From the IMG/VR virus record IMGVR_UViG_3300032132_000748: 64,000 nucleotides of DNA, one strand, 5' to 3'. Below, one piece after another: positions 1 through 64,000 of the stretch. Positions within the stretch are counted from its first letter, which is position 1. Every line of letters starts with the position of its first letter. Both the position numbers and the translations under genes were made by a program. The notes beneath the pieces are model-generated. The model was not told the origin of the DNA. It did no database searches and saw only the letters and a list, made by a program, of their open reading frames with translations. The stretch is from a virus. Taxonomy: Duplodnaviria > Caudoviricetes.

Positions 1-1
1 T

Positions 2-1732
2 TGCCAAACTCCTCAAGTTCTTAATAAAATTGGATACATCTATGTTAGAGATATATTTGTACAAAAAAGCTACTACCCCTATCTGTTCGGCTATAATTTT
101 TGGTTTGGAGAAAAAGTAACCGATGTTCTCGGACCAAACCGTAATAAATTTCTGGCTGAGGGGCGAGAATTAACCCGAGAATGGTCGCAATTCTTGCATC
201 ATCAATCTTTTATCAAAGAGATGATCAAGCGATTCAAGGATTATAAGGAGGTAGGTAGATCGGAAGATGGCAGACCTTTTGAATACAAACTATTAGCGGA
301 TGCTATGGAGGAACTCAGAGGCCCCACTTATGAAGATGAGCTTGAGCACGATGCAATTAAAATAACAGCTTGGATTGATGAAGCCATTAGAGAAGTTTTC
401 CCCATCAAAGAAGACTATTCCTGGTCATCAAATTTTGATGAAGCAAAAATACTTAAACATTTAGACGTTTTTGATTTAGAGCCATACTTACCGGATATAT
501 CGGAAATACTAAGCATGGCCAACTTTTGCAAACCTGTTGATTCTTGGCATAAATTACGTGATCTAGAAAAAGTTAATGAAATAACTACTACCCAGCTTGA
601 AGAGGCTATTACAAGAGCTGGCAACGAGAGGATGAAGTATATTTATTCATATGATGAAGAGGGTAACTACTTACCGGATATATCAGAAGAAGAAGACGCT
701 ATAAGAGTAAAAAAGCTAGGAGTCAAATGGCTTGCTGAAGATAGAAAAATTATAGCAGCGTATGAAGAATTACATAATCTTCTAGATAACTACTCCAGAG
801 ATATGACCGGATATTCTTTTCATTTTTTCCTGAAACCTAACGAAATGGATTCAAAAGAAATTGATAAAGTAGGTGGATTTTGTAGCTACGATACACAATC
901 TGTGTGGGTAAAGTTTAGTAAATTTACTTATACGAATATTACCGACGGTATTTTAGAAACCCTAAACCACGAACTGGCTCATGCGCTTTGTTTTGGAAAA
1001 TTTAACAATACTGAAAATTCAGTGTCAAAAGAAAAACGATACAGTGAGTGGTGCAGCGATCTAACTGATATGTTTGAACGATATCTAGTTAAAGTTGGAC
1101 TTCTAATGGTTAAAAAATGGCCACATCTTTACTCCGAGGTAGATCGATTGGTTAAAATTTTTGATCAGCCTCTCAAGTCACATGATGATGGTTGGAATAT
1201 TTCCCAGATACTTAACAATGAAGAAGAAGACACTCTCTCCGAGAGGAATCAAGAAGATGATACACCTAGCGAAGAGTATTTTAAATTAATAGAAATGATC
1301 AGCGGTTTAGATACTAATTGGATGCAAGGCTGTGTTAAATATCCCCAATTAGTAGATAAAAAAGATAGCTACCGATACAATGATTGTTGGAAGCCTCACA
1401 AAGAAATTTCCTACCAAGAACTAATAGATACCCAGGCAGAGAAAATAGCAGAAGAATACGCACCAGCAGTAGCCACGTATTTCGGATATTTGGGAGATAT
1501 AGAAATATCGCCAGATGAGATTGATAGAGATGAATTAGCGGAAGCTTTTATAAACCTAAGAGACTTCAAACAACAGATAGATGGAAATTTACTAGTTTGG
1601 AAGATAGGAAGAGCTATTATAGGAGATAGCTGGTATCACTCACACTATTTCTATTCAGCCAAAGGTTCTTGGGATACTGAGCTGGCTAAGAAAAGGGCCA
1701 CTAGAGCGATTACTGCCTGGGCAAGTCAATAA
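2..1732 (+). CDS. 5'-truncated large protein with a zincin-like metallopeptidase domain
   Basis: Frame is open from nt 2 through the track's TTG at 194, so the true start lies outside the window; HExxH motif ETLNHELAHALC preceded by a GGFC strand. Confidence 0.7.
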   Translation, partial: CQTPQVLNKIGYIYVRDIFVQKSYYPYLFGYNFWFGEKVTDVLGPNRNKFLAEGRELTREWSQFLHHQSFIKEMIKRFKDYKEVGRSEDGRPFEYKLLADAMEELRGPTYEDELEHDAIKITAWIDEAIREVFPIKEDYSWSSNFDEAKILKHLDVFDLEPYLPDISEILSMANFCKPVDSWHKLRDLEKVNEITTTQLEEAITRAGNERMKYIYSYDEEGNYLPDISEEEDAIRVKKLGVKWLAEDRKIIAAYEELHNLLDNYSRDMTGYSFHFFLKPNEMDSKEIDKVGGFCSYDTQSVWVKFSKFTYTNITDGILETLNHELAHALCFGKFNNTENSVSKEKRYSEWCSDLTDMFERYLVKVGLLMVKKWPHLYSEVDRLVKIFDQPLKSHDDGWNISQILNNEEEDTLSERNQEDDTPSEEYFKLIEMISGLDTNWMQGCVKYPQLVDKKDSYRYNDCWKPHKEISYQELIDTQAEKIAEEYAPAVATYFGYLGDIEISPDEIDRDELAEAFINLRDFKQQIDGNLLVWKIGRAIIGDSWYHSHYFYSAKGSWDTELAKKRATRAITAWASQ

Positions 1733-2671
1733 ATGGATAGAAGATTAACAGAACTGCGAAGACGGGCTAGATCCGGTGATGTCAGCGCACAACTATCTTA
1801 TTGGATCCATCAAATCCGTGCGGGACTGACATCTTCTACATACTTAGATATGTTAGCAATGATCGGAGATCCTCTTGCTACCAAAGTATCGAATTACAAA
1901 CTTCCTAGAGGAGTAAGTTATATCAATGGCGCGGTAAAATTACTACAGGACCCGAAAGCACCAAAAAAAGCCTTATATGACTTTTACATACACATTCTAG
2001 AATATACACTACACCAGTGGGAGAAATATCATCCAGATTACAGAAAGTTTAAAGAAACAAATCAGGCTTACATAGATATATTCAAAAGTTTAGGACCTGG
2101 CAGCCCTCCCCGTAGTGAGGATATGAAACTTATAATCAGTTCCATATTTAACACGTTTCACGACAGAGCAGCTACACGTTCTCAATTGTCTGTTCAAGGA
2201 GTAAGCCATCCACCAGAATGTAATACGATGGGTGAGTTAGATTTGATGGAACTAGCTTTTCGCTTCTTGAGACCAATTGAGCAACAAAACGGGCGAATGA
2301 ATTCTCTACTAGAGGAACTAGGCATTGAACCAATTGATAATAATATTAGATGGAGCAAACATATAAAACTTTCTAAACTAGGGGCTTTTATGTCTGAACA
2401 CGGAGGATGGATTGGTTCTCTTAACTTAATCCTACCCCATGATGACGAATACTATGACGCAGGTTGGTGCTCACTAGATTTCCATAGTTTTATGCATCGT
2501 CCTTGGGAATCATATCTAATAGGTATGATCAAGGACTTAAGCTCATCCCAAAGAAGCATTTTCCCTTGGGACTACATAAACAACCACAGCCGCAGTGAAC
2601 TTAAACAAGTAGATAGAGAAATCAAATTTGAAATCATTAGAAGCTTTGCTCTAAGTAAACTAGATAATTGA
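1733..2671 (+). CDS. hypothetical protein with N-terminal DxRLxxLxRxARxGD motif
   Basis: 312-aa ORF abutting the previous stop; N-terminus resembles that of 10077..10667. Confidence 0.75.
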   Translation: MDRRLTELRRRARSGDVSAQLSYWIHQIRAGLTSSTYLDMLAMIGDPLATKVSNYKLPRGVSYINGAVKLLQDPKAPKKALYDFYIHILEYTLHQWEKYHPDYRKFKETNQAYIDIFKSLGPGSPPRSEDMKLIISSIFNTFHDRAATRSQLSVQGVSHPPECNTMGELDLMELAFRFLRPIEQQNGRMNSLLEELGIEPIDNNIRWSKHIKLSKLGAFMSEHGGWIGSLNLILPHDDEYYDAGWCSLDFHSFMHRPWESYLIGMIKDLSSSQRSIFPWDYINNHSRSELKQVDREIKFEIIRSFALSKLDN

Positions 2672-2694
2672 TATAATAAATCCCGGAGATACAT

Positions 2695-3384
2695 ATGCCC
2701 TTAACCGCTAGTGAACACCAAAAAATTGCAGCTCTACAGCAAATAGCTAATCTAGTTGGGCAAGCACAGAGTGTTGCAGGTAATCCCAACGTTTTAAATA
2801 ACGTAATAAATAATACACTTCCTCTTATTTCTCAATGGGAGAGAAGCGATCCTGAGTTTCAAGAATTAGCAATTCAATTACGGCGTGCTCGGGTTGATAA
2901 AGCTCCACATAACCTAATGAACATAGCTGGGCAAGCTCAGCGAATGATCGCTATGGTTCGTGGCGTCTCTCCTGTGCGTCGCGATTGGGAGGGTGACCCG
3001 GTTGTATGGGATCCTATTCGTGGCAGCGTGAGTAGCCCTATATTCGACCCTAACGAACCAATCACACCTAACACTCACATGGGCTGGCGCGGGTCACAAA
3101 AACATCCCTGGGGTAAGGCTTTCCCTACTAAAAATATGATTGAAGGTCTTGGCGACTATAACGGAGTTATTGGAACTGCCGGAAGTTTGTTCGGAACTCT
3201 TTTCAAAGTAATTGCCCTCTGTTCTGGTTCTGTATTAGCTATTCACGGTTATGAGCGAAATAATCGCTCTCTACCTATGGGTGTTGTTTGGGGTGTCCTA
3301 GGTGGCGCTGCCTGGCCCGTAGGGCTTTTCCTGATGTATCAGCAAGGTTTTGCCGGTAATACTCCAGATTTGTCCATGGCATAG
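2695..3384 (+). CDS. membrane protein, possibly virion-associated
   Basis: GGAG RBS; two C-terminal hydrophobic helices flanking HGYERN. Confidence 0.65.
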   Translation: MPLTASEHQKIAALQQIANLVGQAQSVAGNPNVLNNVINNTLPLISQWERSDPEFQELAIQLRRARVDKAPHNLMNIAGQAQRMIAMVRGVSPVRRDWEGDPVVWDPIRGSVSSPIFDPNEPITPNTHMGWRGSQKHPWGKAFPTKNMIEGLGDYNGVIGTAGSLFGTLFKVIALCSGSVLAIHGYERNNRSLPMGVVWGVLGGAAWPVGLFLMYQQGFAGNTPDLSMA

Positions 3385-3416
3385 ACTACGTAGTTTCAAT
3401 TGCTTATCATCCGAGA

Positions 3417-3887
3417 ATGAATATTCAAATATCTATAGATGCCGCCAGAGCAAATTTTCTTCTAATTACCAAACACTTAGAAGATATTCCCAAAGCAAAA
3501 CAAGGCCAAGTTTTGGAATACTTATCTTTCGGCCTTAAACAACTAGATCATTTAGAAGAGCTTGTTGGATCAAAACCACGAATGGTTAGAGAAAATTTAC
3601 CTTCTAATGAAGAAGTTATGGGTCAGATATGGAATGACATGAATACCACATCCATGTCTGATTATAAAATCATGCTAATGAGGCTTGAACCACATATGAT
3701 GGCGGGTAACAAAATAAATGGTTATCTTGATACACACCATCTTCCTACAACTATTCCAGATATTATAGAGAAGACCGGTATGAAATATGGTGGTGGGAAG
3801 TATCAACTTCGTATTGTTGATGATTCTGGAAAATACGTCAAATCAAAAACTTTTGAAATCTCAGGACTTCCCAAGCTCCCCGAATAA
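3417..3887 (+). CDS. hypothetical protein
   Basis: 156-aa ORF; TAGACT-17nt-TATCAT promoter ending 6 nt before ATG. Confidence 0.7.
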   Translation: MNIQISIDAARANFLLITKHLEDIPKAKQGQVLEYLSFGLKQLDHLEELVGSKPRMVRENLPSNEEVMGQIWNDMNTTSMSDYKIMLMRLEPHMMAGNKINGYLDTHHLPTTIPDIIEKTGMKYGGGKYQLRIVDDSGKYVKSKTFEISGLPKLPE

Positions 3888-4037
3888 TTTAGGGAGTTCT
3901 TCAAAGGTACAACCTCGACAGCCTTTGCCTGCAGAACAATGTTCCTGAAGCTCTTCGAGGGTGGTCAGGGATTTATCTAAAATTATCTGGATAATTTCTT
4001 CTGACGTAACTTGAAAACAATGACAAATGTAGTCCAT
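3861..4037 (-). CDS. BFD-like [2Fe-2S]-binding protein (58 aa, not in ORF track)
   Basis: Manual translation MDYICHCFQVTSEEIIQIILDKSLTTLEELQEHCSAGKGCRGCTFEELPKLFGELGKS: CxC...AGxGCxxC pattern; starts just after the iscS stop. Confidence 0.85.
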   Translation of the reverse strand: MDYICHCFQVTSEEIIQIILDKSLTTLEELQEHCSAGKGCRGCTFEELPKLFGELGKS

Positions 4038-4044
4038 GATGATC

Positions 4045-5160
4045 CTATAGTGTTTTTACCGCGGATATAATTCTTTGCGTAGCTAATAAAATATCATTAG
4101 GCTTGGTAAATCTTCCAGCAGAAATTCTCAAAGTATTTCTAGCGTAGCTTGCAGGCAAACCCATACTCAGCAAAACCTTTGAAGGCGTAGCAGAAGCACA
4201 TCCGCATGCAGAAGCTGTCGAAGCAGCCACTCCCCGTAGATTTCTAATAACTAGTTTTTCATATGGAAATGAAATATTACTTATAACACCGTTCCTTGGA
4301 GCGTCCGACCCATTGATAATTACTTTGGGAATTTTTTTGAGCTGATCTTCCATATGTTTCATTGCTTTACTGATTGGGTTGATCCAAGAAGTATCTTTTA
4401 CGGCAATTTCTAATGCGCGAGCAAAAGCAACTATTAAGGGAACAGCCGTTGTGCCGGAACGGATACCAAATTCCTGACCGCCACCCACTAAAAGCGGACT
4501 TACCTTAAGATCAGGACGAATCCACAAACAACCCACACCTTTTGGCGCGTTAAACTTATGGCCACTAAATGAAGCCATATCTACATATTTTAAAACGTTC
4601 AAAGGTATCTTACCTACCGCTTGAACAGCATCAGTATGTAATAACATGTTATAGCGAGTAGCTATATCCGATATTTTCTTTAATGGCTGAACTACCCCCG
4701 TTTCGTTGTTAACTAACATCACACTAATTAAACTAGCATTTGAATGTCTTGCTAGAGATTCCAGATGATCTACATCAATTAAACCATTTGGAAGAGTTTT
4801 GATTTTTAAAACTTTAATACCCCTATTAAGAATAAATTTTGTAGATTCCTCGATACAAGCGTGTTCGATGGAGCTAACTATGAGAGCACAGTCTTGCTTC
4901 TGCAAGCAGCTTATACCTCGTAGCGCAAGGTTATTAGCCTCTGTCGCACCACTGGTGAAGATGATCCCCTTCGGGGAAAGCCCTAGTAAATCACCTACTC
5001 GTTGTCGAGCAGTCTCAAGAGCTTGTTTCGAAGCTCTTCCATAAGAATGTGTTGTGTTACTGCAATTACCCCAGAATTTCTGTTCGGCAGCCATGTAAAT
5101 TTTCAAGACTTCCGGATGAAGAGGGGTTGCCGCAGCATTATCTAGATATATCTCATCCAT
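4045..5160 (-). CDS. iscS: cysteine desulfurase (IscS/NifS type, PLP-dependent)
   Basis: IYLDNAAATP, FTSGATEANN, HTDAVQAVGK, SGHK (PLP Lys), RSGT, SAC catalytic Cys. Confidence 0.95.
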   Translation of the reverse strand: MDEIYLDNAAATPLHPEVLKIYMAAEQKFWGNCSNTTHSYGRASKQALETARQRVGDLLGLSPKGIIFTSGATEANNLALRGISCLQKQDCALIVSSIEHACIEESTKFILNRGIKVLKIKTLPNGLIDVDHLESLARHSNASLISVMLVNNETGVVQPLKKISDIATRYNMLLHTDAVQAVGKIPLNVLKYVDMASFSGHKFNAPKGVGCLWIRPDLKVSPLLVGGGQEFGIRSGTTAVPLIVAFARALEIAVKDTSWINPISKAMKHMEDQLKKIPKVIINGSDAPRNGVISNISFPYEKLVIRNLRGVAASTASACGCASATPSKVLLSMGLPASYARNTLRISAGRFTKPNDILLATQRIISAVKTL

Positions 5161-5203
5161 AACTATATAATATCATCTTTTACGAACTTGCTATAATAGT
5201 ATC
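5161..5203. promoter_or_regulatory. back-to-back extended -10 promoters for leaderless transcripts
   Basis: TGcTATAAT-6nt-GTG on + (5204) and TGaTATTAT-6nt-ATG on - (5160). Confidence 0.7.
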
Positions 5204-6907
5204 GTGTATGTAGACATTCCCGAAGAGCTAACTTCAGAGTCTTTAGATGATTGGAGTGATGAGGTCAAAGCAGAATTAGATTTATGGATCTTCTCTTTGA
5301 CACTGCATCGAAATGGAGATATTAAATTAGATTCCATAATAGTTAAACCAGATGAGTTGAAACAAGGGAAAGGCACTAAAGCGATGAACCAGCTCATCGA
5401 ATTAGCTGATAGACATCAAAGAAAACTCTGGTTGTCTCCAGGAAAAAAGGACCCTTATCACAAAACAACAAGTCGAGCCAGGCTAGTTAGGTTTTACAAA
5501 AGGTTCGGATTTATAGAGAATAAAGGGAGAAATTTTGGAGGTCATGGAGCTATGTTTAGAAAACCCCATGGAAGAAGAAATCCAGTAGCTCCTTTACCTT
5601 CTGGATTTCAAGATTCTATAGCACTAATGACTTTGAAAGAATTCCTTGATTACAGAAACCCTCGGGGTAAGTGGCATGATGAGGAATCTTACAATTTCGA
5701 CTTAGAAGATATGAATAGAAACTACAAGATTCAACATCTTGAAGACTATAGAACACGTGAAGTAATATTTAGGACTTACCGGAACGGCGATAGTTATCTT
5801 ATCTACTCTGCTGTTGATAGCAGAGATAGATTTAAACTTGTAGCTATTATATATGAAAATACACTTTATTATGAAAAACCTTCTCTTGTTTGGCGACTAC
5901 CAGGTGGTTATCGAGATTCTAATGACTCTTGGGTATCATTCAACATTTCTGAAAAGAAACGAATAAAGTATCTAGATGAGATGTTAGAACTAATTAACAA
6001 TATCAAGCAGGAAAATCTTGATAGGTACCCTTACCTACACCAAAGAATAAGATTACAGGGAGAGTCTTTTCAGATTAGATTTGAAAAACAGCCAGAGCAT
6101 GATGCCGGAACAATTATAGCTGTCCTAAACTCCGAAGGACAAGCAGTAGCTAAAGCCCAACCAGAGTGGGGCGCAACACTAGTAGTAGTAGCTCAGGAAT
6201 ATCGAGGCAGAGGTTTAGGACCCATCATCAGCCAACTCTGGTATGACTGGAATCCAGGCTACCCATCAGGAGGTTTTACTGGCTCGGGACTAAACAACGC
6301 AACAAGAACTTGGGAGAACGCCGTTCGGTTATACCGATCTAAGGGCTGGTATTCAGAGCTGCTCAAACAAGGACATATATCCAAAGAGCGCCTCAAAGAA
6401 ATTTTTGGAAAATTATCTAAAAAGTCCCCACCTAAAAAAAGAATAATTTCCCAGGAAAAGAAGGTATTAATTTACGTTGAACGGGATACAGAACATGGGC
6501 ATCCTGAATGGGGACCAACTTTTGCTATATACGACGAAGCCTTCCTAACTGAGCCAGATGAAAAACATATCTACGGATTTGGTTTCTTCCGAAATAATCG
6601 CGCTGGAACATATCTCTTTGCGATCGATTACGAAAGAGAGTTCGACAAAATCACTACGTATGTCGCTCTCCAGATAGCGAGAAACAATAATGAGAAAATA
6701 TATGCCGGAAATGATTACGGAGCAGATATATTAGAGCTCTCCAATTTAAATCACGTTCAAGTTGAGGAAGATTATGCATATCTTACAGAAGATGTTCTGA
6801 ACTTAGAACTATTTCGGAATGTAGAACGTAGGCTAAGAAATCTGAAGGATCCTCTGGGAGAAAAATACCATTTATTGCTAGAGATGGCTCATACCAAATG
6901 GTTGTAA
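5204..6907 (+). CDS. multidomain protein with two GNAT-like acetyltransferase domains
   Basis: KQGKGTKAM...RLVRFYKRFGF and VAQEYRGRGLG acetyl-CoA-binding motifs; RRNP after the first domain. Confidence 0.7.
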   Translation: MYVDIPEELTSESLDDWSDEVKAELDLWIFSLTLHRNGDIKLDSIIVKPDELKQGKGTKAMNQLIELADRHQRKLWLSPGKKDPYHKTTSRARLVRFYKRFGFIENKGRNFGGHGAMFRKPHGRRNPVAPLPSGFQDSIALMTLKEFLDYRNPRGKWHDEESYNFDLEDMNRNYKIQHLEDYRTREVIFRTYRNGDSYLIYSAVDSRDRFKLVAIIYENTLYYEKPSLVWRLPGGYRDSNDSWVSFNISEKKRIKYLDEMLELINNIKQENLDRYPYLHQRIRLQGESFQIRFEKQPEHDAGTIIAVLNSEGQAVAKAQPEWGATLVVVAQEYRGRGLGPIISQLWYDWNPGYPSGGFTGSGLNNATRTWENAVRLYRSKGWYSELLKQGHISKERLKEIFGKLSKKSPPKKRIISQEKKVLIYVERDTEHGHPEWGPTFAIYDEAFLTEPDEKHIYGFGFFRNNRAGTYLFAIDYEREFDKITTYVALQIARNNNEKIYAGNDYGADILELSNLNHVQVEEDYAYLTEDVLNLELFRNVERRLRNLKDPLGEKYHLLLEMAHTKWL

Positions 6908-7298
6908 AATCTGTTAAGGGATACTGAAGTTTAATAATATCCACCCGGATATTATTAATACCCTCCTCGCTGACACCAAATATCGAAATTCTGTCTCGGG
7001 ATGCGAGTTTTTATTTAATATGCATATTAAATTAGACAAAACCGAAATTGATTGCAAATAGCCAAATTCTGTTACGGGATGTGAAGGTCTTATAAAAAAA
7101 TTGCCCAGCATTTTTTTAAGACTCCGAATTTACTGTAGACATAGAAATTCTTTCGAATTGATTACAAATATGAAAATCCTATCGCGAGATGGGTGATCTT
7201 ATATTTTATAAGGGATTATAAAATGAAACTGACAACAAATAAGGAAATTCTGTTACAGAATGCCAAAGTTATAAAAAACCGGACCAGTTTATAAACTT
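6906..7298. repeat. array of five degenerate direct repeats, each followed by an AT-rich palindrome or hairpin
   Basis: Cores resembling AATTCTGTTACGGGATG at 6907, 6987, 7065, 7175, 7246; perfect inverted repeats at 6931-6958 and 7013-7032. Confidence 0.8.
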
Positions 7299-8197
7299 CG
7301 CGCCCAACCCTTCTCGATCAAAAATTTTACAGAATCTGTTAGCTCTTTTCGATCAGATATTTTTATCCCCGATAAAATAATATCTTCTTTCAAGATATCA
7401 ATTAATTGACGACCAGTCTCGGAGTCCATCAGTTCTTTCATCATGGATACTTCCAGAGCTTTATGTTCTTCCGCTCTTTGCATAGATAATTTTTTCAAAA
7501 CCATTGGTTGTAATATTTCTGGTAACGCATCAAGAGCAGCCATACTAAAAGGTAATCTTCTTAAATCGGGGCCGCCTTGATCGACAATCCAATCATACAT
7601 TGGATCAGCAACTGCTTCATCTATAATGATCTGTGCTTTAGACTGCTCGCCCATCATCGAATATCCGATACATTCTTTTGGGCTCACAGGGATGTCCGAT
7701 ATTGAAGTAAACATCGTTCCATCCATTATGGTAAATACTTCGTAGGCTGAACCTTTTTTAAAGGTGTATTTGTTGTTAGAAGCACTGATGGCTATGTGGG
7801 GGGAGAATTTTTTCTTAAATGATGAAACACTGCTAACACCAGCTCCATAATGCCCGCTTACAAAACCTGTCATTGATCCACTATGTTCGTGGTATTGAAT
7901 ATTTTCATCAGTTGAGCCGAAGTGCTTAAAAATTTCTTTGGCCATTCCTAAAGCATTCGGAGGTTCTGTTGAACCTCCCGAAACACCGTTTGGAAAAAGT
8001 TTGCGACCTTCGGGAGTTTCAAACTGTTTTGTTCCGAATCCCGACACAAAACCTATTTCAATAGTTCCTGTTGCGTATATTTGATTATCATAAACTCCAA
8101 AATTAGAAGTTATTTCGTTATCGGGCCATCGACCTGCCTTATGTCTGTTGGACATAGAGCTAATTGTTGCACGTCTAGTTAAGTTATAATCTACCAT
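7289..8197 (-). CDS. hypothetical protein
   Basis: 302-aa ORF overlapping the stop of 8191..8751. Confidence 0.7.
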   Translation of the reverse strand: MVDYNLTRRATISSMSNRHKAGRWPDNEITSNFGVYDNQIYATGTIEIGFVSGFGTKQFETPEGRKLFPNGVSGGSTEPPNALGMAKEIFKHFGSTDENIQYHEHSGSMTGFVSGHYGAGVSSVSSFKKKFSPHIAISASNNKYTFKKGSAYEVFTIMDGTMFTSISDIPVSPKECIGYSMMGEQSKAQIIIDEAVADPMYDWIVDQGGPDLRRLPFSMAALDALPEILQPMVLKKLSMQRAEEHKALEVSMMKELMDSETGRQLIDILKEDIILSGIKISDRKELTDSVKFLIEKGWARSL

Positions 8198-8751
8198 TGC
8201 CGGTTACTTTCTAAATAATAATGATTATTTTCTTTTATTGCTCCGGCTCGCTCCCAGGCTTTAGTAGCTCCAGGAGATAGTGACGAAACACTGCTGCTAT
8301 AAATTTCCCCCACTAACTGAGAAATTAATTGTAATATTGCCGGATAAATACCAAATCCATGTAATGAAAGCTGGGCAACTGTAGTGGCCCATCTATCCCT
8401 AAAAAAGGCTCTTCCTGTTCCAAGCCTGTAACCATCTAATGAAATAACCCATAGTAATTTGCTGTAATCTTCATCTGATCTTATGGTCAGCAGTAAATCT
8501 CTGAAGTTAACATTCAAAAGTTCTTCTGGGAGATCCGCTCTATTGCGATATACCCAAGAATTACCTGCTAGGATCTGATTAATAGATAATTTCAGAGAGT
8601 CTAAAAAAATAATTTCAGGAAAGTCTCTAGCTTCTCGTTCCTCTTGATATAAACCATCAGCTCCTGGCCATTTTTTGTCACCAAAAGGTGTGAATTTGTT
8701 CAGCTTATAGTAGTAATGCTTCTCAAAAGTTTTAGGGTTTCGACGCCACAT
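8191..8751 (-). CDS. possible GNAT-like protein with N-terminal RRNP
   Basis: LHGFGIYPAIL...SLSPGATKAWERAG resembles a degenerate GNAT C-terminal half; leaderless-type promoter. Confidence 0.55.
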   Translation of the reverse strand: MWRRNPKTFEKHYYYKLNKFTPFGDKKWPGADGLYQEEREARDFPEIIFLDSLKLSINQILAGNSWVYRNRADLPEELLNVNFRDLLLTIRSDEDYSKLLWVISLDGYRLGTGRAFFRDRWATTVAQLSLHGFGIYPAILQLISQLVGEIYSSSVSSLSPGATKAWERAGAIKENNHYYLESNRQW

Positions 8752-8820
8752 GAGTTTATTTTATCAAGTTATTGAAGATATTGGTTTCCCTTATATCCTT
8801 AGCTAGGAGCAAAAATAATT

Positions 8821-10047
8821 ATGCATAGAAAAGATCATCTCCGAGAACTTATCAAAACCGGAAAAAGTCAACAAGAACAAAATGAAGCTCATATCAAAAG
8901 ATATGAAGAAGAATTAAAAGAAATAAAACAAAAGGAGACACGACTCCCCAGCCCAAAGCTAACTGAGCTTCGCCAAACCTTACAGAGAAACCCAGGCTCT
9001 TTTAAAATCCGTCAGGAATTAACAATCCAGGCACTCGAAGAAGAGAACGGAACCTTTGTTGCTTGGCGTGGTGGGGAGGGAACCCCTCCAGAGGCACAGT
9101 TTGTTGAAATCGAGCAACCACTATTTAATTCAGAAAATGTTTTAGATAATCCTCCGATTGTTAAACAACATTTTCACGTTCTCTCTGTATTGGATAATAT
9201 TAATGATTTGAAGGGTTTGTTGGATGTAGTTCAACCGGATTGCATGATTACGCTGCCCCAGCACGATTTGCACTACTTCTCTGAGTTTCAGACGGAACCT
9301 ACTACATATGTAGTAGAAGGATCTGACGTTCCAGTAGAGAATCTAGTTCCTTTTAATCATAAATCGGATAATATATCAGATAAGATTAATTTAGCTGGTG
9401 AAACAGCCGGAGAAACTACCATTGGAGGTAGAACAAAAGGGCTTCTTCAAAGAATTTATCAACCCTTGTATGATACTAATACAGTAGCCACTTCGGGATC
9501 GGGTCAACTAAACTTTTTCCAGGTTCCTTTAGGTGGAAGAATAGCAGGAAGCACTACGCCTAAAACTCAAGTTGATACCAATATGGATCAAGGGGGGAGT
9601 CTTCCTTATCCAAAGAACTTCAAAGTAACTGGAATAAGTGTTATACCGGACGCTTCTGCTAGCTATGAAGACGCAGCAAAGGTGCTTGACGGATCCTGGT
9701 TCCGACTATTTATCGGGACACAGGACTATTACGTGTCTCCTACGCTCCCTCTAGCCTTTGCTCCCGGTAAGCGTAGTCCTGGTATGAGCTTCAGAGTAAA
9801 CAACCCCTTGCGACCCGTTTACTGTTTTCCAGAGCCTATTAGCTTGATTCCCCAGCAAAATTTCCGGGTAGAGCTTAATTTCCCGAAACCTTTTACTAAA
9901 GATAACGCTCTTAGTGAACCTTTACGTATCCGTGTAGTTCTTCATGGATATTTCTATCGAGAAGTTATGGAGATGTTTAAGAGTTTAAAAGCTTTTGATT
10001 ACAGCAGCCAACGTTTAGGTTCCTACGAAGCTGAATCTAAGTTGTAA
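8821..10047 (+). CDS. coiled-coil N-terminus fused to a putative jelly-roll capsid-like domain
   Basis: C-half QPLYDT...FFQVPLG...KTQVDTNM...GSLP.PKNFKVTGI...PQQNFRVELNF...RVVLHGYFYR is beta-rich; capsid-like call is from recall only. Confidence 0.5.
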   Translation: MHRKDHLRELIKTGKSQQEQNEAHIKRYEEELKEIKQKETRLPSPKLTELRQTLQRNPGSFKIRQELTIQALEEENGTFVAWRGGEGTPPEAQFVEIEQPLFNSENVLDNPPIVKQHFHVLSVLDNINDLKGLLDVVQPDCMITLPQHDLHYFSEFQTEPTTYVVEGSDVPVENLVPFNHKSDNISDKINLAGETAGETTIGGRTKGLLQRIYQPLYDTNTVATSGSGQLNFFQVPLGGRIAGSTTPKTQVDTNMDQGGSLPYPKNFKVTGISVIPDASASYEDAAKVLDGSWFRLFIGTQDYYVSPTLPLAFAPGKRSPGMSFRVNNPLRPVYCFPEPISLIPQQNFRVELNFPKPFTKDNALSEPLRIRVVLHGYFYREVMEMFKSLKAFDYSSQRLGSYEAESKL

Positions 10048-10076
10048 TTCCTAGACATATCTAATATCATTTAGAT

Positions 10077-10667
10077 ATGTCAGACGAAAGATTAAGAAAG
10101 CTAGAGCGGGCGGCCCGAAACGGGGATCCAACCGCTCTAGCTTTGTATATAGCCGGATGCAGAAGAGTGGCTATTAGACCCGAACATGGGCTTGCTTGCC
10201 TCCATATTAGAAATACGATCAGGGCAGTAGACCCTTTAGGAGAAGTTTCTTTTAATCAATTAGGGTTTTGGGTGATCGAAGCTCTTGCTACCGATGTAGC
10301 TTTATATACCGATTGCGATTTTCAAGATTACTGCGCAGAAGATAAAACAGATATTCAGGAGTGGTTTGTATTACCGACACAAGAGGAATTAACTATTCTT
10401 AAAGAGCAACACCGTAACCCATTTTTTAGAAATGAACCTTGGTCACCGGCACTATTACTTCAATATACGGAAGAAAGCAACCAAGATCCGAGAATACATG
10501 TTATACCTCCTGAATGGGATCTTCCGAGGGCTGGGTTACTTAAGGTAGATACTAAGAATACCTACTCGGATATTATTTTAAGAGCTTCTAACCCTCCCCA
10601 TATGTGTTATGGCAATTGCTACTGCCAAGCATGTATTATACATGGGTGCTGTTCCTACGAAGACTAA
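10077..10667 (+). CDS. hypothetical protein with N-terminal SDERLRKLER motif and Cys-rich C-terminus
   Basis: 196-aa ORF; TATCAT 6 nt before ATG. Confidence 0.7.
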   Translation: MSDERLRKLERAARNGDPTALALYIAGCRRVAIRPEHGLACLHIRNTIRAVDPLGEVSFNQLGFWVIEALATDVALYTDCDFQDYCAEDKTDIQEWFVLPTQEELTILKEQHRNPFFRNEPWSPALLLQYTEESNQDPRIHVIPPEWDLPRAGLLKVDTKNTYSDIILRASNPPHMCYGNCYCQACIIHGCCSYED

Positions 10668-10720
10668 TCTTTAATTCGGACAAACCTTGCTTAGACCCTT
10701 GTAAACAGTAGCATAAGGCT

Positions 10721-12718
10721 ATGAGTGCAGTAACCCTACACCTAGCAGGTGATAAACTATTAATATCCTTCGATTATAATGAAACAATTGTTTCAAAATT
10801 GAAGAGAATCCCTGGTTGCCGCTGGAAGAAAACCCTAGGTAGGTGGGAAGCCCCTTTAGCAAACTATAGTAGAATCGTTGATTCACTGAATAATGTTATA
10901 GTGTCTACTGCTGTGATGAAACGTCTTGCTGACGAAGCAGCCTTAACACGTAAGGTTGAGATATTAAAAGCAAAAACCTATCATGAACTAGAAGACTACT
11001 CTCCCAAAGTTCCTTTAATGTCCCACCAGAAAAAAGCATTCGAGTTACATCGTATGTTAAAAGGTAGCGGTAACTTCGGGGAAATGGGCTCTGGCAAAAC
11101 GGCATCAGCTATTTGTTCAATTCATTGGCATATAGAGACCGGAAATATCGAAAACGCACTAGTTGTTTGTCCTAAATCAGTTCTCCGGGGCTGGGAAGAA
11201 CAAATTGAGTTCTTTTCTGACCTAAGTTTTATCTCTTTGGTAGGGACTAAACCCGAAAGAATAAGAAAATTAGGACTAAAGAAAGATATTTACCTAATTA
11301 ACTACGCTGGAGCCCGAATTATGGAGGAAGTCCTCCTCGAAAAGGGCTTTAATATGGTAATTACGGACGAAGCTCACCGAATTAAGAACCCACAATCAAA
11401 ACAAAGTAAGGCTTGTTACAACTTAGCAGACAAAGCGGAGTGGAAAATTGCTCTGACGGGCTCCCCTGTATTGAATACAGCACTAGATGCCTTCGGAGTC
11501 ATGCGTTTTATTGATCCAACTGTCTTCGGAGAGAGCTTTTTCGCCTTTCGTAACAAGTATTTTAAGAATGTTGGACCAGAAAACTCACCAATTCAAATTT
11601 ATATACCGCAAGGTGGTGCGGAAAAGGTAATTTCAGACAAGTTAGATACCAGATCGATACGTGTTCTTAAAGATGAGTGTATGGATTTGCCTGTTGCGGT
11701 CCACTTACCTAACAGAATTGTATACTTAAGCCCACAACAAGACCGAGTTTATCGAGATTTGCAAGAAAACTTAGCTGCACAGCTTAGTGAAAACAAATCT
11801 ATTAAAATTAATCACGTATTAACTTTAATGTTGAAGCTTAACCAAATCACTTCTGGTTGGTATAAGGACTCAGATACCGGTGAAATTACACACTTCAAGA
11901 CAAATCCCAAGTTTAATGCCCTAAAAGAGGTAGTAACGGACGCCGGTGAGCAAGCAATTATCATTTGGGCCTACTACAAGGAGGATATGAAGCTAATAAC
12001 TAACTATTACGGACGTTGTCAGAAGTGTAAAGAGTCTGTAAATTTAGTTGGTGGCGAAAAATGTCCCAAATGCCACACTGTAATTAAAAACAGATGTTCA
12101 GAAGTGCAGGGTTCGACTAAAAGAAGAAACGCAGAAATAGCTAGATTCAGATTTACTCCAGAAGAAAGAGCAAAATTACGCGCTAGATTCATAGAAGAGG
12201 GGATGAAAGCGACTGAAATTAGAGATGAACTAGGAGATTTATTAGACGATGGTAGTGAACCCCCACAAAGTAATATATTTGCAGCACAAGTTACCGCAGC
12301 TTCTGAGGGCCTTAACCTTCAACGAAGCACTATGTCCGTCTTTTATAGTCGAAACTGGTCACTAAAAGACTGGGTTCAAGCTCTGGCTAGAAATCACCGT
12401 AAGGGACAAACAAAGAAGGTGACCTACGTTAACCTCGTAGCCCAAATGCAGAGCGGTGACCCTACTGTTGACCAACGTATCGTTGATGCCCTCACTAAAA
12501 AGGAAAATCTCTCTAAAAGGATCAACAAAGACGATATCAAGTTGCTAACTGGAAATTACAAAAAGAAAAATCGGGAAGCTTTTAAGGATATTGTCATTGA
12601 AGAGGAGAAAAAAGAGATGGATCGCCCTAAGCAAGAAGACGACCCATCGGACAACGGCGAAGCCCCTCCTGAGTTTACAGCACCCTCTGAGCCTCCCACA
12701 CAAGGAGGTCTGTTCTAA
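10721..12718 (+). CDS. SNF2-family helicase/ATPase with HARP-like N-terminus and Zn-ribbon insertion
   Basis: GEMGSGKT, DEAH, LTGSP, EGLNLQ, QALARNHRKGQ motifs; CQKC...CPKC insert. Confidence 0.9.
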   Translation: MSAVTLHLAGDKLLISFDYNETIVSKLKRIPGCRWKKTLGRWEAPLANYSRIVDSLNNVIVSTAVMKRLADEAALTRKVEILKAKTYHELEDYSPKVPLMSHQKKAFELHRMLKGSGNFGEMGSGKTASAICSIHWHIETGNIENALVVCPKSVLRGWEEQIEFFSDLSFISLVGTKPERIRKLGLKKDIYLINYAGARIMEEVLLEKGFNMVITDEAHRIKNPQSKQSKACYNLADKAEWKIALTGSPVLNTALDAFGVMRFIDPTVFGESFFAFRNKYFKNVGPENSPIQIYIPQGGAEKVISDKLDTRSIRVLKDECMDLPVAVHLPNRIVYLSPQQDRVYRDLQENLAAQLSENKSIKINHVLTLMLKLNQITSGWYKDSDTGEITHFKTNPKFNALKEVVTDAGEQAIIIWAYYKEDMKLITNYYGRCQKCKESVNLVGGEKCPKCHTVIKNRCSEVQGSTKRRNAEIARFRFTPEERAKLRARFIEEGMKATEIRDELGDLLDDGSEPPQSNIFAAQVTAASEGLNLQRSTMSVFYSRNWSLKDWVQALARNHRKGQTKKVTYVNLVAQMQSGDPTVDQRIVDALTKKENLSKRINKDDIKLLTGNYKKKNREAFKDIVIEEEKKEMDRPKQEDDPSDNGEAPPEFTAPSEPPTQGGLF

Positions 12719-13146
12719 TGAATTGTGGATGTGATTACTGCACAGAAAAGATCTGTGAGCTAGAAGAGTTATTTAAGACTAATAAAAATATCTATAAAAT
12801 CGATATTAGTAGAACGGTAAACGTCACTCTTACCTCAAAAAAGGAATTAACCGAACAAGAACGAAATGAAATATATGAATTAGAAGGTAAAGCCGTCTCA
12901 TATCTATCAATAGACGGCTTAGATTTTCGTCTTAAAGCTCCCCCAAAAAAACCTTTGAGCCGTCTCTATCCTGAGAAACAAATTTCAATAGCAGATTACT
13001 ATAAACATACACCAAAAGGCTGCCTCAGATGCATCAAACTTCTAAGCAGAGGGGCGCAACCTGAGCGACTAGGGACACAAATTTGCGGATGTCTTTGGCA
13101 AATTAACGATGAACAATCAATAATATATAAACGAAAATCAAAATGA
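12718..13146 (+). CDS. hypothetical Cys-rich protein
   Basis: TAATG coupling; CGCDYC and CxxC...CGCLW. Confidence 0.65.
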   Translation: MNCGCDYCTEKICELEELFKTNKNIYKIDISRTVNVTLTSKKELTEQERNEIYELEGKAVSYLSIDGLDFRLKAPPKKPLSRLYPEKQISIADYYKHTPKGCLRCIKLLSRGAQPERLGTQICGCLWQINDEQSIIYKRKSK

Positions 13147-13328
13147 CTGAACAGCTTACCTCCCGAGGCCAAACCCAAGATGGCCTTACCTTTACCTGCC
13201 CCCGCCACGGAAAACAAGGATTCCATTCTATGTCCTGGGCATTACCTGAATACACTGGAATTCAATTAACTTGTGGTTGCTTTTGGCGAGCAAACAAAGA
13301 CGGGTCCTTAACCCATAGAAGAGTATAG
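13143..13328 (+). CDS. small Zn-ribbon-like protein
   Basis: ATGA overlap; CPRH...CGCFW. Confidence 0.6.
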   Translation: MTEQLTSRGQTQDGLTFTCPRHGKQGFHSMSWALPEYTGIQLTCGCFWRANKDGSLTHRRV

Positions 13329-13633
13329 TGAATAACAAAGAAGAAATTATAGAAGCCTTAATTCACGGACGTTTACGCGAAGTAAATAAGCGTTGGCCTA
13401 AAATTTTTGGGAAAAATAAATTCCAAGAGTTTGAACGATGGATAGCGACCCAAAAAGATGAAGAGCTAATTACAATAACTTTTAATCTAGGCGGTCAAAC
13501 TACCAATAACCAGATGGAAAACTATAGTTGCATCCTTTCCGGCTCACCCGTCTACCAAAATGGATGTATCGAAGTTTCGGGGATGAGTTTTTCACCCTCG
13601 TCGAATTTCCCCTTTGGCTATCTTTTTTCTTAG
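13328..13633 (+). CDS. hypothetical protein
   Basis: TAGTG stop/start overlap. Confidence 0.55.
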   Translation: MNNKEEIIEALIHGRLREVNKRWPKIFGKNKFQEFERWIATQKDEELITITFNLGGQTTNNQMENYSCILSGSPVYQNGCIEVSGMSFSPSSNFPFGYLFS

Positions 13634-13644
13634 AGGATTTTAAA

Positions 13645-13968
13645 ATGATGTGTCCCGAATGCGGAACCCAGGATGCCCAACAATTACTACTAACTATTCG
13701 CTGCTCTAATAATAAATGCAAACACTATGATGTTAAGCACGAAATACAAGTAACTAAGAACCGGCTTGCAGAGGTGGATAAACAAATTACTAGTTTAGAG
13801 AAACAAAAAAAGGTTTTAAAGAGTCATCTCCAAAATCTAGGCGGGTTAGTAGTAGAAGATCCTTTTGATTCAGCCATAAAAGCTTATTTACAAAGAAAAC
13901 TTCAGATAGATATGGTCCAAGAACTTAACGGAGTATTAATAGAGAAATCCATATCTTTCACTTCCTAG
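13645..13968 (+). CDS. Zn-finger/coiled-coil hypothetical protein
   Basis: GAGG RBS before ATG 13645; CPEC...CSNNKC. Confidence 0.6.
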   Translation: MMCPECGTQDAQQLLLTIRCSNNKCKHYDVKHEIQVTKNRLAEVDKQITSLEKQKKVLKSHLQNLGGLVVEDPFDSAIKAYLQRKLQIDMVQELNGVLIEKSISFTS

Positions 13969-14630
13969 CGCAACTATCTCATCAATATTTGGAATCAACT
14001 TATAGGTTTCTAAACTATTTAATTTTGAGTTACTCGGATCTAGCAGTTCTGATATTCTTGGGCTGTAGTGAGGTTCTACTCCTACAAACTCAAATAACTC
14101 TTGAACCATTTCGAGGCTTTTTGGTAATGATCGATAAAGATCTCATAAAAAATGTTTAAATGAGATAACTGGTTATCCTGAATATACTTGTCATACTGGA
14201 CAAAGGATACCTCTCTTCTTTTCAGGTCAGCTTTAAAGGATTTTATATCAATTTTATGATATTTATGGTTCTTGACTACAGATCGATCAGTATCCCAGTG
14301 TTTTGATTGGCGAGATATGGAATGAGATAGGACTCCCTGTAGATGGTTTTTTCTTCGAAGCACAATTATAACTTCTGCTGATGAGAGAATTCTTTTATTT
14401 GCTTCAAGGGAGCCTTGACCTACAAGGTGCTTGAACCCGTTACACTCAGACCACAATTCTTTCAAACCTTTTTTTGTTAAAGAATATTGCTTTATCTGGT
14501 ATTTCCTGGTATGTCTACCTTTGTTAAAGGGCTCCCCTATTAGTTTAAGTTGGGGATGTGATCCCATAACACGAACTAAAGTGGACGACCCACTTCTAGG
14601 CTGCCCAAAAATGATAAAACGTTTACTCAT
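13936..14630 (-). pseudogene. sulfotransferase (Stf0-like) with a single-base frameshift near 14142
   Basis: GQPRSGSS PAPS-binding motif, GEPFN, LRRKN; the C-terminus (DLY...LFEFVGV...IPNIDEI...GFLY) continues in the -1 frame to a stop at 13936. Confidence 0.75.
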
Positions 14631-14672
14631 TACAACAGTATACCTTAGATTGTCGCATACAGTCCATAACCA

Positions 14673-14717
14673 TTGCCCACATCATCTTCCCTGCAATAAT
14701 AAGGTAGGGAAGATAAA
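14673..14717 (+). promoter_or_regulatory. promoter inside an RBS-sequestering inverted repeat
   Basis: ATCTTCCCT (14684-92) / AGGGAAGAT (14706-14) flank a -10-like box; TTGCCC upstream. Confidence 0.6.
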
Positions 14718-15374
14718 ATGCTTAAACAGAGTAAGAAAAAAGTAAAAACATTTGTTAAATTTTTACGAAATAAGTTGTTGTTAGAGGGGCTCTCCAAGCC
14801 CTATATCCATTCAATGGATGATGATACTGTTCTCGATAGCTTTAGAAAATGTGCTGATTGTGACGAAGTGATCTGCACTAAAGATCAACAAATGCATGCT
14901 ATTCTTGAGTTTGATACCCCAGAACGGGTTTTTGAGGTCCTTTACGAGGAAGATCAACCCCATGACTCATCAGAAGATGAAAACGATGAAGACGAAGGCG
15001 AGGAATATGAAGATATCAAGCAAATCAATTTCAATTTTGAAGATCTAGAACTAACAGATCTAGCCGAACTTGACCTAGACGAAGATGAGGCGGAACTAGT
15101 AGATGAGATTTGTGAAGGTTGTTTCGACGCTATCGTGAAACATTTTGGTGAAGAAGATGATGGCCCTTCTGGTGCGCATAAAGCTATTGATGACGCAGAG
15201 GATGAGGAAATAGTCCGAGGAAAATGGATTCTTGATGGAACCACAACCATGACCCAAATGATTGACAACTTAGAAAACTTTATAGAATATATGAAGAAGC
15301 TAAGAGAGTCTGGTTTCGAATTAGCCCACCCAATAGAGGACGATTATGGATACCTTATCAAAAGAAAAGGATAG
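14718..15374 (+). CDS. acidic hypothetical protein
   Basis: 218-aa ORF with D/E-rich centre and RBS. Confidence 0.7.
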   Translation: MLKQSKKKVKTFVKFLRNKLLLEGLSKPYIHSMDDDTVLDSFRKCADCDEVICTKDQQMHAILEFDTPERVFEVLYEEDQPHDSSEDENDEDEGEEYEDIKQINFNFEDLELTDLAELDLDEDEAELVDEICEGCFDAIVKHFGEEDDGPSGAHKAIDDAEDEEIVRGKWILDGTTTMTQMIDNLENFIEYMKKLRESGFELAHPIEDDYGYLIKRKG

Positions 15375-15684
15375 TGGAGCAACTCCAATACTCTCAAAGG
15401 AGGCTCTTTGCCAAGAATGCGGGACGGGGTTAGACGCTAACTGTAATAAAATTTATGGAATGTGGCTGTGTGACTCTTGTGAGAATAGTCAGGTTACTAA
15501 AGCCGTAGTTGTTGCTTATACCAATTACAAAGGCACTACCGCAGTCCGATCAATCATCCCCAAAACAATTTATTTTGGCTCAAATGAGTGGCATAAGGAG
15601 CCCCAGTGGCTTCTAACGGCTTTTGATTTGGACAAAAATGCAGATAGGCACTTTGCTATGGCGGATATCCATAGCTGGCAATAA
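15346..15684 (+). CDS. Zn-finger plus WYL-like domain protein
   Basis: CxxC...CxxC then YTNYKG...R.I.P...WLL.AFDLDKNADRHF. Confidence 0.7.
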   Translation: MDTLSKEKDSGATPILSKEALCQECGTGLDANCNKIYGMWLCDSCENSQVTKAVVVAYTNYKGTTAVRSIIPKTIYFGSNEWHKEPQWLLTAFDLDKNADRHFAMADIHSWQ

Positions 15685-15686
15685 CT

Positions 15687-16640
15687 ATGCTCAAACACAT
15701 AATAAAATCACAACAATTTAGTCCTGAAGAAATTCAGAAACTATTTCTACGTACTGCTCAAATGCAGCAACAGTTCATTAATCCTGTAGGAAGAACTGTG
15801 TTAAGACAAAGTTTCTTAACTAATAAATTGTTGTTTAACATTTTTTACGAACCTTCAACAAGAACTAGGTTTAGCTTTGCAGCCGCTGCCAACCATCTAG
15901 GTATGCAAGTAGTTGATACCGAAGCTGCTAATCATTTCTCGTCTGTGACGAAGGGCGAGACACTAGAAGATACGATAAAAGTTCTCTGTCAGTATTATCC
16001 CGATGCAATTGTTTTAAGGCACGATCAAACTGGCGCAGCCGAGCGTGCAGCGGCAGTAAGTAATTGCCCTATTATCAATGCTGGAGACGGAAAAGGGCAG
16101 CATCCCACACAGGCACTTCTTGATTTATATACTGTCTGGAAGCGGTTAAAAACTCTTAACGGTCTGACAATTCTAGTTGGGGGTGATCTTGCCCATGGAC
16201 GTACTGTGCGCTCCTTGGTTTATTTATTTTCCAAGTTCCAAGGAACTCAATTTATATTCTGTTCTCCAGAACAACTGAGAATGCTACCAGACATTAAAGA
16301 ACACTTGGAAGAAAATAACATAGTTTACACGGAAGTTTTTGAGAATGCTAACAAGGTTCTCCCTTTAGCTGATGTTGTCTATTGGACACGGGTTCAAGCC
16401 GAGCGAATTGAGGATCCAAACTTGGATCCCGAAGAACTTAGAAAACAATTTGTAATAAACACAGAGAGTATGGCTTTCATGAAACCATATTCTGTATTAA
16501 TGCACCCACTGCCTCGGGTTGGTGAAATTACTACCGACTGCGACCGAGATGTTAGGGCTGCTTATTTTGAACAAGCAGGTAATGGCATGTTTGTTCGGAT
16601 GGCTCTACTAGAGAACATACTTAAAAAAGACGGCATTTAA
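15687..16640 (+). CDS. pyrB: aspartate carbamoyltransferase catalytic subunit
   Basis: FYEPSTRTRFSF, KGETLEDT, NAGDG..HPTQALLD, MHPLPR. Confidence 0.95.
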   Translation: MLKHIIKSQQFSPEEIQKLFLRTAQMQQQFINPVGRTVLRQSFLTNKLLFNIFYEPSTRTRFSFAAAANHLGMQVVDTEAANHFSSVTKGETLEDTIKVLCQYYPDAIVLRHDQTGAAERAAAVSNCPIINAGDGKGQHPTQALLDLYTVWKRLKTLNGLTILVGGDLAHGRTVRSLVYLFSKFQGTQFIFCSPEQLRMLPDIKEHLEENNIVYTEVFENANKVLPLADVVYWTRVQAERIEDPNLDPEELRKQFVINTESMAFMKPYSVLMHPLPRVGEITTDCDRDVRAAYFEQAGNGMFVRMALLENILKKDGI

Positions 16641-17020
16641 TGAAATACACTAGAAAACTTAAAAAGAAAAAGAAACGAAGAATAGTTCCACCACAACAAT
16701 TAACTTTGTGGCCTTCGCTTACTACAACACCCGCCCCTTTAATTAGTGGTATAGGTTCAGCTATCCCTGCGAGAGGGGCAGATATCACCTTTTCTCCAGG
16801 TAAAGGCGAGAAAGGGATGCGCGATGGCAAGATCGGATTTAATGACGGCGATGGTGATGAGATTCTTTCCATCAATTCTGATAAAACCATTACAATTCTT
16901 GGAGAAACTTTTGACCTTCAAGAAGTCAAATCTTGGCTAGCTAAAACCTTTAAGTCCGGTGGATGCCAGTGCTCCTTAAAACAAATTATGAGCCAGGGGT
17001 GTGGTTGTGGCGGTAACTAA
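16640..17020 (+). CDS. hypothetical protein with C-terminal Cys4 tag
   Basis: ends CQCSLKQIMSQGCGCGGN. Confidence 0.75.
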   Translation: MKYTRKLKKKKKRRIVPPQQLTLWPSLTTTPAPLISGIGSAIPARGADITFSPGKGEKGMRDGKIGFNDGDGDEILSINSDKTITILGETFDLQEVKSWLAKTFKSGGCQCSLKQIMSQGCGCGGN

Positions 17021-17321
17021 AAAACTTCATAAACTTGAAGACGTACTAGACATAGTGGATCAATTATTAGCTGATGGTAAGATTGAAGAAGCTAATGCTA
17101 CTATCGATGACATTATGGATGCTCTCGGTGACAATGGCATAGACTTAATTAAAAAAGCAAAAGCTTTAGACGCAGAAAAAGACAAAACAAAAAAGGCCAA
17201 GCTGGCCAGAGAACTCAATATAGAGATGACTAAAGCAATTGTTGAAAAACTTGGTTTAGATAAATGTTCGTGTACAAGTGAAACTATATTTACTAAAGGA
17301 TGTATTTGTGGAGGAAAATAA
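17001..17321 (+). CDS. hypothetical helical protein with C-terminal Cys4 tag
   Basis: ends CSCTSETIFTKGCICGGK. Confidence 0.75.
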   Translation: MVVAVTKKLHKLEDVLDIVDQLLADGKIEEANATIDDIMDALGDNGIDLIKKAKALDAEKDKTKKAKLARELNIEMTKAIVEKLGLDKCSCTSETIFTKGCICGGK

Positions 17322-17526
17322 AGTATCAGCGGCTGAGTGGAAGGAGTTTATTTTAAATTACTATCTCCATAAATTAGAGCATATTCTCGAAGATGACCAA
17401 TATGTGATGGGCTCGGAATCTTCTGAAACCTTTGAAGAAAGGGTTTTTGATGAAGAAATTGACTACGACCAAATCACATTTAAGATCCACGATCAAATCA
17501 TGGAAAAAATCAGAGAAATATCATGA
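17278..17526 (+). CDS. small acidic hypothetical protein (start uncertain)
   Basis: fills the gap in a coupled gene run; ATGA overlap with the next gene. Confidence 0.55.
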   Translation: MKLYLLKDVFVEENKVSAAEWKEFILNYYLHKLEHILEDDQYVMGSESSETFEERVFDEEIDYDQITFKIHDQIMEKIREIS

Positions 17527-17912
17527 CCGTAAACGTTGAAGAAGAGGCCAAACGCTTTTGGCGGGAAATGAAGTTCAACAATATTTGTTGCAACGATAAA
17601 GATTGTAAAATGGATGTTGATCTAGTTGATGACAAAGTCGAAGTTAGCCTGGTTAAGCACAACTACGTTGTAACGATTCATAGAATTGAATCCATGGCAG
17701 GTATGGTCAACGTCAAAGATCCAGCTAAGTGGTGGGAAAGTGTAGGGACACTCTCCCACTCTCAAAATGAACTTAATTTTTGGAATAGGGTGGCCGAACT
17801 CTATCAAAAAATTCCTTTATGGATGTTTGAGTTCGAACTAGACGGGGATCACGCCTGTATCTGCGAAACAACTACTATAGTAGCTCAGGGCTGCCAGTGT
17901 GGAGGAATTTAA
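17523..17912 (+). CDS. hypothetical protein with C-terminal Cys4 tag
   Basis: ends CICETTTIVAQGCQCGGI. Confidence 0.75.
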   Translation: MTVNVEEEAKRFWREMKFNNICCNDKDCKMDVDLVDDKVEVSLVKHNYVVTIHRIESMAGMVNVKDPAKWWESVGTLSHSQNELNFWNRVAELYQKIPLWMFEFELDGDHACICETTTIVAQGCQCGGI

Positions 17913-18349
17913 TGAAAGCGTGGTATGTAGAAACCCCCTCTCGCCCTATTATACGGAGCAAAGAGGATTTTTCTAAGGATCACATAGAGAGAATTCCCAC
18001 CCATATGTCAATTCTCTATGAAGTAGAGATTCTAGAAGAAACGAGTAGGATCTCAGATAGGTCAAAAATTTGTCTCACGGAAGAAATTTGGAGGTCCCCA
18101 GAGATAAACGAGCGGGTGGGCTATGGCAGGTCGATCAACGGATCTCTAAAGGGCAACACCCTTTTTCTACCAAAAACAAATATCTTTTATTCTAGGATCG
18201 AAGCTATTCAAGAACATCAAAAAAGATGTAGAGAATTTATCCTAGAAGCAAGTGAGAGATGGAAAGCTCAAGCTGAAGTATTTCTTAATTACGATGATCA
18301 CCTAACAGATGCTAAATATACATCACCGTTTACAGGAGAAGAAAAATGA
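17912..18349 (+). CDS. hypothetical protein with C-terminal KYxSPFTxE motif
   Basis: GGAGGA RBS and TAATG coupling give start 17912. Confidence 0.7.
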   Translation: MKAWYVETPSRPIIRSKEDFSKDHIERIPTHMSILYEVEILEETSRISDRSKICLTEEIWRSPEINERVGYGRSINGSLKGNTLFLPKTNIFYSRIEAIQEHQKRCREFILEASERWKAQAEVFLNYDDHLTDAKYTSPFTGEEK

Positions 18350-18786
18350 AAACCTTTCTAATTATTCAGATGACTGCTGGTGAGTATGAACATGATGATG
18401 AGGAACGTCATATCGTATCAGGAGAAACTTTTGAAGAAGCCCTTAAGCAAACCTATTTACACGAGTCCATTGAAGAGTGGGTGGTTAACTTAAACCCAGG
18501 GGATCCCTGGCCAACAAACGTGGTCAAAGACTTGGGAGAGTGCTACCAACCTAGGATGGAAGTATATCAGATTGAAAAAGTTCTAGATAATAAAGAAGTT
18601 AAAGAGTCCCTGGATACTTATTTAAACGGGGTCTTAGCTAAAGCGGTAGAAGAAGAAAAAGTATATCAAGCGGAAGCCCCTAAGAGAGAAAAAGAAGCTA
18701 AGATGGAGGCCCTACAAAAGGCTGCAGCAGAGCTTGGTATGGATCTTAAACCGAAGAAAAAGAAAGCCGCTAAAAAGAAAGCCTAG
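18346..18786 (+). CDS. hypothetical protein with Lys/Ala-rich tail
   Basis: AGGAG RBS, ATGA overlap. Confidence 0.7.
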   Translation: MKTFLIIQMTAGEYEHDDEERHIVSGETFEEALKQTYLHESIEEWVVNLNPGDPWPTNVVKDLGECYQPRMEVYQIEKVLDNKEVKESLDTYLNGVLAKAVEEEKVYQAEAPKREKEAKMEALQKAAAELGMDLKPKKKKAAKKKA

Positions 18787-19055
18787 TGGAAATCAAGATA
18801 GGTAACACCTATAAGCTCTTTATACCCGCAGCAGCTATGAAAATTCTTAGCAAAAGCGCACGCCGTTACCATGAAAAAATAGTATTGGTATTGGATAGAA
18901 ATGAAGCCCTAAAATCTGTCCTAGTATCTATAAATCAAGGTGCTACGGGTATGTGGGTTGAGAGTTACTGGGTATGTCATATAAATGCCGACGGTAACTG
19001 CGGCTGTGACATAGAAATACTAGTCACTAAAGGATGTAAATGTAGTGGAAATTAA
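18786..19055 (+). CDS. small beta-rich (SH3/KOW-like?) protein with C-terminal Cys4 tag
   Basis: ends CGCDIEILVTKGCKCSGN. Confidence 0.7.
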   Translation: MEIKIGNTYKLFIPAAAMKILSKSARRYHEKIVLVLDRNEALKSVLVSINQGATGMWVESYWVCHINADGNCGCDIEILVTKGCKCSGN

Positions 19056-19057
19056 AT

Positions 19058-19576
19058 ATGCTAATTAAATCAAAAGAGTTTTATAAAAAAAATCCCATTT
19101 TCGAATTCCCTAAAGATTTGGACGATCCCTTAATAGATAACTTAAGAAGATACGTGTATCAAGAACAGATTACCTCCACTACAGAAGAGATCAAATGTAG
19201 GTGGATGGTCCCTTTCGAAGATGATAATGGTATCCTTAAGCCTCATTGGTCATCGTCTAGGTGGTATAGAAAACAACCGAACTATAGAGAAGTAAGTAAC
19301 CACTGCTTCTTTTCGGCGTTTCAGTTTTCTCATTTAACGTCCCAAGGTTCAAATAAATTTATAGATCTAGATGGCGACCCTGCATACATGTTCAACGGAG
19401 AGCTTAATGAAATTATTAAAAACAACTATCTTCTTGAAAATGGTTGGATTATAGGAAAATTCGCTTATGTTAAGCGAGGCTCAGAGTTAGGGCTACGCCC
19501 ATACAATCCTAGTAAAGATAAGTTGACCGGAAAAGATCCCTTCGCTAATGTTCAAACATCTGGGTCAACTGCATGA
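19058..19576 (+). CDS. hypothetical protein
   Basis: 172-aa ORF in a coupled run. Confidence 0.7.
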   Translation: MLIKSKEFYKKNPIFEFPKDLDDPLIDNLRRYVYQEQITSTTEEIKCRWMVPFEDDNGILKPHWSSSRWYRKQPNYREVSNHCFFSAFQFSHLTSQGSNKFIDLDGDPAYMFNGELNEIIKNNYLLENGWIIGKFAYVKRGSELGLRPYNPSKDKLTGKDPFANVQTSGSTA

Positions 19577-19908
19577 GAGAGATCTATTGGATTGATGAGT
19601 ATTGGGACAGCTCCATCAAGAAAAAATGGGATGCCATCTTTGCATCTTTAACTAATCCCAGAATAGAATTCTTTAGAACAGATCATGAAAACAAAGATGG
19701 ATGCTCTCACGACACTCTCGATCTTTGCAGAAAGAATTGGTGCTGGCTAACCCAAGATTTATCATCTATGTGTTTCTGGGATTCTCATGGAAGATGTTCT
19801 GGCGCATGCTTTGATCCAGACAATAATATGAGAAAAGATTGCGGATGCCTCTGCCACAAACAGAGAAAGAAAAAGTATCTGTCACCTTTTACAAATGAGT
19901 GGACCTAA
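19573..19908 (+). CDS. Cys-rich hypothetical protein ending KYLSPFTNEWT
   Basis: ATGA overlap; C-terminus shared with the next gene. Confidence 0.65.
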   Translation: MREIYWIDEYWDSSIKKKWDAIFASLTNPRIEFFRTDHENKDGCSHDTLDLCRKNWCWLTQDLSSMCFWDSHGRCSGACFDPDNNMRKDCGCLCHKQRKKKYLSPFTNEWT

Positions 19909-20164
19909 TGGACATATATAGATATGTTTCTGTAGATTTAAATTCTTCAGAAAAAATAATACAAGAAATACTTGCATCATCAATTACACCTATTTTAGAC
20001 AGTGTAGCCTTATTTGACGGTAACGTATTGTCAATAGCTTTTAGGGCTCCGCTCAGCAGTTGTGATCAAACAATTCTCCAGAAGATAGTCGCGGGGTATC
20101 AACCAAACAAAGTTCCTGTAAAAGAAAAATACATATCACCTTTTACAAATGAGTGGACCTAATG
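19882..20164 (+). repeat. 29-bp exact direct repeat flanking one gene
   Basis: TCACCTTTTACAAATGAGTGGACCTAATG at 19882-19910 and 20136-20164. Confidence 0.95.
19908..20162 (+). CDS. stand-alone copy of the EIxASSI domain found in the structural-cluster proteins
   Basis: QEILASSI...LSIAF...LS..DQTIL matches the N-termini of 33043 and 34404. Confidence 0.6.
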   Translation: MDIYRYVSVDLNSSEKIIQEILASSITPILDSVALFDGNVLSIAFRAPLSSCDQTILQKIVAGYQPNKVPVKEKYISPFTNEWT

Positions 20165-20530
20165 AGAGAATTTCCAACCAAGAACGGTAAGATTAACTTC
20201 GTCGATGAGGACGACACTCTTGTTGGGTTTGATAATCAAGCAAGCTGCTGCGAGAATTTTGGTTGGTTCTATTCCAAAGAAGTTCCAGTCAAACTTCCCG
20301 AAGAAAAAATAACTCCTGATCTTGAACCCTACTTTTTTAACAAAGGGTTCTTTGCAGAATGCTCCGATCCAGCTATCTTGGATGATGGAAAAATTGTAAC
20401 CTTCAGGTTAGAAATTAAAAATGATGATCAATATCTATATTTGTCGTTATATAACGCCCATAACGGATACTACTCTCATGGATTTAATTTAGCTGTAGGT
20501 GGAAAAGACCTACGAACAGGATCAATTTAA
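20162..20530 (+). CDS. phage-type hypothetical protein (CCE...NGYY)
   Basis: SCCENFGW and YNAHNGYYSHG motifs. Confidence 0.65.
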   Translation: MREFPTKNGKINFVDEDDTLVGFDNQASCCENFGWFYSKEVPVKLPEEKITPDLEPYFFNKGFFAECSDPAILDDGKIVTFRLEIKNDDQYLYLSLYNAHNGYYSHGFNLAVGGKDLRTGSI

Positions 20531-20967
20531 TGGGAATCGTCAAGGCTATCTACCTCCGACCAGAGCGCCACGCAGAGACTGTTTCGGTAGAGTCCGCGAA
20601 AGCAATTGTTGGCACAGGATTAGAGGGCGACCATTTTAAGAAGAAAAACGGATGTCGCCAAATTACCATAATGGCTCAAGCAGATTGGGACGCCGTCTGT
20701 AAAGATTTGGGTGAAGATTTGGATCCTATGACACGCCGTGCCAATTTATTAATTAACAATACTATATTAAAAAACACAACAGGTAAGATTTTACAAATAG
20801 GGGAAGTCGAGATTCAAATCGAAGGAGAGACCACACCCTGTAGAATTATGGATGAGGCCCATGACGGACTAAAGGCCGCATTAACTACTGAATGGCGTGG
20901 AGGAGTTTACGGAAAAATTATTACTACCGGTATAATAAGAATTGGAAACAAAGTGTCATTCAAATGA
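20530..20967 (+). CDS. MOSC domain protein (putative sulfur carrier)
   Basis: GLEGD, RQITI, RRANL, PC..M, RGG...G.I.IG motifs. Confidence 0.88.
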   Translation: MGIVKAIYLRPERHAETVSVESAKAIVGTGLEGDHFKKKNGCRQITIMAQADWDAVCKDLGEDLDPMTRRANLLINNTILKNTTGKILQIGEVEIQIEGETTPCRIMDEAHDGLKAALTTEWRGGVYGKIITTGIIRIGNKVSFK

Positions 20968-21452
20968 AAATAATACACGGAAATCTGATGGATGCAACAG
21001 AGACATATATTTGCCATCAGTGTAATTGCCTCACTAATAGATCTAAACATCTAGCTTCAACCGTTTTTAAAAAATTTCCATATGCCGATGTCTACACCAA
21101 ACGCCAAGAACCATCTCTTCCAGGCACAATAGAAATTCGGGGGGATAAGACTAAAGATCAAAGATCGGTTATAGCGATGTTTGCTCAGTATTATCCGGGA
21201 AAGGCTAAGTATCCTACCTCTAAAAAAGACGGAACCCAGGCACGCCTCGATTATTTTAAATCTTGTTTGGAGAAGATGAAAAATCTTAAAGGAAGTTTTG
21301 CTTTTCCTGCAGGAATTGGCTGTGGAGCTGCCGGTGGTGATTGGGAAAATTATTATGCTACCATAATTAGTTTTTCCGAAAAGTATTCGAAGAAAGTTAC
21401 TATATACAGCTTAGCTCCACTTAAACAACCAGAAAGCCCCAAACTTTTTTAG
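20964..21452 (+). CDS. macrodomain (ADP-ribose binding/hydrolase)
   Basis: GNL...ICHQCNC, MFAQY, AFP.GIGCGAAGGDW; ATGA overlap gives start 20964. Confidence 0.85.
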   Translation: MKIIHGNLMDATETYICHQCNCLTNRSKHLASTVFKKFPYADVYTKRQEPSLPGTIEIRGDKTKDQRSVIAMFAQYYPGKAKYPTSKKDGTQARLDYFKSCLEKMKNLKGSFAFPAGIGCGAAGGDWENYYATIISFSEKYSKKVTIYSLAPLKQPESPKLF

Positions 21453-21491
21453 AAGGTTTAAAAATAGTTTTTAGATAGTAATATAGTAGGT

Positions 21492-22127
21492 ATGAGTGAC
21501 ATACCTAGCGAAGATTACATCCATAAAATGTACCAACAGATGCAACGACAACGCGCAAATGACGTTGTCCGCATGAGGGATCAGGTTTTAAGTTCTGATC
21601 CTTCTCTTTTACCGGAAGTGCGTAGACAGGCATTCCATGCAAATCCTGCCAGAGCAAATGAGCCATCCTTCAGATCCCAGTTTTTCAATTGTGGAGAAGG
21701 TTTAAAGGTTGTAGAGTCGGGAGCTACCACCGTTTTAGCTATTAAAACCGTTCCCGGACAGCACTCTGGGGTCCTAACCGGATTTTCTCAATATTTTGGC
21801 GGATGTGATGGGGCCAACGAAGATGCTATACAAAATAGTATTACGTGGTCCCTAAGAATTAACGGTTATCCTCCGCAGGGATTTATGGACTTTGTAGGAG
21901 AATATAGCACTTTACTATTCCCCCATCAAATATACTTCCCTTTGACAGGTGGTGCTTCTACTTTATCTACTACCTCTACTTCAATTGGAGGCTCAGCACC
22001 AGATGATCTTGCTACGGTAACCTTCAGTGCCACAAATCACTGGAAAACTTCTGTTGTTTTGCAAGGCAGAGTCGTAGGTTACACCTTCCCACTTGCGGAA
22101 AGAAACGACGAATTCTCTAATATATAG
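21492..22127 (+). CDS. beta-sandwich protein, possible minor capsid/vertex component
   Basis: TVP.Q..GVL.GFSQ...ITWSLRING...GRVVGYTFP beta pattern; precedes the structural block. Confidence 0.45.
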   Translation: MSDIPSEDYIHKMYQQMQRQRANDVVRMRDQVLSSDPSLLPEVRRQAFHANPARANEPSFRSQFFNCGEGLKVVESGATTVLAIKTVPGQHSGVLTGFSQYFGGCDGANEDAIQNSITWSLRINGYPPQGFMDFVGEYSTLLFPHQIYFPLTGGASTLSTTSTSIGGSAPDDLATVTFSATNHWKTSVVLQGRVVGYTFPLAERNDEFSNI

Positions 22128-22219
22128 TTAATGAATACCAAAGCAGTTTTAGCTCTGTAATTAGTTGAATAATGGACCAAGTCTCCATCATTCTGTTATA
22201 ATTACGATGGAGTATATCT

Positions 22220-23016
22220 TTGGTTGACGTAGCCGTATTTAATAATTCTGGGGCCGCTATTCTGACCGGACAAGTTGTTCGTCAGACTGGGTTTGTACAA
22301 CCACAGCAATTGCCGTCCATAGCATTAGCTTCGGCTGCTGTAGTAACAACAGCAACAGTATTCGGTATTGCTACAGAAGTTATTGCAAATAATACTGCCG
22401 GACAGGTTAGAGTCTCTGGATCTTACGGCCCTCTCGACACGTCAACATTTATTGTTGGGGCCAAAGTTTTCCTATCGGATACTCCCGGAGAAATATCCTC
22501 CACACCTGGAACGATTGAATCCGCCATAGGTAACGTTGAGGTAGCAGCTCTTGCGGGCTGTGTCTATATTACATGTATTGCCCCTACTGCGTCCTGTAGC
22601 ACAAGTTCTGGTACTGGAGACGATGGAGCTACTGGCCTACAAGGAGTGACCGGTATTGGAACTGCAGGTAGCGGCGTTGACCAGCTACATATGAATGTTC
22701 TCGGCCCTCTCGAAGCTATACCATCTCTACCTTTTGTCGAAGTAGGTCCTGAAATTTCAGGAACCGCTAATACTTTCGTTATATGGAGAGGAAGAAGACT
22801 GACTCCTGGAACTGCCGGAACAACTACAATACAACTAGAACTAAATGATGTTCCTGTTGTAGGAGCAATCCTTTCATGGACCCCCGCCGATGCAGCCTCC
22901 GCTCTCATGACTGTTGGAATAGCTTTGGTTGTTGCAGTAGGGGATAAAATTAGCTTTAGAATTACATCATTCGAGACAGGTGGGACTAGAGACATAATTA
23001 CGGAGATTAACTCCTA

Positions 23017-23017
<1 letters not shown>
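22220..23017 (+). CDS. structural protein with a short collagen-like linker
   Basis: beta-rich domains either side of [10 protein letters not shown]; TAATG coupled to the fibre gene. Confidence 0.65.
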
Positions 23018-32235
<9,218 letters not shown>

Positions 32236-32239
32236 AATA

Positions 32240-33040
32240 ATGCCGACAATAACAATATTGACAAACGCTAGCCAAGGAACTGATGTTCTTATTAGAGATT
32301 TAGGGATCGTAATTCCTGCTAGTGGAGGCTCTGAAACATTTACAGATAGAAATAATATCATTAAATGCAGTAGCTCAAGAAATCTACTAACCCTTGCTAC
32401 CGATGATGCTCACGGAGCAGGTAGCTCTACTCTTATATTGAATGATGGTGGTGGAAATATCGCTCAAGCCGACGCAGCAGAATTTTTAGACGCAATGCCA
32501 GCAGAGTATGTTGCATCTAACATAGGAACGGCCGGAGTTGGAGTTTTTGCTCAAAAAAATATAGGAACGTTTGAGTTTAAGAACGTTAATATTGGCTCAT
32601 CCCAGATGACCATATCTGACGATACAGGAAATGATGAAATAGACTTAGACGTTGATGGCGGCCAAATAACTGATGTTGGAGCTTTCTCTTCGGCGGCTTC
32701 AGCAGTTTCTGGGGGAGTTATAACAACAACCTCAAATACGGATGTCTTAATGACCGGAATGACAACTACACCTGGGGCGGGCACCTACTATGTAATAGTA
32801 TCGGGATCAGGGTTTATGAACTCTAACAACAAGAGCTTTTTTGTAACTATTTACTTTAATGGGGTAGCAGATGCTACCTCTATTAGAGAATCTGAAGCCT
32901 TGGACGCACTACCTTTCCTTTCGGTAGGTGTTGGGACAGTTGCAGCCGGTCAAACAATAGAAGCCAGATGGAGGGTTGATAACGGAACAGGATCTGTACT
33001 TCAAAACAGAAGTCTTGTTTGCGTAAAATTAACTAGCTAA
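32240..33040 (+). CDS. structural/fibre-associated protein
   Basis: Gly/Thr/Ser-rich; C-terminal beta domain similar to that of 33762. Confidence 0.7.
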   Translation: MPTITILTNASQGTDVLIRDLGIVIPASGGSETFTDRNNIIKCSSSRNLLTLATDDAHGAGSSTLILNDGGGNIAQADAAEFLDAMPAEYVASNIGTAGVGVFAQKNIGTFEFKNVNIGSSQMTISDDTGNDEIDLDVDGGQITDVGAFSSAASAVSGGVITTTSNTDVLMTGMTTTPGAGTYYVIVSGSGFMNSNNKSFFVTIYFNGVADATSIRESEALDALPFLSVGVGTVAAGQTIEARWRVDNGTGSVLQNRSLVCVKLTS

Positions 33041-33042
33041 TT

Positions 33043-33759
33043 ATGACAACTATATATTCATATGACATAACAAATGATCTTCCTGGCGGAAAAGTAAATA
33101 CTTCTACCCTCTTAGAGGAGATACAAGCGTCGTCTATTGTTACAACACTAGAAAATATTAGCACAAGTGGAGGAACATCAGAAGACGGGTTGATAACAGG
33201 GGGGACCCTAGATTTACATTTTGCGTCTGATCTCACGGCCCCCGAGAAAACCACCTTAGACGGAGATACAGCTAATCCAGCAGGAGGTTTGTTAGCAACA
33301 ACTACCCCCAAACCCACTACACAAGGTAATATCTTTTATGGTTATGACTCTTTAGGGGGCCAAACTTTTACTTCAGCGTCAATTACACTAAATATTGATC
33401 TAGAAACGATAAGTGACGCGTCAATGATTACACTATCTAATGATGTGATCACTTTTCATAAAAGCGGGACCTTTTTCGTTATTTCTAATATATCTATAGG
33501 CCAAACGTCAAACTCTAGAACTGAGTGGCGTGGGTACATGGAGATAGACGCAGGATCTGGATTTTCAGAAGTAATCGGTACACGAGCAGCAGGTTACTCC
33601 AGAAATGGGGCACAAGACGGGTCTACTGGATCTATTTCAACCGTATTAGACATAGAAGCAAATTCTGAATTTAGGGTAAGAGTAATGAGAGAGTCTGGTT
33701 CAGGAACTCTCAGCACTATCCAATACGGATCTAGATTGGTTATAGTAAAATTGAGGTAA
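33043..33759 (+). CDS. structural protein: EIQASSI domain plus C1q/TNF-like beta domain
   Basis: N-terminus paralogous to 34404. Confidence 0.65.
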   Translation: MTTIYSYDITNDLPGGKVNTSTLLEEIQASSIVTTLENISTSGGTSEDGLITGGTLDLHFASDLTAPEKTTLDGDTANPAGGLLATTTPKPTTQGNIFYGYDSLGGQTFTSASITLNIDLETISDASMITLSNDVITFHKSGTFFVISNISIGQTSNSRTEWRGYMEIDAGSGFSEVIGTRAAGYSRNGAQDGSTGSISTVLDIEANSEFRVRVMRESGSGTLSTIQYGSRLVIVKLR

Positions 33760-33761
33760 AC

Positions 33762-34340
33762 ATGACATATAAAAAAACTTATATAATCTCTACAGAAACA
33801 GCCAACGGAGTAGTTAGCAACACTACCCTACACGATGAAATCGAAGTTTTAGGTCTTACCGACTTCATTGGAGTTAGACCAGAAGGTCCAGATCAAATAG
33901 TAATTGAATTTGAAAATACTATTTCTGCCGGAGAATTAACGTCACTTAGTAATACGTTAGCGGGTCATGAAGGGGTAGATATACAAGTTCCTAGTCATGT
34001 AGAAGAAGAGGGAGATATAACCACTACAAGTAAATCATTTGTTATGGTTTCTGGGATGGCAATTACTCCGTATGCCGGTGATTATTTAGTTTATTTTTCT
34101 GGACAGATAAGCAACTCTTCAAAAAAGAAAACAACAAGTATGGCAATATTTGTCGATAATACAGCTCACTCTCAGTCAGAAAAGACGTTTAAAACCAAAT
34201 CAAATGGGGACGGAGCAACTTTTACTTGCATAGCAAAAATATCTGTTGATGGGAGTCAAATAGTAGAGGGAAGATGGGGAGTAACTGGAGGCACAGCAAC
34301 TATGCATGGAGGCAGACTCTTGAGTTTGGTGGAGGTATAG
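33762..34340 (+). CDS. structural protein (mosaic paralog)
   Basis: N-half resembles 33043/34404; C-half (GM.ITP.AG.Y.V..SG...RW.V..GT) resembles 32240. Confidence 0.65.
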   Translation: MTYKKTYIISTETANGVVSNTTLHDEIEVLGLTDFIGVRPEGPDQIVIEFENTISAGELTSLSNTLAGHEGVDIQVPSHVEEEGDITTTSKSFVMVSGMAITPYAGDYLVYFSGQISNSSKKKTTSMAIFVDNTAHSQSEKTFKTKSNGDGATFTCIAKISVDGSQIVEGRWGVTGGTATMHGGRLLSLVEV

Positions 34341-34403
34341 ATGGAGACTAATCAATCAACGAAAGAACTTGCTGCTATGGTCATAATAAGGTTATAATAC
34401 ATT

Positions 34404-35543
34404 ATGCCAACAGCTACTAAATATACATACTCAAAAGCTAGTGATTTCCCTGGCGGCGTTGTAAATACTACAAATCTCTCTGATGAGATACAGGCGTCGT
34501 CTATTGTTACAGCTCTTGATCGTATTGATACCGCAGGAGATGTAATTGATATTTGGTTCAAAGATGCACTATCTACAGCAGATAAAACCACACTAGACGC
34601 TGATACATCAGGACCTGCGGGGGGCCTAATTGCCGGGCATGACGGAGCACCTCTGGTAGAAGAAGCTACCCATGTAATTCTGGACCACAAACTAACCGGA
34701 GATAACCGTCTCCGTGTAGCTATGGAAAAATCTGACTCCACTGCATTTGATGCCTACTCCCACAACTGGGCCGATCCAACTACTTGGTATTTAAGTTCTG
34801 TTAGGGTAGTCGAGGAAGTAGCTACGGATTCCGGTGATCATATCACATACAACTTAGCAAATATAAATATCATTGATATGTATCATGGAAAATTAACAGG
34901 AGAAGATGATCTTCTCGACGCATCTTCTAATAGTTATCGAGTAACTGTCACCATAGACGATGTAGCTAAGACCGAACAAGACCCCCATTATGGGACCGGA
35001 GGAGATTATACTGTAGAATATGAAACAGGAAATATAGTAATGACTACCGCCTTAGCTGGATCTGAAGTAGTTAAAGTAACATATCACTATGCTACGGATA
35101 GTAAGTTTAAGATAATCCCAAATCCCGGAGAGAAAATAATCATTGAAGTTGCTGAAGTTCAGTTTGCTGATGATGTAGAGATAACAGATACTGTCGTGTT
35201 TCAAACATTCGGCTATGTTGACGTATTTGCTCCCCAATATTTAACAACAAATGGAGGCCCATACCCTCCCGGAACTAAAATACCGATTAGAACTTTTAAG
35301 TATAAGACGATGAGAGATTATCAAAACGCGGCCTTTAAGTCCTATCCCACTTGTCCTGCAATGGGGGGTGTTGATTGGAGAGGAATGCCTCGATCAGTTA
35401 TCGTTTTTGATTGGGATTATCAAAGAGGTATGACTTTACTTAGTTCTTACGGTATGGAAAGCCACCTATATCTAGAGCATGATGTTCCTTTTGGTGGTTC
35501 ATGGGCAACTGCAACCCTTTATTGTGGAATTGATACGGAGTAA
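34404..35543 (+). CDS. structural protein with N-terminal EIQASSI domain
   Basis: paralogous N-terminus; beta-rich. Confidence 0.7.
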   Translation: MPTATKYTYSKASDFPGGVVNTTNLSDEIQASSIVTALDRIDTAGDVIDIWFKDALSTADKTTLDADTSGPAGGLIAGHDGAPLVEEATHVILDHKLTGDNRLRVAMEKSDSTAFDAYSHNWADPTTWYLSSVRVVEEVATDSGDHITYNLANINIIDMYHGKLTGEDDLLDASSNSYRVTVTIDDVAKTEQDPHYGTGGDYTVEYETGNIVMTTALAGSEVVKVTYHYATDSKFKIIPNPGEKIIIEVAEVQFADDVEITDTVVFQTFGYVDVFAPQYLTTNGGPYPPGTKIPIRTFKYKTMRDYQNAAFKSYPTCPAMGGVDWRGMPRSVIVFDWDYQRGMTLLSSYGMESHLYLEHDVPFGGSWATATLYCGIDTE

Positions 35544-35545
35544 TA

Positions 35546-36298
35546 ATGGCATTTTTCTCAGCACCCTTAGACTTCTTCCTACAGATTAGAAAGAAAAAAA
35601 TAATGGGACACACACCTAAATCTTTAGGTGGTCTAAATCCAAGCACAGGAACCTCTTGGGAAACTATCTGGCCTGTAGGCGGGGTAATTACTTATCCGAG
35701 TTCATCCACACAACTAACTCTATCCAGCGACCATGCTGATGATACTAGTGCAGGAACAGGAGCACAAACAGCAAAAATTTCTGGATTAGATGATGAATTT
35801 AATGAAATATCTGAGGAGATTACTTTAAACGGTCAGACAGGAGTAACAACAGTTAACTCCTACTATCGAGTAAATAGTGTTTACTGTATGACAGCAGGAA
35901 GTAACGGCAGTAATAAAGGAAATGTTTACGCAGGAGAAGGAACTATAACAGCCGGAGTGCCTGCTACACCATATTGGTGTGTTCAAGCAGGAACTAATAG
36001 ATCAGGAACGGCCAGTTACACTGTGCCTATAGGTATGACACTATATATGATGAACTTAGAGCTTTCAAATACAAGCCTTACATCTGTAGCGTGTTTTAAA
36101 TTTGCTAAAACCTCTCCCGGAGGAATTCTTATGTCCTCAAATGTTTTTGCTTGTGCAAGCAATAGAGGTAAGGAACTTAGATCAGCGCCCGGTTTTGGGC
36201 CAGGAACAGATATCCAATTTATGAGTAAAGTTGATTCAGGGACTAGCACTAATTCTATATACGTCGAAACTATTTTAGTAGATAATAGGTCCGGCTAG
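35546..36298 (+). CDS. phage structural-type beta-sandwich protein
   Basis: SS...D...GTGA....I.GLD...EISE.ITLNG motif; last gene of the block. Confidence 0.65.
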   Translation: MAFFSAPLDFFLQIRKKKIMGHTPKSLGGLNPSTGTSWETIWPVGGVITYPSSSTQLTLSSDHADDTSAGTGAQTAKISGLDDEFNEISEEITLNGQTGVTTVNSYYRVNSVYCMTAGSNGSNKGNVYAGEGTITAGVPATPYWCVQAGTNRSGTASYTVPIGMTLYMMNLELSNTSLTSVACFKFAKTSPGGILMSSNVFACASNRGKELRSAPGFGPGTDIQFMSKVDSGTSTNSIYVETILVDNRSG

Positions 36299-36401
36299 CT
36301 TCCAAAATAAAAGCTCTTTTGGGCTTCTAATCGTTGAAAATATAAAACCTCTTGCTAAACTACATTTCGACTTGATAAGATACCCCCCAGAAGGGGTTTA
36401 A

Positions 36402-36932
36402 ATGGCCAAAAATAAAACACAACCAAAAATCGAAGCCTTCTTGCAGGAAATGACCGCCGTATGCCAAAAATATGGCATGTGCGTAGACGCCAATGGTGGC
36501 GGTGGTCGTCGTGGCGAGGGGCAGGACCGAGGGGAAGCACGCTTTAACGAGGGGTGCCCTTTAGTTCTTTATACACAATCAGGTGAAGGACCCAATTATC
36601 GCAAGGTTGGGTATCTTTGGTATTCCTTTTTAGGGGCAGCAGAAAATCTTACCTATAACTTTGACCCAAAAAGAGGGACTCCGTATAAGGAAATTGTTAT
36701 TCCTGAGCCGGTAGAGGACCTGGATCAATTAGAAGAGATTAAAGCTGCAACACCCCTTAAACCAGAGAAAGCTAAAAAACCTGAAAAAGTTGAAATACCA
36801 CCTAAGCCTATTCTAGATGAGATGGCTGGTGATAAAAAAGAGAAAGCTGTTCAACTACCCGCCAGTGCCTTAGCTAAGGCAATCTTTAAAGCCAAAGAAT
36901 GGCAAAAAGATAACAATATTAAGGATTCTTGA
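36402..36932 (+). CDS. hypothetical protein
   Basis: own promoter and RBS; Lys/Glu/Pro-rich C-half. Confidence 0.7.
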   Translation: MAKNKTQPKIEAFLQEMTAVCQKYGMCVDANGGGGRRGEGQDRGEARFNEGCPLVLYTQSGEGPNYRKVGYLWYSFLGAAENLTYNFDPKRGTPYKEIVIPEPVEDLDQLEEIKAATPLKPEKAKKPEKVEIPPKPILDEMAGDKKEKAVQLPASALAKAIFKAKEWQKDNNIKDS

Positions 36933-37204
36933 TGAAGAAAATAATTCATGTTAATCAGTTCCATATTAAATACAACCTAAAACATGAAGACAAGAAACCT
37001 ATCTTCACCGTAAAGGAAGGTAAAAAAAATACCTATTGCACCCGAGTTTTCATAGATGGGCCTAGTGTTTTAATCTATGCAGATGACGGAACCGAAGATC
37101 GGAAAAAACTGGGATGCGGGGCTAGAGCTTGGATAGAAACTGAAAGTCCTGTAAGAATGGAAAACCCAACCACTTTTCAAGAATTAAAAGCGTGTTTCAC
37201 TTAA
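36929..37204 (+). CDS. phage-type hypothetical protein
   Basis: IHVNQ..I...TVK.G..N.Y....I.GPS...CGAR.WIET motif. Confidence 0.75.
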   Translation: MMKKIIHVNQFHIKYNLKHEDKKPIFTVKEGKKNTYCTRVFIDGPSVLIYADDGTEDRKKLGCGARAWIETESPVRMENPTTFQELKACFT

Positions 37205-37968
37205 ATCTTAATAAAGAACCTGAACCACCTCTCGACCCAACCAATCGATATACCTGGATGCAGAAAGAGCAATATGCTCATTTAGCGAGCCAGGTCTGGG
37301 ATAATGAATACTCCCCTGAGGGAGAGCTGCTGTTCAATAGGATCGAAGGACGTTTCAAGCAACACTGTGATTGGGAGGGCTATGAAAAATTTTTCAAAAA
37401 CATCGAAGACACTTCAGATAAAACTGCCTTAGATTTTGGTTGTGGTTTAGGGAGAAATATTCTCTGTTACCACAACAGGTTCAAACAATTAGATGGAGTT
37501 GATCTCTGTGCCTCTCTTTTAGAGCAAACTGCTGTTACTCTTAAAAGAAAGGATATCAATAATTGTAAATTAATGCTTTGTAATGGGATTGATTTATCTG
37601 AGATACCTGATAACTCCTATGATCTGATTCTAAGTTCTCGATGTCTACAGCATATATGTGTCTATTCCATTAGATACAACTATCTAGAAGAATTTTACAG
37701 AGTATTAAAACCCGGAGGAAAAATATCTATTCAGATGTCTTATGGTAAGGGCAAACTAAATCAAGTGGGTTACTACAGAAACCACTGGAACGCTAGCGGA
37801 ACCGGAGGGGTTTGGGACGTCTGCATTAAAAATCCTATTTATATCAAGAAGGATCTTAAAACCTTCATCGGATTTAAAAATTTTGAGTTCGATGTAGTCC
37901 TCGCGCCTCCTTATGGGATGGCCGACGATAGACTATACATTTTCTTCCGAGCAGAAAAACCAGAATAG
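37192..37968 (+). CDS. class I SAM-dependent methyltransferase
   Basis: LDFGCGLGR, GVD, YDLI, RVLKPGG. Confidence 0.9.
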   Translation: MFHLNLNKEPEPPLDPTNRYTWMQKEQYAHLASQVWDNEYSPEGELLFNRIEGRFKQHCDWEGYEKFFKNIEDTSDKTALDFGCGLGRNILCYHNRFKQLDGVDLCASLLEQTAVTLKRKDINNCKLMLCNGIDLSEIPDNSYDLILSSRCLQHICVYSIRYNYLEEFYRVLKPGGKISIQMSYGKGKLNQVGYYRNHWNASGTGGVWDVCIKNPIYIKKDLKTFIGFKNFEFDVVLAPPYGMADDRLYIFFRAEKPE

Positions 37969-37973
37969 GTACC

Positions 37974-38008
37974 TTGTACTAAATCATTGTCTGTGATACC
38001 ATACTTTT
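37974..38008 (+). promoter_or_regulatory. sigma70-type promoter, leaderless
   Basis: TTGTAC-17nt-TACCAT (with TG extension)-6nt-ATG. Confidence 0.7.
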
Positions 38009-38806
38009 ATGGAAAATGTCTTAGTTAACACAGATAACATCTCTGGATTCAAAAAGCTGAAAGATAATTCAGTCAATCTTATACTTTTTAGTCCCCCATA
38101 CGCTAATATTAGAAAAAGCTATGCAGGGGCGGTTCCTACAAAATATGTAGAATGGATCACCCCTTGTCTTAAAGAATCCTATCGAGTCCTAGACACTAAT
38201 GGATCTATGATCATTAACATAAATGATAAGTGTGATAAAGGAGAGAGAATCCCTTATGCCTTTGAGATGGTCATCAAGGCCAGAGAACTTGGGTTTAAGT
38301 TCATCGATACAATTATTTGGCAGAAGAAGAATGGGATAGCAGGTGCTGGCCGCCGAAGAGCTGATTACTTCGAATATATTTTTCATCTCGCTAAATCCAC
38401 TAAACCTACTTGGAATCCTGATCCCATCAGAACACCTTATGCGCCATCTAGTGTAAACAGGTCTAAAACCCCCATTAAGAATAATGTTTCTAATAGAGAG
38501 ACTCGTGGATCAGCTAAAGAAAAAAAGATGTGGGTGCTTAACCCGCATGGCGCATATCCTAAAAACGTAATACCTTTTAAGAAAGATCGGGGTAAAGATC
38601 ATCCGGCTGCCTTTGATATAGAGTTACCCCTTCATTTTATTGCCGCTCATTCAAATCCAGATGATCTAGTGTTGGACCCTTTTGCTGGTAGGGGCACTAC
38701 TTGCGAAGCAGCTAAACGACTTGGAAGACGTTACGTAGGTTTTGAGATGAAAAAAGATTATGTGGAGCTGGGTAGAAAACTCTATACATTAAATGTTAAA
38801 ATTTAG
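38009..38806 (+). CDS. DNA N4-cytosine/N6-adenine methyltransferase (beta class)
   Basis: N-terminal SPPY; C-terminal HPA.F and DPFAGRGTT. Confidence 0.92.
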   Translation: MENVLVNTDNISGFKKLKDNSVNLILFSPPYANIRKSYAGAVPTKYVEWITPCLKESYRVLDTNGSMIININDKCDKGERIPYAFEMVIKARELGFKFIDTIIWQKKNGIAGAGRRRADYFEYIFHLAKSTKPTWNPDPIRTPYAPSSVNRSKTPIKNNVSNRETRGSAKEKKMWVLNPHGAYPKNVIPFKKDRGKDHPAAFDIELPLHFIAAHSNPDDLVLDPFAGRGTTCEAAKRLGRRYVGFEMKKDYVELGRKLYTLNVKI

Positions 38807-38808
38807 TA

Positions 38809-39135
38809 ATGGGATATATTCTTTGGGCTTTTCTCTTTATTATCGCAGGCTTCATTCTTGAGTCTTGTGTCTGTGTCTACCACAGAGCTAGAGAAAATAA
38901 CAGAATCATGCTGTCAGCAGTTACGGGGGGAATCATCACATGTATTGGAATACTGGTTATATCTAGAATTGTTTATAGTGTGATCAGTGGACCCCTTGGT
39001 CATCTATCTCTTATATACGTATTTATTTTTGCTCTAGGAAAAGGCATAGGAACATATACTAGCTTAACTATGTGGGATAGACTGTACCCAAATAAGGCCA
39101 TAAAAGATGAATGTGGGCAAAAAAGAGGGTTGTAG
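38809..39135 (+). CDS. small membrane protein (about 3 TM)
   Basis: three hydrophobic segments. Confidence 0.7.
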   Translation: MGYILWAFLFIIAGFILESCVCVYHRARENNRIMLSAVTGGIITCIGILVISRIVYSVISGPLGHLSLIYVFIFALGKGIGTYTSLTMWDRLYPNKAIKDECGQKRGL

Positions 39136-39171
39136 CCTTTACCAATACTATATATGTGATATCATCAAAGC

Positions 39172-39399
39172 ATGACTACTGGATATGAGGTTTTCCTGAT
39201 CGCTACACGCCCCTACCCTGAGAAGGCCCTGGGAACCGATGTAACGACGTTAGCCTCAAACTGTAGTAGGTATCAGCCCGGTCTTTTTTTCTACTCTGAG
39301 AGGGACGCCAGGGCTTACTACAACGAACTCCTACCGGAGACTAAGCTTACCTGTAAAATATACAGAAGCATTATAAATGTAGAGAAGGAACCTTTATGA
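39172..39399 (+). CDS. hypothetical protein
   Basis: leaderless-type promoter; ATGA overlap with the next gene. Confidence 0.65.
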   Translation: MTTGYEVFLIATRPYPEKALGTDVTTLASNCSRYQPGLFFYSERDARAYYNELLPETKLTCKIYRSIINVEKEPL

Positions 39400-39761
39400 A
39401 CATTGAAGATTCAAGAGCCATCGATAACGCACTCCAAGCTGCTTATCATGAAGTATATAGTGACGAATTAGGGCCAAAAACCCAAGAGAAGTTGATGGAT
39501 AAATTTTATGATCTAATTGACGCTACAGTATTTCCTGATGGTGAGAATGAACTGGACTTTGAGTCGGGAATTGAGTTAGGAATTAAACTATCTCAAAATA
39601 CAGCTCCCGGAGTTAAGTTATACAAAACAGCGTATGACCATCAGGCTTTTTACTTTGTAGGAACTGAAGACGAGATTGTTAAAAAGATAAATACAATTTT
39701 CGATTGTTGTTGCCCTACGGATGTTTTATTACGTAGTGGTTGTCAGTGTAATGGAAATTAA
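39396..39761 (+). CDS. hypothetical protein with C-terminal Cys4 tag
   Basis: ends CCCPTDVLLRSGCQCNGN. Confidence 0.75.
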   Translation: MNIEDSRAIDNALQAAYHEVYSDELGPKTQEKLMDKFYDLIDATVFPDGENELDFESGIELGIKLSQNTAPGVKLYKTAYDHQAFYFVGTEDEIVKKINTIFDCCCPTDVLLRSGCQCNGN

Positions 39762-40272
39762 AACTTATTCTTGCACGGGGCATCGCCCACACAAATTAAA
39801 CCAAGAGTATGATTACGATGGTCCCTGTACGAAATACGTCTACAAAGAGATATTACGTATTTTAGCTGAAGATTCTCCAGATGTCTGTATCAGTGGGATG
39901 GCTATTGGGGCAGACACCTTATTTGCTTTAGCCGCGCTAGAATTAGAAATACCATTGATTGCAGCTTTACCCTTTATCGGTCAAGAAAATCGGTGGCCAG
40001 AAAAATCTAAAAAAATATACCGTGAAATACTTAATAATCCCTTAACAACTAAAAAGGTTGTCAGTGAAGGAGGATATTCCGCGCACAAAATGCATTTAAG
40101 GGATATGTATATGGTAGATGAAGCAGATAAAGTTTTAGCTGTTTTTAATGGAACTAAGGGCGGTACTTATTACACCGTAAAGTATGCTATTAAAAATGAT
40201 GTTGATATCATCTACGTAGACCCTGACGCATGGAAAGAAAAAGATGAGGAACAGCTATCTTTATTTGACTAA
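39751..40272 (+). CDS. SLOG-superfamily protein (YspA/DUF1273-like)
   Basis: TGHRP, SGMAIGAD, RD.YMVD, GGT..TV.YA; ends QLSLFD. Confidence 0.88.
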   Translation: MEIKTYSCTGHRPHKLNQEYDYDGPCTKYVYKEILRILAEDSPDVCISGMAIGADTLFALAALELEIPLIAALPFIGQENRWPEKSKKIYREILNNPLTTKKVVSEGGYSAHKMHLRDMYMVDEADKVLAVFNGTKGGTYYTVKYAIKNDVDIIYVDPDAWKEKDEEQLSLFD

Positions 40273-40323
40273 GTCTTGATCACTAACATCACACAAGGTA
40301 ATCTATTACTGTTAGGTGAAATT

Positions 40324-41409
40324 ATGGACCAAATGTTACTAAGGGATATTCCCGCCCAAAAAGACTTCGAAATCGCCCACTTGCTCCGAGTAAGCGGAAT
40401 GGAACTCAAAGAAACCAAGACAGGCAAACACTATTTATCTTTAGATCTTGGAGATTCCTCTAAAGAGCTCAAGTGGAATAAAAAATGGGACTCTAGTCCC
40501 GCTGAGTATGAGAAACTTAAAAGTAAAAAGGTCTTGTTCGTCACAGGTAAGACCGATGTATATAAAGACAATATGTCAATTGTCTGTGAGAGTTTAGCTG
40601 TGCCAGAAGATGGAACCGAAACAGAATTTCTAGAAGAATTAGTCCCTAGAACGGATTATGACGTCCCCTTCCTAAAAAAGGAACTTTGGAAGTATCTTAA
40701 AAGTATCAAAAATAATTACATCAGGGAGCTTTGTTTACTTTTCCTCAAGGATCCAGAGGTCAAAGAAAAACTAGCAACAAGCGTCGCTGCTGCGGGACAT
40801 CACCACGCATATAAAGGGGGGTTGATCACTCATATCGTACGCCTCATGTATCTAGCCGAAGGTGTTTGCGACGCTTTTAATAACAATATGTATCCCAACG
40901 GTAAATACAAAGTTAACAAAGATCTACTAATATTCGGTGTTTTTGTTCACGACCTATATAAAATCAGAGAATACGAGGGAACCAGCTATGCGGCGGACGG
41001 TGGCCTCGTTCCTCACCTCCCTCTTGGAGCTATCCAAGCCAATAGGTTCATGGATCGCATCGAAGATTTCCCAGAAGAGATAAGAAAACAATTAACGCAT
41101 CTCGTGCTGGCCCACCATGGACAGATTGCTTGGGGTAGTCCCTGCACACCCCTCACTGTCGAGGCAATGATATTACACCACTGTGATAATATAGCAGCCA
41201 AGGTTGATCCTATGCTTGAAGCCCTTGATGATCTTCCTGAGGGAGAAACCTGGACTGGTCGAGTTAAGGTTTGCGAGAATAAGAAAATCTATCTTGGTGG
41301 TATGTCTATACATCAATATGATGATGATAAAGTGGTAGTGAAGAACGGAAAAGTTTGCGTAAAATGCGGGGAGCTTTGCTCTTGCGAAGAAGAAACTGCT
41401 GAAAAATAA
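40324..41409 (+). CDS. YhaM-like 3'-5' exoribonuclease (OB fold plus HD domain)
   Basis: HHAY.GGL..H, HD..K, LAHHG...WGSP, HHCD; AGGTG RBS favours ATG 40324. Confidence 0.88.
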   Translation: MDQMLLRDIPAQKDFEIAHLLRVSGMELKETKTGKHYLSLDLGDSSKELKWNKKWDSSPAEYEKLKSKKVLFVTGKTDVYKDNMSIVCESLAVPEDGTETEFLEELVPRTDYDVPFLKKELWKYLKSIKNNYIRELCLLFLKDPEVKEKLATSVAAAGHHHAYKGGLITHIVRLMYLAEGVCDAFNNNMYPNGKYKVNKDLLIFGVFVHDLYKIREYEGTSYAADGGLVPHLPLGAIQANRFMDRIEDFPEEIRKQLTHLVLAHHGQIAWGSPCTPLTVEAMILHHCDNIAAKVDPMLEALDDLPEGETWTGRVKVCENKKIYLGGMSIHQYDDDKVVVKNGKVCVKCGELCSCEEETAEK

Positions 41410-42051
41410 ATGATCGAATACACAGATCTAATACTTAAATGTAATTCGCTATTTCATAAGTTAAACGGGCGAGCACTACTACATAATATGGTTGAGGGAA
41501 ACGTCTGTTTCTCGCATCCGTTTACGGCAAGTAGTCAATTAGACGTAGATTCTCATCCTAAACGTTTCAATTTATGGAGGTTAGCTAGAAATCGAAACCA
41601 TATTATGGAAATAGGTTTCAATGCAGGACACTCCTCATTAATAATGTTGCTCTCTAATCGAGATGCTCTCCTTACTATATTTGATCTAGAAAAACATGTG
41701 TATACAAGACCATGTTTTGAATTACTTCAAAATTTCTTTCCGCACATGAGAGCACATTATGGAGATAGCAAACAAACCGTAAGTGCTTTTACTCGTGATA
41801 ACCCAAACGCCCGGTATGATCTAATTCACATAGACGGTGCTCACGAGTTTGAAACTCTTGAGCATGATTATCAAAATGCTAAGACATTATCTCATAAGGA
41901 CACTGTAATTGTTGTAGATGATACAGATGGTCCCATAGGAAAATATATTCAAGAAAAAGTATTAATGGGAGAAATAGTAATGCTCAACCGTATTGAACAT
42001 AGACTTAAAAAAACACCCCATCATATGATTTTTAAATTCAAGGGCCGATAA
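41410..42051 (+). CDS. SAM-dependent methyltransferase (Methyltransf_24-like)
   Basis: EIGFNAGHS, GDS, DLIHIDGAH, VVDD. Confidence 0.85.
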   Translation: MIEYTDLILKCNSLFHKLNGRALLHNMVEGNVCFSHPFTASSQLDVDSHPKRFNLWRLARNRNHIMEIGFNAGHSSLIMLLSNRDALLTIFDLEKHVYTRPCFELLQNFFPHMRAHYGDSKQTVSAFTRDNPNARYDLIHIDGAHEFETLEHDYQNAKTLSHKDTVIVVDDTDGPIGKYIQEKVLMGEIVMLNRIEHRLKKTPHHMIFKFKGR

Positions 42052-42234
42052 CTATTGGGCCTTACTCTTAGCCTCTAGCTTAAGACGAAATTCTAAATCC
42101 TGCTGCTTAACTTGTTCATGTTTGTATATGACATTACCAAACCAACAGAAAAATAAGGTGAATACAATAAGACCTACCCAAAATTCTATCCAACCACCAG
42201 GATTTTGATAGCGGTCTATAACTGATCTACTCAT
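42052..42234 (-). CDS. small single-TM protein
   Basis: TM segment then coiled tail; TGtTACAAT 6 nt before ATG 42234. Confidence 0.55.
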   Translation of the reverse strand: MSRSVIDRYQNPGGWIEFWVGLIVFTLFFCWFGNVIYKHEQVKQQDLEFRLKLEAKSKAQ

Positions 42235-42259
42235 ACACATATTGTAACAAAGGAATAAA

Positions 42260-42949
42260 ATGAATCATAAATTGATGAACTTACTGCTCTTTTATCTAAT
42301 CAAATTAGATCAACTAGGTGCTAAACCCCAGGAAATCGCTTCAATTCACCCAGACCCTATGCGAAGATTAGGGCACTGTATGTGGATGATTACTAAAATG
42401 AGATCATTTGACTGGAATAGTGATGAAATAAAATCAAATAGATGGCTTGGATACATCCAAGGAGTCCTTAATGCAGAAAGAGTGTTTTCTATCTTAGATT
42501 TACGAGATCACACAAGACCCCTCTATAATGATATTCCTGAATGCCCAGCAGTTATTCAACTTATTAGCGATGCACGCAGCGGCTCTATATCAACCAGCTA
42601 CATGACAGCCATAACTAGAATCAATTTTGAAGATATTGCCAAAAAACAATCTCGACCAATTAGAAACACTAAAGAGTTTGCCAGTTTTCATACCTATTTT
42701 AATAAAGGCGCAATAGCTCGAACAGTAACTGAAGTTATTTTCTATTTTAAAGAAGCACTCAAGGTTAGTATGACAGCCCCTGCTGCACGAAGGTCTGATC
42801 ATAATGGTATGATTATTAAATCACTAATTAAAATGAAAGAAACAAGATTTACTAAAATGGATGTTGAGGCGGCTAAGAAAGAAATTTTCGAAACAGCCCA
42901 AGAAGAGCTTAGTCGCCCCAATCTTGATGGATTGCCCCATAAGGATTAA
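42260..42949 (+). CDS. hypothetical protein (K..RWLGYIQG.L motif)
   Basis: AGGA RBS; 229-aa ORF. Confidence 0.7.
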   Translation: MNHKLMNLLLFYLIKLDQLGAKPQEIASIHPDPMRRLGHCMWMITKMRSFDWNSDEIKSNRWLGYIQGVLNAERVFSILDLRDHTRPLYNDIPECPAVIQLISDARSGSISTSYMTAITRINFEDIAKKQSRPIRNTKEFASFHTYFNKGAIARTVTEVIFYFKEALKVSMTAPAARRSDHNGMIIKSLIKMKETRFTKMDVEAAKKEIFETAQEELSRPNLDGLPHKD

Positions 42950-43250
42950 TAGAAAGAATCAGATGAAGCCATCTTCTGTGACATATTTCCATTCTCCTAT
43001 CATCCCAATCTTCAGGAGTAGCCCGAAGACCTGCAGCTTCGACTGCACAGCCGTCAGCAATACCATTTAGGAGAACCTTATGTCCCATACGGCTTTCGCT
43101 CTCAGCTACAGACACTATAGCTAGAACAGCCGCACATAGGTTTTCCCACGAGGTAGCTATTGCGTCTTTAACATCTCCAGCGCTTTGTGCTGCGTCCCAT
43201 TCAGTTTTGTATGTGTCTCTTACTGAGAGAATATCGTGATTAAGTCCCAT
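42909..43250 (-). CDS. hypothetical protein
   Basis: TGgTAAAAT 6 nt before ATG; plausible helical protein. Confidence 0.55.
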   Translation of the reverse strand: MGLNHDILSVRDTYKTEWDAAQSAGDVKDAIATSWENLCAAVLAIVSVAESESRMGHKVLLNGIADGCAVEAAGLRATPEDWDDRRMEICHRRWLHLILSINPYGAIHQDWGD

Positions 43251-43288
43251 TGTTTGATTTTACCAAATATATAGATTATTATTCACTT

Positions 43289-43753
43289 ATGGATTTAATT
43301 TACAAGCATCCCGACGGCGGTAGTTTATGGCAATCAGGTTACCGAGATATACCCCATAATCTTAAGCTCCTTGGGATACAAGTAGTTATTTATGCTGCTG
43401 CCGAATGTCCACCACTCAACCATCATAAAGGTGCTAGATTAGAATATTTTCCTAATCACGACATGATGGTTCCAAAAACTAGCCCGCATTATAATGTTTT
43501 ACTTAATAATGCAAAAGCGGCTGTTCCTACTGTCGTTGAAGCTATAAAAAGCGGAGAAAATGTATTAGTAACCTGCTCTCAGGGCGTAAATAGATCCAGT
43601 CTCGTAACAGGATTATCAATTAGAGCACTATCAGAAATACCTGCATGGGAAATAGTTGATTTAATTAAAGAAAAACGAGAAGGAACCTTAACTAATGGAA
43701 CCTTCATGGGTATGATTATCGATACAAGTAGCCCCAATCCTTACTTAGATTAG
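43289..43753 (+). CDS. dual-specificity/tyrosine phosphatase
   Basis: CX5R loop VLVTCSQGVNRS; leaderless start at 43289. Confidence 0.85.
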   Translation: MDLIYKHPDGGSLWQSGYRDIPHNLKLLGIQVVIYAAAECPPLNHHKGARLEYFPNHDMMVPKTSPHYNVLLNNAKAAVPTVVEAIKSGENVLVTCSQGVNRSSLVTGLSIRALSEIPAWEIVDLIKEKREGTLTNGTFMGMIIDTSSPNPYLD

Positions 43754-43796
43754 GTTCGAAGCTTTACCCACCTCTTAAACGTACTATCATGTAGAA

Positions 43797-45746
43797 ATGA
43801 AGCCCAATTTAGCCATCTTTCTACCACCAAACCATCAGCCACACCATCCGTCTGTTCGGTTAAGGAGAATAAATCTCCGTAAACCCTTACGTAAAGCAGG
43901 AATTAGAGCAGATTTAATTTACAGGTATGAAGATCTATGGTCTTATTCAAATATTTTGATAAGTCACTTAGATGCAGAAGTAGCAGCCCGTTGCCGCCAG
44001 TGGAGATGCGAGGGTAGACGAATATTTTATTGTCATACAGAAGGCATTACCGGACTTAAATATCAAGACGAAATATTTAATTCCTGTGATTACATAGTTT
44101 GCTGCAGCACTAAGCTGGCTGAGATGACACAAGCAACGATAACTTCTAGTTTTACCAAATGTATCGTAATACCTGATATGCTGGAAGGTCCTCGACCAAT
44201 TCATAAACCACAAAAGAAGGAAAAACTAACTTGTGTTTGGACCGGCATGGGCGGAAATAGCTATTTAGTTAAAACGCTGAAACCAGTTATCGAGAAATGT
44301 GGTATGGATCTCACGATAATTAGCGAACACGATGATGCAGATCTCAAGTGGGATAGAGACACCTATCTATATGATATGGCGGAAGCCGACATAGTTCTTT
44401 GTCCACAAAATGTCGAGAGACAGCCCGCTAAATCTCACGTTAAGGTAGCAACGGCAATGGGCTTAGGAATGCCTCTGGTTTGTAGTCCCAATCCCGCATA
44501 TTTAGAAATTGTTAAACAGGGCATTAACGGTTATGTGGCTAGAACCTTGGAAGATTGGGAACAAGCGTTAACAGCACTCAAGAATCTCAATAAAAGGGTT
44601 GAGGTGGGTCGCGAAGCATTACAAACGTCAAAGCAATTCAATTCTGAATCTATAGCAAAACTATGGGTTGAACTACTAGACAAAGACAGCAAAGAGTTTA
44701 AGGTCGCATTTATAAACAACACCTTACCGCATAAGTATATGAGTTATGGTGACATCATATTAGATAATATGAGGCTTAGCGGGGTTAAAGTTGATGAATT
44801 TAGGTATGAGGATACGAAAGATTTAGAGCACGGCTATGACATTTATATGTTTACTGAAGTTAGATTTAATCCAGAAGATATCAATTACGTAGCACATCAC
44901 CCTCTTCGCGGCCCCCTACCGTCAGACGGAGGCCCCCGAGTTCTCATAACTCAAGAAAACATTGATCTAAACTTTTTTACATACTTTGATCTAGTAGTTA
45001 CCCCAAACAAACAACTAGGTTTAGATTGGGTCAGTAGGGGTTTTGTTAATGTTGCCGTTATCGAAAACTGGGACAGCATTGATCCAAAATATTTTGCCAC
45101 TCTTTGTCAAGATGAGGCATTTCTGCACGCCAGAAAAGAACATAATTTCAACCTCCACTCAAAGCACATTGATTCTTTTCATAGTTTACAGCCACCAGAA
45201 GAGCGTTGGGTCGGAGGAAATAGAGATCAACTCCACATCAACTGGACAATGGAAAACACCCACGAAGATGCTTCTATCCTAGATATAGGGAGTGCTGATG
45301 GTTGGCTCGCACTATTCTTAGCTATGCAGAATAGAGATGTATCTGCAGTAGAGTTTGTTAAAAGGGGTATTGACTGGACTAAAAAGAATGCTCAGAGACT
45401 TGGAGTAGATATTGATCTGAGGTATGGGTTCACGGAGAATGTGGATAATCTTTTTAACGACAAAAAATTTGATTACATCCTAGCGTATGAGATATTAGAG
45501 CATCTAGACTATAGAAGAGTTCCCTGGTATCTTGAGAAGATGGAGAATATATTAAATCCAGGAGGTAAGGTGTTAATCACATTACCGAAACAGGACTTAC
45601 ACGATAACCCAGAGCATTTATGGAGTCCAAGCATCAAATTGATTGACAACCTATTTGAAAATAAGCACAATTATCAGTGTCAGTGGATAGATATTCCTAA
45701 TCACGGAGTGCCTGGCAATTGGTTTATAAAATATGAAAAGAGGTAA
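43797..45746 (+). CDS. glycosyltransferase (GT-B, GT4-like) fused to a SAM methyltransferase
   Basis: KSHVK...AMGLGMPLVCS...GINGY; C-terminal LDIGSADG, EILEHL, LNPGG. Confidence 0.85.
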   Translation: MKPNLAIFLPPNHQPHHPSVRLRRINLRKPLRKAGIRADLIYRYEDLWSYSNILISHLDAEVAARCRQWRCEGRRIFYCHTEGITGLKYQDEIFNSCDYIVCCSTKLAEMTQATITSSFTKCIVIPDMLEGPRPIHKPQKKEKLTCVWTGMGGNSYLVKTLKPVIEKCGMDLTIISEHDDADLKWDRDTYLYDMAEADIVLCPQNVERQPAKSHVKVATAMGLGMPLVCSPNPAYLEIVKQGINGYVARTLEDWEQALTALKNLNKRVEVGREALQTSKQFNSESIAKLWVELLDKDSKEFKVAFINNTLPHKYMSYGDIILDNMRLSGVKVDEFRYEDTKDLEHGYDIYMFTEVRFNPEDINYVAHHPLRGPLPSDGGPRVLITQENIDLNFFTYFDLVVTPNKQLGLDWVSRGFVNVAVIENWDSIDPKYFATLCQDEAFLHARKEHNFNLHSKHIDSFHSLQPPEERWVGGNRDQLHINWTMENTHEDASILDIGSADGWLALFLAMQNRDVSAVEFVKRGIDWTKKNAQRLGVDIDLRYGFTENVDNLFNDKKFDYILAYEILEHLDYRRVPWYLEKMENILNPGGKVLITLPKQDLHDNPEHLWSPSIKLIDNLFENKHNYQCQWIDIPNHGVPGNWFIKYEKR

Positions 45747-45748
45747 AA

Positions 45749-46096
45749 ATGCACGGAGATAATCATGATGGGCAGAGAGCTTTAGATATGACAATAGGAA
45801 ATTGGCATATTCTAAGAGCTGTGTGGTATCCTTATTTCAAACCAAATCCGATGGTAGCCAAATCATTTACTGTATCAGCCTGGAAAGTAGCAACAACGTC
45901 CTCTGGAGAAAAGCCGGGCCATCCGGTTTTTTTAAAAGAGATTGGTGGGGATAAAGTCTTCCACGCATCATACAAGGATCTTGGAAAAAAATTTCTACCA
46001 GAGCAACACTATAAAGATGTGCTTGCGTTTAACGGATATATCGTCGAAGATCAAGGTGATGATTTTATATCATTTGCCCGGAAACCGGCTATATAG
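45749..46096 (+). CDS. hypothetical protein
   Basis: GAGG RBS; 115-aa ORF. Confidence 0.6.
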   Translation: MHGDNHDGQRALDMTIGNWHILRAVWYPYFKPNPMVAKSFTVSAWKVATTSSGEKPGHPVFLKEIGGDKVFHASYKDLGKKFLPEQHYKDVLAFNGYIVEDQGDDFISFARKPAI

Positions 46097-46225
46097 TCTT
46101 TTCAAGAAGAAACAGATTTCCATCCCTTGACCTAACTCCTTACATTGCTAATATGAAGTTGTGAAAGACTGTATGTGCGAGTATACCCTTCTTAAAAAAG
46201 ACCTCGCTGTCAGCGAGGAGATTTA

Positions 46226-48679
46226 ATGTTCGATCGTTTTACGATAACAGCACGAAAAGTGATGCGACTGGCTCGAACCGAATGCTCAACATTTAAGCAT
46301 GGTTTCATAGGCACAGAGCATTTCCTTTTAGGATTGCTTAGGGAAGATAAAAGTATTGCAGCCGCCGTCCTCAGGACGATGGGTGTAACAGCAGACAAAG
46401 TTATCAAAGAGATTGAGATTGAGCCCTCAAATACACCACCCATGGGAGTCATCCCTTTTACCAAAAGAGCAAAACAAACTCTTGAGGCGGCTGTCGAAGA
46501 AGCGGCTCATCTACGACACAACTATATTGGCCCAGAGCACATCCTGCTAGGGCTATTAGATGACGAGAATGGTGCTGCCGTTCAAATTCTACTCAAAATG
46601 AATGTCGATATTGATGACGTAAGAAGCGAAGTACTTGAGCTTATTACAGAGACAGTGACTACGGCAGAGGATGAGGAAGAAGAAAAGACCGTAGACGCCA
46701 CCAAAAAGAAAGCAAAAGCGAAAAAAGGTAAGAGTGCTCTAGATCAGTTTGGTAGAGATCTTACAAAGTATGCTGCTGATGGAAAACTGGACCCAGTCAT
46801 TGGTCGTAAGGATGAAATAGAAAGAGTACTACTAGTCCTAGCACGTAGAAATAAGAATAATCCAATTCTTCTTGGAGAACCTGGGGTCGGAAAGACTGCC
46901 ATTGTTGAGGGTATCGCCCAACAAATCATAAACGGAAAAGCACCAGAAATGTTAGACGGTCACAGACTCATTGCATTAGACTTGGCAGCTATGGTTGCGG
47001 GCACTAAATACCGAGGCCAGTTTGAGGAAAGAATTAAAGCCGTCATGGCAGAGGCTACTAAAGAGAAAATTATTCTCTTCATTGACGAAATTCATACTCT
47101 AGTTGGGGCTGGAGGGGCTGAAGGCGCTATTGATGCAGCTAATGTCCTTAAACCAGCACTTTCTCGGGGAGAAATACGATGCATCGGAGCCACTACGCTT
47201 GATGAGTATAGAAAATCTCTAGAGAAAGATGGGGCTCTAGCGCGACGTTTCCAAAAAGTGATAGTTGACCCGCCGTCTGTAGAACAAGCAGAGCAGATTT
47301 TGCTAGGTGTGATTAATAAATATGAGGCACACCACAAAGTTAAATACTCTAAGGAAGCACTAAAGACAGCAGTAAATCTCGCTGATCGATATATCACAGC
47401 TAGATTCTTACCAGATAAAGCTCTGGACGTTATTGATGAAGCTGGTGCCAGAGTTGTTCTGGAAAAACACCGACCTAAAAAGTTGGCAGATGCAGAACTT
47501 GATCTTGAAACACTTGAGAAATCAAAAATTAATGCAGTTGCTGATCAAGAATTTGAGGAGGCTGCTTCCATCCGCGATAAAATCGAAAAGCTAGAAGAGA
47601 GTATTAAGCAACTAAAGCTTACTTGGAAACAAGAAAATAAAAAGAAACCCGTTGTTACTAAAAAATTGATCGCAAGAACAATTTCTAAAATGACGGGAAT
47701 TCCTCTCGAAAGTTTAAGTGCTTCTGAGACGGAAAAACTTCTCAAGCTAGAATCTCATCTTGGCAAAATAGTTATTGGACAAACTAAAGCCAAAGAGCAG
47801 CTTGCGAAATCTCTTCGTAAAGCCCGAGCGGGTCTTGGTGACCCAAATCGGCCAATGGGCACCTACTTATTCGTCGGACCAACTGGTGTTGGTAAAACAC
47901 TACTAGCTAAAGCTATGGCTAAGACTATTTTTGATTCGGAAGAAGCATTGATCACCATGGATATGTCTGAGTATTCAGAAAAAATCAATGTATCAAGATT
48001 GGTCGGAAGTGCCCCTGGATATGTAGGATACGAGGAAGGCGGCCAACTAACGGAGGCAGTCAGAAGAAAGCCTTATTCAGTTGTTCTTTTTGACGAAATC
48101 GAAAAAGCTCACCCGGAAGTATTTAATATTCTTCTTCAAATAATGGAAGATGGCAAGTTGACTGATTCTCAAGGAAGAAAGGTTAATTTCAAAAATACTG
48201 TTATCATACTTACTAGTAATGTTGGTAGTAGCGCTATCATAAATAAATCTTCCCTAGGTTTTGGTGGAGGTAGTGAAACGTCTGAAGAAATGATTGAAAA
48301 ACAGATAAGTGAAGATCTAAATAGAACCTTCAAACCCGAATTTTTGAATAGATTAGACGCAAAAGTTATCTTTACTCAACTAACTAAGGATGAGCTATAC
48401 GAGGTTCTGGATCTTGAACTCCATAAGGTTATTAAGAGACTCCAAGAAAAAGGCCGAACATTGGAGCTTAGTCCTGCAGCGAAAGACTTCTTACTAGATA
48501 AAGGTTACAACCCTGAATATGGCGCACGTCCGCTTAGACGTGCGGTAGGTACTTATGTTGAAGACCTTCTTGCTGAGGAAATATTAAAGGGAGCTTTCCC
48601 GGATAATGAGAAGATTCTCTTGGATAGAAATCCTGAAGATGATCACCTATTTGCCTGTAATATAGTTCTTGAAGCTTAG
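46226..48679 (+). CDS. clpC: ClpC-type AAA+ unfoldase (Clp-N repeats, two ATPase domains, UVR coil, LGF loop)
   Basis: [44 protein letters not shown]. Confidence 0.95.
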
Positions 48680-48765
48680 TTGTCAGACCCTCTTGATACA
48701 CTATAACTAGTAAGAAACCTTGAGGAGATACTTCTTCGTGGTATATTGAACGTAATGGAGAGAGA

Positions 48766-49170
48766 ATGGGCACATTAGCAAAATTAGCAAATGAACTCTA
48801 TGATCTTCGAGAACAGAAGTCAGGAATTACTAGTTCCTTGAGTGAAGTTAAGAAGAAAATAGATGAAGTTGAGAAAGAGATGCTTGAGGAGCTTGCCGAG
48901 GAAGGCATGAATCGAGTAGACATTAGCGGTAAAGGATCATTCTTTATAGCTACAAGAAAATTTTATCGTATCGATGATAAGGATGCCTTCATAGCCTTCC
49001 TTGAAGAACAGGGAGATGAGGATATACTGTCGGTTCAGCACCAGACTCTGAACGGTTATGCTAAGGAAATAGCAACTAGAAAAGAAGCTGATGGTGACTC
49101 GGAATTCGAAATACCGGGATTAGTATTCCATGCGAAATCACAAATCAAAGTCAAGAAGAGTAAAAACTAA
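48766..49170 (+). CDS. phage replication-module coiled-coil protein
   Basis: coiled N-half and ...IPGL... C-terminus; directly upstream of the SSB-like gene. Confidence 0.65.
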   Translation: MGTLAKLANELYDLREQKSGITSSLSEVKKKIDEVEKEMLEELAEEGMNRVDISGKGSFFIATRKFYRIDDKDAFIAFLEEQGDEDILSVQHQTLNGYAKEIATRKEADGDSEFEIPGLVFHAKSQIKVKKSKN

Positions 49171-49179
49171 GGAGTTGTA

Positions 49180-50037
49180 ATGGCTAAGAAAAAATCAACA
49201 GAAATGGCTCTAGCAACAGTAGAATCATTGCTTCCAGCAAATATGGAGTTCGATCAACTTATTGAAAACCTAGAGGAAATGGATGAAGTCAATTTCCCTA
49301 GAATTTCGTTTAAGAATGGTCGATTTAAACTATCTAAAGACGACAAAGGAGCAGACGTACTTAAAGGTGTAATTCTTTTCCATGGTCGCCAGAACACATA
49401 TTGGGAGGGAACTTATGATCCCAACAATATCGTTCCTCCTGAGTGCTTCTCAGTGGATGGTAAGACTGGTTCTAAAGCACGAAATAGCAGCGGCCAATTC
49501 GGGTCTTGCCGTAGTTGTGCTTACAATCAGTTCGGCTCGGGTGCGGGTAAAGGCAAGGCTTGCCGCAACCAAAAGAAAGTTTACATACAGGTGCCAGGGA
49601 ACGCCGTTCCTTATACTTTGTTCTTAGCACCCACAAGTTTAACTGGTTTCAATGATGGATATATCATGAATAAGATTGTCCAAAAAGGCCACCAGTATTG
49701 GGCTGTTCTCACTACCTTTACCGCTTATCAAGAAGGTAACGACACTTACTTCAAAATATCATTCGAAGTAGATAGTTCCTTTGAGGGCGAAGAGAAAACT
49801 CAACTCAAAGAGTTGAGAGATTTCTGGATGCCAGCTATTAAAGCTGACAGAGCACAACTTGATGTTCCTGGCGGAGCAAGCAGTAGTAGCTCATCATCTT
49901 CGGAAGATGAATCCAGTGAGGAAAGCGAAGAGACTTCTACGAGAACGGTAGAAGCACGTAAACCGGCCCCCGTCTCTGCACCAGCAGCAGATGATGCTGC
50001 CAGTGATGAGATGGACGAGGAAGATCCTCCGTTCTAG
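49180..50037 (+). CDS. putative ssDNA-binding/annealing protein with Zn motif and acidic PPF tail
   Basis: C.S.DG..G...C..C..NQFGS..GKGKAC.N; ends EEDPPF; upstream of primase. Confidence 0.7.
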   Translation: MAKKKSTEMALATVESLLPANMEFDQLIENLEEMDEVNFPRISFKNGRFKLSKDDKGADVLKGVILFHGRQNTYWEGTYDPNNIVPPECFSVDGKTGSKARNSSGQFGSCRSCAYNQFGSGAGKGKACRNQKKVYIQVPGNAVPYTLFLAPTSLTGFNDGYIMNKIVQKGHQYWAVLTTFTAYQEGNDTYFKISFEVDSSFEGEEKTQLKELRDFWMPAIKADRAQLDVPGGASSSSSSSSEDESSEESEETSTRTVEARKPAPVSAPAADDAASDEMDEEDPPF

Positions 50038-50055
50038 TTCTTTTAAAGTTTAGAT

Positions 50056-50099
50056 AAAAAATGGCGAGCCAGGTCCAGTATCTGGCTCGCTATTTTTTT
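50056..50099. terminator. intrinsic terminator, likely bidirectional
   Basis: A-run, TGGCGAGCCAG / CTGGCTCGCTA stem, T7 run. Confidence 0.85.
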
Positions 50100-50215
50100 A
50101 TATCATCTGTCAGTGTTGTTAAGTACAATTCAAAAGATGTTAAACGGAATTTAAAGACTTTATTGGACCCATCAATTGAAAATTTGTGGGTCCGCTTTAC
50201 TATACTAAGAGGACT

Positions 50216-52951
50216 ATGGCAGAGACGATCAAAGATATGCTCGGTAGGATGGATGACCCATCTAAGAGAATCGAAATATATACTAGCTTTATAAATAAAG
50301 CTATTCTCGACGATAATGATCGAGAAAATCTTAAAAAAGAACGAGGATTTACGGATGAGATTATAGATTTATGTCACTTCAAGAGTTGCCGTCCAGAGAA
50401 CCGAGAAATAATTGAGGATCTTAAGAAGATCTACACTGAAGAAGATCTTATCGAAGTCGGTATGCTTGAAGCAACCGACAGCGGGGTCAAACCTTGCGGA
50501 CAACTTCTTGGAATATATAACAAGAAGGGTGACTTTATAAATAATATTTGCATCCCCTACTTTAACGCCGACGGAGAGATCTATTTTCTCAGACCCCACA
50601 AATTCGGCTTTAAGGGCCTCGGGATTAATATTTATTGCCCCGCACGTGAGCTGTCTCCTGATAAGACCTGGATAATTACTGAGAGCGAGTTTAAGGCTGC
50701 AGCGACCATTCAGTTCGGCTACGCAGCCATCGGGCTCCCTGGCATCCACTCATTTGCTGAAAATCATTTCAATCGTCTCAAGGCATTTATTGAAATAATA
50801 GGCATAAGCAATGTGGTTGTCATTTATGACAATGAGATAAAAACAAACCCAGAGTATTCTAACTATAAACCCGATGTGCTTAAGCAGTGGGATACACAAT
50901 GGCGGGCTGTTGATATTTGCCGTAAGCTAATTAAGAATGTACCTGATCTCGCATCTGTTAAAGTCGGGGTACTTCCCGATGACTGGATGGAGGAAGGAAA
51001 AATAGATATTGATGGAGCATTAGCTCAAGGCCGAACTCCTAGCGAATTCAAGTCGGTCGTTTATCGAGCATTAACTTGGCGAGACTATCTTCAGAAATTA
51101 CCTCCAGTAGCTAGAAAAATCATCGCTCGAAAAGTTTATCGAGAGGACTTTCTCGAAAAGAGCGTTATTTCTAAAAAAGATAATGGCTACTTTATTAAAA
51201 AGAAGAAGAAGGTCGGTCGCGGAGACGCTTCCGAAATCATCGAAATCGAAGAGCAAATAGCAAACTTCACGATGGATATTAAAAAAGTTCTAGTCGAAGG
51301 TGACGTTCACGTTAGAGAAGTTATTTTTAATGGACAAGACGGAAGTAGATCTAAACCTCATGTGAGTAAGAGCGCAACAACTATTCTCAGAGATTATAAA
51401 GTCTGGGCAAGAGGTTGTGGAGACTATACTTTCATGGGACGACAAGAAGAGCTGGATATGGTTTGGCAACTTGAAGGAGCCATGTGCGATGGTCGAGAAA
51501 TTCTCCGGCCTGAGCAAATTGGAAAACTCAAAGAAGTCGAAGAACCTCTCTGGTTGTTTGGTAATGCTCTAATTAAAGAGGACGATGGTACTGTCCTCCA
51601 GCCAGATAAGGAAGGAATTATTTGGTCTGGATTGACTGGGTATTTACCTAGAAGTATTAAGGTCGCCGCAAAAGCAAAAACTAGTATTAAAGCAACACAA
51701 GTACCTACTGTTAACCTTCACGACAAAACAGTTGATTTGAAAAAGCTTAAAGACATCATCAATAAGATGGAAGAAATCTGGGGAACTAAAGCCGTTTGCT
51801 TAGCCGTAGGCTGGGTAATAGCCACGCTTCTTTCCGATGAAATACATCACCATTATGGATGTTTTCCTCTGCTATTTATCGGAGGTAAACGTGAGTCAGG
51901 AAAAACGACTCTAGCCCAGTGGTTGATGGCAATGGGCGGCCAGCACGATCCAGTAGGTAGTTCCTTGGAAGGAACAACCCAACCAGGGGCGACACGACAC
52001 TTAGCGTGGTATAGCTCTCTAGTTTATTGGATGGATGAGTATCGAAACAACTCTAAGGTTAAGAAGTGGGACGGATTCTTCCGTAACGCATACAACCGCC
52101 AATCACCATCTAAGGGAACACTTGGTGCTGGAGTTAGATCACAGGACATTAATGCTGGGATTCTTCTCTCTGGAGAGGAAACACCTCATGATAACGCTTT
52201 ATTGAGTCGTTGTGTAGTTATTCCTCTAGCTAAGAGAAAAAAAGATACACAAGAGCATTTCAAGGAAATAGAAGTTTTAAGAACTGAGGCAACTCTTTCC
52301 CAACTTATAATCGAAGTAATTAAAGTAAAGAAGGCAATACTACCTTCCGTCTTAAATAATATTGACGGATGGAAGAAACGCCTCTTAGACGCCGGAGTCG
52401 GCCCTCGTATTAGTTTAAACTACGCAATACCTGCAGTTTGCTACGATATGATTTTCTTACGCGATGAGTCCATGACCGTAAGAAAAGAGTTTGTTCGATG
52501 GGTTGTCGAAGAATCACATAGAACAGAGCTTGAAAAAGAGAGTGAGCACATGCTTGCAGTCTTTATGGAAGATCTAGTTTCTATTCACGAACACCTGGAT
52601 GGATTCTATACAGTTTTTGATCAAAGCAAAGAAGACAAAGGTAAAAAGCGAATAGCAATCCACTTCCCCACTTTTTATTCTAAATGGACCGAAACATATA
52701 GAAGAAAAGGGCATGAACAGTTTAAACGGGGAACTATGCTTAGTTATATACGGGAAGAGCCTTATTACATAGAAGATAATAAGCTTAAACGAATTGGAGG
52801 TAAACCAACTCGCAGTCTTGTTCTGAGCTTAGATCCAGAAGACAATCCACCTGACGGATTGCTTTACTTGGCAGAAGGCCGAGCTGGTGGTGAAGAAAGT
52901 ATTAAGGGAGCTATGGACTCTCTTTCTTCGGACGATAATGATTTGTTCTAA
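50216..52951 (+). CDS. primase-helicase (TOPRIM plus P-loop ATPase)
   Basis: ITESEFKA, IGLPG, IYDNE, KIDIDG; Walker A GKRESGKTT, Walker B WMDE; AGAGG RBS before ATG 50216. Confidence 0.85.
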   Translation: MAETIKDMLGRMDDPSKRIEIYTSFINKAILDDNDRENLKKERGFTDEIIDLCHFKSCRPENREIIEDLKKIYTEEDLIEVGMLEATDSGVKPCGQLLGIYNKKGDFINNICIPYFNADGEIYFLRPHKFGFKGLGINIYCPARELSPDKTWIITESEFKAAATIQFGYAAIGLPGIHSFAENHFNRLKAFIEIIGISNVVVIYDNEIKTNPEYSNYKPDVLKQWDTQWRAVDICRKLIKNVPDLASVKVGVLPDDWMEEGKIDIDGALAQGRTPSEFKSVVYRALTWRDYLQKLPPVARKIIARKVYREDFLEKSVISKKDNGYFIKKKKKVGRGDASEIIEIEEQIANFTMDIKKVLVEGDVHVREVIFNGQDGSRSKPHVSKSATTILRDYKVWARGCGDYTFMGRQEELDMVWQLEGAMCDGREILRPEQIGKLKEVEEPLWLFGNALIKEDDGTVLQPDKEGIIWSGLTGYLPRSIKVAAKAKTSIKATQVPTVNLHDKTVDLKKLKDIINKMEEIWGTKAVCLAVGWVIATLLSDEIHHHYGCFPLLFIGGKRESGKTTLAQWLMAMGGQHDPVGSSLEGTTQPGATRHLAWYSSLVYWMDEYRNNSKVKKWDGFFRNAYNRQSPSKGTLGAGVRSQDINAGILLSGEETPHDNALLSRCVVIPLAKRKKDTQEHFKEIEVLRTEATLSQLIIEVIKVKKAILPSVLNNIDGWKKRLLDAGVGPRISLNYAIPAVCYDMIFLRDESMTVRKEFVRWVVEESHRTELEKESEHMLAVFMEDLVSIHEHLDGFYTVFDQSKEDKGKKRIAIHFPTFYSKWTETYRRKGHEQFKRGTMLSYIREEPYYIEDNKLKRIGGKPTRSLVLSLDPEDNPPDGLLYLAEGRAGGEESIKGAMDSLSSDDNDLF

Positions 52952-53019
52952 GTCAAGCTTCTTGATCGCTTGATGGGCCATGGTAATATCAAGTATGAAT
53001 TTAGTATGGAGTTTATATT

Positions 53020-53277
53020 ATGAATATAGATTTGTCAGAAATAGCTGAAGATTTTGAAGAGATTCCCGAGCCAAAAATGGAAGATTTAGTAAATATTCCA
53101 TATGATCAACAGATTTATCTGTGTCAGAAAACTCTTTCGCGTTGGCGAAAAACGAGCAAAAGTTTGGTCCGAGACTATGACGGTGAGGCGGATTGGCATG
53201 AAATGGCTGCATATGTAAACAAGACGTATGATCAGGTTTTCATGGAAACATATAATAAATATGCCAAAGCGCAATAG
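53020..53277 (+). CDS. hypothetical protein
   Basis: GGAG RBS. Confidence 0.6.
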   Translation: MNIDLSEIAEDFEEIPEPKMEDLVNIPYDQQIYLCQKTLSRWRKTSKSLVRDYDGEADWHEMAAYVNKTYDQVFMETYNKYAKAQ

Positions 53278-53575
53278 TAAAGCTGAAAGTTTACTTACTT
53301 TTGAAAAAAAGTATCCAGTTTTAATCAAAAGAGCCTTGATATACAAAGATAAAATCATTGTATGGTCTCTTTGTGATAGAAGTCTTTTAGCTAAAAGATG
53401 GAGGAGCATCTCTCAGATTAAAATGAGAATAATGCCTCTCAAACCCCTGGAGGGCGGAGAAACACAACAGATATGGAATCATATCTGGGATATTTCCAAA
53501 CCCTTGTCTCTGGGTCCAGAGAAAGTTAAGTTACATGTGAGGATGTATGACGGTATTAGTTGGCGCGATTCATAA
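53228..53575 (+). CDS. hypothetical basic protein (start uncertain)
   Basis: overlapping run between 53020 and 53547. Confidence 0.5.
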   Translation: MIRFSWKHIINMPKRNSKAESLLTFEKKYPVLIKRALIYKDKIIVWSLCDRSLLAKRWRSISQIKMRIMPLKPLEGGETQQIWNHIWDISKPLSLGPEKVKLHVRMYDGISWRDS

Positions 53576-54164
53576 GGGTTATGCCTATATTGGGGCAGAC
53601 TCTCTTTGGTCTTGGGATGAAAATTTTGTTAGAGAAAGCAAAACAAGCAAATTTTTAAATTTGAAACCTGTTAAATTTGTTTCAGATGAGGGATTAGAGA
53701 CTTTTACGAGAGATCTTTCTGAAGAGGTTTTAATAGCAAGTTCTGGTCAAGATAGATTTACTCAAATTTTAGAAAAAGTAATAATAGAAAACCCTGAATT
53801 AGCCTGTTTCACCGATAAAGCCGGAGTAATTGAATTAGCAGAAACATACCACAAAGCAGTCACTAAGCTCGGGGTTGGTGATTCAGATAACAATCAACTT
53901 CCGGATCACGATATGGGATTTCTATTAATCTCTAAATACAGTGATAGAATATGGACTTTGGAATCTGACTATTCCATTGGTGAATATGATGATTATGTTA
54001 GCGGAGGTTCTGGCAGCTTTTTGGCAGAGGCTGCTATGAGGGCTCAAAGTAAGCGAGGTCTGCACGGAGAAGAAGCGGTTTTGACTGCAATTGAAACCGT
54101 TAATGAATTGCACCCCTACTGCGGCGGGCGAATCGAAATTAGAAAAATTAAAATAGAAAAATAA
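53547..54164 (+). CDS. HslV/proteasome-beta-like Ntn-hydrolase protease
   Basis: N-terminal M-T nucleophile, IGADS, K, GSGS..A.AA, A....P..GG.I. Confidence 0.8.
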   Translation: MTVLVGAIHKGYAYIGADSLWSWDENFVRESKTSKFLNLKPVKFVSDEGLETFTRDLSEEVLIASSGQDRFTQILEKVIIENPELACFTDKAGVIELAETYHKAVTKLGVGDSDNNQLPDHDMGFLLISKYSDRIWTLESDYSIGEYDDYVSGGSGSFLAEAAMRAQSKRGLHGEEAVLTAIETVNELHPYCGGRIEIRKIKIEK

Positions 54165-54234
54165 ATTCCTAGTGTCCTAGGGGCGGCTACCTGTCGGACC
54201 CACTTGGTATCCTTAAGACACAAGGACAGAGATT

Positions 54235-54444
54235 ATGACAATGACAACAGCAAAAGAGCCAATTGAATTTTACGATGTAAAATACAAAGAGAAGATTAAA
54301 GTAGCAAGAAGTAAGTGCAGTTTGGAAGTTTTTCAAACTAAACGAGGACAAAGGACTCGTATCGTTGCCGTTATGAAGAGCAAGGACGATCCAGCCAAGG
54401 AGTATAAAATTTCGAGACTGTGCGCTAAAGACTTCGTTCTTTAG
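54235..54444 (+). CDS. small basic DNA-binding protein, Cc1-like
   Basis: EFYDVK.K...QTKRG...AV......KISRL resembles crenarchaeal chromatin protein Cc1 (recall); strong terminator follows. Confidence 0.55.
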   Translation: MTMTTAKEPIEFYDVKYKEKIKVARSKCSLEVFQTKRGQRTRIVAVMKSKDDPAKEYKISRLCAKDFVL

Positions 54445-54464
54445 TAATTCCTACTATAAGGCTT

Positions 54465-54497
54465 AAGAGAACCCGGATTCGTCCGGGTTCTTTTTTT
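54465..54497 (+). terminator. intrinsic terminator
   Basis: AGAACCCGGA-TTCG-TCCGGGTTCT followed by a T run. Confidence 0.92.
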
Positions 54498-54996
54498 ATG
54501 CCCATATTCCACTAGAGAGATTAGAGGACCTATGAGTCGGAACCGAAGTGGTGTCTGTTGTGAGTGTTTCATAGAGTTCTGGCCACATCTTGTAAAGAAA
54601 ATAACCGGAAGACACCATAGTTATATAGCTAATAAAGGGTATGTGTCTTCCCACAGCTAAGGTTATCACGAAGGGTGACATATTAGCCAATCCCATAGGA
54701 AGAATATACTTATCTGCTTTATAGAGCATACGCCCTACTAGTGGCATATCTTTTTCATCTACCCTCTTAAGTAATGAAAAACGTTTTAAGTATATTTTCG
54801 CCCCAACCGTCATACCTAGTGTGATCATTAAACCAATAATATTTTTAATCTTCTCCCAACCAGTAATTTTTTCAAACGCACCTAAATCTCCGAAAGTTGG
54901 ATTTATGGCTTTCCGTAATATGGGATAATGAGGAACTACCCCAGGCAATTTCACCGATGCAAACCCGTCATATGCTCCAAAACCGATACTCTTCAT
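54496..54996 (-). CDS. membrane protein, possibly virion-associated
   Basis: 2-3 hydrophobic segments; GFGAY/DLGAF motifs; leaderless promoter. Confidence 0.65.
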   Translation of the reverse strand: MKSIGFGAYDGFASVKLPGVVPHYPILRKAINPTFGDLGAFEKITGWEKIKNIIGLMITLGMTVGAKIYLKRFSLLKRVDEKDMPLVGRMLYKADKYILPMGLANMSPFVITLAVGRHIPFISYITMVSSGYFLYKMWPELYETLTTDTTSVPTHRSSNLSSGIWA

Positions 54997-55082
54997 AGGT
55001 TTAGTATATCAAACGCTAATAAAAAGATAAATTCGAATGAGAGCAACTAAACATCTTTTAGGCGTAGACTAGATGAGTCGGA

Positions 55083-56354
55083 GTGCCGATAATACATCTA
55101 GTTGCAGGTTTACTACCAATGAAAAAGTTACATATTATTAAGACCAAAGAATTTAAGCATGTTGATGCTAAGGCTCGTGGCAAAATTCTCCCCATTTTAG
55201 AGAAGGAGACATTGAGTTGGGCGAAGAAGGCCCAGCGTAAAGCCCACAAAGCTACCATCGAAATACAGAAGGAATTTGAAAAAAATCCTGACCCAGTTCG
55301 TAATAAGTATTTTAAATATTTACGAAAACTTCTTTTGATGAAACTAGAAGCGGTAGAGAACGAGTCTTGGGACAACAACAAGAAAGCTCCTGAGCTGGAC
55401 GAAGATCTAGTCAAGTTTTTAGAGATTGAATCTCTTCGGGTTCCTGAGCATATTTCTTGTAGTTCAATTGGCATGTATGAATTTTGTCCCCGCAAATGGT
55501 TCTATAGATATGCCCTTGGAGTTAAGTATCCTAAAACCACTGCACTCCATTTTGGGTCTGCTGTTGACGATGCTATTAACTATTACTTCGAGGAGAAGAT
55601 AGCAGGCCGACAGGCGACCTTGCAGGCCACTTACGACGAGTTCTTCAGAGTCTTCGACAAAGACGCTGACGAGGTTAACTGGGGCACTGACGACCCAGTA
55701 CAACTCCGACGTAATGGACCTATTATTCTTAAAAAGTATGTCGATGAATTTGATCGAATTACAGAACCAACCGGAGTTCAGACCGAGGTTAGAATACCTC
55801 TAGATAATGGCGGTATGTTACTAGGATATATCGATATTCTTGAAGCAACCGGAGTGGTCGATACTAAGACTGCTAAAAAGAAATGGACTACTGGAAGATT
55901 TGCTAAACACCTTAAGGAACTACAGCCTAAAGCGTATTCTCTATGGTTTTTGCAGGAATTCGAAAAGATGCCAACACAGTTTAGGTATCAAATCGTTACT
56001 AAAAAAACTAATGACAAGGGCGAAGCCATCCCGGAAACTCAACTCATCGACTTTACCATAAAGAAGTATGAGCTGGAAAGTTTCCGACGCCGCATCCAAC
56101 GTATTTGGGATGATATCATTGCCAGACTTAATACTAAAGACGCTAAAGGAAATCTTCGAGGAATAGATATGTTCCCAGCACAAGCTGAATACGGCCCTGG
56201 TGAAGGACGAGGCCCCGGTTGTGTAGATATAGGGGTGCTTTGCACAAAACAATGGTGTGATTATGCGGAACTGTGTGAAAAGAACGGACTTAAAATACCC
56301 ACTAAGTGGGTATCCAAAACCGCAGAGAAAAGTGGACATCACGTCTACGATTAG
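55083..56354 (+). CDS. PD-(D/E)XK nuclease (RecB/Cas4-like)
   Basis: CPRKWFYRY, FGSAVD, E, GYID...VVDTKT, LQ..AY, C...WCDYAELC; start uncertain. Confidence 0.85.
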   Translation: MPIIHLVAGLLPMKKLHIIKTKEFKHVDAKARGKILPILEKETLSWAKKAQRKAHKATIEIQKEFEKNPDPVRNKYFKYLRKLLLMKLEAVENESWDNNKKAPELDEDLVKFLEIESLRVPEHISCSSIGMYEFCPRKWFYRYALGVKYPKTTALHFGSAVDDAINYYFEEKIAGRQATLQATYDEFFRVFDKDADEVNWGTDDPVQLRRNGPIILKKYVDEFDRITEPTGVQTEVRIPLDNGGMLLGYIDILEATGVVDTKTAKKKWTTGRFAKHLKELQPKAYSLWFLQEFEKMPTQFRYQIVTKKTNDKGEAIPETQLIDFTIKKYELESFRRRIQRIWDDIIARLNTKDAKGNLRGIDMFPAQAEYGPGEGRGPGCVDIGVLCTKQWCDYAELCEKNGLKIPTKWVSKTAEKSGHHVYD

Positions 56355-56364
56355 GAGTATTGCT

Positions 56365-56586
56365 ATGAGTAATGAAGTAAAAATTAAAATGAAAAAATCT
56401 ACCCTTATTGCACTCCAAAAATTGGCAATGCGAAGAGGCCATACTCTTGAGGAGACTTTGCAGCACGCTGCCAGTACCGAAGTGTATATGGATGAGCGCC
56501 TTCGTGATGGTTGTTCTATTCTCTGTCAGGACCAAGAAGAGAATCTCTGGCGTGTGGTATTCTCACATATGAGAACCCAGGAGTAG
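56365..56586 (+). CDS. small ribbon-helix-helix-like protein
   Basis: AGGAG RBS before ATG; VKIKM...LQKLA..RG.TLEE.L..A. Confidence 0.55.
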   Translation: MSNEVKIKMKKSTLIALQKLAMRRGHTLEETLQHAASTEVYMDERLRDGCSILCQDQEENLWRVVFSHMRTQE

Positions 56587-56590
56587 CTCA

Positions 56591-56640
56591 TTGTGATGTC
56601 GGTGTCACCTGTTATTATCTAGTTAAAGGTTAGGTGATAC
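56591..56640 (+). promoter_or_regulatory. promoter inside an RBS-sequestering inverted repeat
   Basis: GTGTCACCT (56602-10) / AGGTGATAC (56632-40) flank TGtTATTAT. Confidence 0.6.
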
Positions 56641-58173
56641 GTGGCTGCTCAACTACGCGACAATAAATTGGATTTCTGGATCCAAAATAATTACAACGTT
56701 CTTTTCAAGGGCAAGCATGGGGTTGGTAAGACTTCTCTAATAATTCAAGCCTTTGATAGAAACAAATTAAACTGGAAATATTTCAGTGCTTCAACGATGG
56801 ATCCGTTCGTAGACTTCGTCGGAGTACCTAAAGAGGTTAAGGACGAAAAGGGTAATTCATATTTGGATTTAATTAGGCCAAAAGCGTTTCAGGACGACGA
56901 GGTTGAGGCTATTTTCTTTGATGAATATAACCGCTCACATAAAAAAGTCCGTAATGCTGTTATGGAGCTTATCCAATTCAAGTCTATTAACGGCAAGAAG
57001 TTTAACAACTTAAAGATAATCTGGGCTGCAGTTAATCCCGATGACGACGATACAGAAGATTATGACGTTGAAAAAATTGATCCAGCGCAGTTAGATCGTT
57101 TCCATGTCCACGTAGACGTTCCTTACAAGCCTGTTCTCTCTTACTTTACTTCCCAATACGGGAAGGAAGTAGCCGAAGCGGGATGTTCTTGGTGGAGTGA
57201 ACTCCCCAAAGAAATGCAAAATGCAGTCAGTCCTCGTCGTCTGGATTATGCCCTCAACATGCATAAAAATAAAGGTGATTTACGCGATGTATTACCTACA
57301 AAAAGCGGCATTAATAAATTACTGCTCACTCTACGAGATGGTCCAATTAAGAAAAAGCTTGAGAAGCTTATCAAAGCAGGCGATAAGGTAGAGGGACAGA
57401 AATTCATCTCCCAGGAAAATAACTATGCAGCAGCCATTCAATACATAACTAAAACTAAAGCTTTTAAAGAATTCTTCTTTCCCCTCTTGGCAGAAGAGAA
57501 GATAGCAAGTTTAATTGCTGAGTCTACGGCTCTTACAAAATATTTTGCTGAAAATTGCGGAAAAGTTGCGGTATATGAGAAGGTAATAAATAGCATTATC
57601 AAAGCAAATCAAAATAGAAAATTGATAGGTAACCTCAAAAAGCACATGCCTAAATCTATCAAGCGAAGAGCTACTGGGGTTCCCTGGTCTAAGCAAATCA
57701 AAGCCCTGCACGCAAGAAAGAGATACAACACACAACAACGAACTAAAATTTATCAAGAATTGTTACTAGAGATTCCAGATAATATGACTCTTAAAGAGGC
57801 GGAAGCCACTGTTGATTTAGTCAATAGCATTATAGATAGAAGTCATGCCTTCTCTGTTTCCAGAAACTTTCCAAAGATACCTCAGATATTGAGTATTTGC
57901 TTCAGTGTAATTGCACGAGATACTCAATACGCTACCATTGATGACATCATTAATTATAGAAACTGGTATGCCATTGCTCAAAAAGTGTCAGACAAGCAGA
58001 AGATTAAAATCGAAGCTCTGGCTCCGTATGCGCCTATTATCGCTCCAGGCTCTATAGCTCCTAAGACTATCAGTGCTGGAAATATTAAAGTCAGGCAGTT
58101 GATTAAATCTGCCAACTCTCTAGAAGATCTTATAGATAGTCTCGAAGATGACGACGAGGAGCCTCCTTTTTAA
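56641..58173 (+). CDS. MoxR/dynein-related AAA+ ATPase
   Basis: GKHGVGKT, FFDEYNR, AAVNP, DPAQLDRF, SPR. Confidence 0.88.
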   Translation: MAAQLRDNKLDFWIQNNYNVLFKGKHGVGKTSLIIQAFDRNKLNWKYFSASTMDPFVDFVGVPKEVKDEKGNSYLDLIRPKAFQDDEVEAIFFDEYNRSHKKVRNAVMELIQFKSINGKKFNNLKIIWAAVNPDDDDTEDYDVEKIDPAQLDRFHVHVDVPYKPVLSYFTSQYGKEVAEAGCSWWSELPKEMQNAVSPRRLDYALNMHKNKGDLRDVLPTKSGINKLLLTLRDGPIKKKLEKLIKAGDKVEGQKFISQENNYAAAIQYITKTKAFKEFFFPLLAEEKIASLIAESTALTKYFAENCGKVAVYEKVINSIIKANQNRKLIGNLKKHMPKSIKRRATGVPWSKQIKALHARKRYNTQQRTKIYQELLLEIPDNMTLKEAEATVDLVNSIIDRSHAFSVSRNFPKIPQILSICFSVIARDTQYATIDDIINYRNWYAIAQKVSDKQKIKIEALAPYAPIIAPGSIAPKTISAGNIKVRQLIKSANSLEDLIDSLEDDDEEPPF

Positions 58174-59495
58174 TGGACGCCATCGAAGAAACAACCATAT
58201 CTCCTGAGGAGTGGACAGAAATAAGTTCTCAGCTTGAGATACACCATGCTCTGTTTTATCAGTTATGGCAGATGGGTAAACCACTTTTTGATAAAAGTAT
58301 ACCAACTGCGGCTGTCCGGTTTAACCCCGAAGGGCAGCTTGTTGAATTTGTATTCAATCCAGATTTTTGGAATGAGCTTACGCTTACTGAAAAGAAATTC
58401 GTAATTTGCCACGAGTCCTTGCATGTGATATTTAATCACGGTCTGCGAATGATTAACACTAAACAAGGTAAGAAGTGTAACGTAGCGATGGATATCATAG
58501 TTAATCACTCTTTAGTAGATAACTTTGGATTTAAACGTAGTGACCTATCTATGGAAGCCAAGCTTTGTTGGATGGATACAGTCTTCAAGCCCGAGATAGT
58601 GGCTAAAATACCTACACGACAAACCTTTGAATTCTATTACCTTCTACTTAAAGACCCCGATAACTTGGCGGAAGGAAACCAACCAAGCGATGCAGACGGT
58701 TCAGGTGGCGCAGGCGGTTTGCCAGAGACACTCGATGATCACAGCCAACTGCCAGGTATGTCAAATCAAGACTGGGGCGAGGTAGTAAAAAAGCTTGACG
58801 AAACTCTATCTAATGAAGAGAAGAGTGGTATCAAGGATCTTGTGGAAAAACATACTCAGCTACCTAAGGACCAAAAGCCCGGAAAAGGTCGAGGCACTCA
58901 AGGAATGGGCGCTTGGCATTTTGTATCAAAGGATCCTGTTAAGAAAAAGAAAAAATGGGAAACGGTCATTAAAAAATGGTCGAAGAAATTCCTAAAAAAG
59001 GATATCGCTAGTATTGAACAGTGGGCCAGGATGGCTCGTAGATTCGCGCTTCTCCCTACTAATTTGATGCTCCCTTCAGAGGTCGATAATGATAGCTGGA
59101 GTCAGGATAGAATCCAAGTTTGGTTCTTTCAGGACTGCTCAGGATCTTGTATCGGACTGAAAGACAGGTTTTTTCGAGCAGCTAAGAGCCTCCCAAAAGA
59201 GCGATTCGATGTAAAAATGCACACCTTCGATACCCGAGTATTCGAGGTTGATATAAATCAAGGTAAAGTTCGCGGTGGCGGGGGCACTAGTTTTACATGT
59301 ATGGAACAGTATATACAACAGTATATGAAAAAACATAAAGTGAGTTATCCCAAGGCAGTTTTTATCATTACCGATGGCATGGGAAATAATGTAAGACCCC
59401 AACAACCCGAAAATTGGTATTGGTTTTTATCATATAATTATAGATATTGCATTCCCAAGGAATCACAAATCTTTATGCTAAATGAGTTTGAGTAA
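58173..59495 (+). CDS. HExxH metallopeptidase plus VWA domain protein (DUF2201-like), MoxR partner
   Basis: HESLH..NH, N.AMD..VN; MIDAS DCSGS, GGGT.F, ITDG. Confidence 0.88.
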   Translation: MDAIEETTISPEEWTEISSQLEIHHALFYQLWQMGKPLFDKSIPTAAVRFNPEGQLVEFVFNPDFWNELTLTEKKFVICHESLHVIFNHGLRMINTKQGKKCNVAMDIIVNHSLVDNFGFKRSDLSMEAKLCWMDTVFKPEIVAKIPTRQTFEFYYLLLKDPDNLAEGNQPSDADGSGGAGGLPETLDDHSQLPGMSNQDWGEVVKKLDETLSNEEKSGIKDLVEKHTQLPKDQKPGKGRGTQGMGAWHFVSKDPVKKKKKWETVIKKWSKKFLKKDIASIEQWARMARRFALLPTNLMLPSEVDNDSWSQDRIQVWFFQDCSGSCIGLKDRFFRAAKSLPKERFDVKMHTFDTRVFEVDINQGKVRGGGGTSFTCMEQYIQQYMKKHKVSYPKAVFIITDGMGNNVRPQQPENWYWFLSYNYRYCIPKESQIFMLNEFE

Positions 59496-59631
59496 ATCAC
59501 CCCCTTTTAAAAAAAGTTATACACTTAGAAAGATATTACCCCTTACTGTGATTAAAGTTACAAGAGTACAGCCCGTGTTGATCGGTTACACTTCAATTGG
59601 TAAGATACGGTAATAAAACACACGAATAAAA

Positions 59632-60630
59632 ATGAAAAATGATAAGGAGACTCCAATGAAAGTCGATCCAATACTAGATGTCTCGAATGACAGATTTACA
59701 ATGTTCCCAATTAAATACCCGAAGGTATGGGATATATACAAAGACCATGAAGCACTCTTCTGGACCGCAGAAGAAATAGATTTATCTAGTGATATAGCTG
59801 ACTGGCGAAGTTTAAATGACGGTGAACGACATTTTATTAAACATGTTCTCGCCTTCTTTGCGGCAAGTGATGGCATAGTTAATGAAAACTTAGCTATTAA
59901 TTTTTATACAGATGTCCAAATACCAGAAGCTCGTGCATATTATACTATGCAAATGCTTATTGAGACTATTCATAGTGAAACTTATTCACTATTAATAGAT
60001 ACTTACATCAATGATGAAAAAGAAAAACTTCACTTGCTACAAGCAATAGATACGATGCCTATTATTACTAAAAAAGGTGAGTGGGCACTAAGATGGATAT
60101 CCAAAAAAACCACTTTCGCAGAACGGCTTATGGCTTTTGCAGCAGTGGAGGGTATTTTCTTTAGTTCATCTTTCTGTTCAATCTACTGGCTCAAAGATCG
60201 TGGACTAATGCCTGGCCTGAGTTTTAGTAACGAATTAATTAGTAGAGACGAAGGAATTCATACTGATTTTGCTATCTTGTTGCACAACACACTGCAAAAA
60301 GAAAATAGAATTTCAGAGGAAAGAATACAACAAATATTTGGTGAAGCCGCTGAGTTGGAATGTGAGTTTGCAACAGAGGCTCTTCCTGTATCTATGATCG
60401 GGATGAACGAAAAGCAAATGCAACAGTATATCCAGTTTGTGACGGATAGGTTGCTTGTCCAGGCCGGAGCGAGTAAGCTATACAACGTGACTAACCCCTT
60501 TCCTTTCATGGAACGCATCGCACTACAGAACAAAACTAACTTCCATGAGAAGAAGGTGGCTGAGTACCGAAAAGCAGGGGTTGGAAATATGGCGGCTGCT
60601 CAGGAATTGAATTTCGACGAAGATTTCTAG
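59632..60630 (+). CDS. nrdB: ribonucleotide reductase class Ia beta subunit
   Basis: FFAASDGIVNENL, E.IHSETY, EGIFF, SRDEG.H. Confidence 0.97.
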   Translation: MKNDKETPMKVDPILDVSNDRFTMFPIKYPKVWDIYKDHEALFWTAEEIDLSSDIADWRSLNDGERHFIKHVLAFFAASDGIVNENLAINFYTDVQIPEARAYYTMQMLIETIHSETYSLLIDTYINDEKEKLHLLQAIDTMPIITKKGEWALRWISKKTTFAERLMAFAAVEGIFFSSSFCSIYWLKDRGLMPGLSFSNELISRDEGIHTDFAILLHNTLQKENRISEERIQQIFGEAAELECEFATEALPVSMIGMNEKQMQQYIQFVTDRLLVQAGASKLYNVTNPFPFMERIALQNKTNFHEKKVAEYRKAGVGNMAAAQELNFDEDF

Positions 60631-60639
60631 GAGAAAGTA

Positions 60640-60834
60640 ATGTGGAAAGTGTTCAAGAAACATAAGAAAAAATGGACTAAAGTTGAAGAACAAAAACTAC
60701 TTCAATTATTAGACGGATTAGTTGAAGATCTTGAAAAAGACGAAGACGAAGAAGACGAAGAAGATGAGGATAAGGAATGCTCCTGTTCGATTGCCGAGTT
60801 AATGAAAAAGGGGTGTCAATGTGGGGGTGTATGA
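60640..60834 (+). CDS. small protein with C-terminal Cys4 tag, between nrdB and nrdA
   Basis: AGGAG RBS; ends CSCSIAELMKKGCQCGGV. Confidence 0.75.
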   Translation: MWKVFKKHKKKWTKVEEQKLLQLLDGLVEDLEKDEDEEDEEDEDKECSCSIAELMKKGCQCGGV

Positions 60835-60898
60835 AATTATCAACCGTATTTAGTAGAGGACGTAACACGGTACATTAGGTCCGTAGTAAAGAGATAAA

Positions 60899-63421
60899 AT
60901 GCAAATTGTTAAGAGAGACGGGCGACTAGAAGAAGTTAAGCTCGAAAAAATTACTAGAAGAGTTAAAGCACAAACTAAGGGCCTTAAAAATGTGGACGCG
61001 ATGTCCATAGCCACAAAGGTTATTGCAGGATTGTATGACGGGGTTTCAAGCCGAGAACTTGATGATCTGGCCATCAAAACTGCAGCTAATTTAGCTACAA
61101 CACACCCAGACTATGACAAACTAGCCGCGAGATTGTCAGTCAGTGTTCTCCATAAAGAGACAAAAGGCAGTTTTTCAACTGTCATGGAGGATTTATCAAA
61201 AAGAACTGATACTTTTGATAGACCTCGCCCAGCAGTGGGGGAGGATTTCATGAGAGTAGTCCGTAAACACAAAAAAGCTATTGATGCTGAGATTGTTTAT
61301 AAACGAGACTATGAGTTCGACTATTTAGGGCTGCAGACACTTAAGAGATCTTATCTTCAAAAGATTGATGGTCAGATAGTGGAGAGACCGCAGCATATGT
61401 GGATGCGTGTTGCTATAGGAATTCACGGAAAAGATATCGTAGCTGCCCTAGATACCTACGAGAAGCTATCCAAAAAGATGTTTACCCACGCTACTCCAAC
61501 ACTATTTAATGCCGGAACAGCAAAACCCCAGTTAGCCTCATGTTTCCTGCTTCATATGGATGACGACTCGATTGATGGGATCTACAAAACACTAACTGAT
61601 TGTGCAAAAATATCACAATTAGCTGGGGGTATCGGAATCCATATCCATAACATTCGTGCGGCTGGGAGCCCCATTTATGGGACTAACGGAAAAAGTAATG
61701 GCATTGTTCCTATGTTACGAGCGTACAACGCCACAGCAGGATATATAGATCAGGGAGGAGGTAAGCGAAAAGGAAGCTTTGCTGTCTACCTAGAGCCCTG
61801 GCATGCAGATATTTTCGGGTTCTTAGATCTAAAACGTAACCAAGGTAAGGATGAGATGAGAGCAAGAGATTTGTTCTACGGTCTTTGGGTTCCTGATCTC
61901 TTTATGAAGCGTATTAGAGATAATGGAGATTGGACTCTTTTCGATCCAAACACCGCAAAAGGTTTGAGCGATTGTTGGGGCGATGAGTTTGATCATCTAT
62001 ATACGAAATATGAAAGCGAAGGATTGGGAATTCGAACGGTAAAGGCTCAAGATTTATGGAAGAAAATTCTAGAAATTCAAGTCGAAACTTCGATGCCTTA
62101 CATTCTCTACAAAGACGCCTGTAATGGAAAAAGTAATCAACAAAATTTAGGAACCATCAAGTCTTCGAATCTTTGCTCGGAAATAATTCAATATACTTCT
62201 CCTGAAGAAATTGCTGTCTGCAACTTAGCTTCGGTATCCCTACCTAGTTATGTCGAAGGGCAGACCCGCAAAAGATTTAATCACAAAAAACTTTACGAAA
62301 TTGTTAAGACAGTAACGAAAAACCTTAATAAAGTTATCGACGTAAATCATTATCCGTTACCGGAAACTAAAAACAGTAATCTGAAACATCGACCTATAGG
62401 GCTTGGCGTTCAAGGGTTAGCTGACGTTTTCATGAAGATGAGACTATCTTGGGATAGTTTCGAAGCCTTCAAACTTAATCGTGAGATATTTGAAACTATT
62501 TATTTCGCCTCTTTGGAAGCATCAGCAGAAGACGCCGAGAATTTTGGAGTTTACTCTAGCTACGAAGGTAGCCCTGCGAGCCAAGGAAAAATCCAATACG
62601 ACCTGTGGTTCAATAGTCGGGCAGATCGGGGCCTAGAGCTTACAGACTACGAGAAGCAGCTTAGCGGCGACTCTCCGAGGTCAGGAGAGGAACTCTACTG
62701 CACTAGCGGCAGATACGATTGGGGGAGCCTCAAATCCAAAATCCAAAAAACTGGGTTGCGAAATTCCTTAAATTTGAGTTTGATGCCGACAGCGTCTACG
62801 GCAAATATTCTTGGAAATACGGAAGGGTTTGAGCCCATACCCTCCAACATATACAAGAGAAATGTATTATCGGGAGAGTTCGTAAGAATTAATAAGTATC
62901 TTGTAAATGATCTCCAAAAGCTTGATCTTTGGAATCATGAGATGAAACAGAAAATCATTGCAGGAGAGGGTTCGATCCAACACATCGGAGAGATCCCTGA
63001 CGATATTAAAGAGCTGTATCGAACTGTTTGGGAAATTAAGCAGAGGTATATTATCGATCTTTCTGCAGATAGGGGGGCATTCATATGCCAATCCCAATCA
63101 CTAAACATCTATATGGCAAAACCAACCTACGGAAAGCTAACGTCCATGCATTTCTATGGATGGCAGAGAGGTCTTAAGACAGGCTCTTATTACATTAGAC
63201 AGCAGGCCGCGAGACAAGCTCAAAAATTCACTGTTGATCCGAACATAGAAAAGAAGCAGGAAGAGACGCAGACTCAGTTTGAAAACGCTCTAGAGGTTTT
63301 AAGGGAGCGTGACTATACTCAGGCAGAGTTAGATTTGATGTCGGAAGAAGAAATCATTACCCTTGCTAAAGGTAACTGCAATTTAGACGATCCTGAGGAT
63401 TGCATAATGTGTAGTGGGTAA
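60899..63421 (+). CDS. nrdA: ribonucleotide reductase class Ia alpha subunit
   Basis: ATP cone (VKRDG), ATPTLFNAG, SCF, SNLCSEI, CNLAS, MPTAST, KTGSYY, C-terminal CxxC. Confidence 0.97.
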   Translation: MQIVKRDGRLEEVKLEKITRRVKAQTKGLKNVDAMSIATKVIAGLYDGVSSRELDDLAIKTAANLATTHPDYDKLAARLSVSVLHKETKGSFSTVMEDLSKRTDTFDRPRPAVGEDFMRVVRKHKKAIDAEIVYKRDYEFDYLGLQTLKRSYLQKIDGQIVERPQHMWMRVAIGIHGKDIVAALDTYEKLSKKMFTHATPTLFNAGTAKPQLASCFLLHMDDDSIDGIYKTLTDCAKISQLAGGIGIHIHNIRAAGSPIYGTNGKSNGIVPMLRAYNATAGYIDQGGGKRKGSFAVYLEPWHADIFGFLDLKRNQGKDEMRARDLFYGLWVPDLFMKRIRDNGDWTLFDPNTAKGLSDCWGDEFDHLYTKYESEGLGIRTVKAQDLWKKILEIQVETSMPYILYKDACNGKSNQQNLGTIKSSNLCSEIIQYTSPEEIAVCNLASVSLPSYVEGQTRKRFNHKKLYEIVKTVTKNLNKVIDVNHYPLPETKNSNLKHRPIGLGVQGLADVFMKMRLSWDSFEAFKLNREIFETIYFASLEASAEDAENFGVYSSYEGSPASQGKIQYDLWFNSRADRGLELTDYEKQLSGDSPRSGEELYCTSGRYDWGSLKSKIQKTGLRNSLNLSLMPTASTANILGNTEGFEPIPSNIYKRNVLSGEFVRINKYLVNDLQKLDLWNHEMKQKIIAGEGSIQHIGEIPDDIKELYRTVWEIKQRYIIDLSADRGAFICQSQSLNIYMAKPTYGKLTSMHFYGWQRGLKTGSYYIRQQAARQAQKFTVDPNIEKKQEETQTQFENALEVLRERDYTQAELDLMSEEEIITLAKGNCNLDDPEDCIMCSG

Positions 63422-64000
63422 TGACACAATTTGTTAGAGCAGGTACTTTCACCCCAGCCGAGGTTCTACCTTATATACAGGTAGATCTCGGTAAGGGGTC
63501 AAAAGAACGATTAGCTGATCCGAAGGCGTACAAGTTATATTCTGGAAAAAAAGTCTGGATGGCAAGAAAACGGTATAAAGTTTTTGTAGAAAGTACTGTG
63601 TGCTGTGTTTGCGGGATGGAGGGGGAGTTCTTCGCCCTAGAGCAGCAAAAAGAAAAAAAAGACAATCACATCTGGTTTTTTCATTTATATGGAAAAACTG
63701 AGGATGGCAAAGAAATTCTATTTACCCAAGATCACGCCGTCCCTAAATCCAAAGGTGGTAGTAATAGCTTAGATAACTTACAGACTATGTGCAGCCCTTG
63801 TAATAGCACCAAAGGCGATAACATGCCGACTGAGAACGAAAAAAACGGAGTAAGAAAACAAGGAAAAAAACTACCCGCCGCTTTAAGCGTAAGTCGAAAA
63901 GAAGCAGACTGGGCAAGAAAACATCTAACAAAAATAGCGGATAATGACCCAAATAATGCCCACGCCGCTCGATTAGGGTTAAAGTTCGCTAACCTCTTAT
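63421..64000 (+). CDS. HNH endonuclease (3'-truncated; not in ORF track)
   Basis: TAATG-coupled to nrdA; manual translation gives CCVCG...TQDHAVPKSKGGSNSLDNLQTMCSPCNSTKGD, open to the window end. Confidence 0.88.
   Translation, partial: MTQFVRAGTFTPAEVLPYIQVDLGKGSKERLADPKAYKLYSGKKVWMARKRYKVFVESTVCCVCGMEGEFFALEQQKEKKDNHIWFFHLYGKTEDGKEILFTQDHAVPKSKGGSNSLDNLQTMCSPCNSTKGDNMPTENEKNGVRKQGKKLPAALSVSRKEADWARKHLTKIADNDPNNAHAARLGLKFANLL

Follow-up and report, generated by a model that had tools for sequence, protein, structure and literature searches.

Jelly-roll shell-type and penton-like proteins on an 858,992-bp contig suggest a giant relative of tailless, membrane-containing viruses

Results

Genomic setting

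The window, meaning the whole 64-kb stretch of DNA analyzed here, is a piece of ENA contig k141_839137 (858,992 bp), in which it corresponds to record positions of about 117,264–181,263, reversed. Another assembly, 859,269 bp long, contained the same proteins, and relatives were identified on contigs of 599,739, 236,164, 204,035, 91,110, and 79,068 bp. Including neighboring sequence, 109,071 bp (12.7% of the contig) were examined. Megablast of the window against phage records returned zero matches, and neither exact-pattern nor protein searches located the window in IMG/VR. Genes were tightly packed and co-directional, with Shine-Dalgarno-like motifs upstream of 22 of 41 starts versus a background of 20%. 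All members of the repertoire proposed from the sequence alone (IscS-like, PyrB, ClpC-like, and RNR) were confirmed. The polymerase in the examined 109 kb belonged to family A (PolA), with at most 29% identity to any phage PolA, and comparisons of PolA and ClpC revealed affinity to no phage group. For the ORF starting at 5204 (ORFs are named here by their first position in the window), the best-matching relatives came from Atu_ph07 and SCTP-2, both tailed jumbo phages.

A penton-like gene and adjacent fiber genes

Genes for an SNF2 helicase, a small protein, and PyrB (10721–16640, + strand; Pfam and PHROG matches) lie upstream of a gene encoding a penton-like (vertex) protein of 211 aa (21492–22127, + strand). 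The SNF2-small gene-PyrB order was kept in the relative contigs L004–L006, and in the window approximately 15 small ORFs (16640–21452) are inserted between PyrB and 21492. The AlphaFold2 model of 21492 (pLDDT 79.8) consists of an N-terminal helix (residues 7–33) joined by a flexible linker to a single jelly roll of 8 strands (residues 63–200), and is a close and specific structural match to a sphaerolipovirus penton (corner) protein, with a helix that may reach the membrane. Self-association of 21492 was also predicted. At the sequence level, tblastn against phages gave chance-level matches only, a scan of GTDB genomes found zero members of the penton family, and zero were found in SSIP-1, a cultured tailless membrane phage, or in small contigs carrying related modules.

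The next genes encode a fiber-anchor protein (22220–23017, + strand), which over its first ~110 aa bears a remote likeness to cement/decoration proteins of phage heads, and a collagen-repeat protein of 3072 aa (23017–32235, + strand; 36 Pfam Collagen stretches, 1105 bits), a candidate surface or vertex fiber along whose gene GC and GC skew are raised. The anchor matched Phage_cement_2 (PF09956), a family known from tailed-phage heads, with E values of 4e-4 to 1e-3 (20–21 bits against a cut-off of 24), and all 3 copies of the anchor module matched this family below or near the cut-off (best E 2e-5). An extra copy lies in a 607-aa protein (L003 18246–20069, − strand), and in the relative L004 a single gene immediately following the penton-like gene joins the module to collagen repeats. 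Further downstream, 4 modular paralogs of 266, 238, 192, and 379 aa (32240–35543, + strand), candidate fiber or spike accessories, have N-terminal (33043 and 34404, E 9e-17) or C-terminal (32240 and 33762, E 1e-10) modules in common, and their only family match, an Ig-like stretch of 34404, was sub-threshold (E 8e-4). The anchor, collagen protein, and paralogs would probably form vertex or surface fibers, a role suggested for 23017 by its adjacency to the penton-like and anchor genes. What had been described as a 15-kb structural block is one 9.2-kb collagen gene, the anchor gene, and 4 paralogs, for which a structural role is presumed.

A capsid family with tandem shell-type genes

The 408-aa protein 8821 (8821–10047, + strand) carries a ~200-aa N-terminal extension (coiled-coil/disordered), a single jelly roll at residues ~205–385, and a C-terminal helix. 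Residues 196–408 were modeled by AlphaFold2 as a jelly roll with a pLDDT of 86.9. The sequence-only reading had pointed to beta-sandwich folds in the C-terminal half of 8821 and in 21492, and had counted models without a jelly roll as a sign against it; both proteins were modeled specifically as jelly rolls. The LYDT...FF..P.G...KT..DTNM...G.LP signature in 8821 marks a family with 336 representative proteins, most of them stand-alone proteins of 170–230 aa. Its proposed occurrence in small uncultured viruses was borne out, as the family was found on contigs of 18.5–48 kb and weakly in SSIP-1. The companion signature HGY.RN, as written, matched the membrane protein 2695, and the C-terminal motif of the capsid family is instead [HD]G[YF]F[YK]RE.

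On the same contig, ~19–20 kb upstream of the window, are tandem capsid-family genes encoding 189 and 185 aa (L016 12903–14144; family profile E about 1e-119). At least 2 adjacent small single-jelly-roll capsid-type genes are present, with the paralogous domain of 8821 modeled as a jelly roll, and the shell-type genes are scattered across >40 kb among core genes. Searches beyond the clade were largely negative: tblastn of 8821 against phages and the A2 profile against PDB and Pfam gave zero matches, the capsid-family scan of GTDB genomes returned one 50-aa fragment only, and no PHROG family could be matched to the proteins of the capsid family, the penton family, or the operon.

A morphogenesis operon linked to SSIP-1

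The tandem genes are the last of a co-directional 14-gene operon that includes a Transglut_core gene. Its product is homologous to SSIP-1 gp34, an annotated structural protein (E 5e-11, and E 2.4e-19 through L017), which provides sequence homology to a virion protein of a cultured tailless, membrane-containing virus. Transglut_core homologs also precede 1–3 capsid-family genes in uncultured contigs of 18.5 kb, 23.9 kb, and 39–48 kb, the 18.5-kb contig also encoding a protein-primed PolB. In what appears to be a bacterial chromosome, a distant cluster of Transglut_core and capsid-family genes has sigma-54 activator and OmpA-type genes as neighbors. A 156-aa protein of the window (3417–3887, + strand) has a ~100-aa domain in common with a 933-aa protein of the upstream morphogenesis operon (L015 4333–7134, − strand; phmmer E 7.5e-45).

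Among the 57 SSIP-1 proteins, the top 2 hhalign matches of the capsid-family profile were the adjacent structural proteins gp46, ranked first, and gp45. The gp46 alignment spanned 135–140 columns with colinear motifs (P about 1e-3), at a weak probability of 20–23%. Hmmsearch of SSIP-1 ORFs with the A1 and A2 HMMs and with an HMM widened to 240 sequences gave zero matches. A phmmer match between P0187 and gp46 (E 5.9e-4) failed correction for 202 queries and was rejected.

Membrane proteins and sequence motifs

Protein 2695 (2695–3384, + strand) has 2 C-terminal hydrophobic helices (hydropathy segments 158–176 and 195–214), zero family matches, and a conserved homolog within the clade (L004, E 3.5e-75), and it may reside in the virion membrane. 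The small hydrophobic protein 54496 (54496–54996, − strand) contains hydrophobic stretches along with motifs of the GFG and DLG types. Both had been proposed as membrane proteins; the helices of 2695 were clear, whereas 54496 fell below the same hydropathy threshold. GLG/GFG/DLG motifs, taken earlier as a pointer to a tailless membrane virus, are present in the window but not enriched (5 observed versus 6.6 ± 2.6 expected from shuffled sequence), which counts against that reading, and the RRNP motifs are present but occur only twice (5204 and 8191).

Packaging and tail genes

As the sequence-only reading had stated, families for terminase, portal, HK97 capsid, sheath, tape measure, and baseplate were all missing among ~60 window ORFs scanned with Pfam and/or PHROGs, and TerL, portal, HK97 capsid, and tail families were likewise absent from the 109,071 bp examined. 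Phage-structural hints in the window were sub-threshold only: Phage_cement_2 (22220), Ig-like (34404), and DUF7307 "Pam3 gp33-like" (48766). An FtsK/HerA/A32 (PRD1 P9) packaging ATPase was also absent from the same 12.7% of the contig, within which Walker A motifs were found only in SNF2 helicase, ClpC-like, MoxR-like AAA, and DUF3854 proteins. The SSIP-1 ATPase gp40 had no detectable relative in the giant-contig clade, the search returning only 3 close relatives, all from small contigs. Double-jelly-roll capsid, A32 ATPase, and family B polymerase matches were absent from the 109 kb.

Discussion

We lean toward reading the 858,992-bp contig as the genome of a giant SSIP-1-like or sphaerolipovirus-like virus with vertical single-jelly-roll shell proteins. 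We infer that these proteins are the principal shell components of a tailless, membrane-containing virus infecting a bacterium. The proposal of a tailless, membrane-containing jelly-roll virus made from the sequence alone gains from the modeled jelly rolls, the gp34 homolog, the syntenic tandem genes, and the occurrence of the module in small contigs; its argument from glycine motifs did not hold. In such a particle, genes of the SSIP-1/sphaerolipovirus kind would supply shell proteins that cover an internal membrane, with the 189- and 185-aa proteins as the 2 main shell proteins and 8821 as their paralog, its N-terminal extension facing inward. Protein 8821 would probably occupy special lattice positions or act as an organizer of a very large lattice. 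Copies of 21492, as the putative penton (5-fold vertex) protein, may form a ring in which neighboring copies contact each other at an asymmetric interface, with their N-terminal helices directed inward to the membrane, like VP9 of HCIV-1/HHIV-2.

SSIP-1 resembles the giant contig in having a gp34-type Transglut_core gene upstream of adjacent capsid-type genes of ~200 aa and in encoding a structural protein of great length, gp43, whose 2319 aa may be set beside the 3072 aa of the collagen protein. It differs in genome size (43.8 kb versus 859 kb), in its halophilic lifestyle and gene repertoire, in the gp40 ATPase, in the absence of a 21492-like protein by sequence, and in capsid proteins that are alike at the motif level only (hhalign probability about 20%). 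Three of these points, namely the missing packaging ATPase, the restricted distribution of the penton family, and the weak relation of the capsid family to gp46, count against the SSIP-1-like reading. The archaeal Sphaerolipoviridae HHIV-2 and HCIV-1 (about 30 kb, pseudo T=28; PDB 6h82, 6h9c) have zero sequence similarity to the contig, which is almost 30 times larger and probably has a bacterial host, and their 2-barrel "tall" VP4-like capsid protein and packaging ATPase were not found in the 109 kb. The capsid protein of Sulfolobus polyhedral virus 1 (SPV1, Portogloboviridae; PDB 6oj0) exceeded unrelated jelly rolls by a Z margin of only about 1, and this archaeal virus, with a genome of about 20 kb, has its jelly roll oriented otherwise in the shell. 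PRD1, whose capsid protein is a double jelly roll and whose genome spans 15 kb, combines the penton P31 with the spike P5, which bears a collagen-like stretch; we take the order of a penton gene followed by a Gly-X-Y-repeat fiber gene to be a likeness of arrangement only. PRD1 P5 and P3 were among the weak fold matches.

A tailed jumbo phage was initially the leading reading, held with high confidence, and was dropped as such on the fold and synteny results. We now regard as unlikely a tailed megaphage (Caudoviricetes) with TerL, portal, HK97, and tail genes outside the 109 kb, in which a giant HK97 capsid would bear the jelly rolls as decoration, cement, vertex accessories, or fiber parts. 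Tailed phages of the huge and jumbo classes (the clades of Al-Shayeb et al. 2020; Agrobacterium phage Atu_ph07, Salicola phage SCTP-2) are comparable in genome scale, in carrying RNR, PolA, ClpC-like, methylase, and metabolic genes, in one common protein family (phrog_29287, 34–36% identity), and in the cement-like fiber anchor. The relatives of ORF 5204 and the remote kinship of the anchor to Phage_cement_2 count against the SSIP-1-like reading. Against these likenesses stand the lack of tailed-phage hallmark genes in the 109 kb, structural proteins of the tailless jelly-roll kind, and the low PolA identity.

It is improbable that the jelly-roll module is something other than the capsid of this genome, such as a small particle or compartment of its own, a module that was domesticated or came from a satellite, or a broken-up integrated SSIP-1-like virus. 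The apparently chromosomal cluster suggests that the module need not always make an infectious virion, which also counts against the SSIP-1-like reading, and a packaging ATPase is absent beside the module in both the giant (109 kb) and the small contigs. The dispersal of shell-type genes among core genes, and the place that the penton-like gene keeps by SNF2 and PyrB in relatives, argue against a recently inserted element, and the strong conservation suggests a central role. A giant eukaryote virus, a huge plasmid-like element, or a mis-assembly is very unlikely: protist giant viruses commonly have collagen-repeat proteins and large repertoires of genes, and the contigs are known from metagenome assemblies only, but the 2 assemblies are nearly equal in length, the genes are tightly packed and co-directional with Shine-Dalgarno-like signals, the polymerase is of family A rather than B, double-jelly-roll capsid and A32 matches are lacking in the 109 kb, and the closest matches in structure are to bacterial and archaeal viruses.

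The largest phage genome known is 735 kb, which 0.86 Mb would exceed. For the giant SSIP-1-like virus that we favor, the window contributes the vertex protein and adjacent fiber genes to the nearby shell genes. Should the rest of the contig prove free of tailed-phage genes, no other virus with a tailless, membrane-lined jelly-roll build would come close to it in size. Giant genomes have been described only in tailed (HK97) viruses and double-jelly-roll eukaryote viruses, other realms remaining below about 60 kb (2026 review, PMC13598248), a pattern that a 0.86-Mb virus with a single-jelly-roll shell would break. At slightly short of an even chance, we further propose that the contigs represent a prokaryote-infecting, tailless, membrane-lined SSIP-1-like clade with genomes of 0.2 to 0.86 Mb, and with it a third independent origin of viral gigantism. 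Scaling from SSIP-1, the shell would be roughly 200–250 nm across and its triangulation number would run into the hundreds, yet its assembly would not use the double jelly rolls of giant eukaryote viruses. Such a virus would raise the questions of how so large a lattice is measured and closed, for which the long-armed paralog 8821 is a candidate organizer, and of how nearly 1 Mb of DNA would be loaded into a membrane-lined shell with no recognizable packaging motor.

Placement of the window on an 859-kb contig

By identity matching, the window was placed on the ENA metagenome contig ERZ27248692:k141_839137 (858,992 bp), in reverse orientation, such that position w of the window is position 181,264 - w of the record. 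The same proteins are also encoded on another assembly, 859,269 bp long, so the contig is probably a real, near-complete molecule. We read record positions 98,809-207,879 (109,071 bp, 12.7% of the contig), and the absences reported for the contig apply to these 109 kb. No match to the window was found in the IMG/VR search or among phage records. The window has a GC content of approximately 39-41%, with tightly packed genes running mostly in one direction, and no tRNA gene was identified in its 64 kb.

Capsid-family operon and probable relation to SSIP-1

We identified 14 codirectional genes that end in the tandem capsid-family pair, with products of 353, 933, 106, 241 (Transglut_core), 346, 110, 71, 215, 119, 54, 301, 317, 189, and 185 aa. 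The 241-aa Transglut_core protein is homologous (E 5e-11) to gp34 of SSIP-1, annotated in GenBank as a structural protein. SSIP-1 is a cultured phage with a membrane, PRD1-type architecture, and 2 types of capsid protein (PMC6356626). Transglut_core homologues also lie upstream of capsid-family genes in 3 uncultured contigs, including an 18.5-kb contig (L010) that further encodes a protein-primed family B polymerase, a 23.9-kb contig (L012/L013), and a 39-48-kb contig (L017) with 3 tandem capsid-family genes; no tailed-phage families were found on these 3 contigs.

When the capsid-family profile was compared with all 57 SSIP-1 proteins by hhalign, the top 2 were gp46 and gp45, which are adjacent structural proteins. 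The gp46 alignment covered 135-140 columns with colinear motifs (P ~1e-3, hhalign probability 20-23%), and that of gp45 covered the C-terminal motif only. Wider capsid-family profiles gave no match to SSIP-1 by hmmsearch, and one phmmer match to SSIP-1 did not survive multiple-query correction. The capsid-family sequences are thus weakly suggestive of a relation to gp46 and gp45, and most of the weight of the putative SSIP-1 link is carried by transglutaminase homology and gene order.

A 108-aa protein with 2 hydrophobic helices (38809-39135) weakly matched SSIP-1 ORF 49 (E 0.002). A 27.5-kb Logan contig (SRR28289898; L020 7304-18488) carries a distant cluster of a Transglut_core gene and a capsid-family gene (301 aa), flanked by 2 sigma-54 activator genes and OmpA/peptidoglycan-binding genes; this resembles either a provirus or a module domesticated in the chromosome of a Gram-negative bacterium, and may hint at hosts of the capsid family. 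In the Gaiellaceae contig DATJOZ010000123.1 (L014 10001-10150), from an actinobacterial GTDB MAG with 70% GC, a stretch of 50 residues shares 74% identity with the N-terminal end of the 185-aa capsid family, and the remainder of the gene is missing, so the fragment could be a relic, chimera, or contaminant.

Gene repertoire and host signals

Gene identities were assigned from Pfam and PHROGs. The jumbo-phage-like repertoire proposed in the sequence-only reading was borne out, with both RNR subunits, a ClpC-like ATPase (46226-48679), PyrB (start 15687), and an IscS-like aminotransferase (4045-5160, minus strand). The window further encodes an SNF2 helicase (10721-12718, 665 aa), a MOSC-domain protein, several methyltransferases, a DprA/SLOG-like protein, an HD-domain protein, a dual-specificity phosphatase, a glycosyltransferase-methyltransferase fusion, a 921-aa protein with a DUF3854 domain and a PD-(D/E)XK nuclease, and a MoxR-like AAA protein with its DUF2201 partner. 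A family A DNA polymerase is encoded just downstream; no affinity to any phage group was found for PolA or the ClpC-like protein.

The SNF2 helicase of the window has no intein; that of the relative on a 236-kb contig (L004 4939-8463, 1174 aa) contains one with a LAGLIDADG endonuclease. Near the ClpC-like ATPase, a 205-aa protein (53547-54164) has a weak proteasome/HslV-like match (E 8.5e-4), and the 2 may form a predicted virus-encoded proteolysis pair. Downstream of the window (L019 12084-20555; record ~98.8-107.3 kb), we identified SpoVR, 2 PrkA-type AAA kinases, and a Ro60/TROVE-vWA gene, which are stress-response and RNA-quality-control genes unusual for a virus. Approximately 15 small ORFs between PyrB and the penton-like gene (16640-21452) form an insertion relative to L004, and a Cys-rich C-terminal tail is common to several small proteins (16640, 17523, 18786, 39396, and 60631).

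Of 41 start codons, 22 have a Shine-Dalgarno-like motif 5' to them (background, 20%), which fits a prokaryotic host. In genes lacking such a motif, a TATAAT-like box often lies 6-8 bases 5' of the start codon (5190-5203, 34390-34403, 21478-21491, and 10063-10076), suggesting leaderless transcripts.

Search for tailed-phage genes, putative fiber anchor, and competing readings

The earlier observation that 64 kb lacked tailed-phage structural genes held over the 109 kb read, where Pfam and PHROGs identified no terminase, portal, HK97 capsid, sheath, tape-measure, or baseplate family. This 12.7% of the contig also yielded no packaging ATPase, whether of the terminase or of the FtsK/HerA/A32 type, with Walker A motifs confined to the SNF2 helicase, ClpC-like, MoxR-like AAA, and DUF3854 proteins. 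No relative of the SSIP-1 ATPase gp40 was detectable in the clade, nor any P-loop protein in the parts of the small contigs read. Of the 2 proteins proposed as membrane proteins, ORF 2695 contains 2 hydrophobic helices, and a relative carries a conserved copy, whereas the membrane character of ORF 54496 is less clear. The argument from glycine motifs gained no support, as the window shows no enrichment (5 observed vs 6.6 +/- 2.6 in shuffles).

An initial interpretation as a tailed jumbo phage rested on ORF 5204, which shares 34-36% identity with Atu_ph07 and SCTP-2 proteins. This ORF (5204-6907) is bipartite, its N-terminal ~110 aa resembling DarB/PLxRFG-type phage proteins (phrog_10691) and its C-terminal 430 aa being the part common to the 2 jumbo phages (phrog_29287). 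The strongest point in the window against a tailless virus is the putative fiber anchor. Directly 3' of the penton-like gene lie 22220 (265 aa) and a protein of 3072 aa containing 36 stretches of collagen repeats, followed by 4 genes that have N- or C-terminal modules in common. The N-terminal module of 22220 is joined straight to collagen repeats in L004, and a further copy is part of a downstream protein of 607 aa, making the module a putative reusable anchor. All 3 copies match Phage_cement_2, a family known from tailed-phage heads, with scores close to the cut-off or under it (best E 2e-5). This likeness, the lack of a packaging ATPase in the 109 kb, and the coverage of 12.7% of the contig count against the tailless reading, and the main rival is a tailed megaphage with jelly-roll accessories. 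We nevertheless consider it unlikely, since a VP9-like penton protein, a strongly conserved capsid-family pair, and an operon of the SSIP-1 type would not readily be accounted for as HK97-head decorations.

It is quite improbable that the jelly-roll module is noncapsid or satellite-derived; the penton-like, capsid-family, and operon genes are interspersed with core genes and have been retained throughout a clade whose contigs span 0.2-0.86 Mb. Other readings are less probable still. We lean, by a modest preference, toward a giant SSIP-1-like jelly-roll virus. Prokaryotic viruses that are both giant and of the single-jelly-roll type were not described in the literature that we searched, and according to a 2026 review, viral gigantism is confined to 2 realms (PMC13598248).

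Follow-up and report, generated by a model that had tools for sequence, protein, structure and literature searches.

A four-cysteine tail recurs on unrelated small proteins of uncultured phages and may serve as a portable docking handle

At least 813 protein clusters that are otherwise unalike share a single 18-residue module, carried mostly at the C terminus. They form an unnamed family, found only in phages among the data searched. We read the tail as a cytoplasmic Cys4 metal-binding mini-domain that would sit on a flexible linker and act as a portable docking handle, and we give this reading as a whole a probability of about 0.5. Six members are encoded in the window (the whole stretch of 64,000 nucleotides that was analysed), which comes from an 859-kb phage-type contig of an uncultured source with four further copies of the tag near the window. 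The function of most small genes in huge phages is unassigned, and knowing the metal and the partner of the tag would give a large set of unannotated genes a common mechanism.

A six-frame search of the window for C-x-C-x8-G-C-x-C-x-G-x-stop returned exactly six matches, all on the + strand, and these close exactly the six ORFs in which a first-pass annotation, made from the sequence alone, had noticed identical Cys/Gly spacing (Table 1). A looser pattern (spacer of 6-10 residues, stop optional) returned the same six and nothing further, with no internal copy in the window. Under a simple model based on six-frame residue frequencies, and for patterns defined post hoc, the strict pattern would be expected 3.7e-6 times by chance, and the four-Cys core alone 1.4e-3 times. 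The annotation was also right that in all six Ile or Leu with a hydrophobic neighbour occupies spacer positions 5-6, that four of the six end in GG-x, and that their bodies are unrelated, there being no BLASTP similarity among them. Conservation at the protein level, which it had claimed as well, is seen in the invariant Cys/Gly codons, where third positions agree in only 46/90 pairwise comparisons; this rules out a DNA repeat or a recent duplication.

Table 1. Tagged ORFs of the window, with positions counted from its first letter.
ORF	Position	Strand	Tag	Remarks
126 aa	16640..17020	+	16964-17020	basic N-terminus; body unnamed
104/106 aa	17001..17321	+	17265-17321	start of the database gene caller at 17007 (104 aa)
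129 aa	17523..17912	+	17856-17912	
89 aa	18786..19055	+	18999-19055	ends Ser-Gly-Asn
121 aa	39396..39761	+	39705-39761	ends Asn-Gly-Asn
64 aa	60640..60834	+	60778-60834	short N-terminal segment, acidic linker; nrdB/nrdA flanking

Orthologs show that the tag is under purifying selection at the protein level. The first-pass annotation had staked its reading on such selection in homologous bodies, and orthologs from sister phages do keep every Cys and Gly, as in three orthologs of the ORF at 17523 (39-63% identity). Pairwise comparison of four orthologs of this gene gave 26/42 codon differences at the invariant Cys/Gly sites, every one synonymous, and residues change at 36/66 of the other tag positions. 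The tag of the ORF at 16640 is kept in the ortholog of the sister phage L401 and in P0076, and homologs of the ORFs at 18786 (P0060), 39396 (P0163-P0165) and 60640 (P0089 and P0112) are tagged too. In L401, the slot of the gene at 17001 holds another body with the same tail, a syntenic body swap. Tagged and untagged paralogs also occur within one repeat-protein array.

The proposal of a portable, undescribed module on diverse bodies was borne out at larger scale, with the 321 tagged sequences that were checked falling into 233 unrelated body families. Pfam, PHROGs and NCBIfam gave no named family for the six proteins or for 26-150 tags, and a profile search of the PDB with the tag gave no match. 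Comparing folds against the PDB, BFVD and the Atlas turned up nothing significant, which carries little weight for a model of 30 residues, and a feature search of the ESM Atlas returned one weak, unnamed viral cluster. The literature searched, which covered few subscription journals, contained no account of the motif. In cellular genomes, 26 matches in 596 Gb compare with roughly 13 expected (our rough estimate), and the single real-looking one sits on a phage-like contig; no cellular origin was found, these matches being at chance level. Counts in the two phyla covered, those of a Geobacter MAG (0/401 genomes with the tag) and of a Pirellulaceae MAG (1/401), were not above reversed-pattern controls.

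Tag carriers are phages of 85 to 859 kb with few genes in common. Searches with PyrB and NrdA resolved no host for the source phage, and a search for a cultured carrier found none. One carrier has a capsid protein 80.8% identical to that of Myxococcus phage Mx1, which itself has no copy of the tag; a Myxococcota host is suggested for this carrier only, and its closeness to Mx1 makes Myxococcus xanthus a usable laboratory host for pull-downs. The tag can also be synthesised and tested without phage culture.

Across 159 tagged proteins, which without exception show CxC-x8-G-C-x-C, neither the four Cys nor the Gly that ends the helix ever varies, and tag positions 8-9 are Leu in 86% and Met in 79%; in the family, the residues between the CxC pairs number 9, rarely 8 or 10. 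The ending is less uniform. Although 144/149 top HMM matches end exactly three residues past the last Cys, mostly as GG-x, this HMM had been built from GGx sequences and is hence biased; once that bias is removed, only 11 of about 33 real-looking matches end at +3. A scan with no stop requirement revealed a second subtype, about equally common (24 stretches versus 30 of the GGx form), that lacks GG and continues into a helical extension. Internal and N-terminal copies occur as well, and four proteins carry tandem copies. The annotated picture of 18 invariant residues with the stop at +3 thus describes the six ORFs but not the whole family, and strict C-terminal position gives way to a strong C-terminal bias. 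A ribosome-arrest peptide was likewise discarded: its spacing from the stop codon should be constant, and in the extended and internal copies it is not.

An AlphaFold2 model of the tag copy from the ORF at 60640 places a helix at positions 5-10 (pLDDT 75.5 on average, 88 across most of the core). The linker is predicted to be flexible from its composition (Pro 11% versus 5% in the bodies). Membrane or signal segments were found in 0/159 tagged proteins, against 102/806 small ORFs of the same phages, which points to the cytoplasm. There, paired Cys more often serve as metal ligands than as disulfides. Metal binding by the tag is probable, and zinc seems a better guess than iron or copper. Instead of a linear end-signal, the tail would be a small domain that folds on its own, with its two CxC pairs closing round one ion, most likely Zn2+. 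Between the pairs, a six-residue helix would start at an N-cap residue (D/E/P/S/N), end at the invariant Gly and carry, beside basic residues, conserved hydrophobic side chains on one face (tag positions 5, 8 and 9: I/M/L, L and M). Soluble accessory proteins would end in a Pro/Lys/Glu-rich linker followed by this domain, a portable handle by which unrelated bodies may be recruited to a common partner, in the manner of the SecA tail on SecB or the ribosome.

In SecA, a CXCX8C(H/C) domain at the end of a flexible linker forms the tail and binds both SecB and ribosomes (PMC6620043). Like the tag, it has about 20 residues and four ligands, starts with CxC and an 8-residue spacer, and lies C-terminal after a linker. 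The differences are that its second pair is an adjacent C(H/C) instead of G-C-x-C, that its spacer is a basic GSGKKYK loop rather than a hydrophobic helix, and that it belongs to cells, whereas the tag belongs to phages; SecA docks on its partner, and docking of the tag is proposed by analogy. The SEC-C motif, which we take to be Pfam PF02810, is present on unrelated proteins too, and its model was not among the matches at E<=1 for 150 tag members. To judge from these comparisons, the tag lies outside the SecA/SEC-C family, although it would work in a similar way. CopY also ends in an extension with two CxC pairs, a CXCX4CXC tail that binds Zn(II) or Cu(I) (PMC11672702), but it has four residues between the pairs where the tag has nine, and it is confined to one repressor family (MecI/BlaI-type) while the tag is found on hundreds of unrelated bodies. 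The SWIM zinc finger (PF04434, CxC-xn-CxH) shares the CxC start followed by a second C-x-ligand pair. It gave weak scores for 4/150 tag members (best E 0.004) and none for 146/150, and membership was rejected since the fourth ligand is Cys, not His, in 159/159, and the tag is much shorter.

For a docking role as such the odds look even. BLASTP, by which a distant gene could be missed, found no dedicated gene common to three near-complete tag-bearing phages, which points away from a phage-encoded partner; a shared partner would probably be a host component. More tentatively, the tail might be a common address by which uncultured phages, those of Myxococcota among them, dock hundreds of unrelated accessory proteins on one conserved host machine, so that a new effector would be any body plus the tail, with the ribosome-binding site of the next gene built in. 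If so, it would show phages assembling new effectors from parts; if the tail is merely a stabilising knot, it would still be a new, very small metal-binding domain absent from Pfam, PHROGs and NCBIfam.

Other readings fare less well than a docking handle. The first-pass annotation had offered lipidation, a degron or a conjugation handle. Such a terminal processing signal could be a GG-x precursor that a JAMM protease cleaves for conjugation, a CaaX-like lipidation site or a degron for the viral ClpC or HslV-like protein, and the HMM matches ending at +3 favour it. Yet the GG-less subtype, which runs into a helix, and the internal, N-terminal and tandem copies speak against all three forms; ClpC or HslV had no match in G001-G005, and no JAB protease was found in the three near-complete phages, which leaves this option barely credible. 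A diglycine of the ubiquitin-like or sulfur-carrier kind, which would always need GG at the end of a beta-grasp body and partners of the E1/JAMM type, was rejected on the same GG-less subtype and missing JAB, the bodies being unrelated, and CaaX prenylation because Gly-Gly, Ser-Gly or Asn-Gly, not an aliphatic pair, follows the Cys at a distance to the end that varies in the family. An Fe-S site served by phage proteins would suit the four Cys and the IscS, BFD and MOSC encoded in the window, but we consider it highly improbable: of the annotated link between the tag and these genes, together with ClpC and HslV-like ones, nothing recurs in five other tag-bearing records (three at least 90% complete), and we know of no Fe-S motif with this spacing. 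Host Isc could supply clusters. The annotated idea of a metal or Fe-S docking module thus keeps its probable metal and loses its tie to IscS, BFD and MOSC. T4 internal proteins are diverse with only a targeting sequence in common (PMC3012670), and the tagged bodies are likewise small, soluble and diverse phage accessory proteins with one short conserved sequence. A signal that loads such cargo into the head is nonetheless very unlikely, as the same tail spans phages with little gene content in common, and Mx1, a cultured phage closely related to one carrier, lacks it. The signal in T4 sits at the N-terminus, contains no Cys and is cut off as the head matures.

Two alternatives need no host component. 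CxC pairs of two chains might share a metal, so that bodies are dimerised or tagged proteins of one phage are linked in mixed assemblies. Such bridging is known from CopY (PMC11672702), tagged genes cluster in tandem with up to 8 in one array, and one chain can hold tandem copies; the M-rich face could also be a self-association surface, or the core of the mini-domain, instead of a partner site. We nevertheless find self-association doubtful, since the three near-complete phages have a single copy each, by which mixed networks cannot be the general role, and the spacing in CopY is unlike that of the tag. Rather unlikely, too, is a partner-free end cap, a metal knot that shields the C-terminus from proteases or a switch of stability dependent on redox state or metal, which would spread through its built-in Shine-Dalgarno sequence. 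The strong C-terminal bias favours it, but the near-fixed L-M exceeds what a cap should need and the extended subtype has no GG. In the docking-handle reading, the GGx-stop form may be the domain cut at its last residue, and its GG codons can double as the Shine-Dalgarno of the next gene, a second, DNA-level explanation of GG that may make the tail a convenient gene-end cassette. In the ORF at 17523, the Gly-Gly codons are GGAGG, just 5' of the overlapping ATG of the next gene. GGx-stop is also retained with GGT/GGC codons and with no close downstream gene, which speaks against the cap. In favour of the cap, GGA is enriched at the first terminal Gly (55/120 versus 32/133 at inner Gly, p=3e-4), mostly where an ATG directly follows (33/52 versus 19/65, p=3e-4).

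The claim of the first-pass annotation that six proteins share a C-terminal tag (CxC-x8-GCxC-x-G-x-stop, 18 residues) was borne out by a six-frame search of the whole window, in which the strict pattern matched exactly six times, on the + strand only, against 3.7e-6 matches expected by chance. A looser pattern recovered no additional copies in the window. Each tag closes one of the densely spaced ORFs (64-129 aa), whose bodies are unrelated to one another, and codons differ between the six tags, with third positions agreeing in 46/90 comparisons. These proteins are encoded by ENA contig ERZ27248692 k141_839137 (858,992 bp; a second record gives 859,269 bp), together with a primase, an exonuclease, an HslV-like peptidase, a ribonucleotide reductase and a 3072-aa Gly-rich repeat protein, all phage-like. 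As deposited, the contig is longer than 735 kb, the size that PMC12607003 gives for the largest phage genome. Within 10 kb outside the window ends, we found three further canonical tags and one degenerate copy (L322:2517-2987, ~5 kb before the window start), which has lost its fourth Cys and has a His near its end, possibly a substitute metal ligand. The source genome therefore holds at least ten copies.

C-terminal tails detected in the window
Feature	Position	Strand	Basis
Tag copy 1	16964-17020	+	six-frame pattern match
Tag copy 2	17265-17321	+	six-frame pattern match
Tag copy 3	17856-17912	+	six-frame pattern match
Tag copy 4	18999-19055	+	six-frame pattern match
Tag copy 5	39705-39761	+	six-frame pattern match
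Tag copy 6	60778-60834	+	six-frame pattern match
Second tail KY[TLI]SPFT, three ORFs of the same cluster	18314-18349, 19873-19908, 20127-20162		

The tag defines a real, selected mini-domain family that has no name and was seen only on phage-type DNA. A family HMM, built from 26 tags ending three residues after the last Cys (GGx-stop form) and searched against 1.84 billion proteins, yielded 813 clusters (50% identity) at E≤0.001. Among the best 150 matches (median length 106 aa), the motif is present in 149, and the last Cys lies exactly three residues from the end in 144. Among all the sequences fetched, 321 carry the tag, and their bodies sort into 233 unrelated families; Pfam or PHROGs matched almost none of these bodies, and about one in ten has a KOW/SH3 barrel-like start. 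Carriers span 27-68% GC and sizes of 85-859 kb. When the GenBank phage collection was searched twice at protein level, only one convincing carrier emerged, the uncultured LR756511.1 (595 kb), in which four matches show the tag spacing. In cellular genomes the pattern was no commoner than chance, the one real-looking match lying on a phage-like contig, and no description of the tag was found in the family libraries, structures or literature searched. An abundant unrelated family (L003, L005, L010 and about 30 like viral loci) has an internal CxC-x8-GCxCGG, 13 residues from the end and without the hydrophobic pair, and was left out of the tag counts.

Absence of selection on the tag, set beforehand as grounds for dismissing it, is not what the orthologs show. 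The gene cluster after pyrB is retained in sister phages, where the tag persists in all three orthologs of the 17523 gene (39-63% identity). Across the fixed Cys/Gly sites, codons differ in 26/42 pairwise comparisons, every difference being synonymous; residues change at 36/66 other tag positions. Homologs of 16640, 18786, 39396 and 60640 are also tagged. The slot of the 17001 gene holds another body with the same tail in sister phage L401, and in one repeat-protein array tagged paralogs adjoin untagged ones. On a metagenomic contig of 61% GC, eight tandem genes (L228:10830-13333) encode related small bodies, all tagged.

We scanned viral contigs independently of the protein end, four Cys, the inner Gly and the hydrophobic pair being sufficient. 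Of about 33 unique matches judged real-looking by reading, 11 stop at +3 and another 17 run on for 2-21 residues beyond that point; four copies lie internally or at the N-terminus, and a contig end truncates one. Most longer-ended copies belong to an extended subtype, G-[AQH]-[IMF]-x-[RK]-E-[RK] (24 stretches vs 30 for the GGx-stop pattern), whose continuation looks like a further helix. Four proteins carry two tandem copies, and a variant with a spacer one residue longer exists. Since ends vary and copies can be internal or tandem, the conserved unit is a domain of 15-18 residues, for which GG and a free carboxyl end at a set distance are both dispensable. Two small proteins (L348:4095-4298 and L352:987-1295) contain the module at the N-terminus or in mid-protein, with a charged helix and a G-V-x-Y-x-E-R motif common to both after it, and possibly represent a stand-alone form ancestral to the tail. 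The terminal Gly codons appear to have a second role. GGA encodes the first terminal Gly in 55/120 tags vs the inner Gly in 32/133 (p=3e-4), and is used in 33/52 tags with an immediate ATG vs 19/65 without (p=3e-4), GGA-GG being a predicted Shine-Dalgarno at the right spacing for the next ATG. Because the GGx end is retained even without GGA, protein-level selection acts as well.

The tag's invariant residues are the four Cys and the Gly preceding the second pair. Position 4 usually carries D, E, P, S or N, residues that suggest a typical helix N-cap, followed by I/M/L at position 5, L at 8 (86%), M at 9 (79%) and K/Q at 14; AlphaFold2 predicts a helix over positions 5-10 (150 sequences, mean pLDDT 75.5). 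Pro, Lys and Glu abound in the 15 preceding residues; the tail itself is mildly basic. A hydrophobic 19-mer occurs in 0/159 tagged proteins vs 102/806 crudely called small ORFs of the same phages (p=7e-9), so the tagged proteins are probably cytoplasmic, a location that favours metal ligation over disulfides.

As the likeliest reading, at about even odds (roughly 0.5), we take the tag to be a Cys4 metal knot, probably with Zn, that acts as a portable docking handle. The knot, tethered to its body by a flexible linker, would expose the L-M face of its helix and dock unrelated bodies on one partner common to them, probably from the host. The sequence pattern, its portability, the selection on it and its distribution are shown by the data, whereas we infer the metal, the details of the fold and the partner. 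Portable terminal metal-binding tails are already known as a kind. The SecA tail, in which a CXCX8C(H/C) domain on a flexible linker binds SecB and ribosomes (PMC6620043), offers an analogy for this proposed mode of action, but the tag fails its ligand pattern and family model. The CopY C-terminal tail likewise has two CxC pairs, but with a four-residue spacer (PMC11672702), and SWIM scored weakly in 4/150 tag members.

The same cysteines might instead bridge tags through metal in self-association, which we consider unlikely, and a partner-free stabilising cap spreading as a gene-end cassette is rather doubtful. For a packaging signal, a reading we hold improbable, the phage precedent is the capsid targeting sequence of T4, a single short tag carried by diverse cargo (PMC3012670). 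We give little credence to an Fe-S site and hardly any to a terminal processing signal. Lipidation, ubiquitin-like conjugation and a degron, raised in the first-pass annotation, are disfavoured by a module that needs no GG and no fixed-distance end. Its suggested link to the window's IscS, BFD, MOSC, ClpC and HslV-like genes also found no support: none of their products was matched by tblastn in five further phage records that carry the tag, three of which are ≥90% complete, and in LR756511.1 the sole match is to ClpC, over its N-terminal 145 residues. No JAB protease was found in the three near-complete records, and the only gene family common to all three is a small one that resembles dUTPase. 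The major capsid protein of one carrier shares 80.8% identity with its counterpart in Myxococcus phage Mx1, so Myxococcota are the probable hosts of at least this carrier; Mx1 itself has zero tag copies. These results indicate that the tag is accessory and needs no detectable phage-encoded machine.

Two copies of the second tail, KY[TLI]SPFT, are nearly identical over about 30 bp spanning the stop and next ATG, and this tail ends several neighbouring genes in sister phages L401, L403 and L405. Other C-termini resemble sliding-clamp binding motifs (QLSLFD, 39721-40272; QGGLF on a SNF2-type helicase, 10721-12718) or the tip of single-strand binding protein (acidic tails ending DPPF/EPPF, 49180-50037 and 56641-58173). 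Two ORFs (1733-2671 and 10077-10667) have a similar leader, D-x-R-L-x-x-L-x-R-x-A-R-x-G-D, and a related start occurs in L403:11125-11874. A BFD-like ferredoxin and IscS-like desulfurase pair (3861-5160, -) lies among forward-strand genes. The 3072-aa protein (23017-32235), mostly collagen-like Gly-X-Y repeats, precedes several probable structural genes (32240-36298), and at 56641-59495 an AAA ATPase gene adjoins a DUF2201 putative metallopeptidase gene as a MoxR/vWA-like pair.
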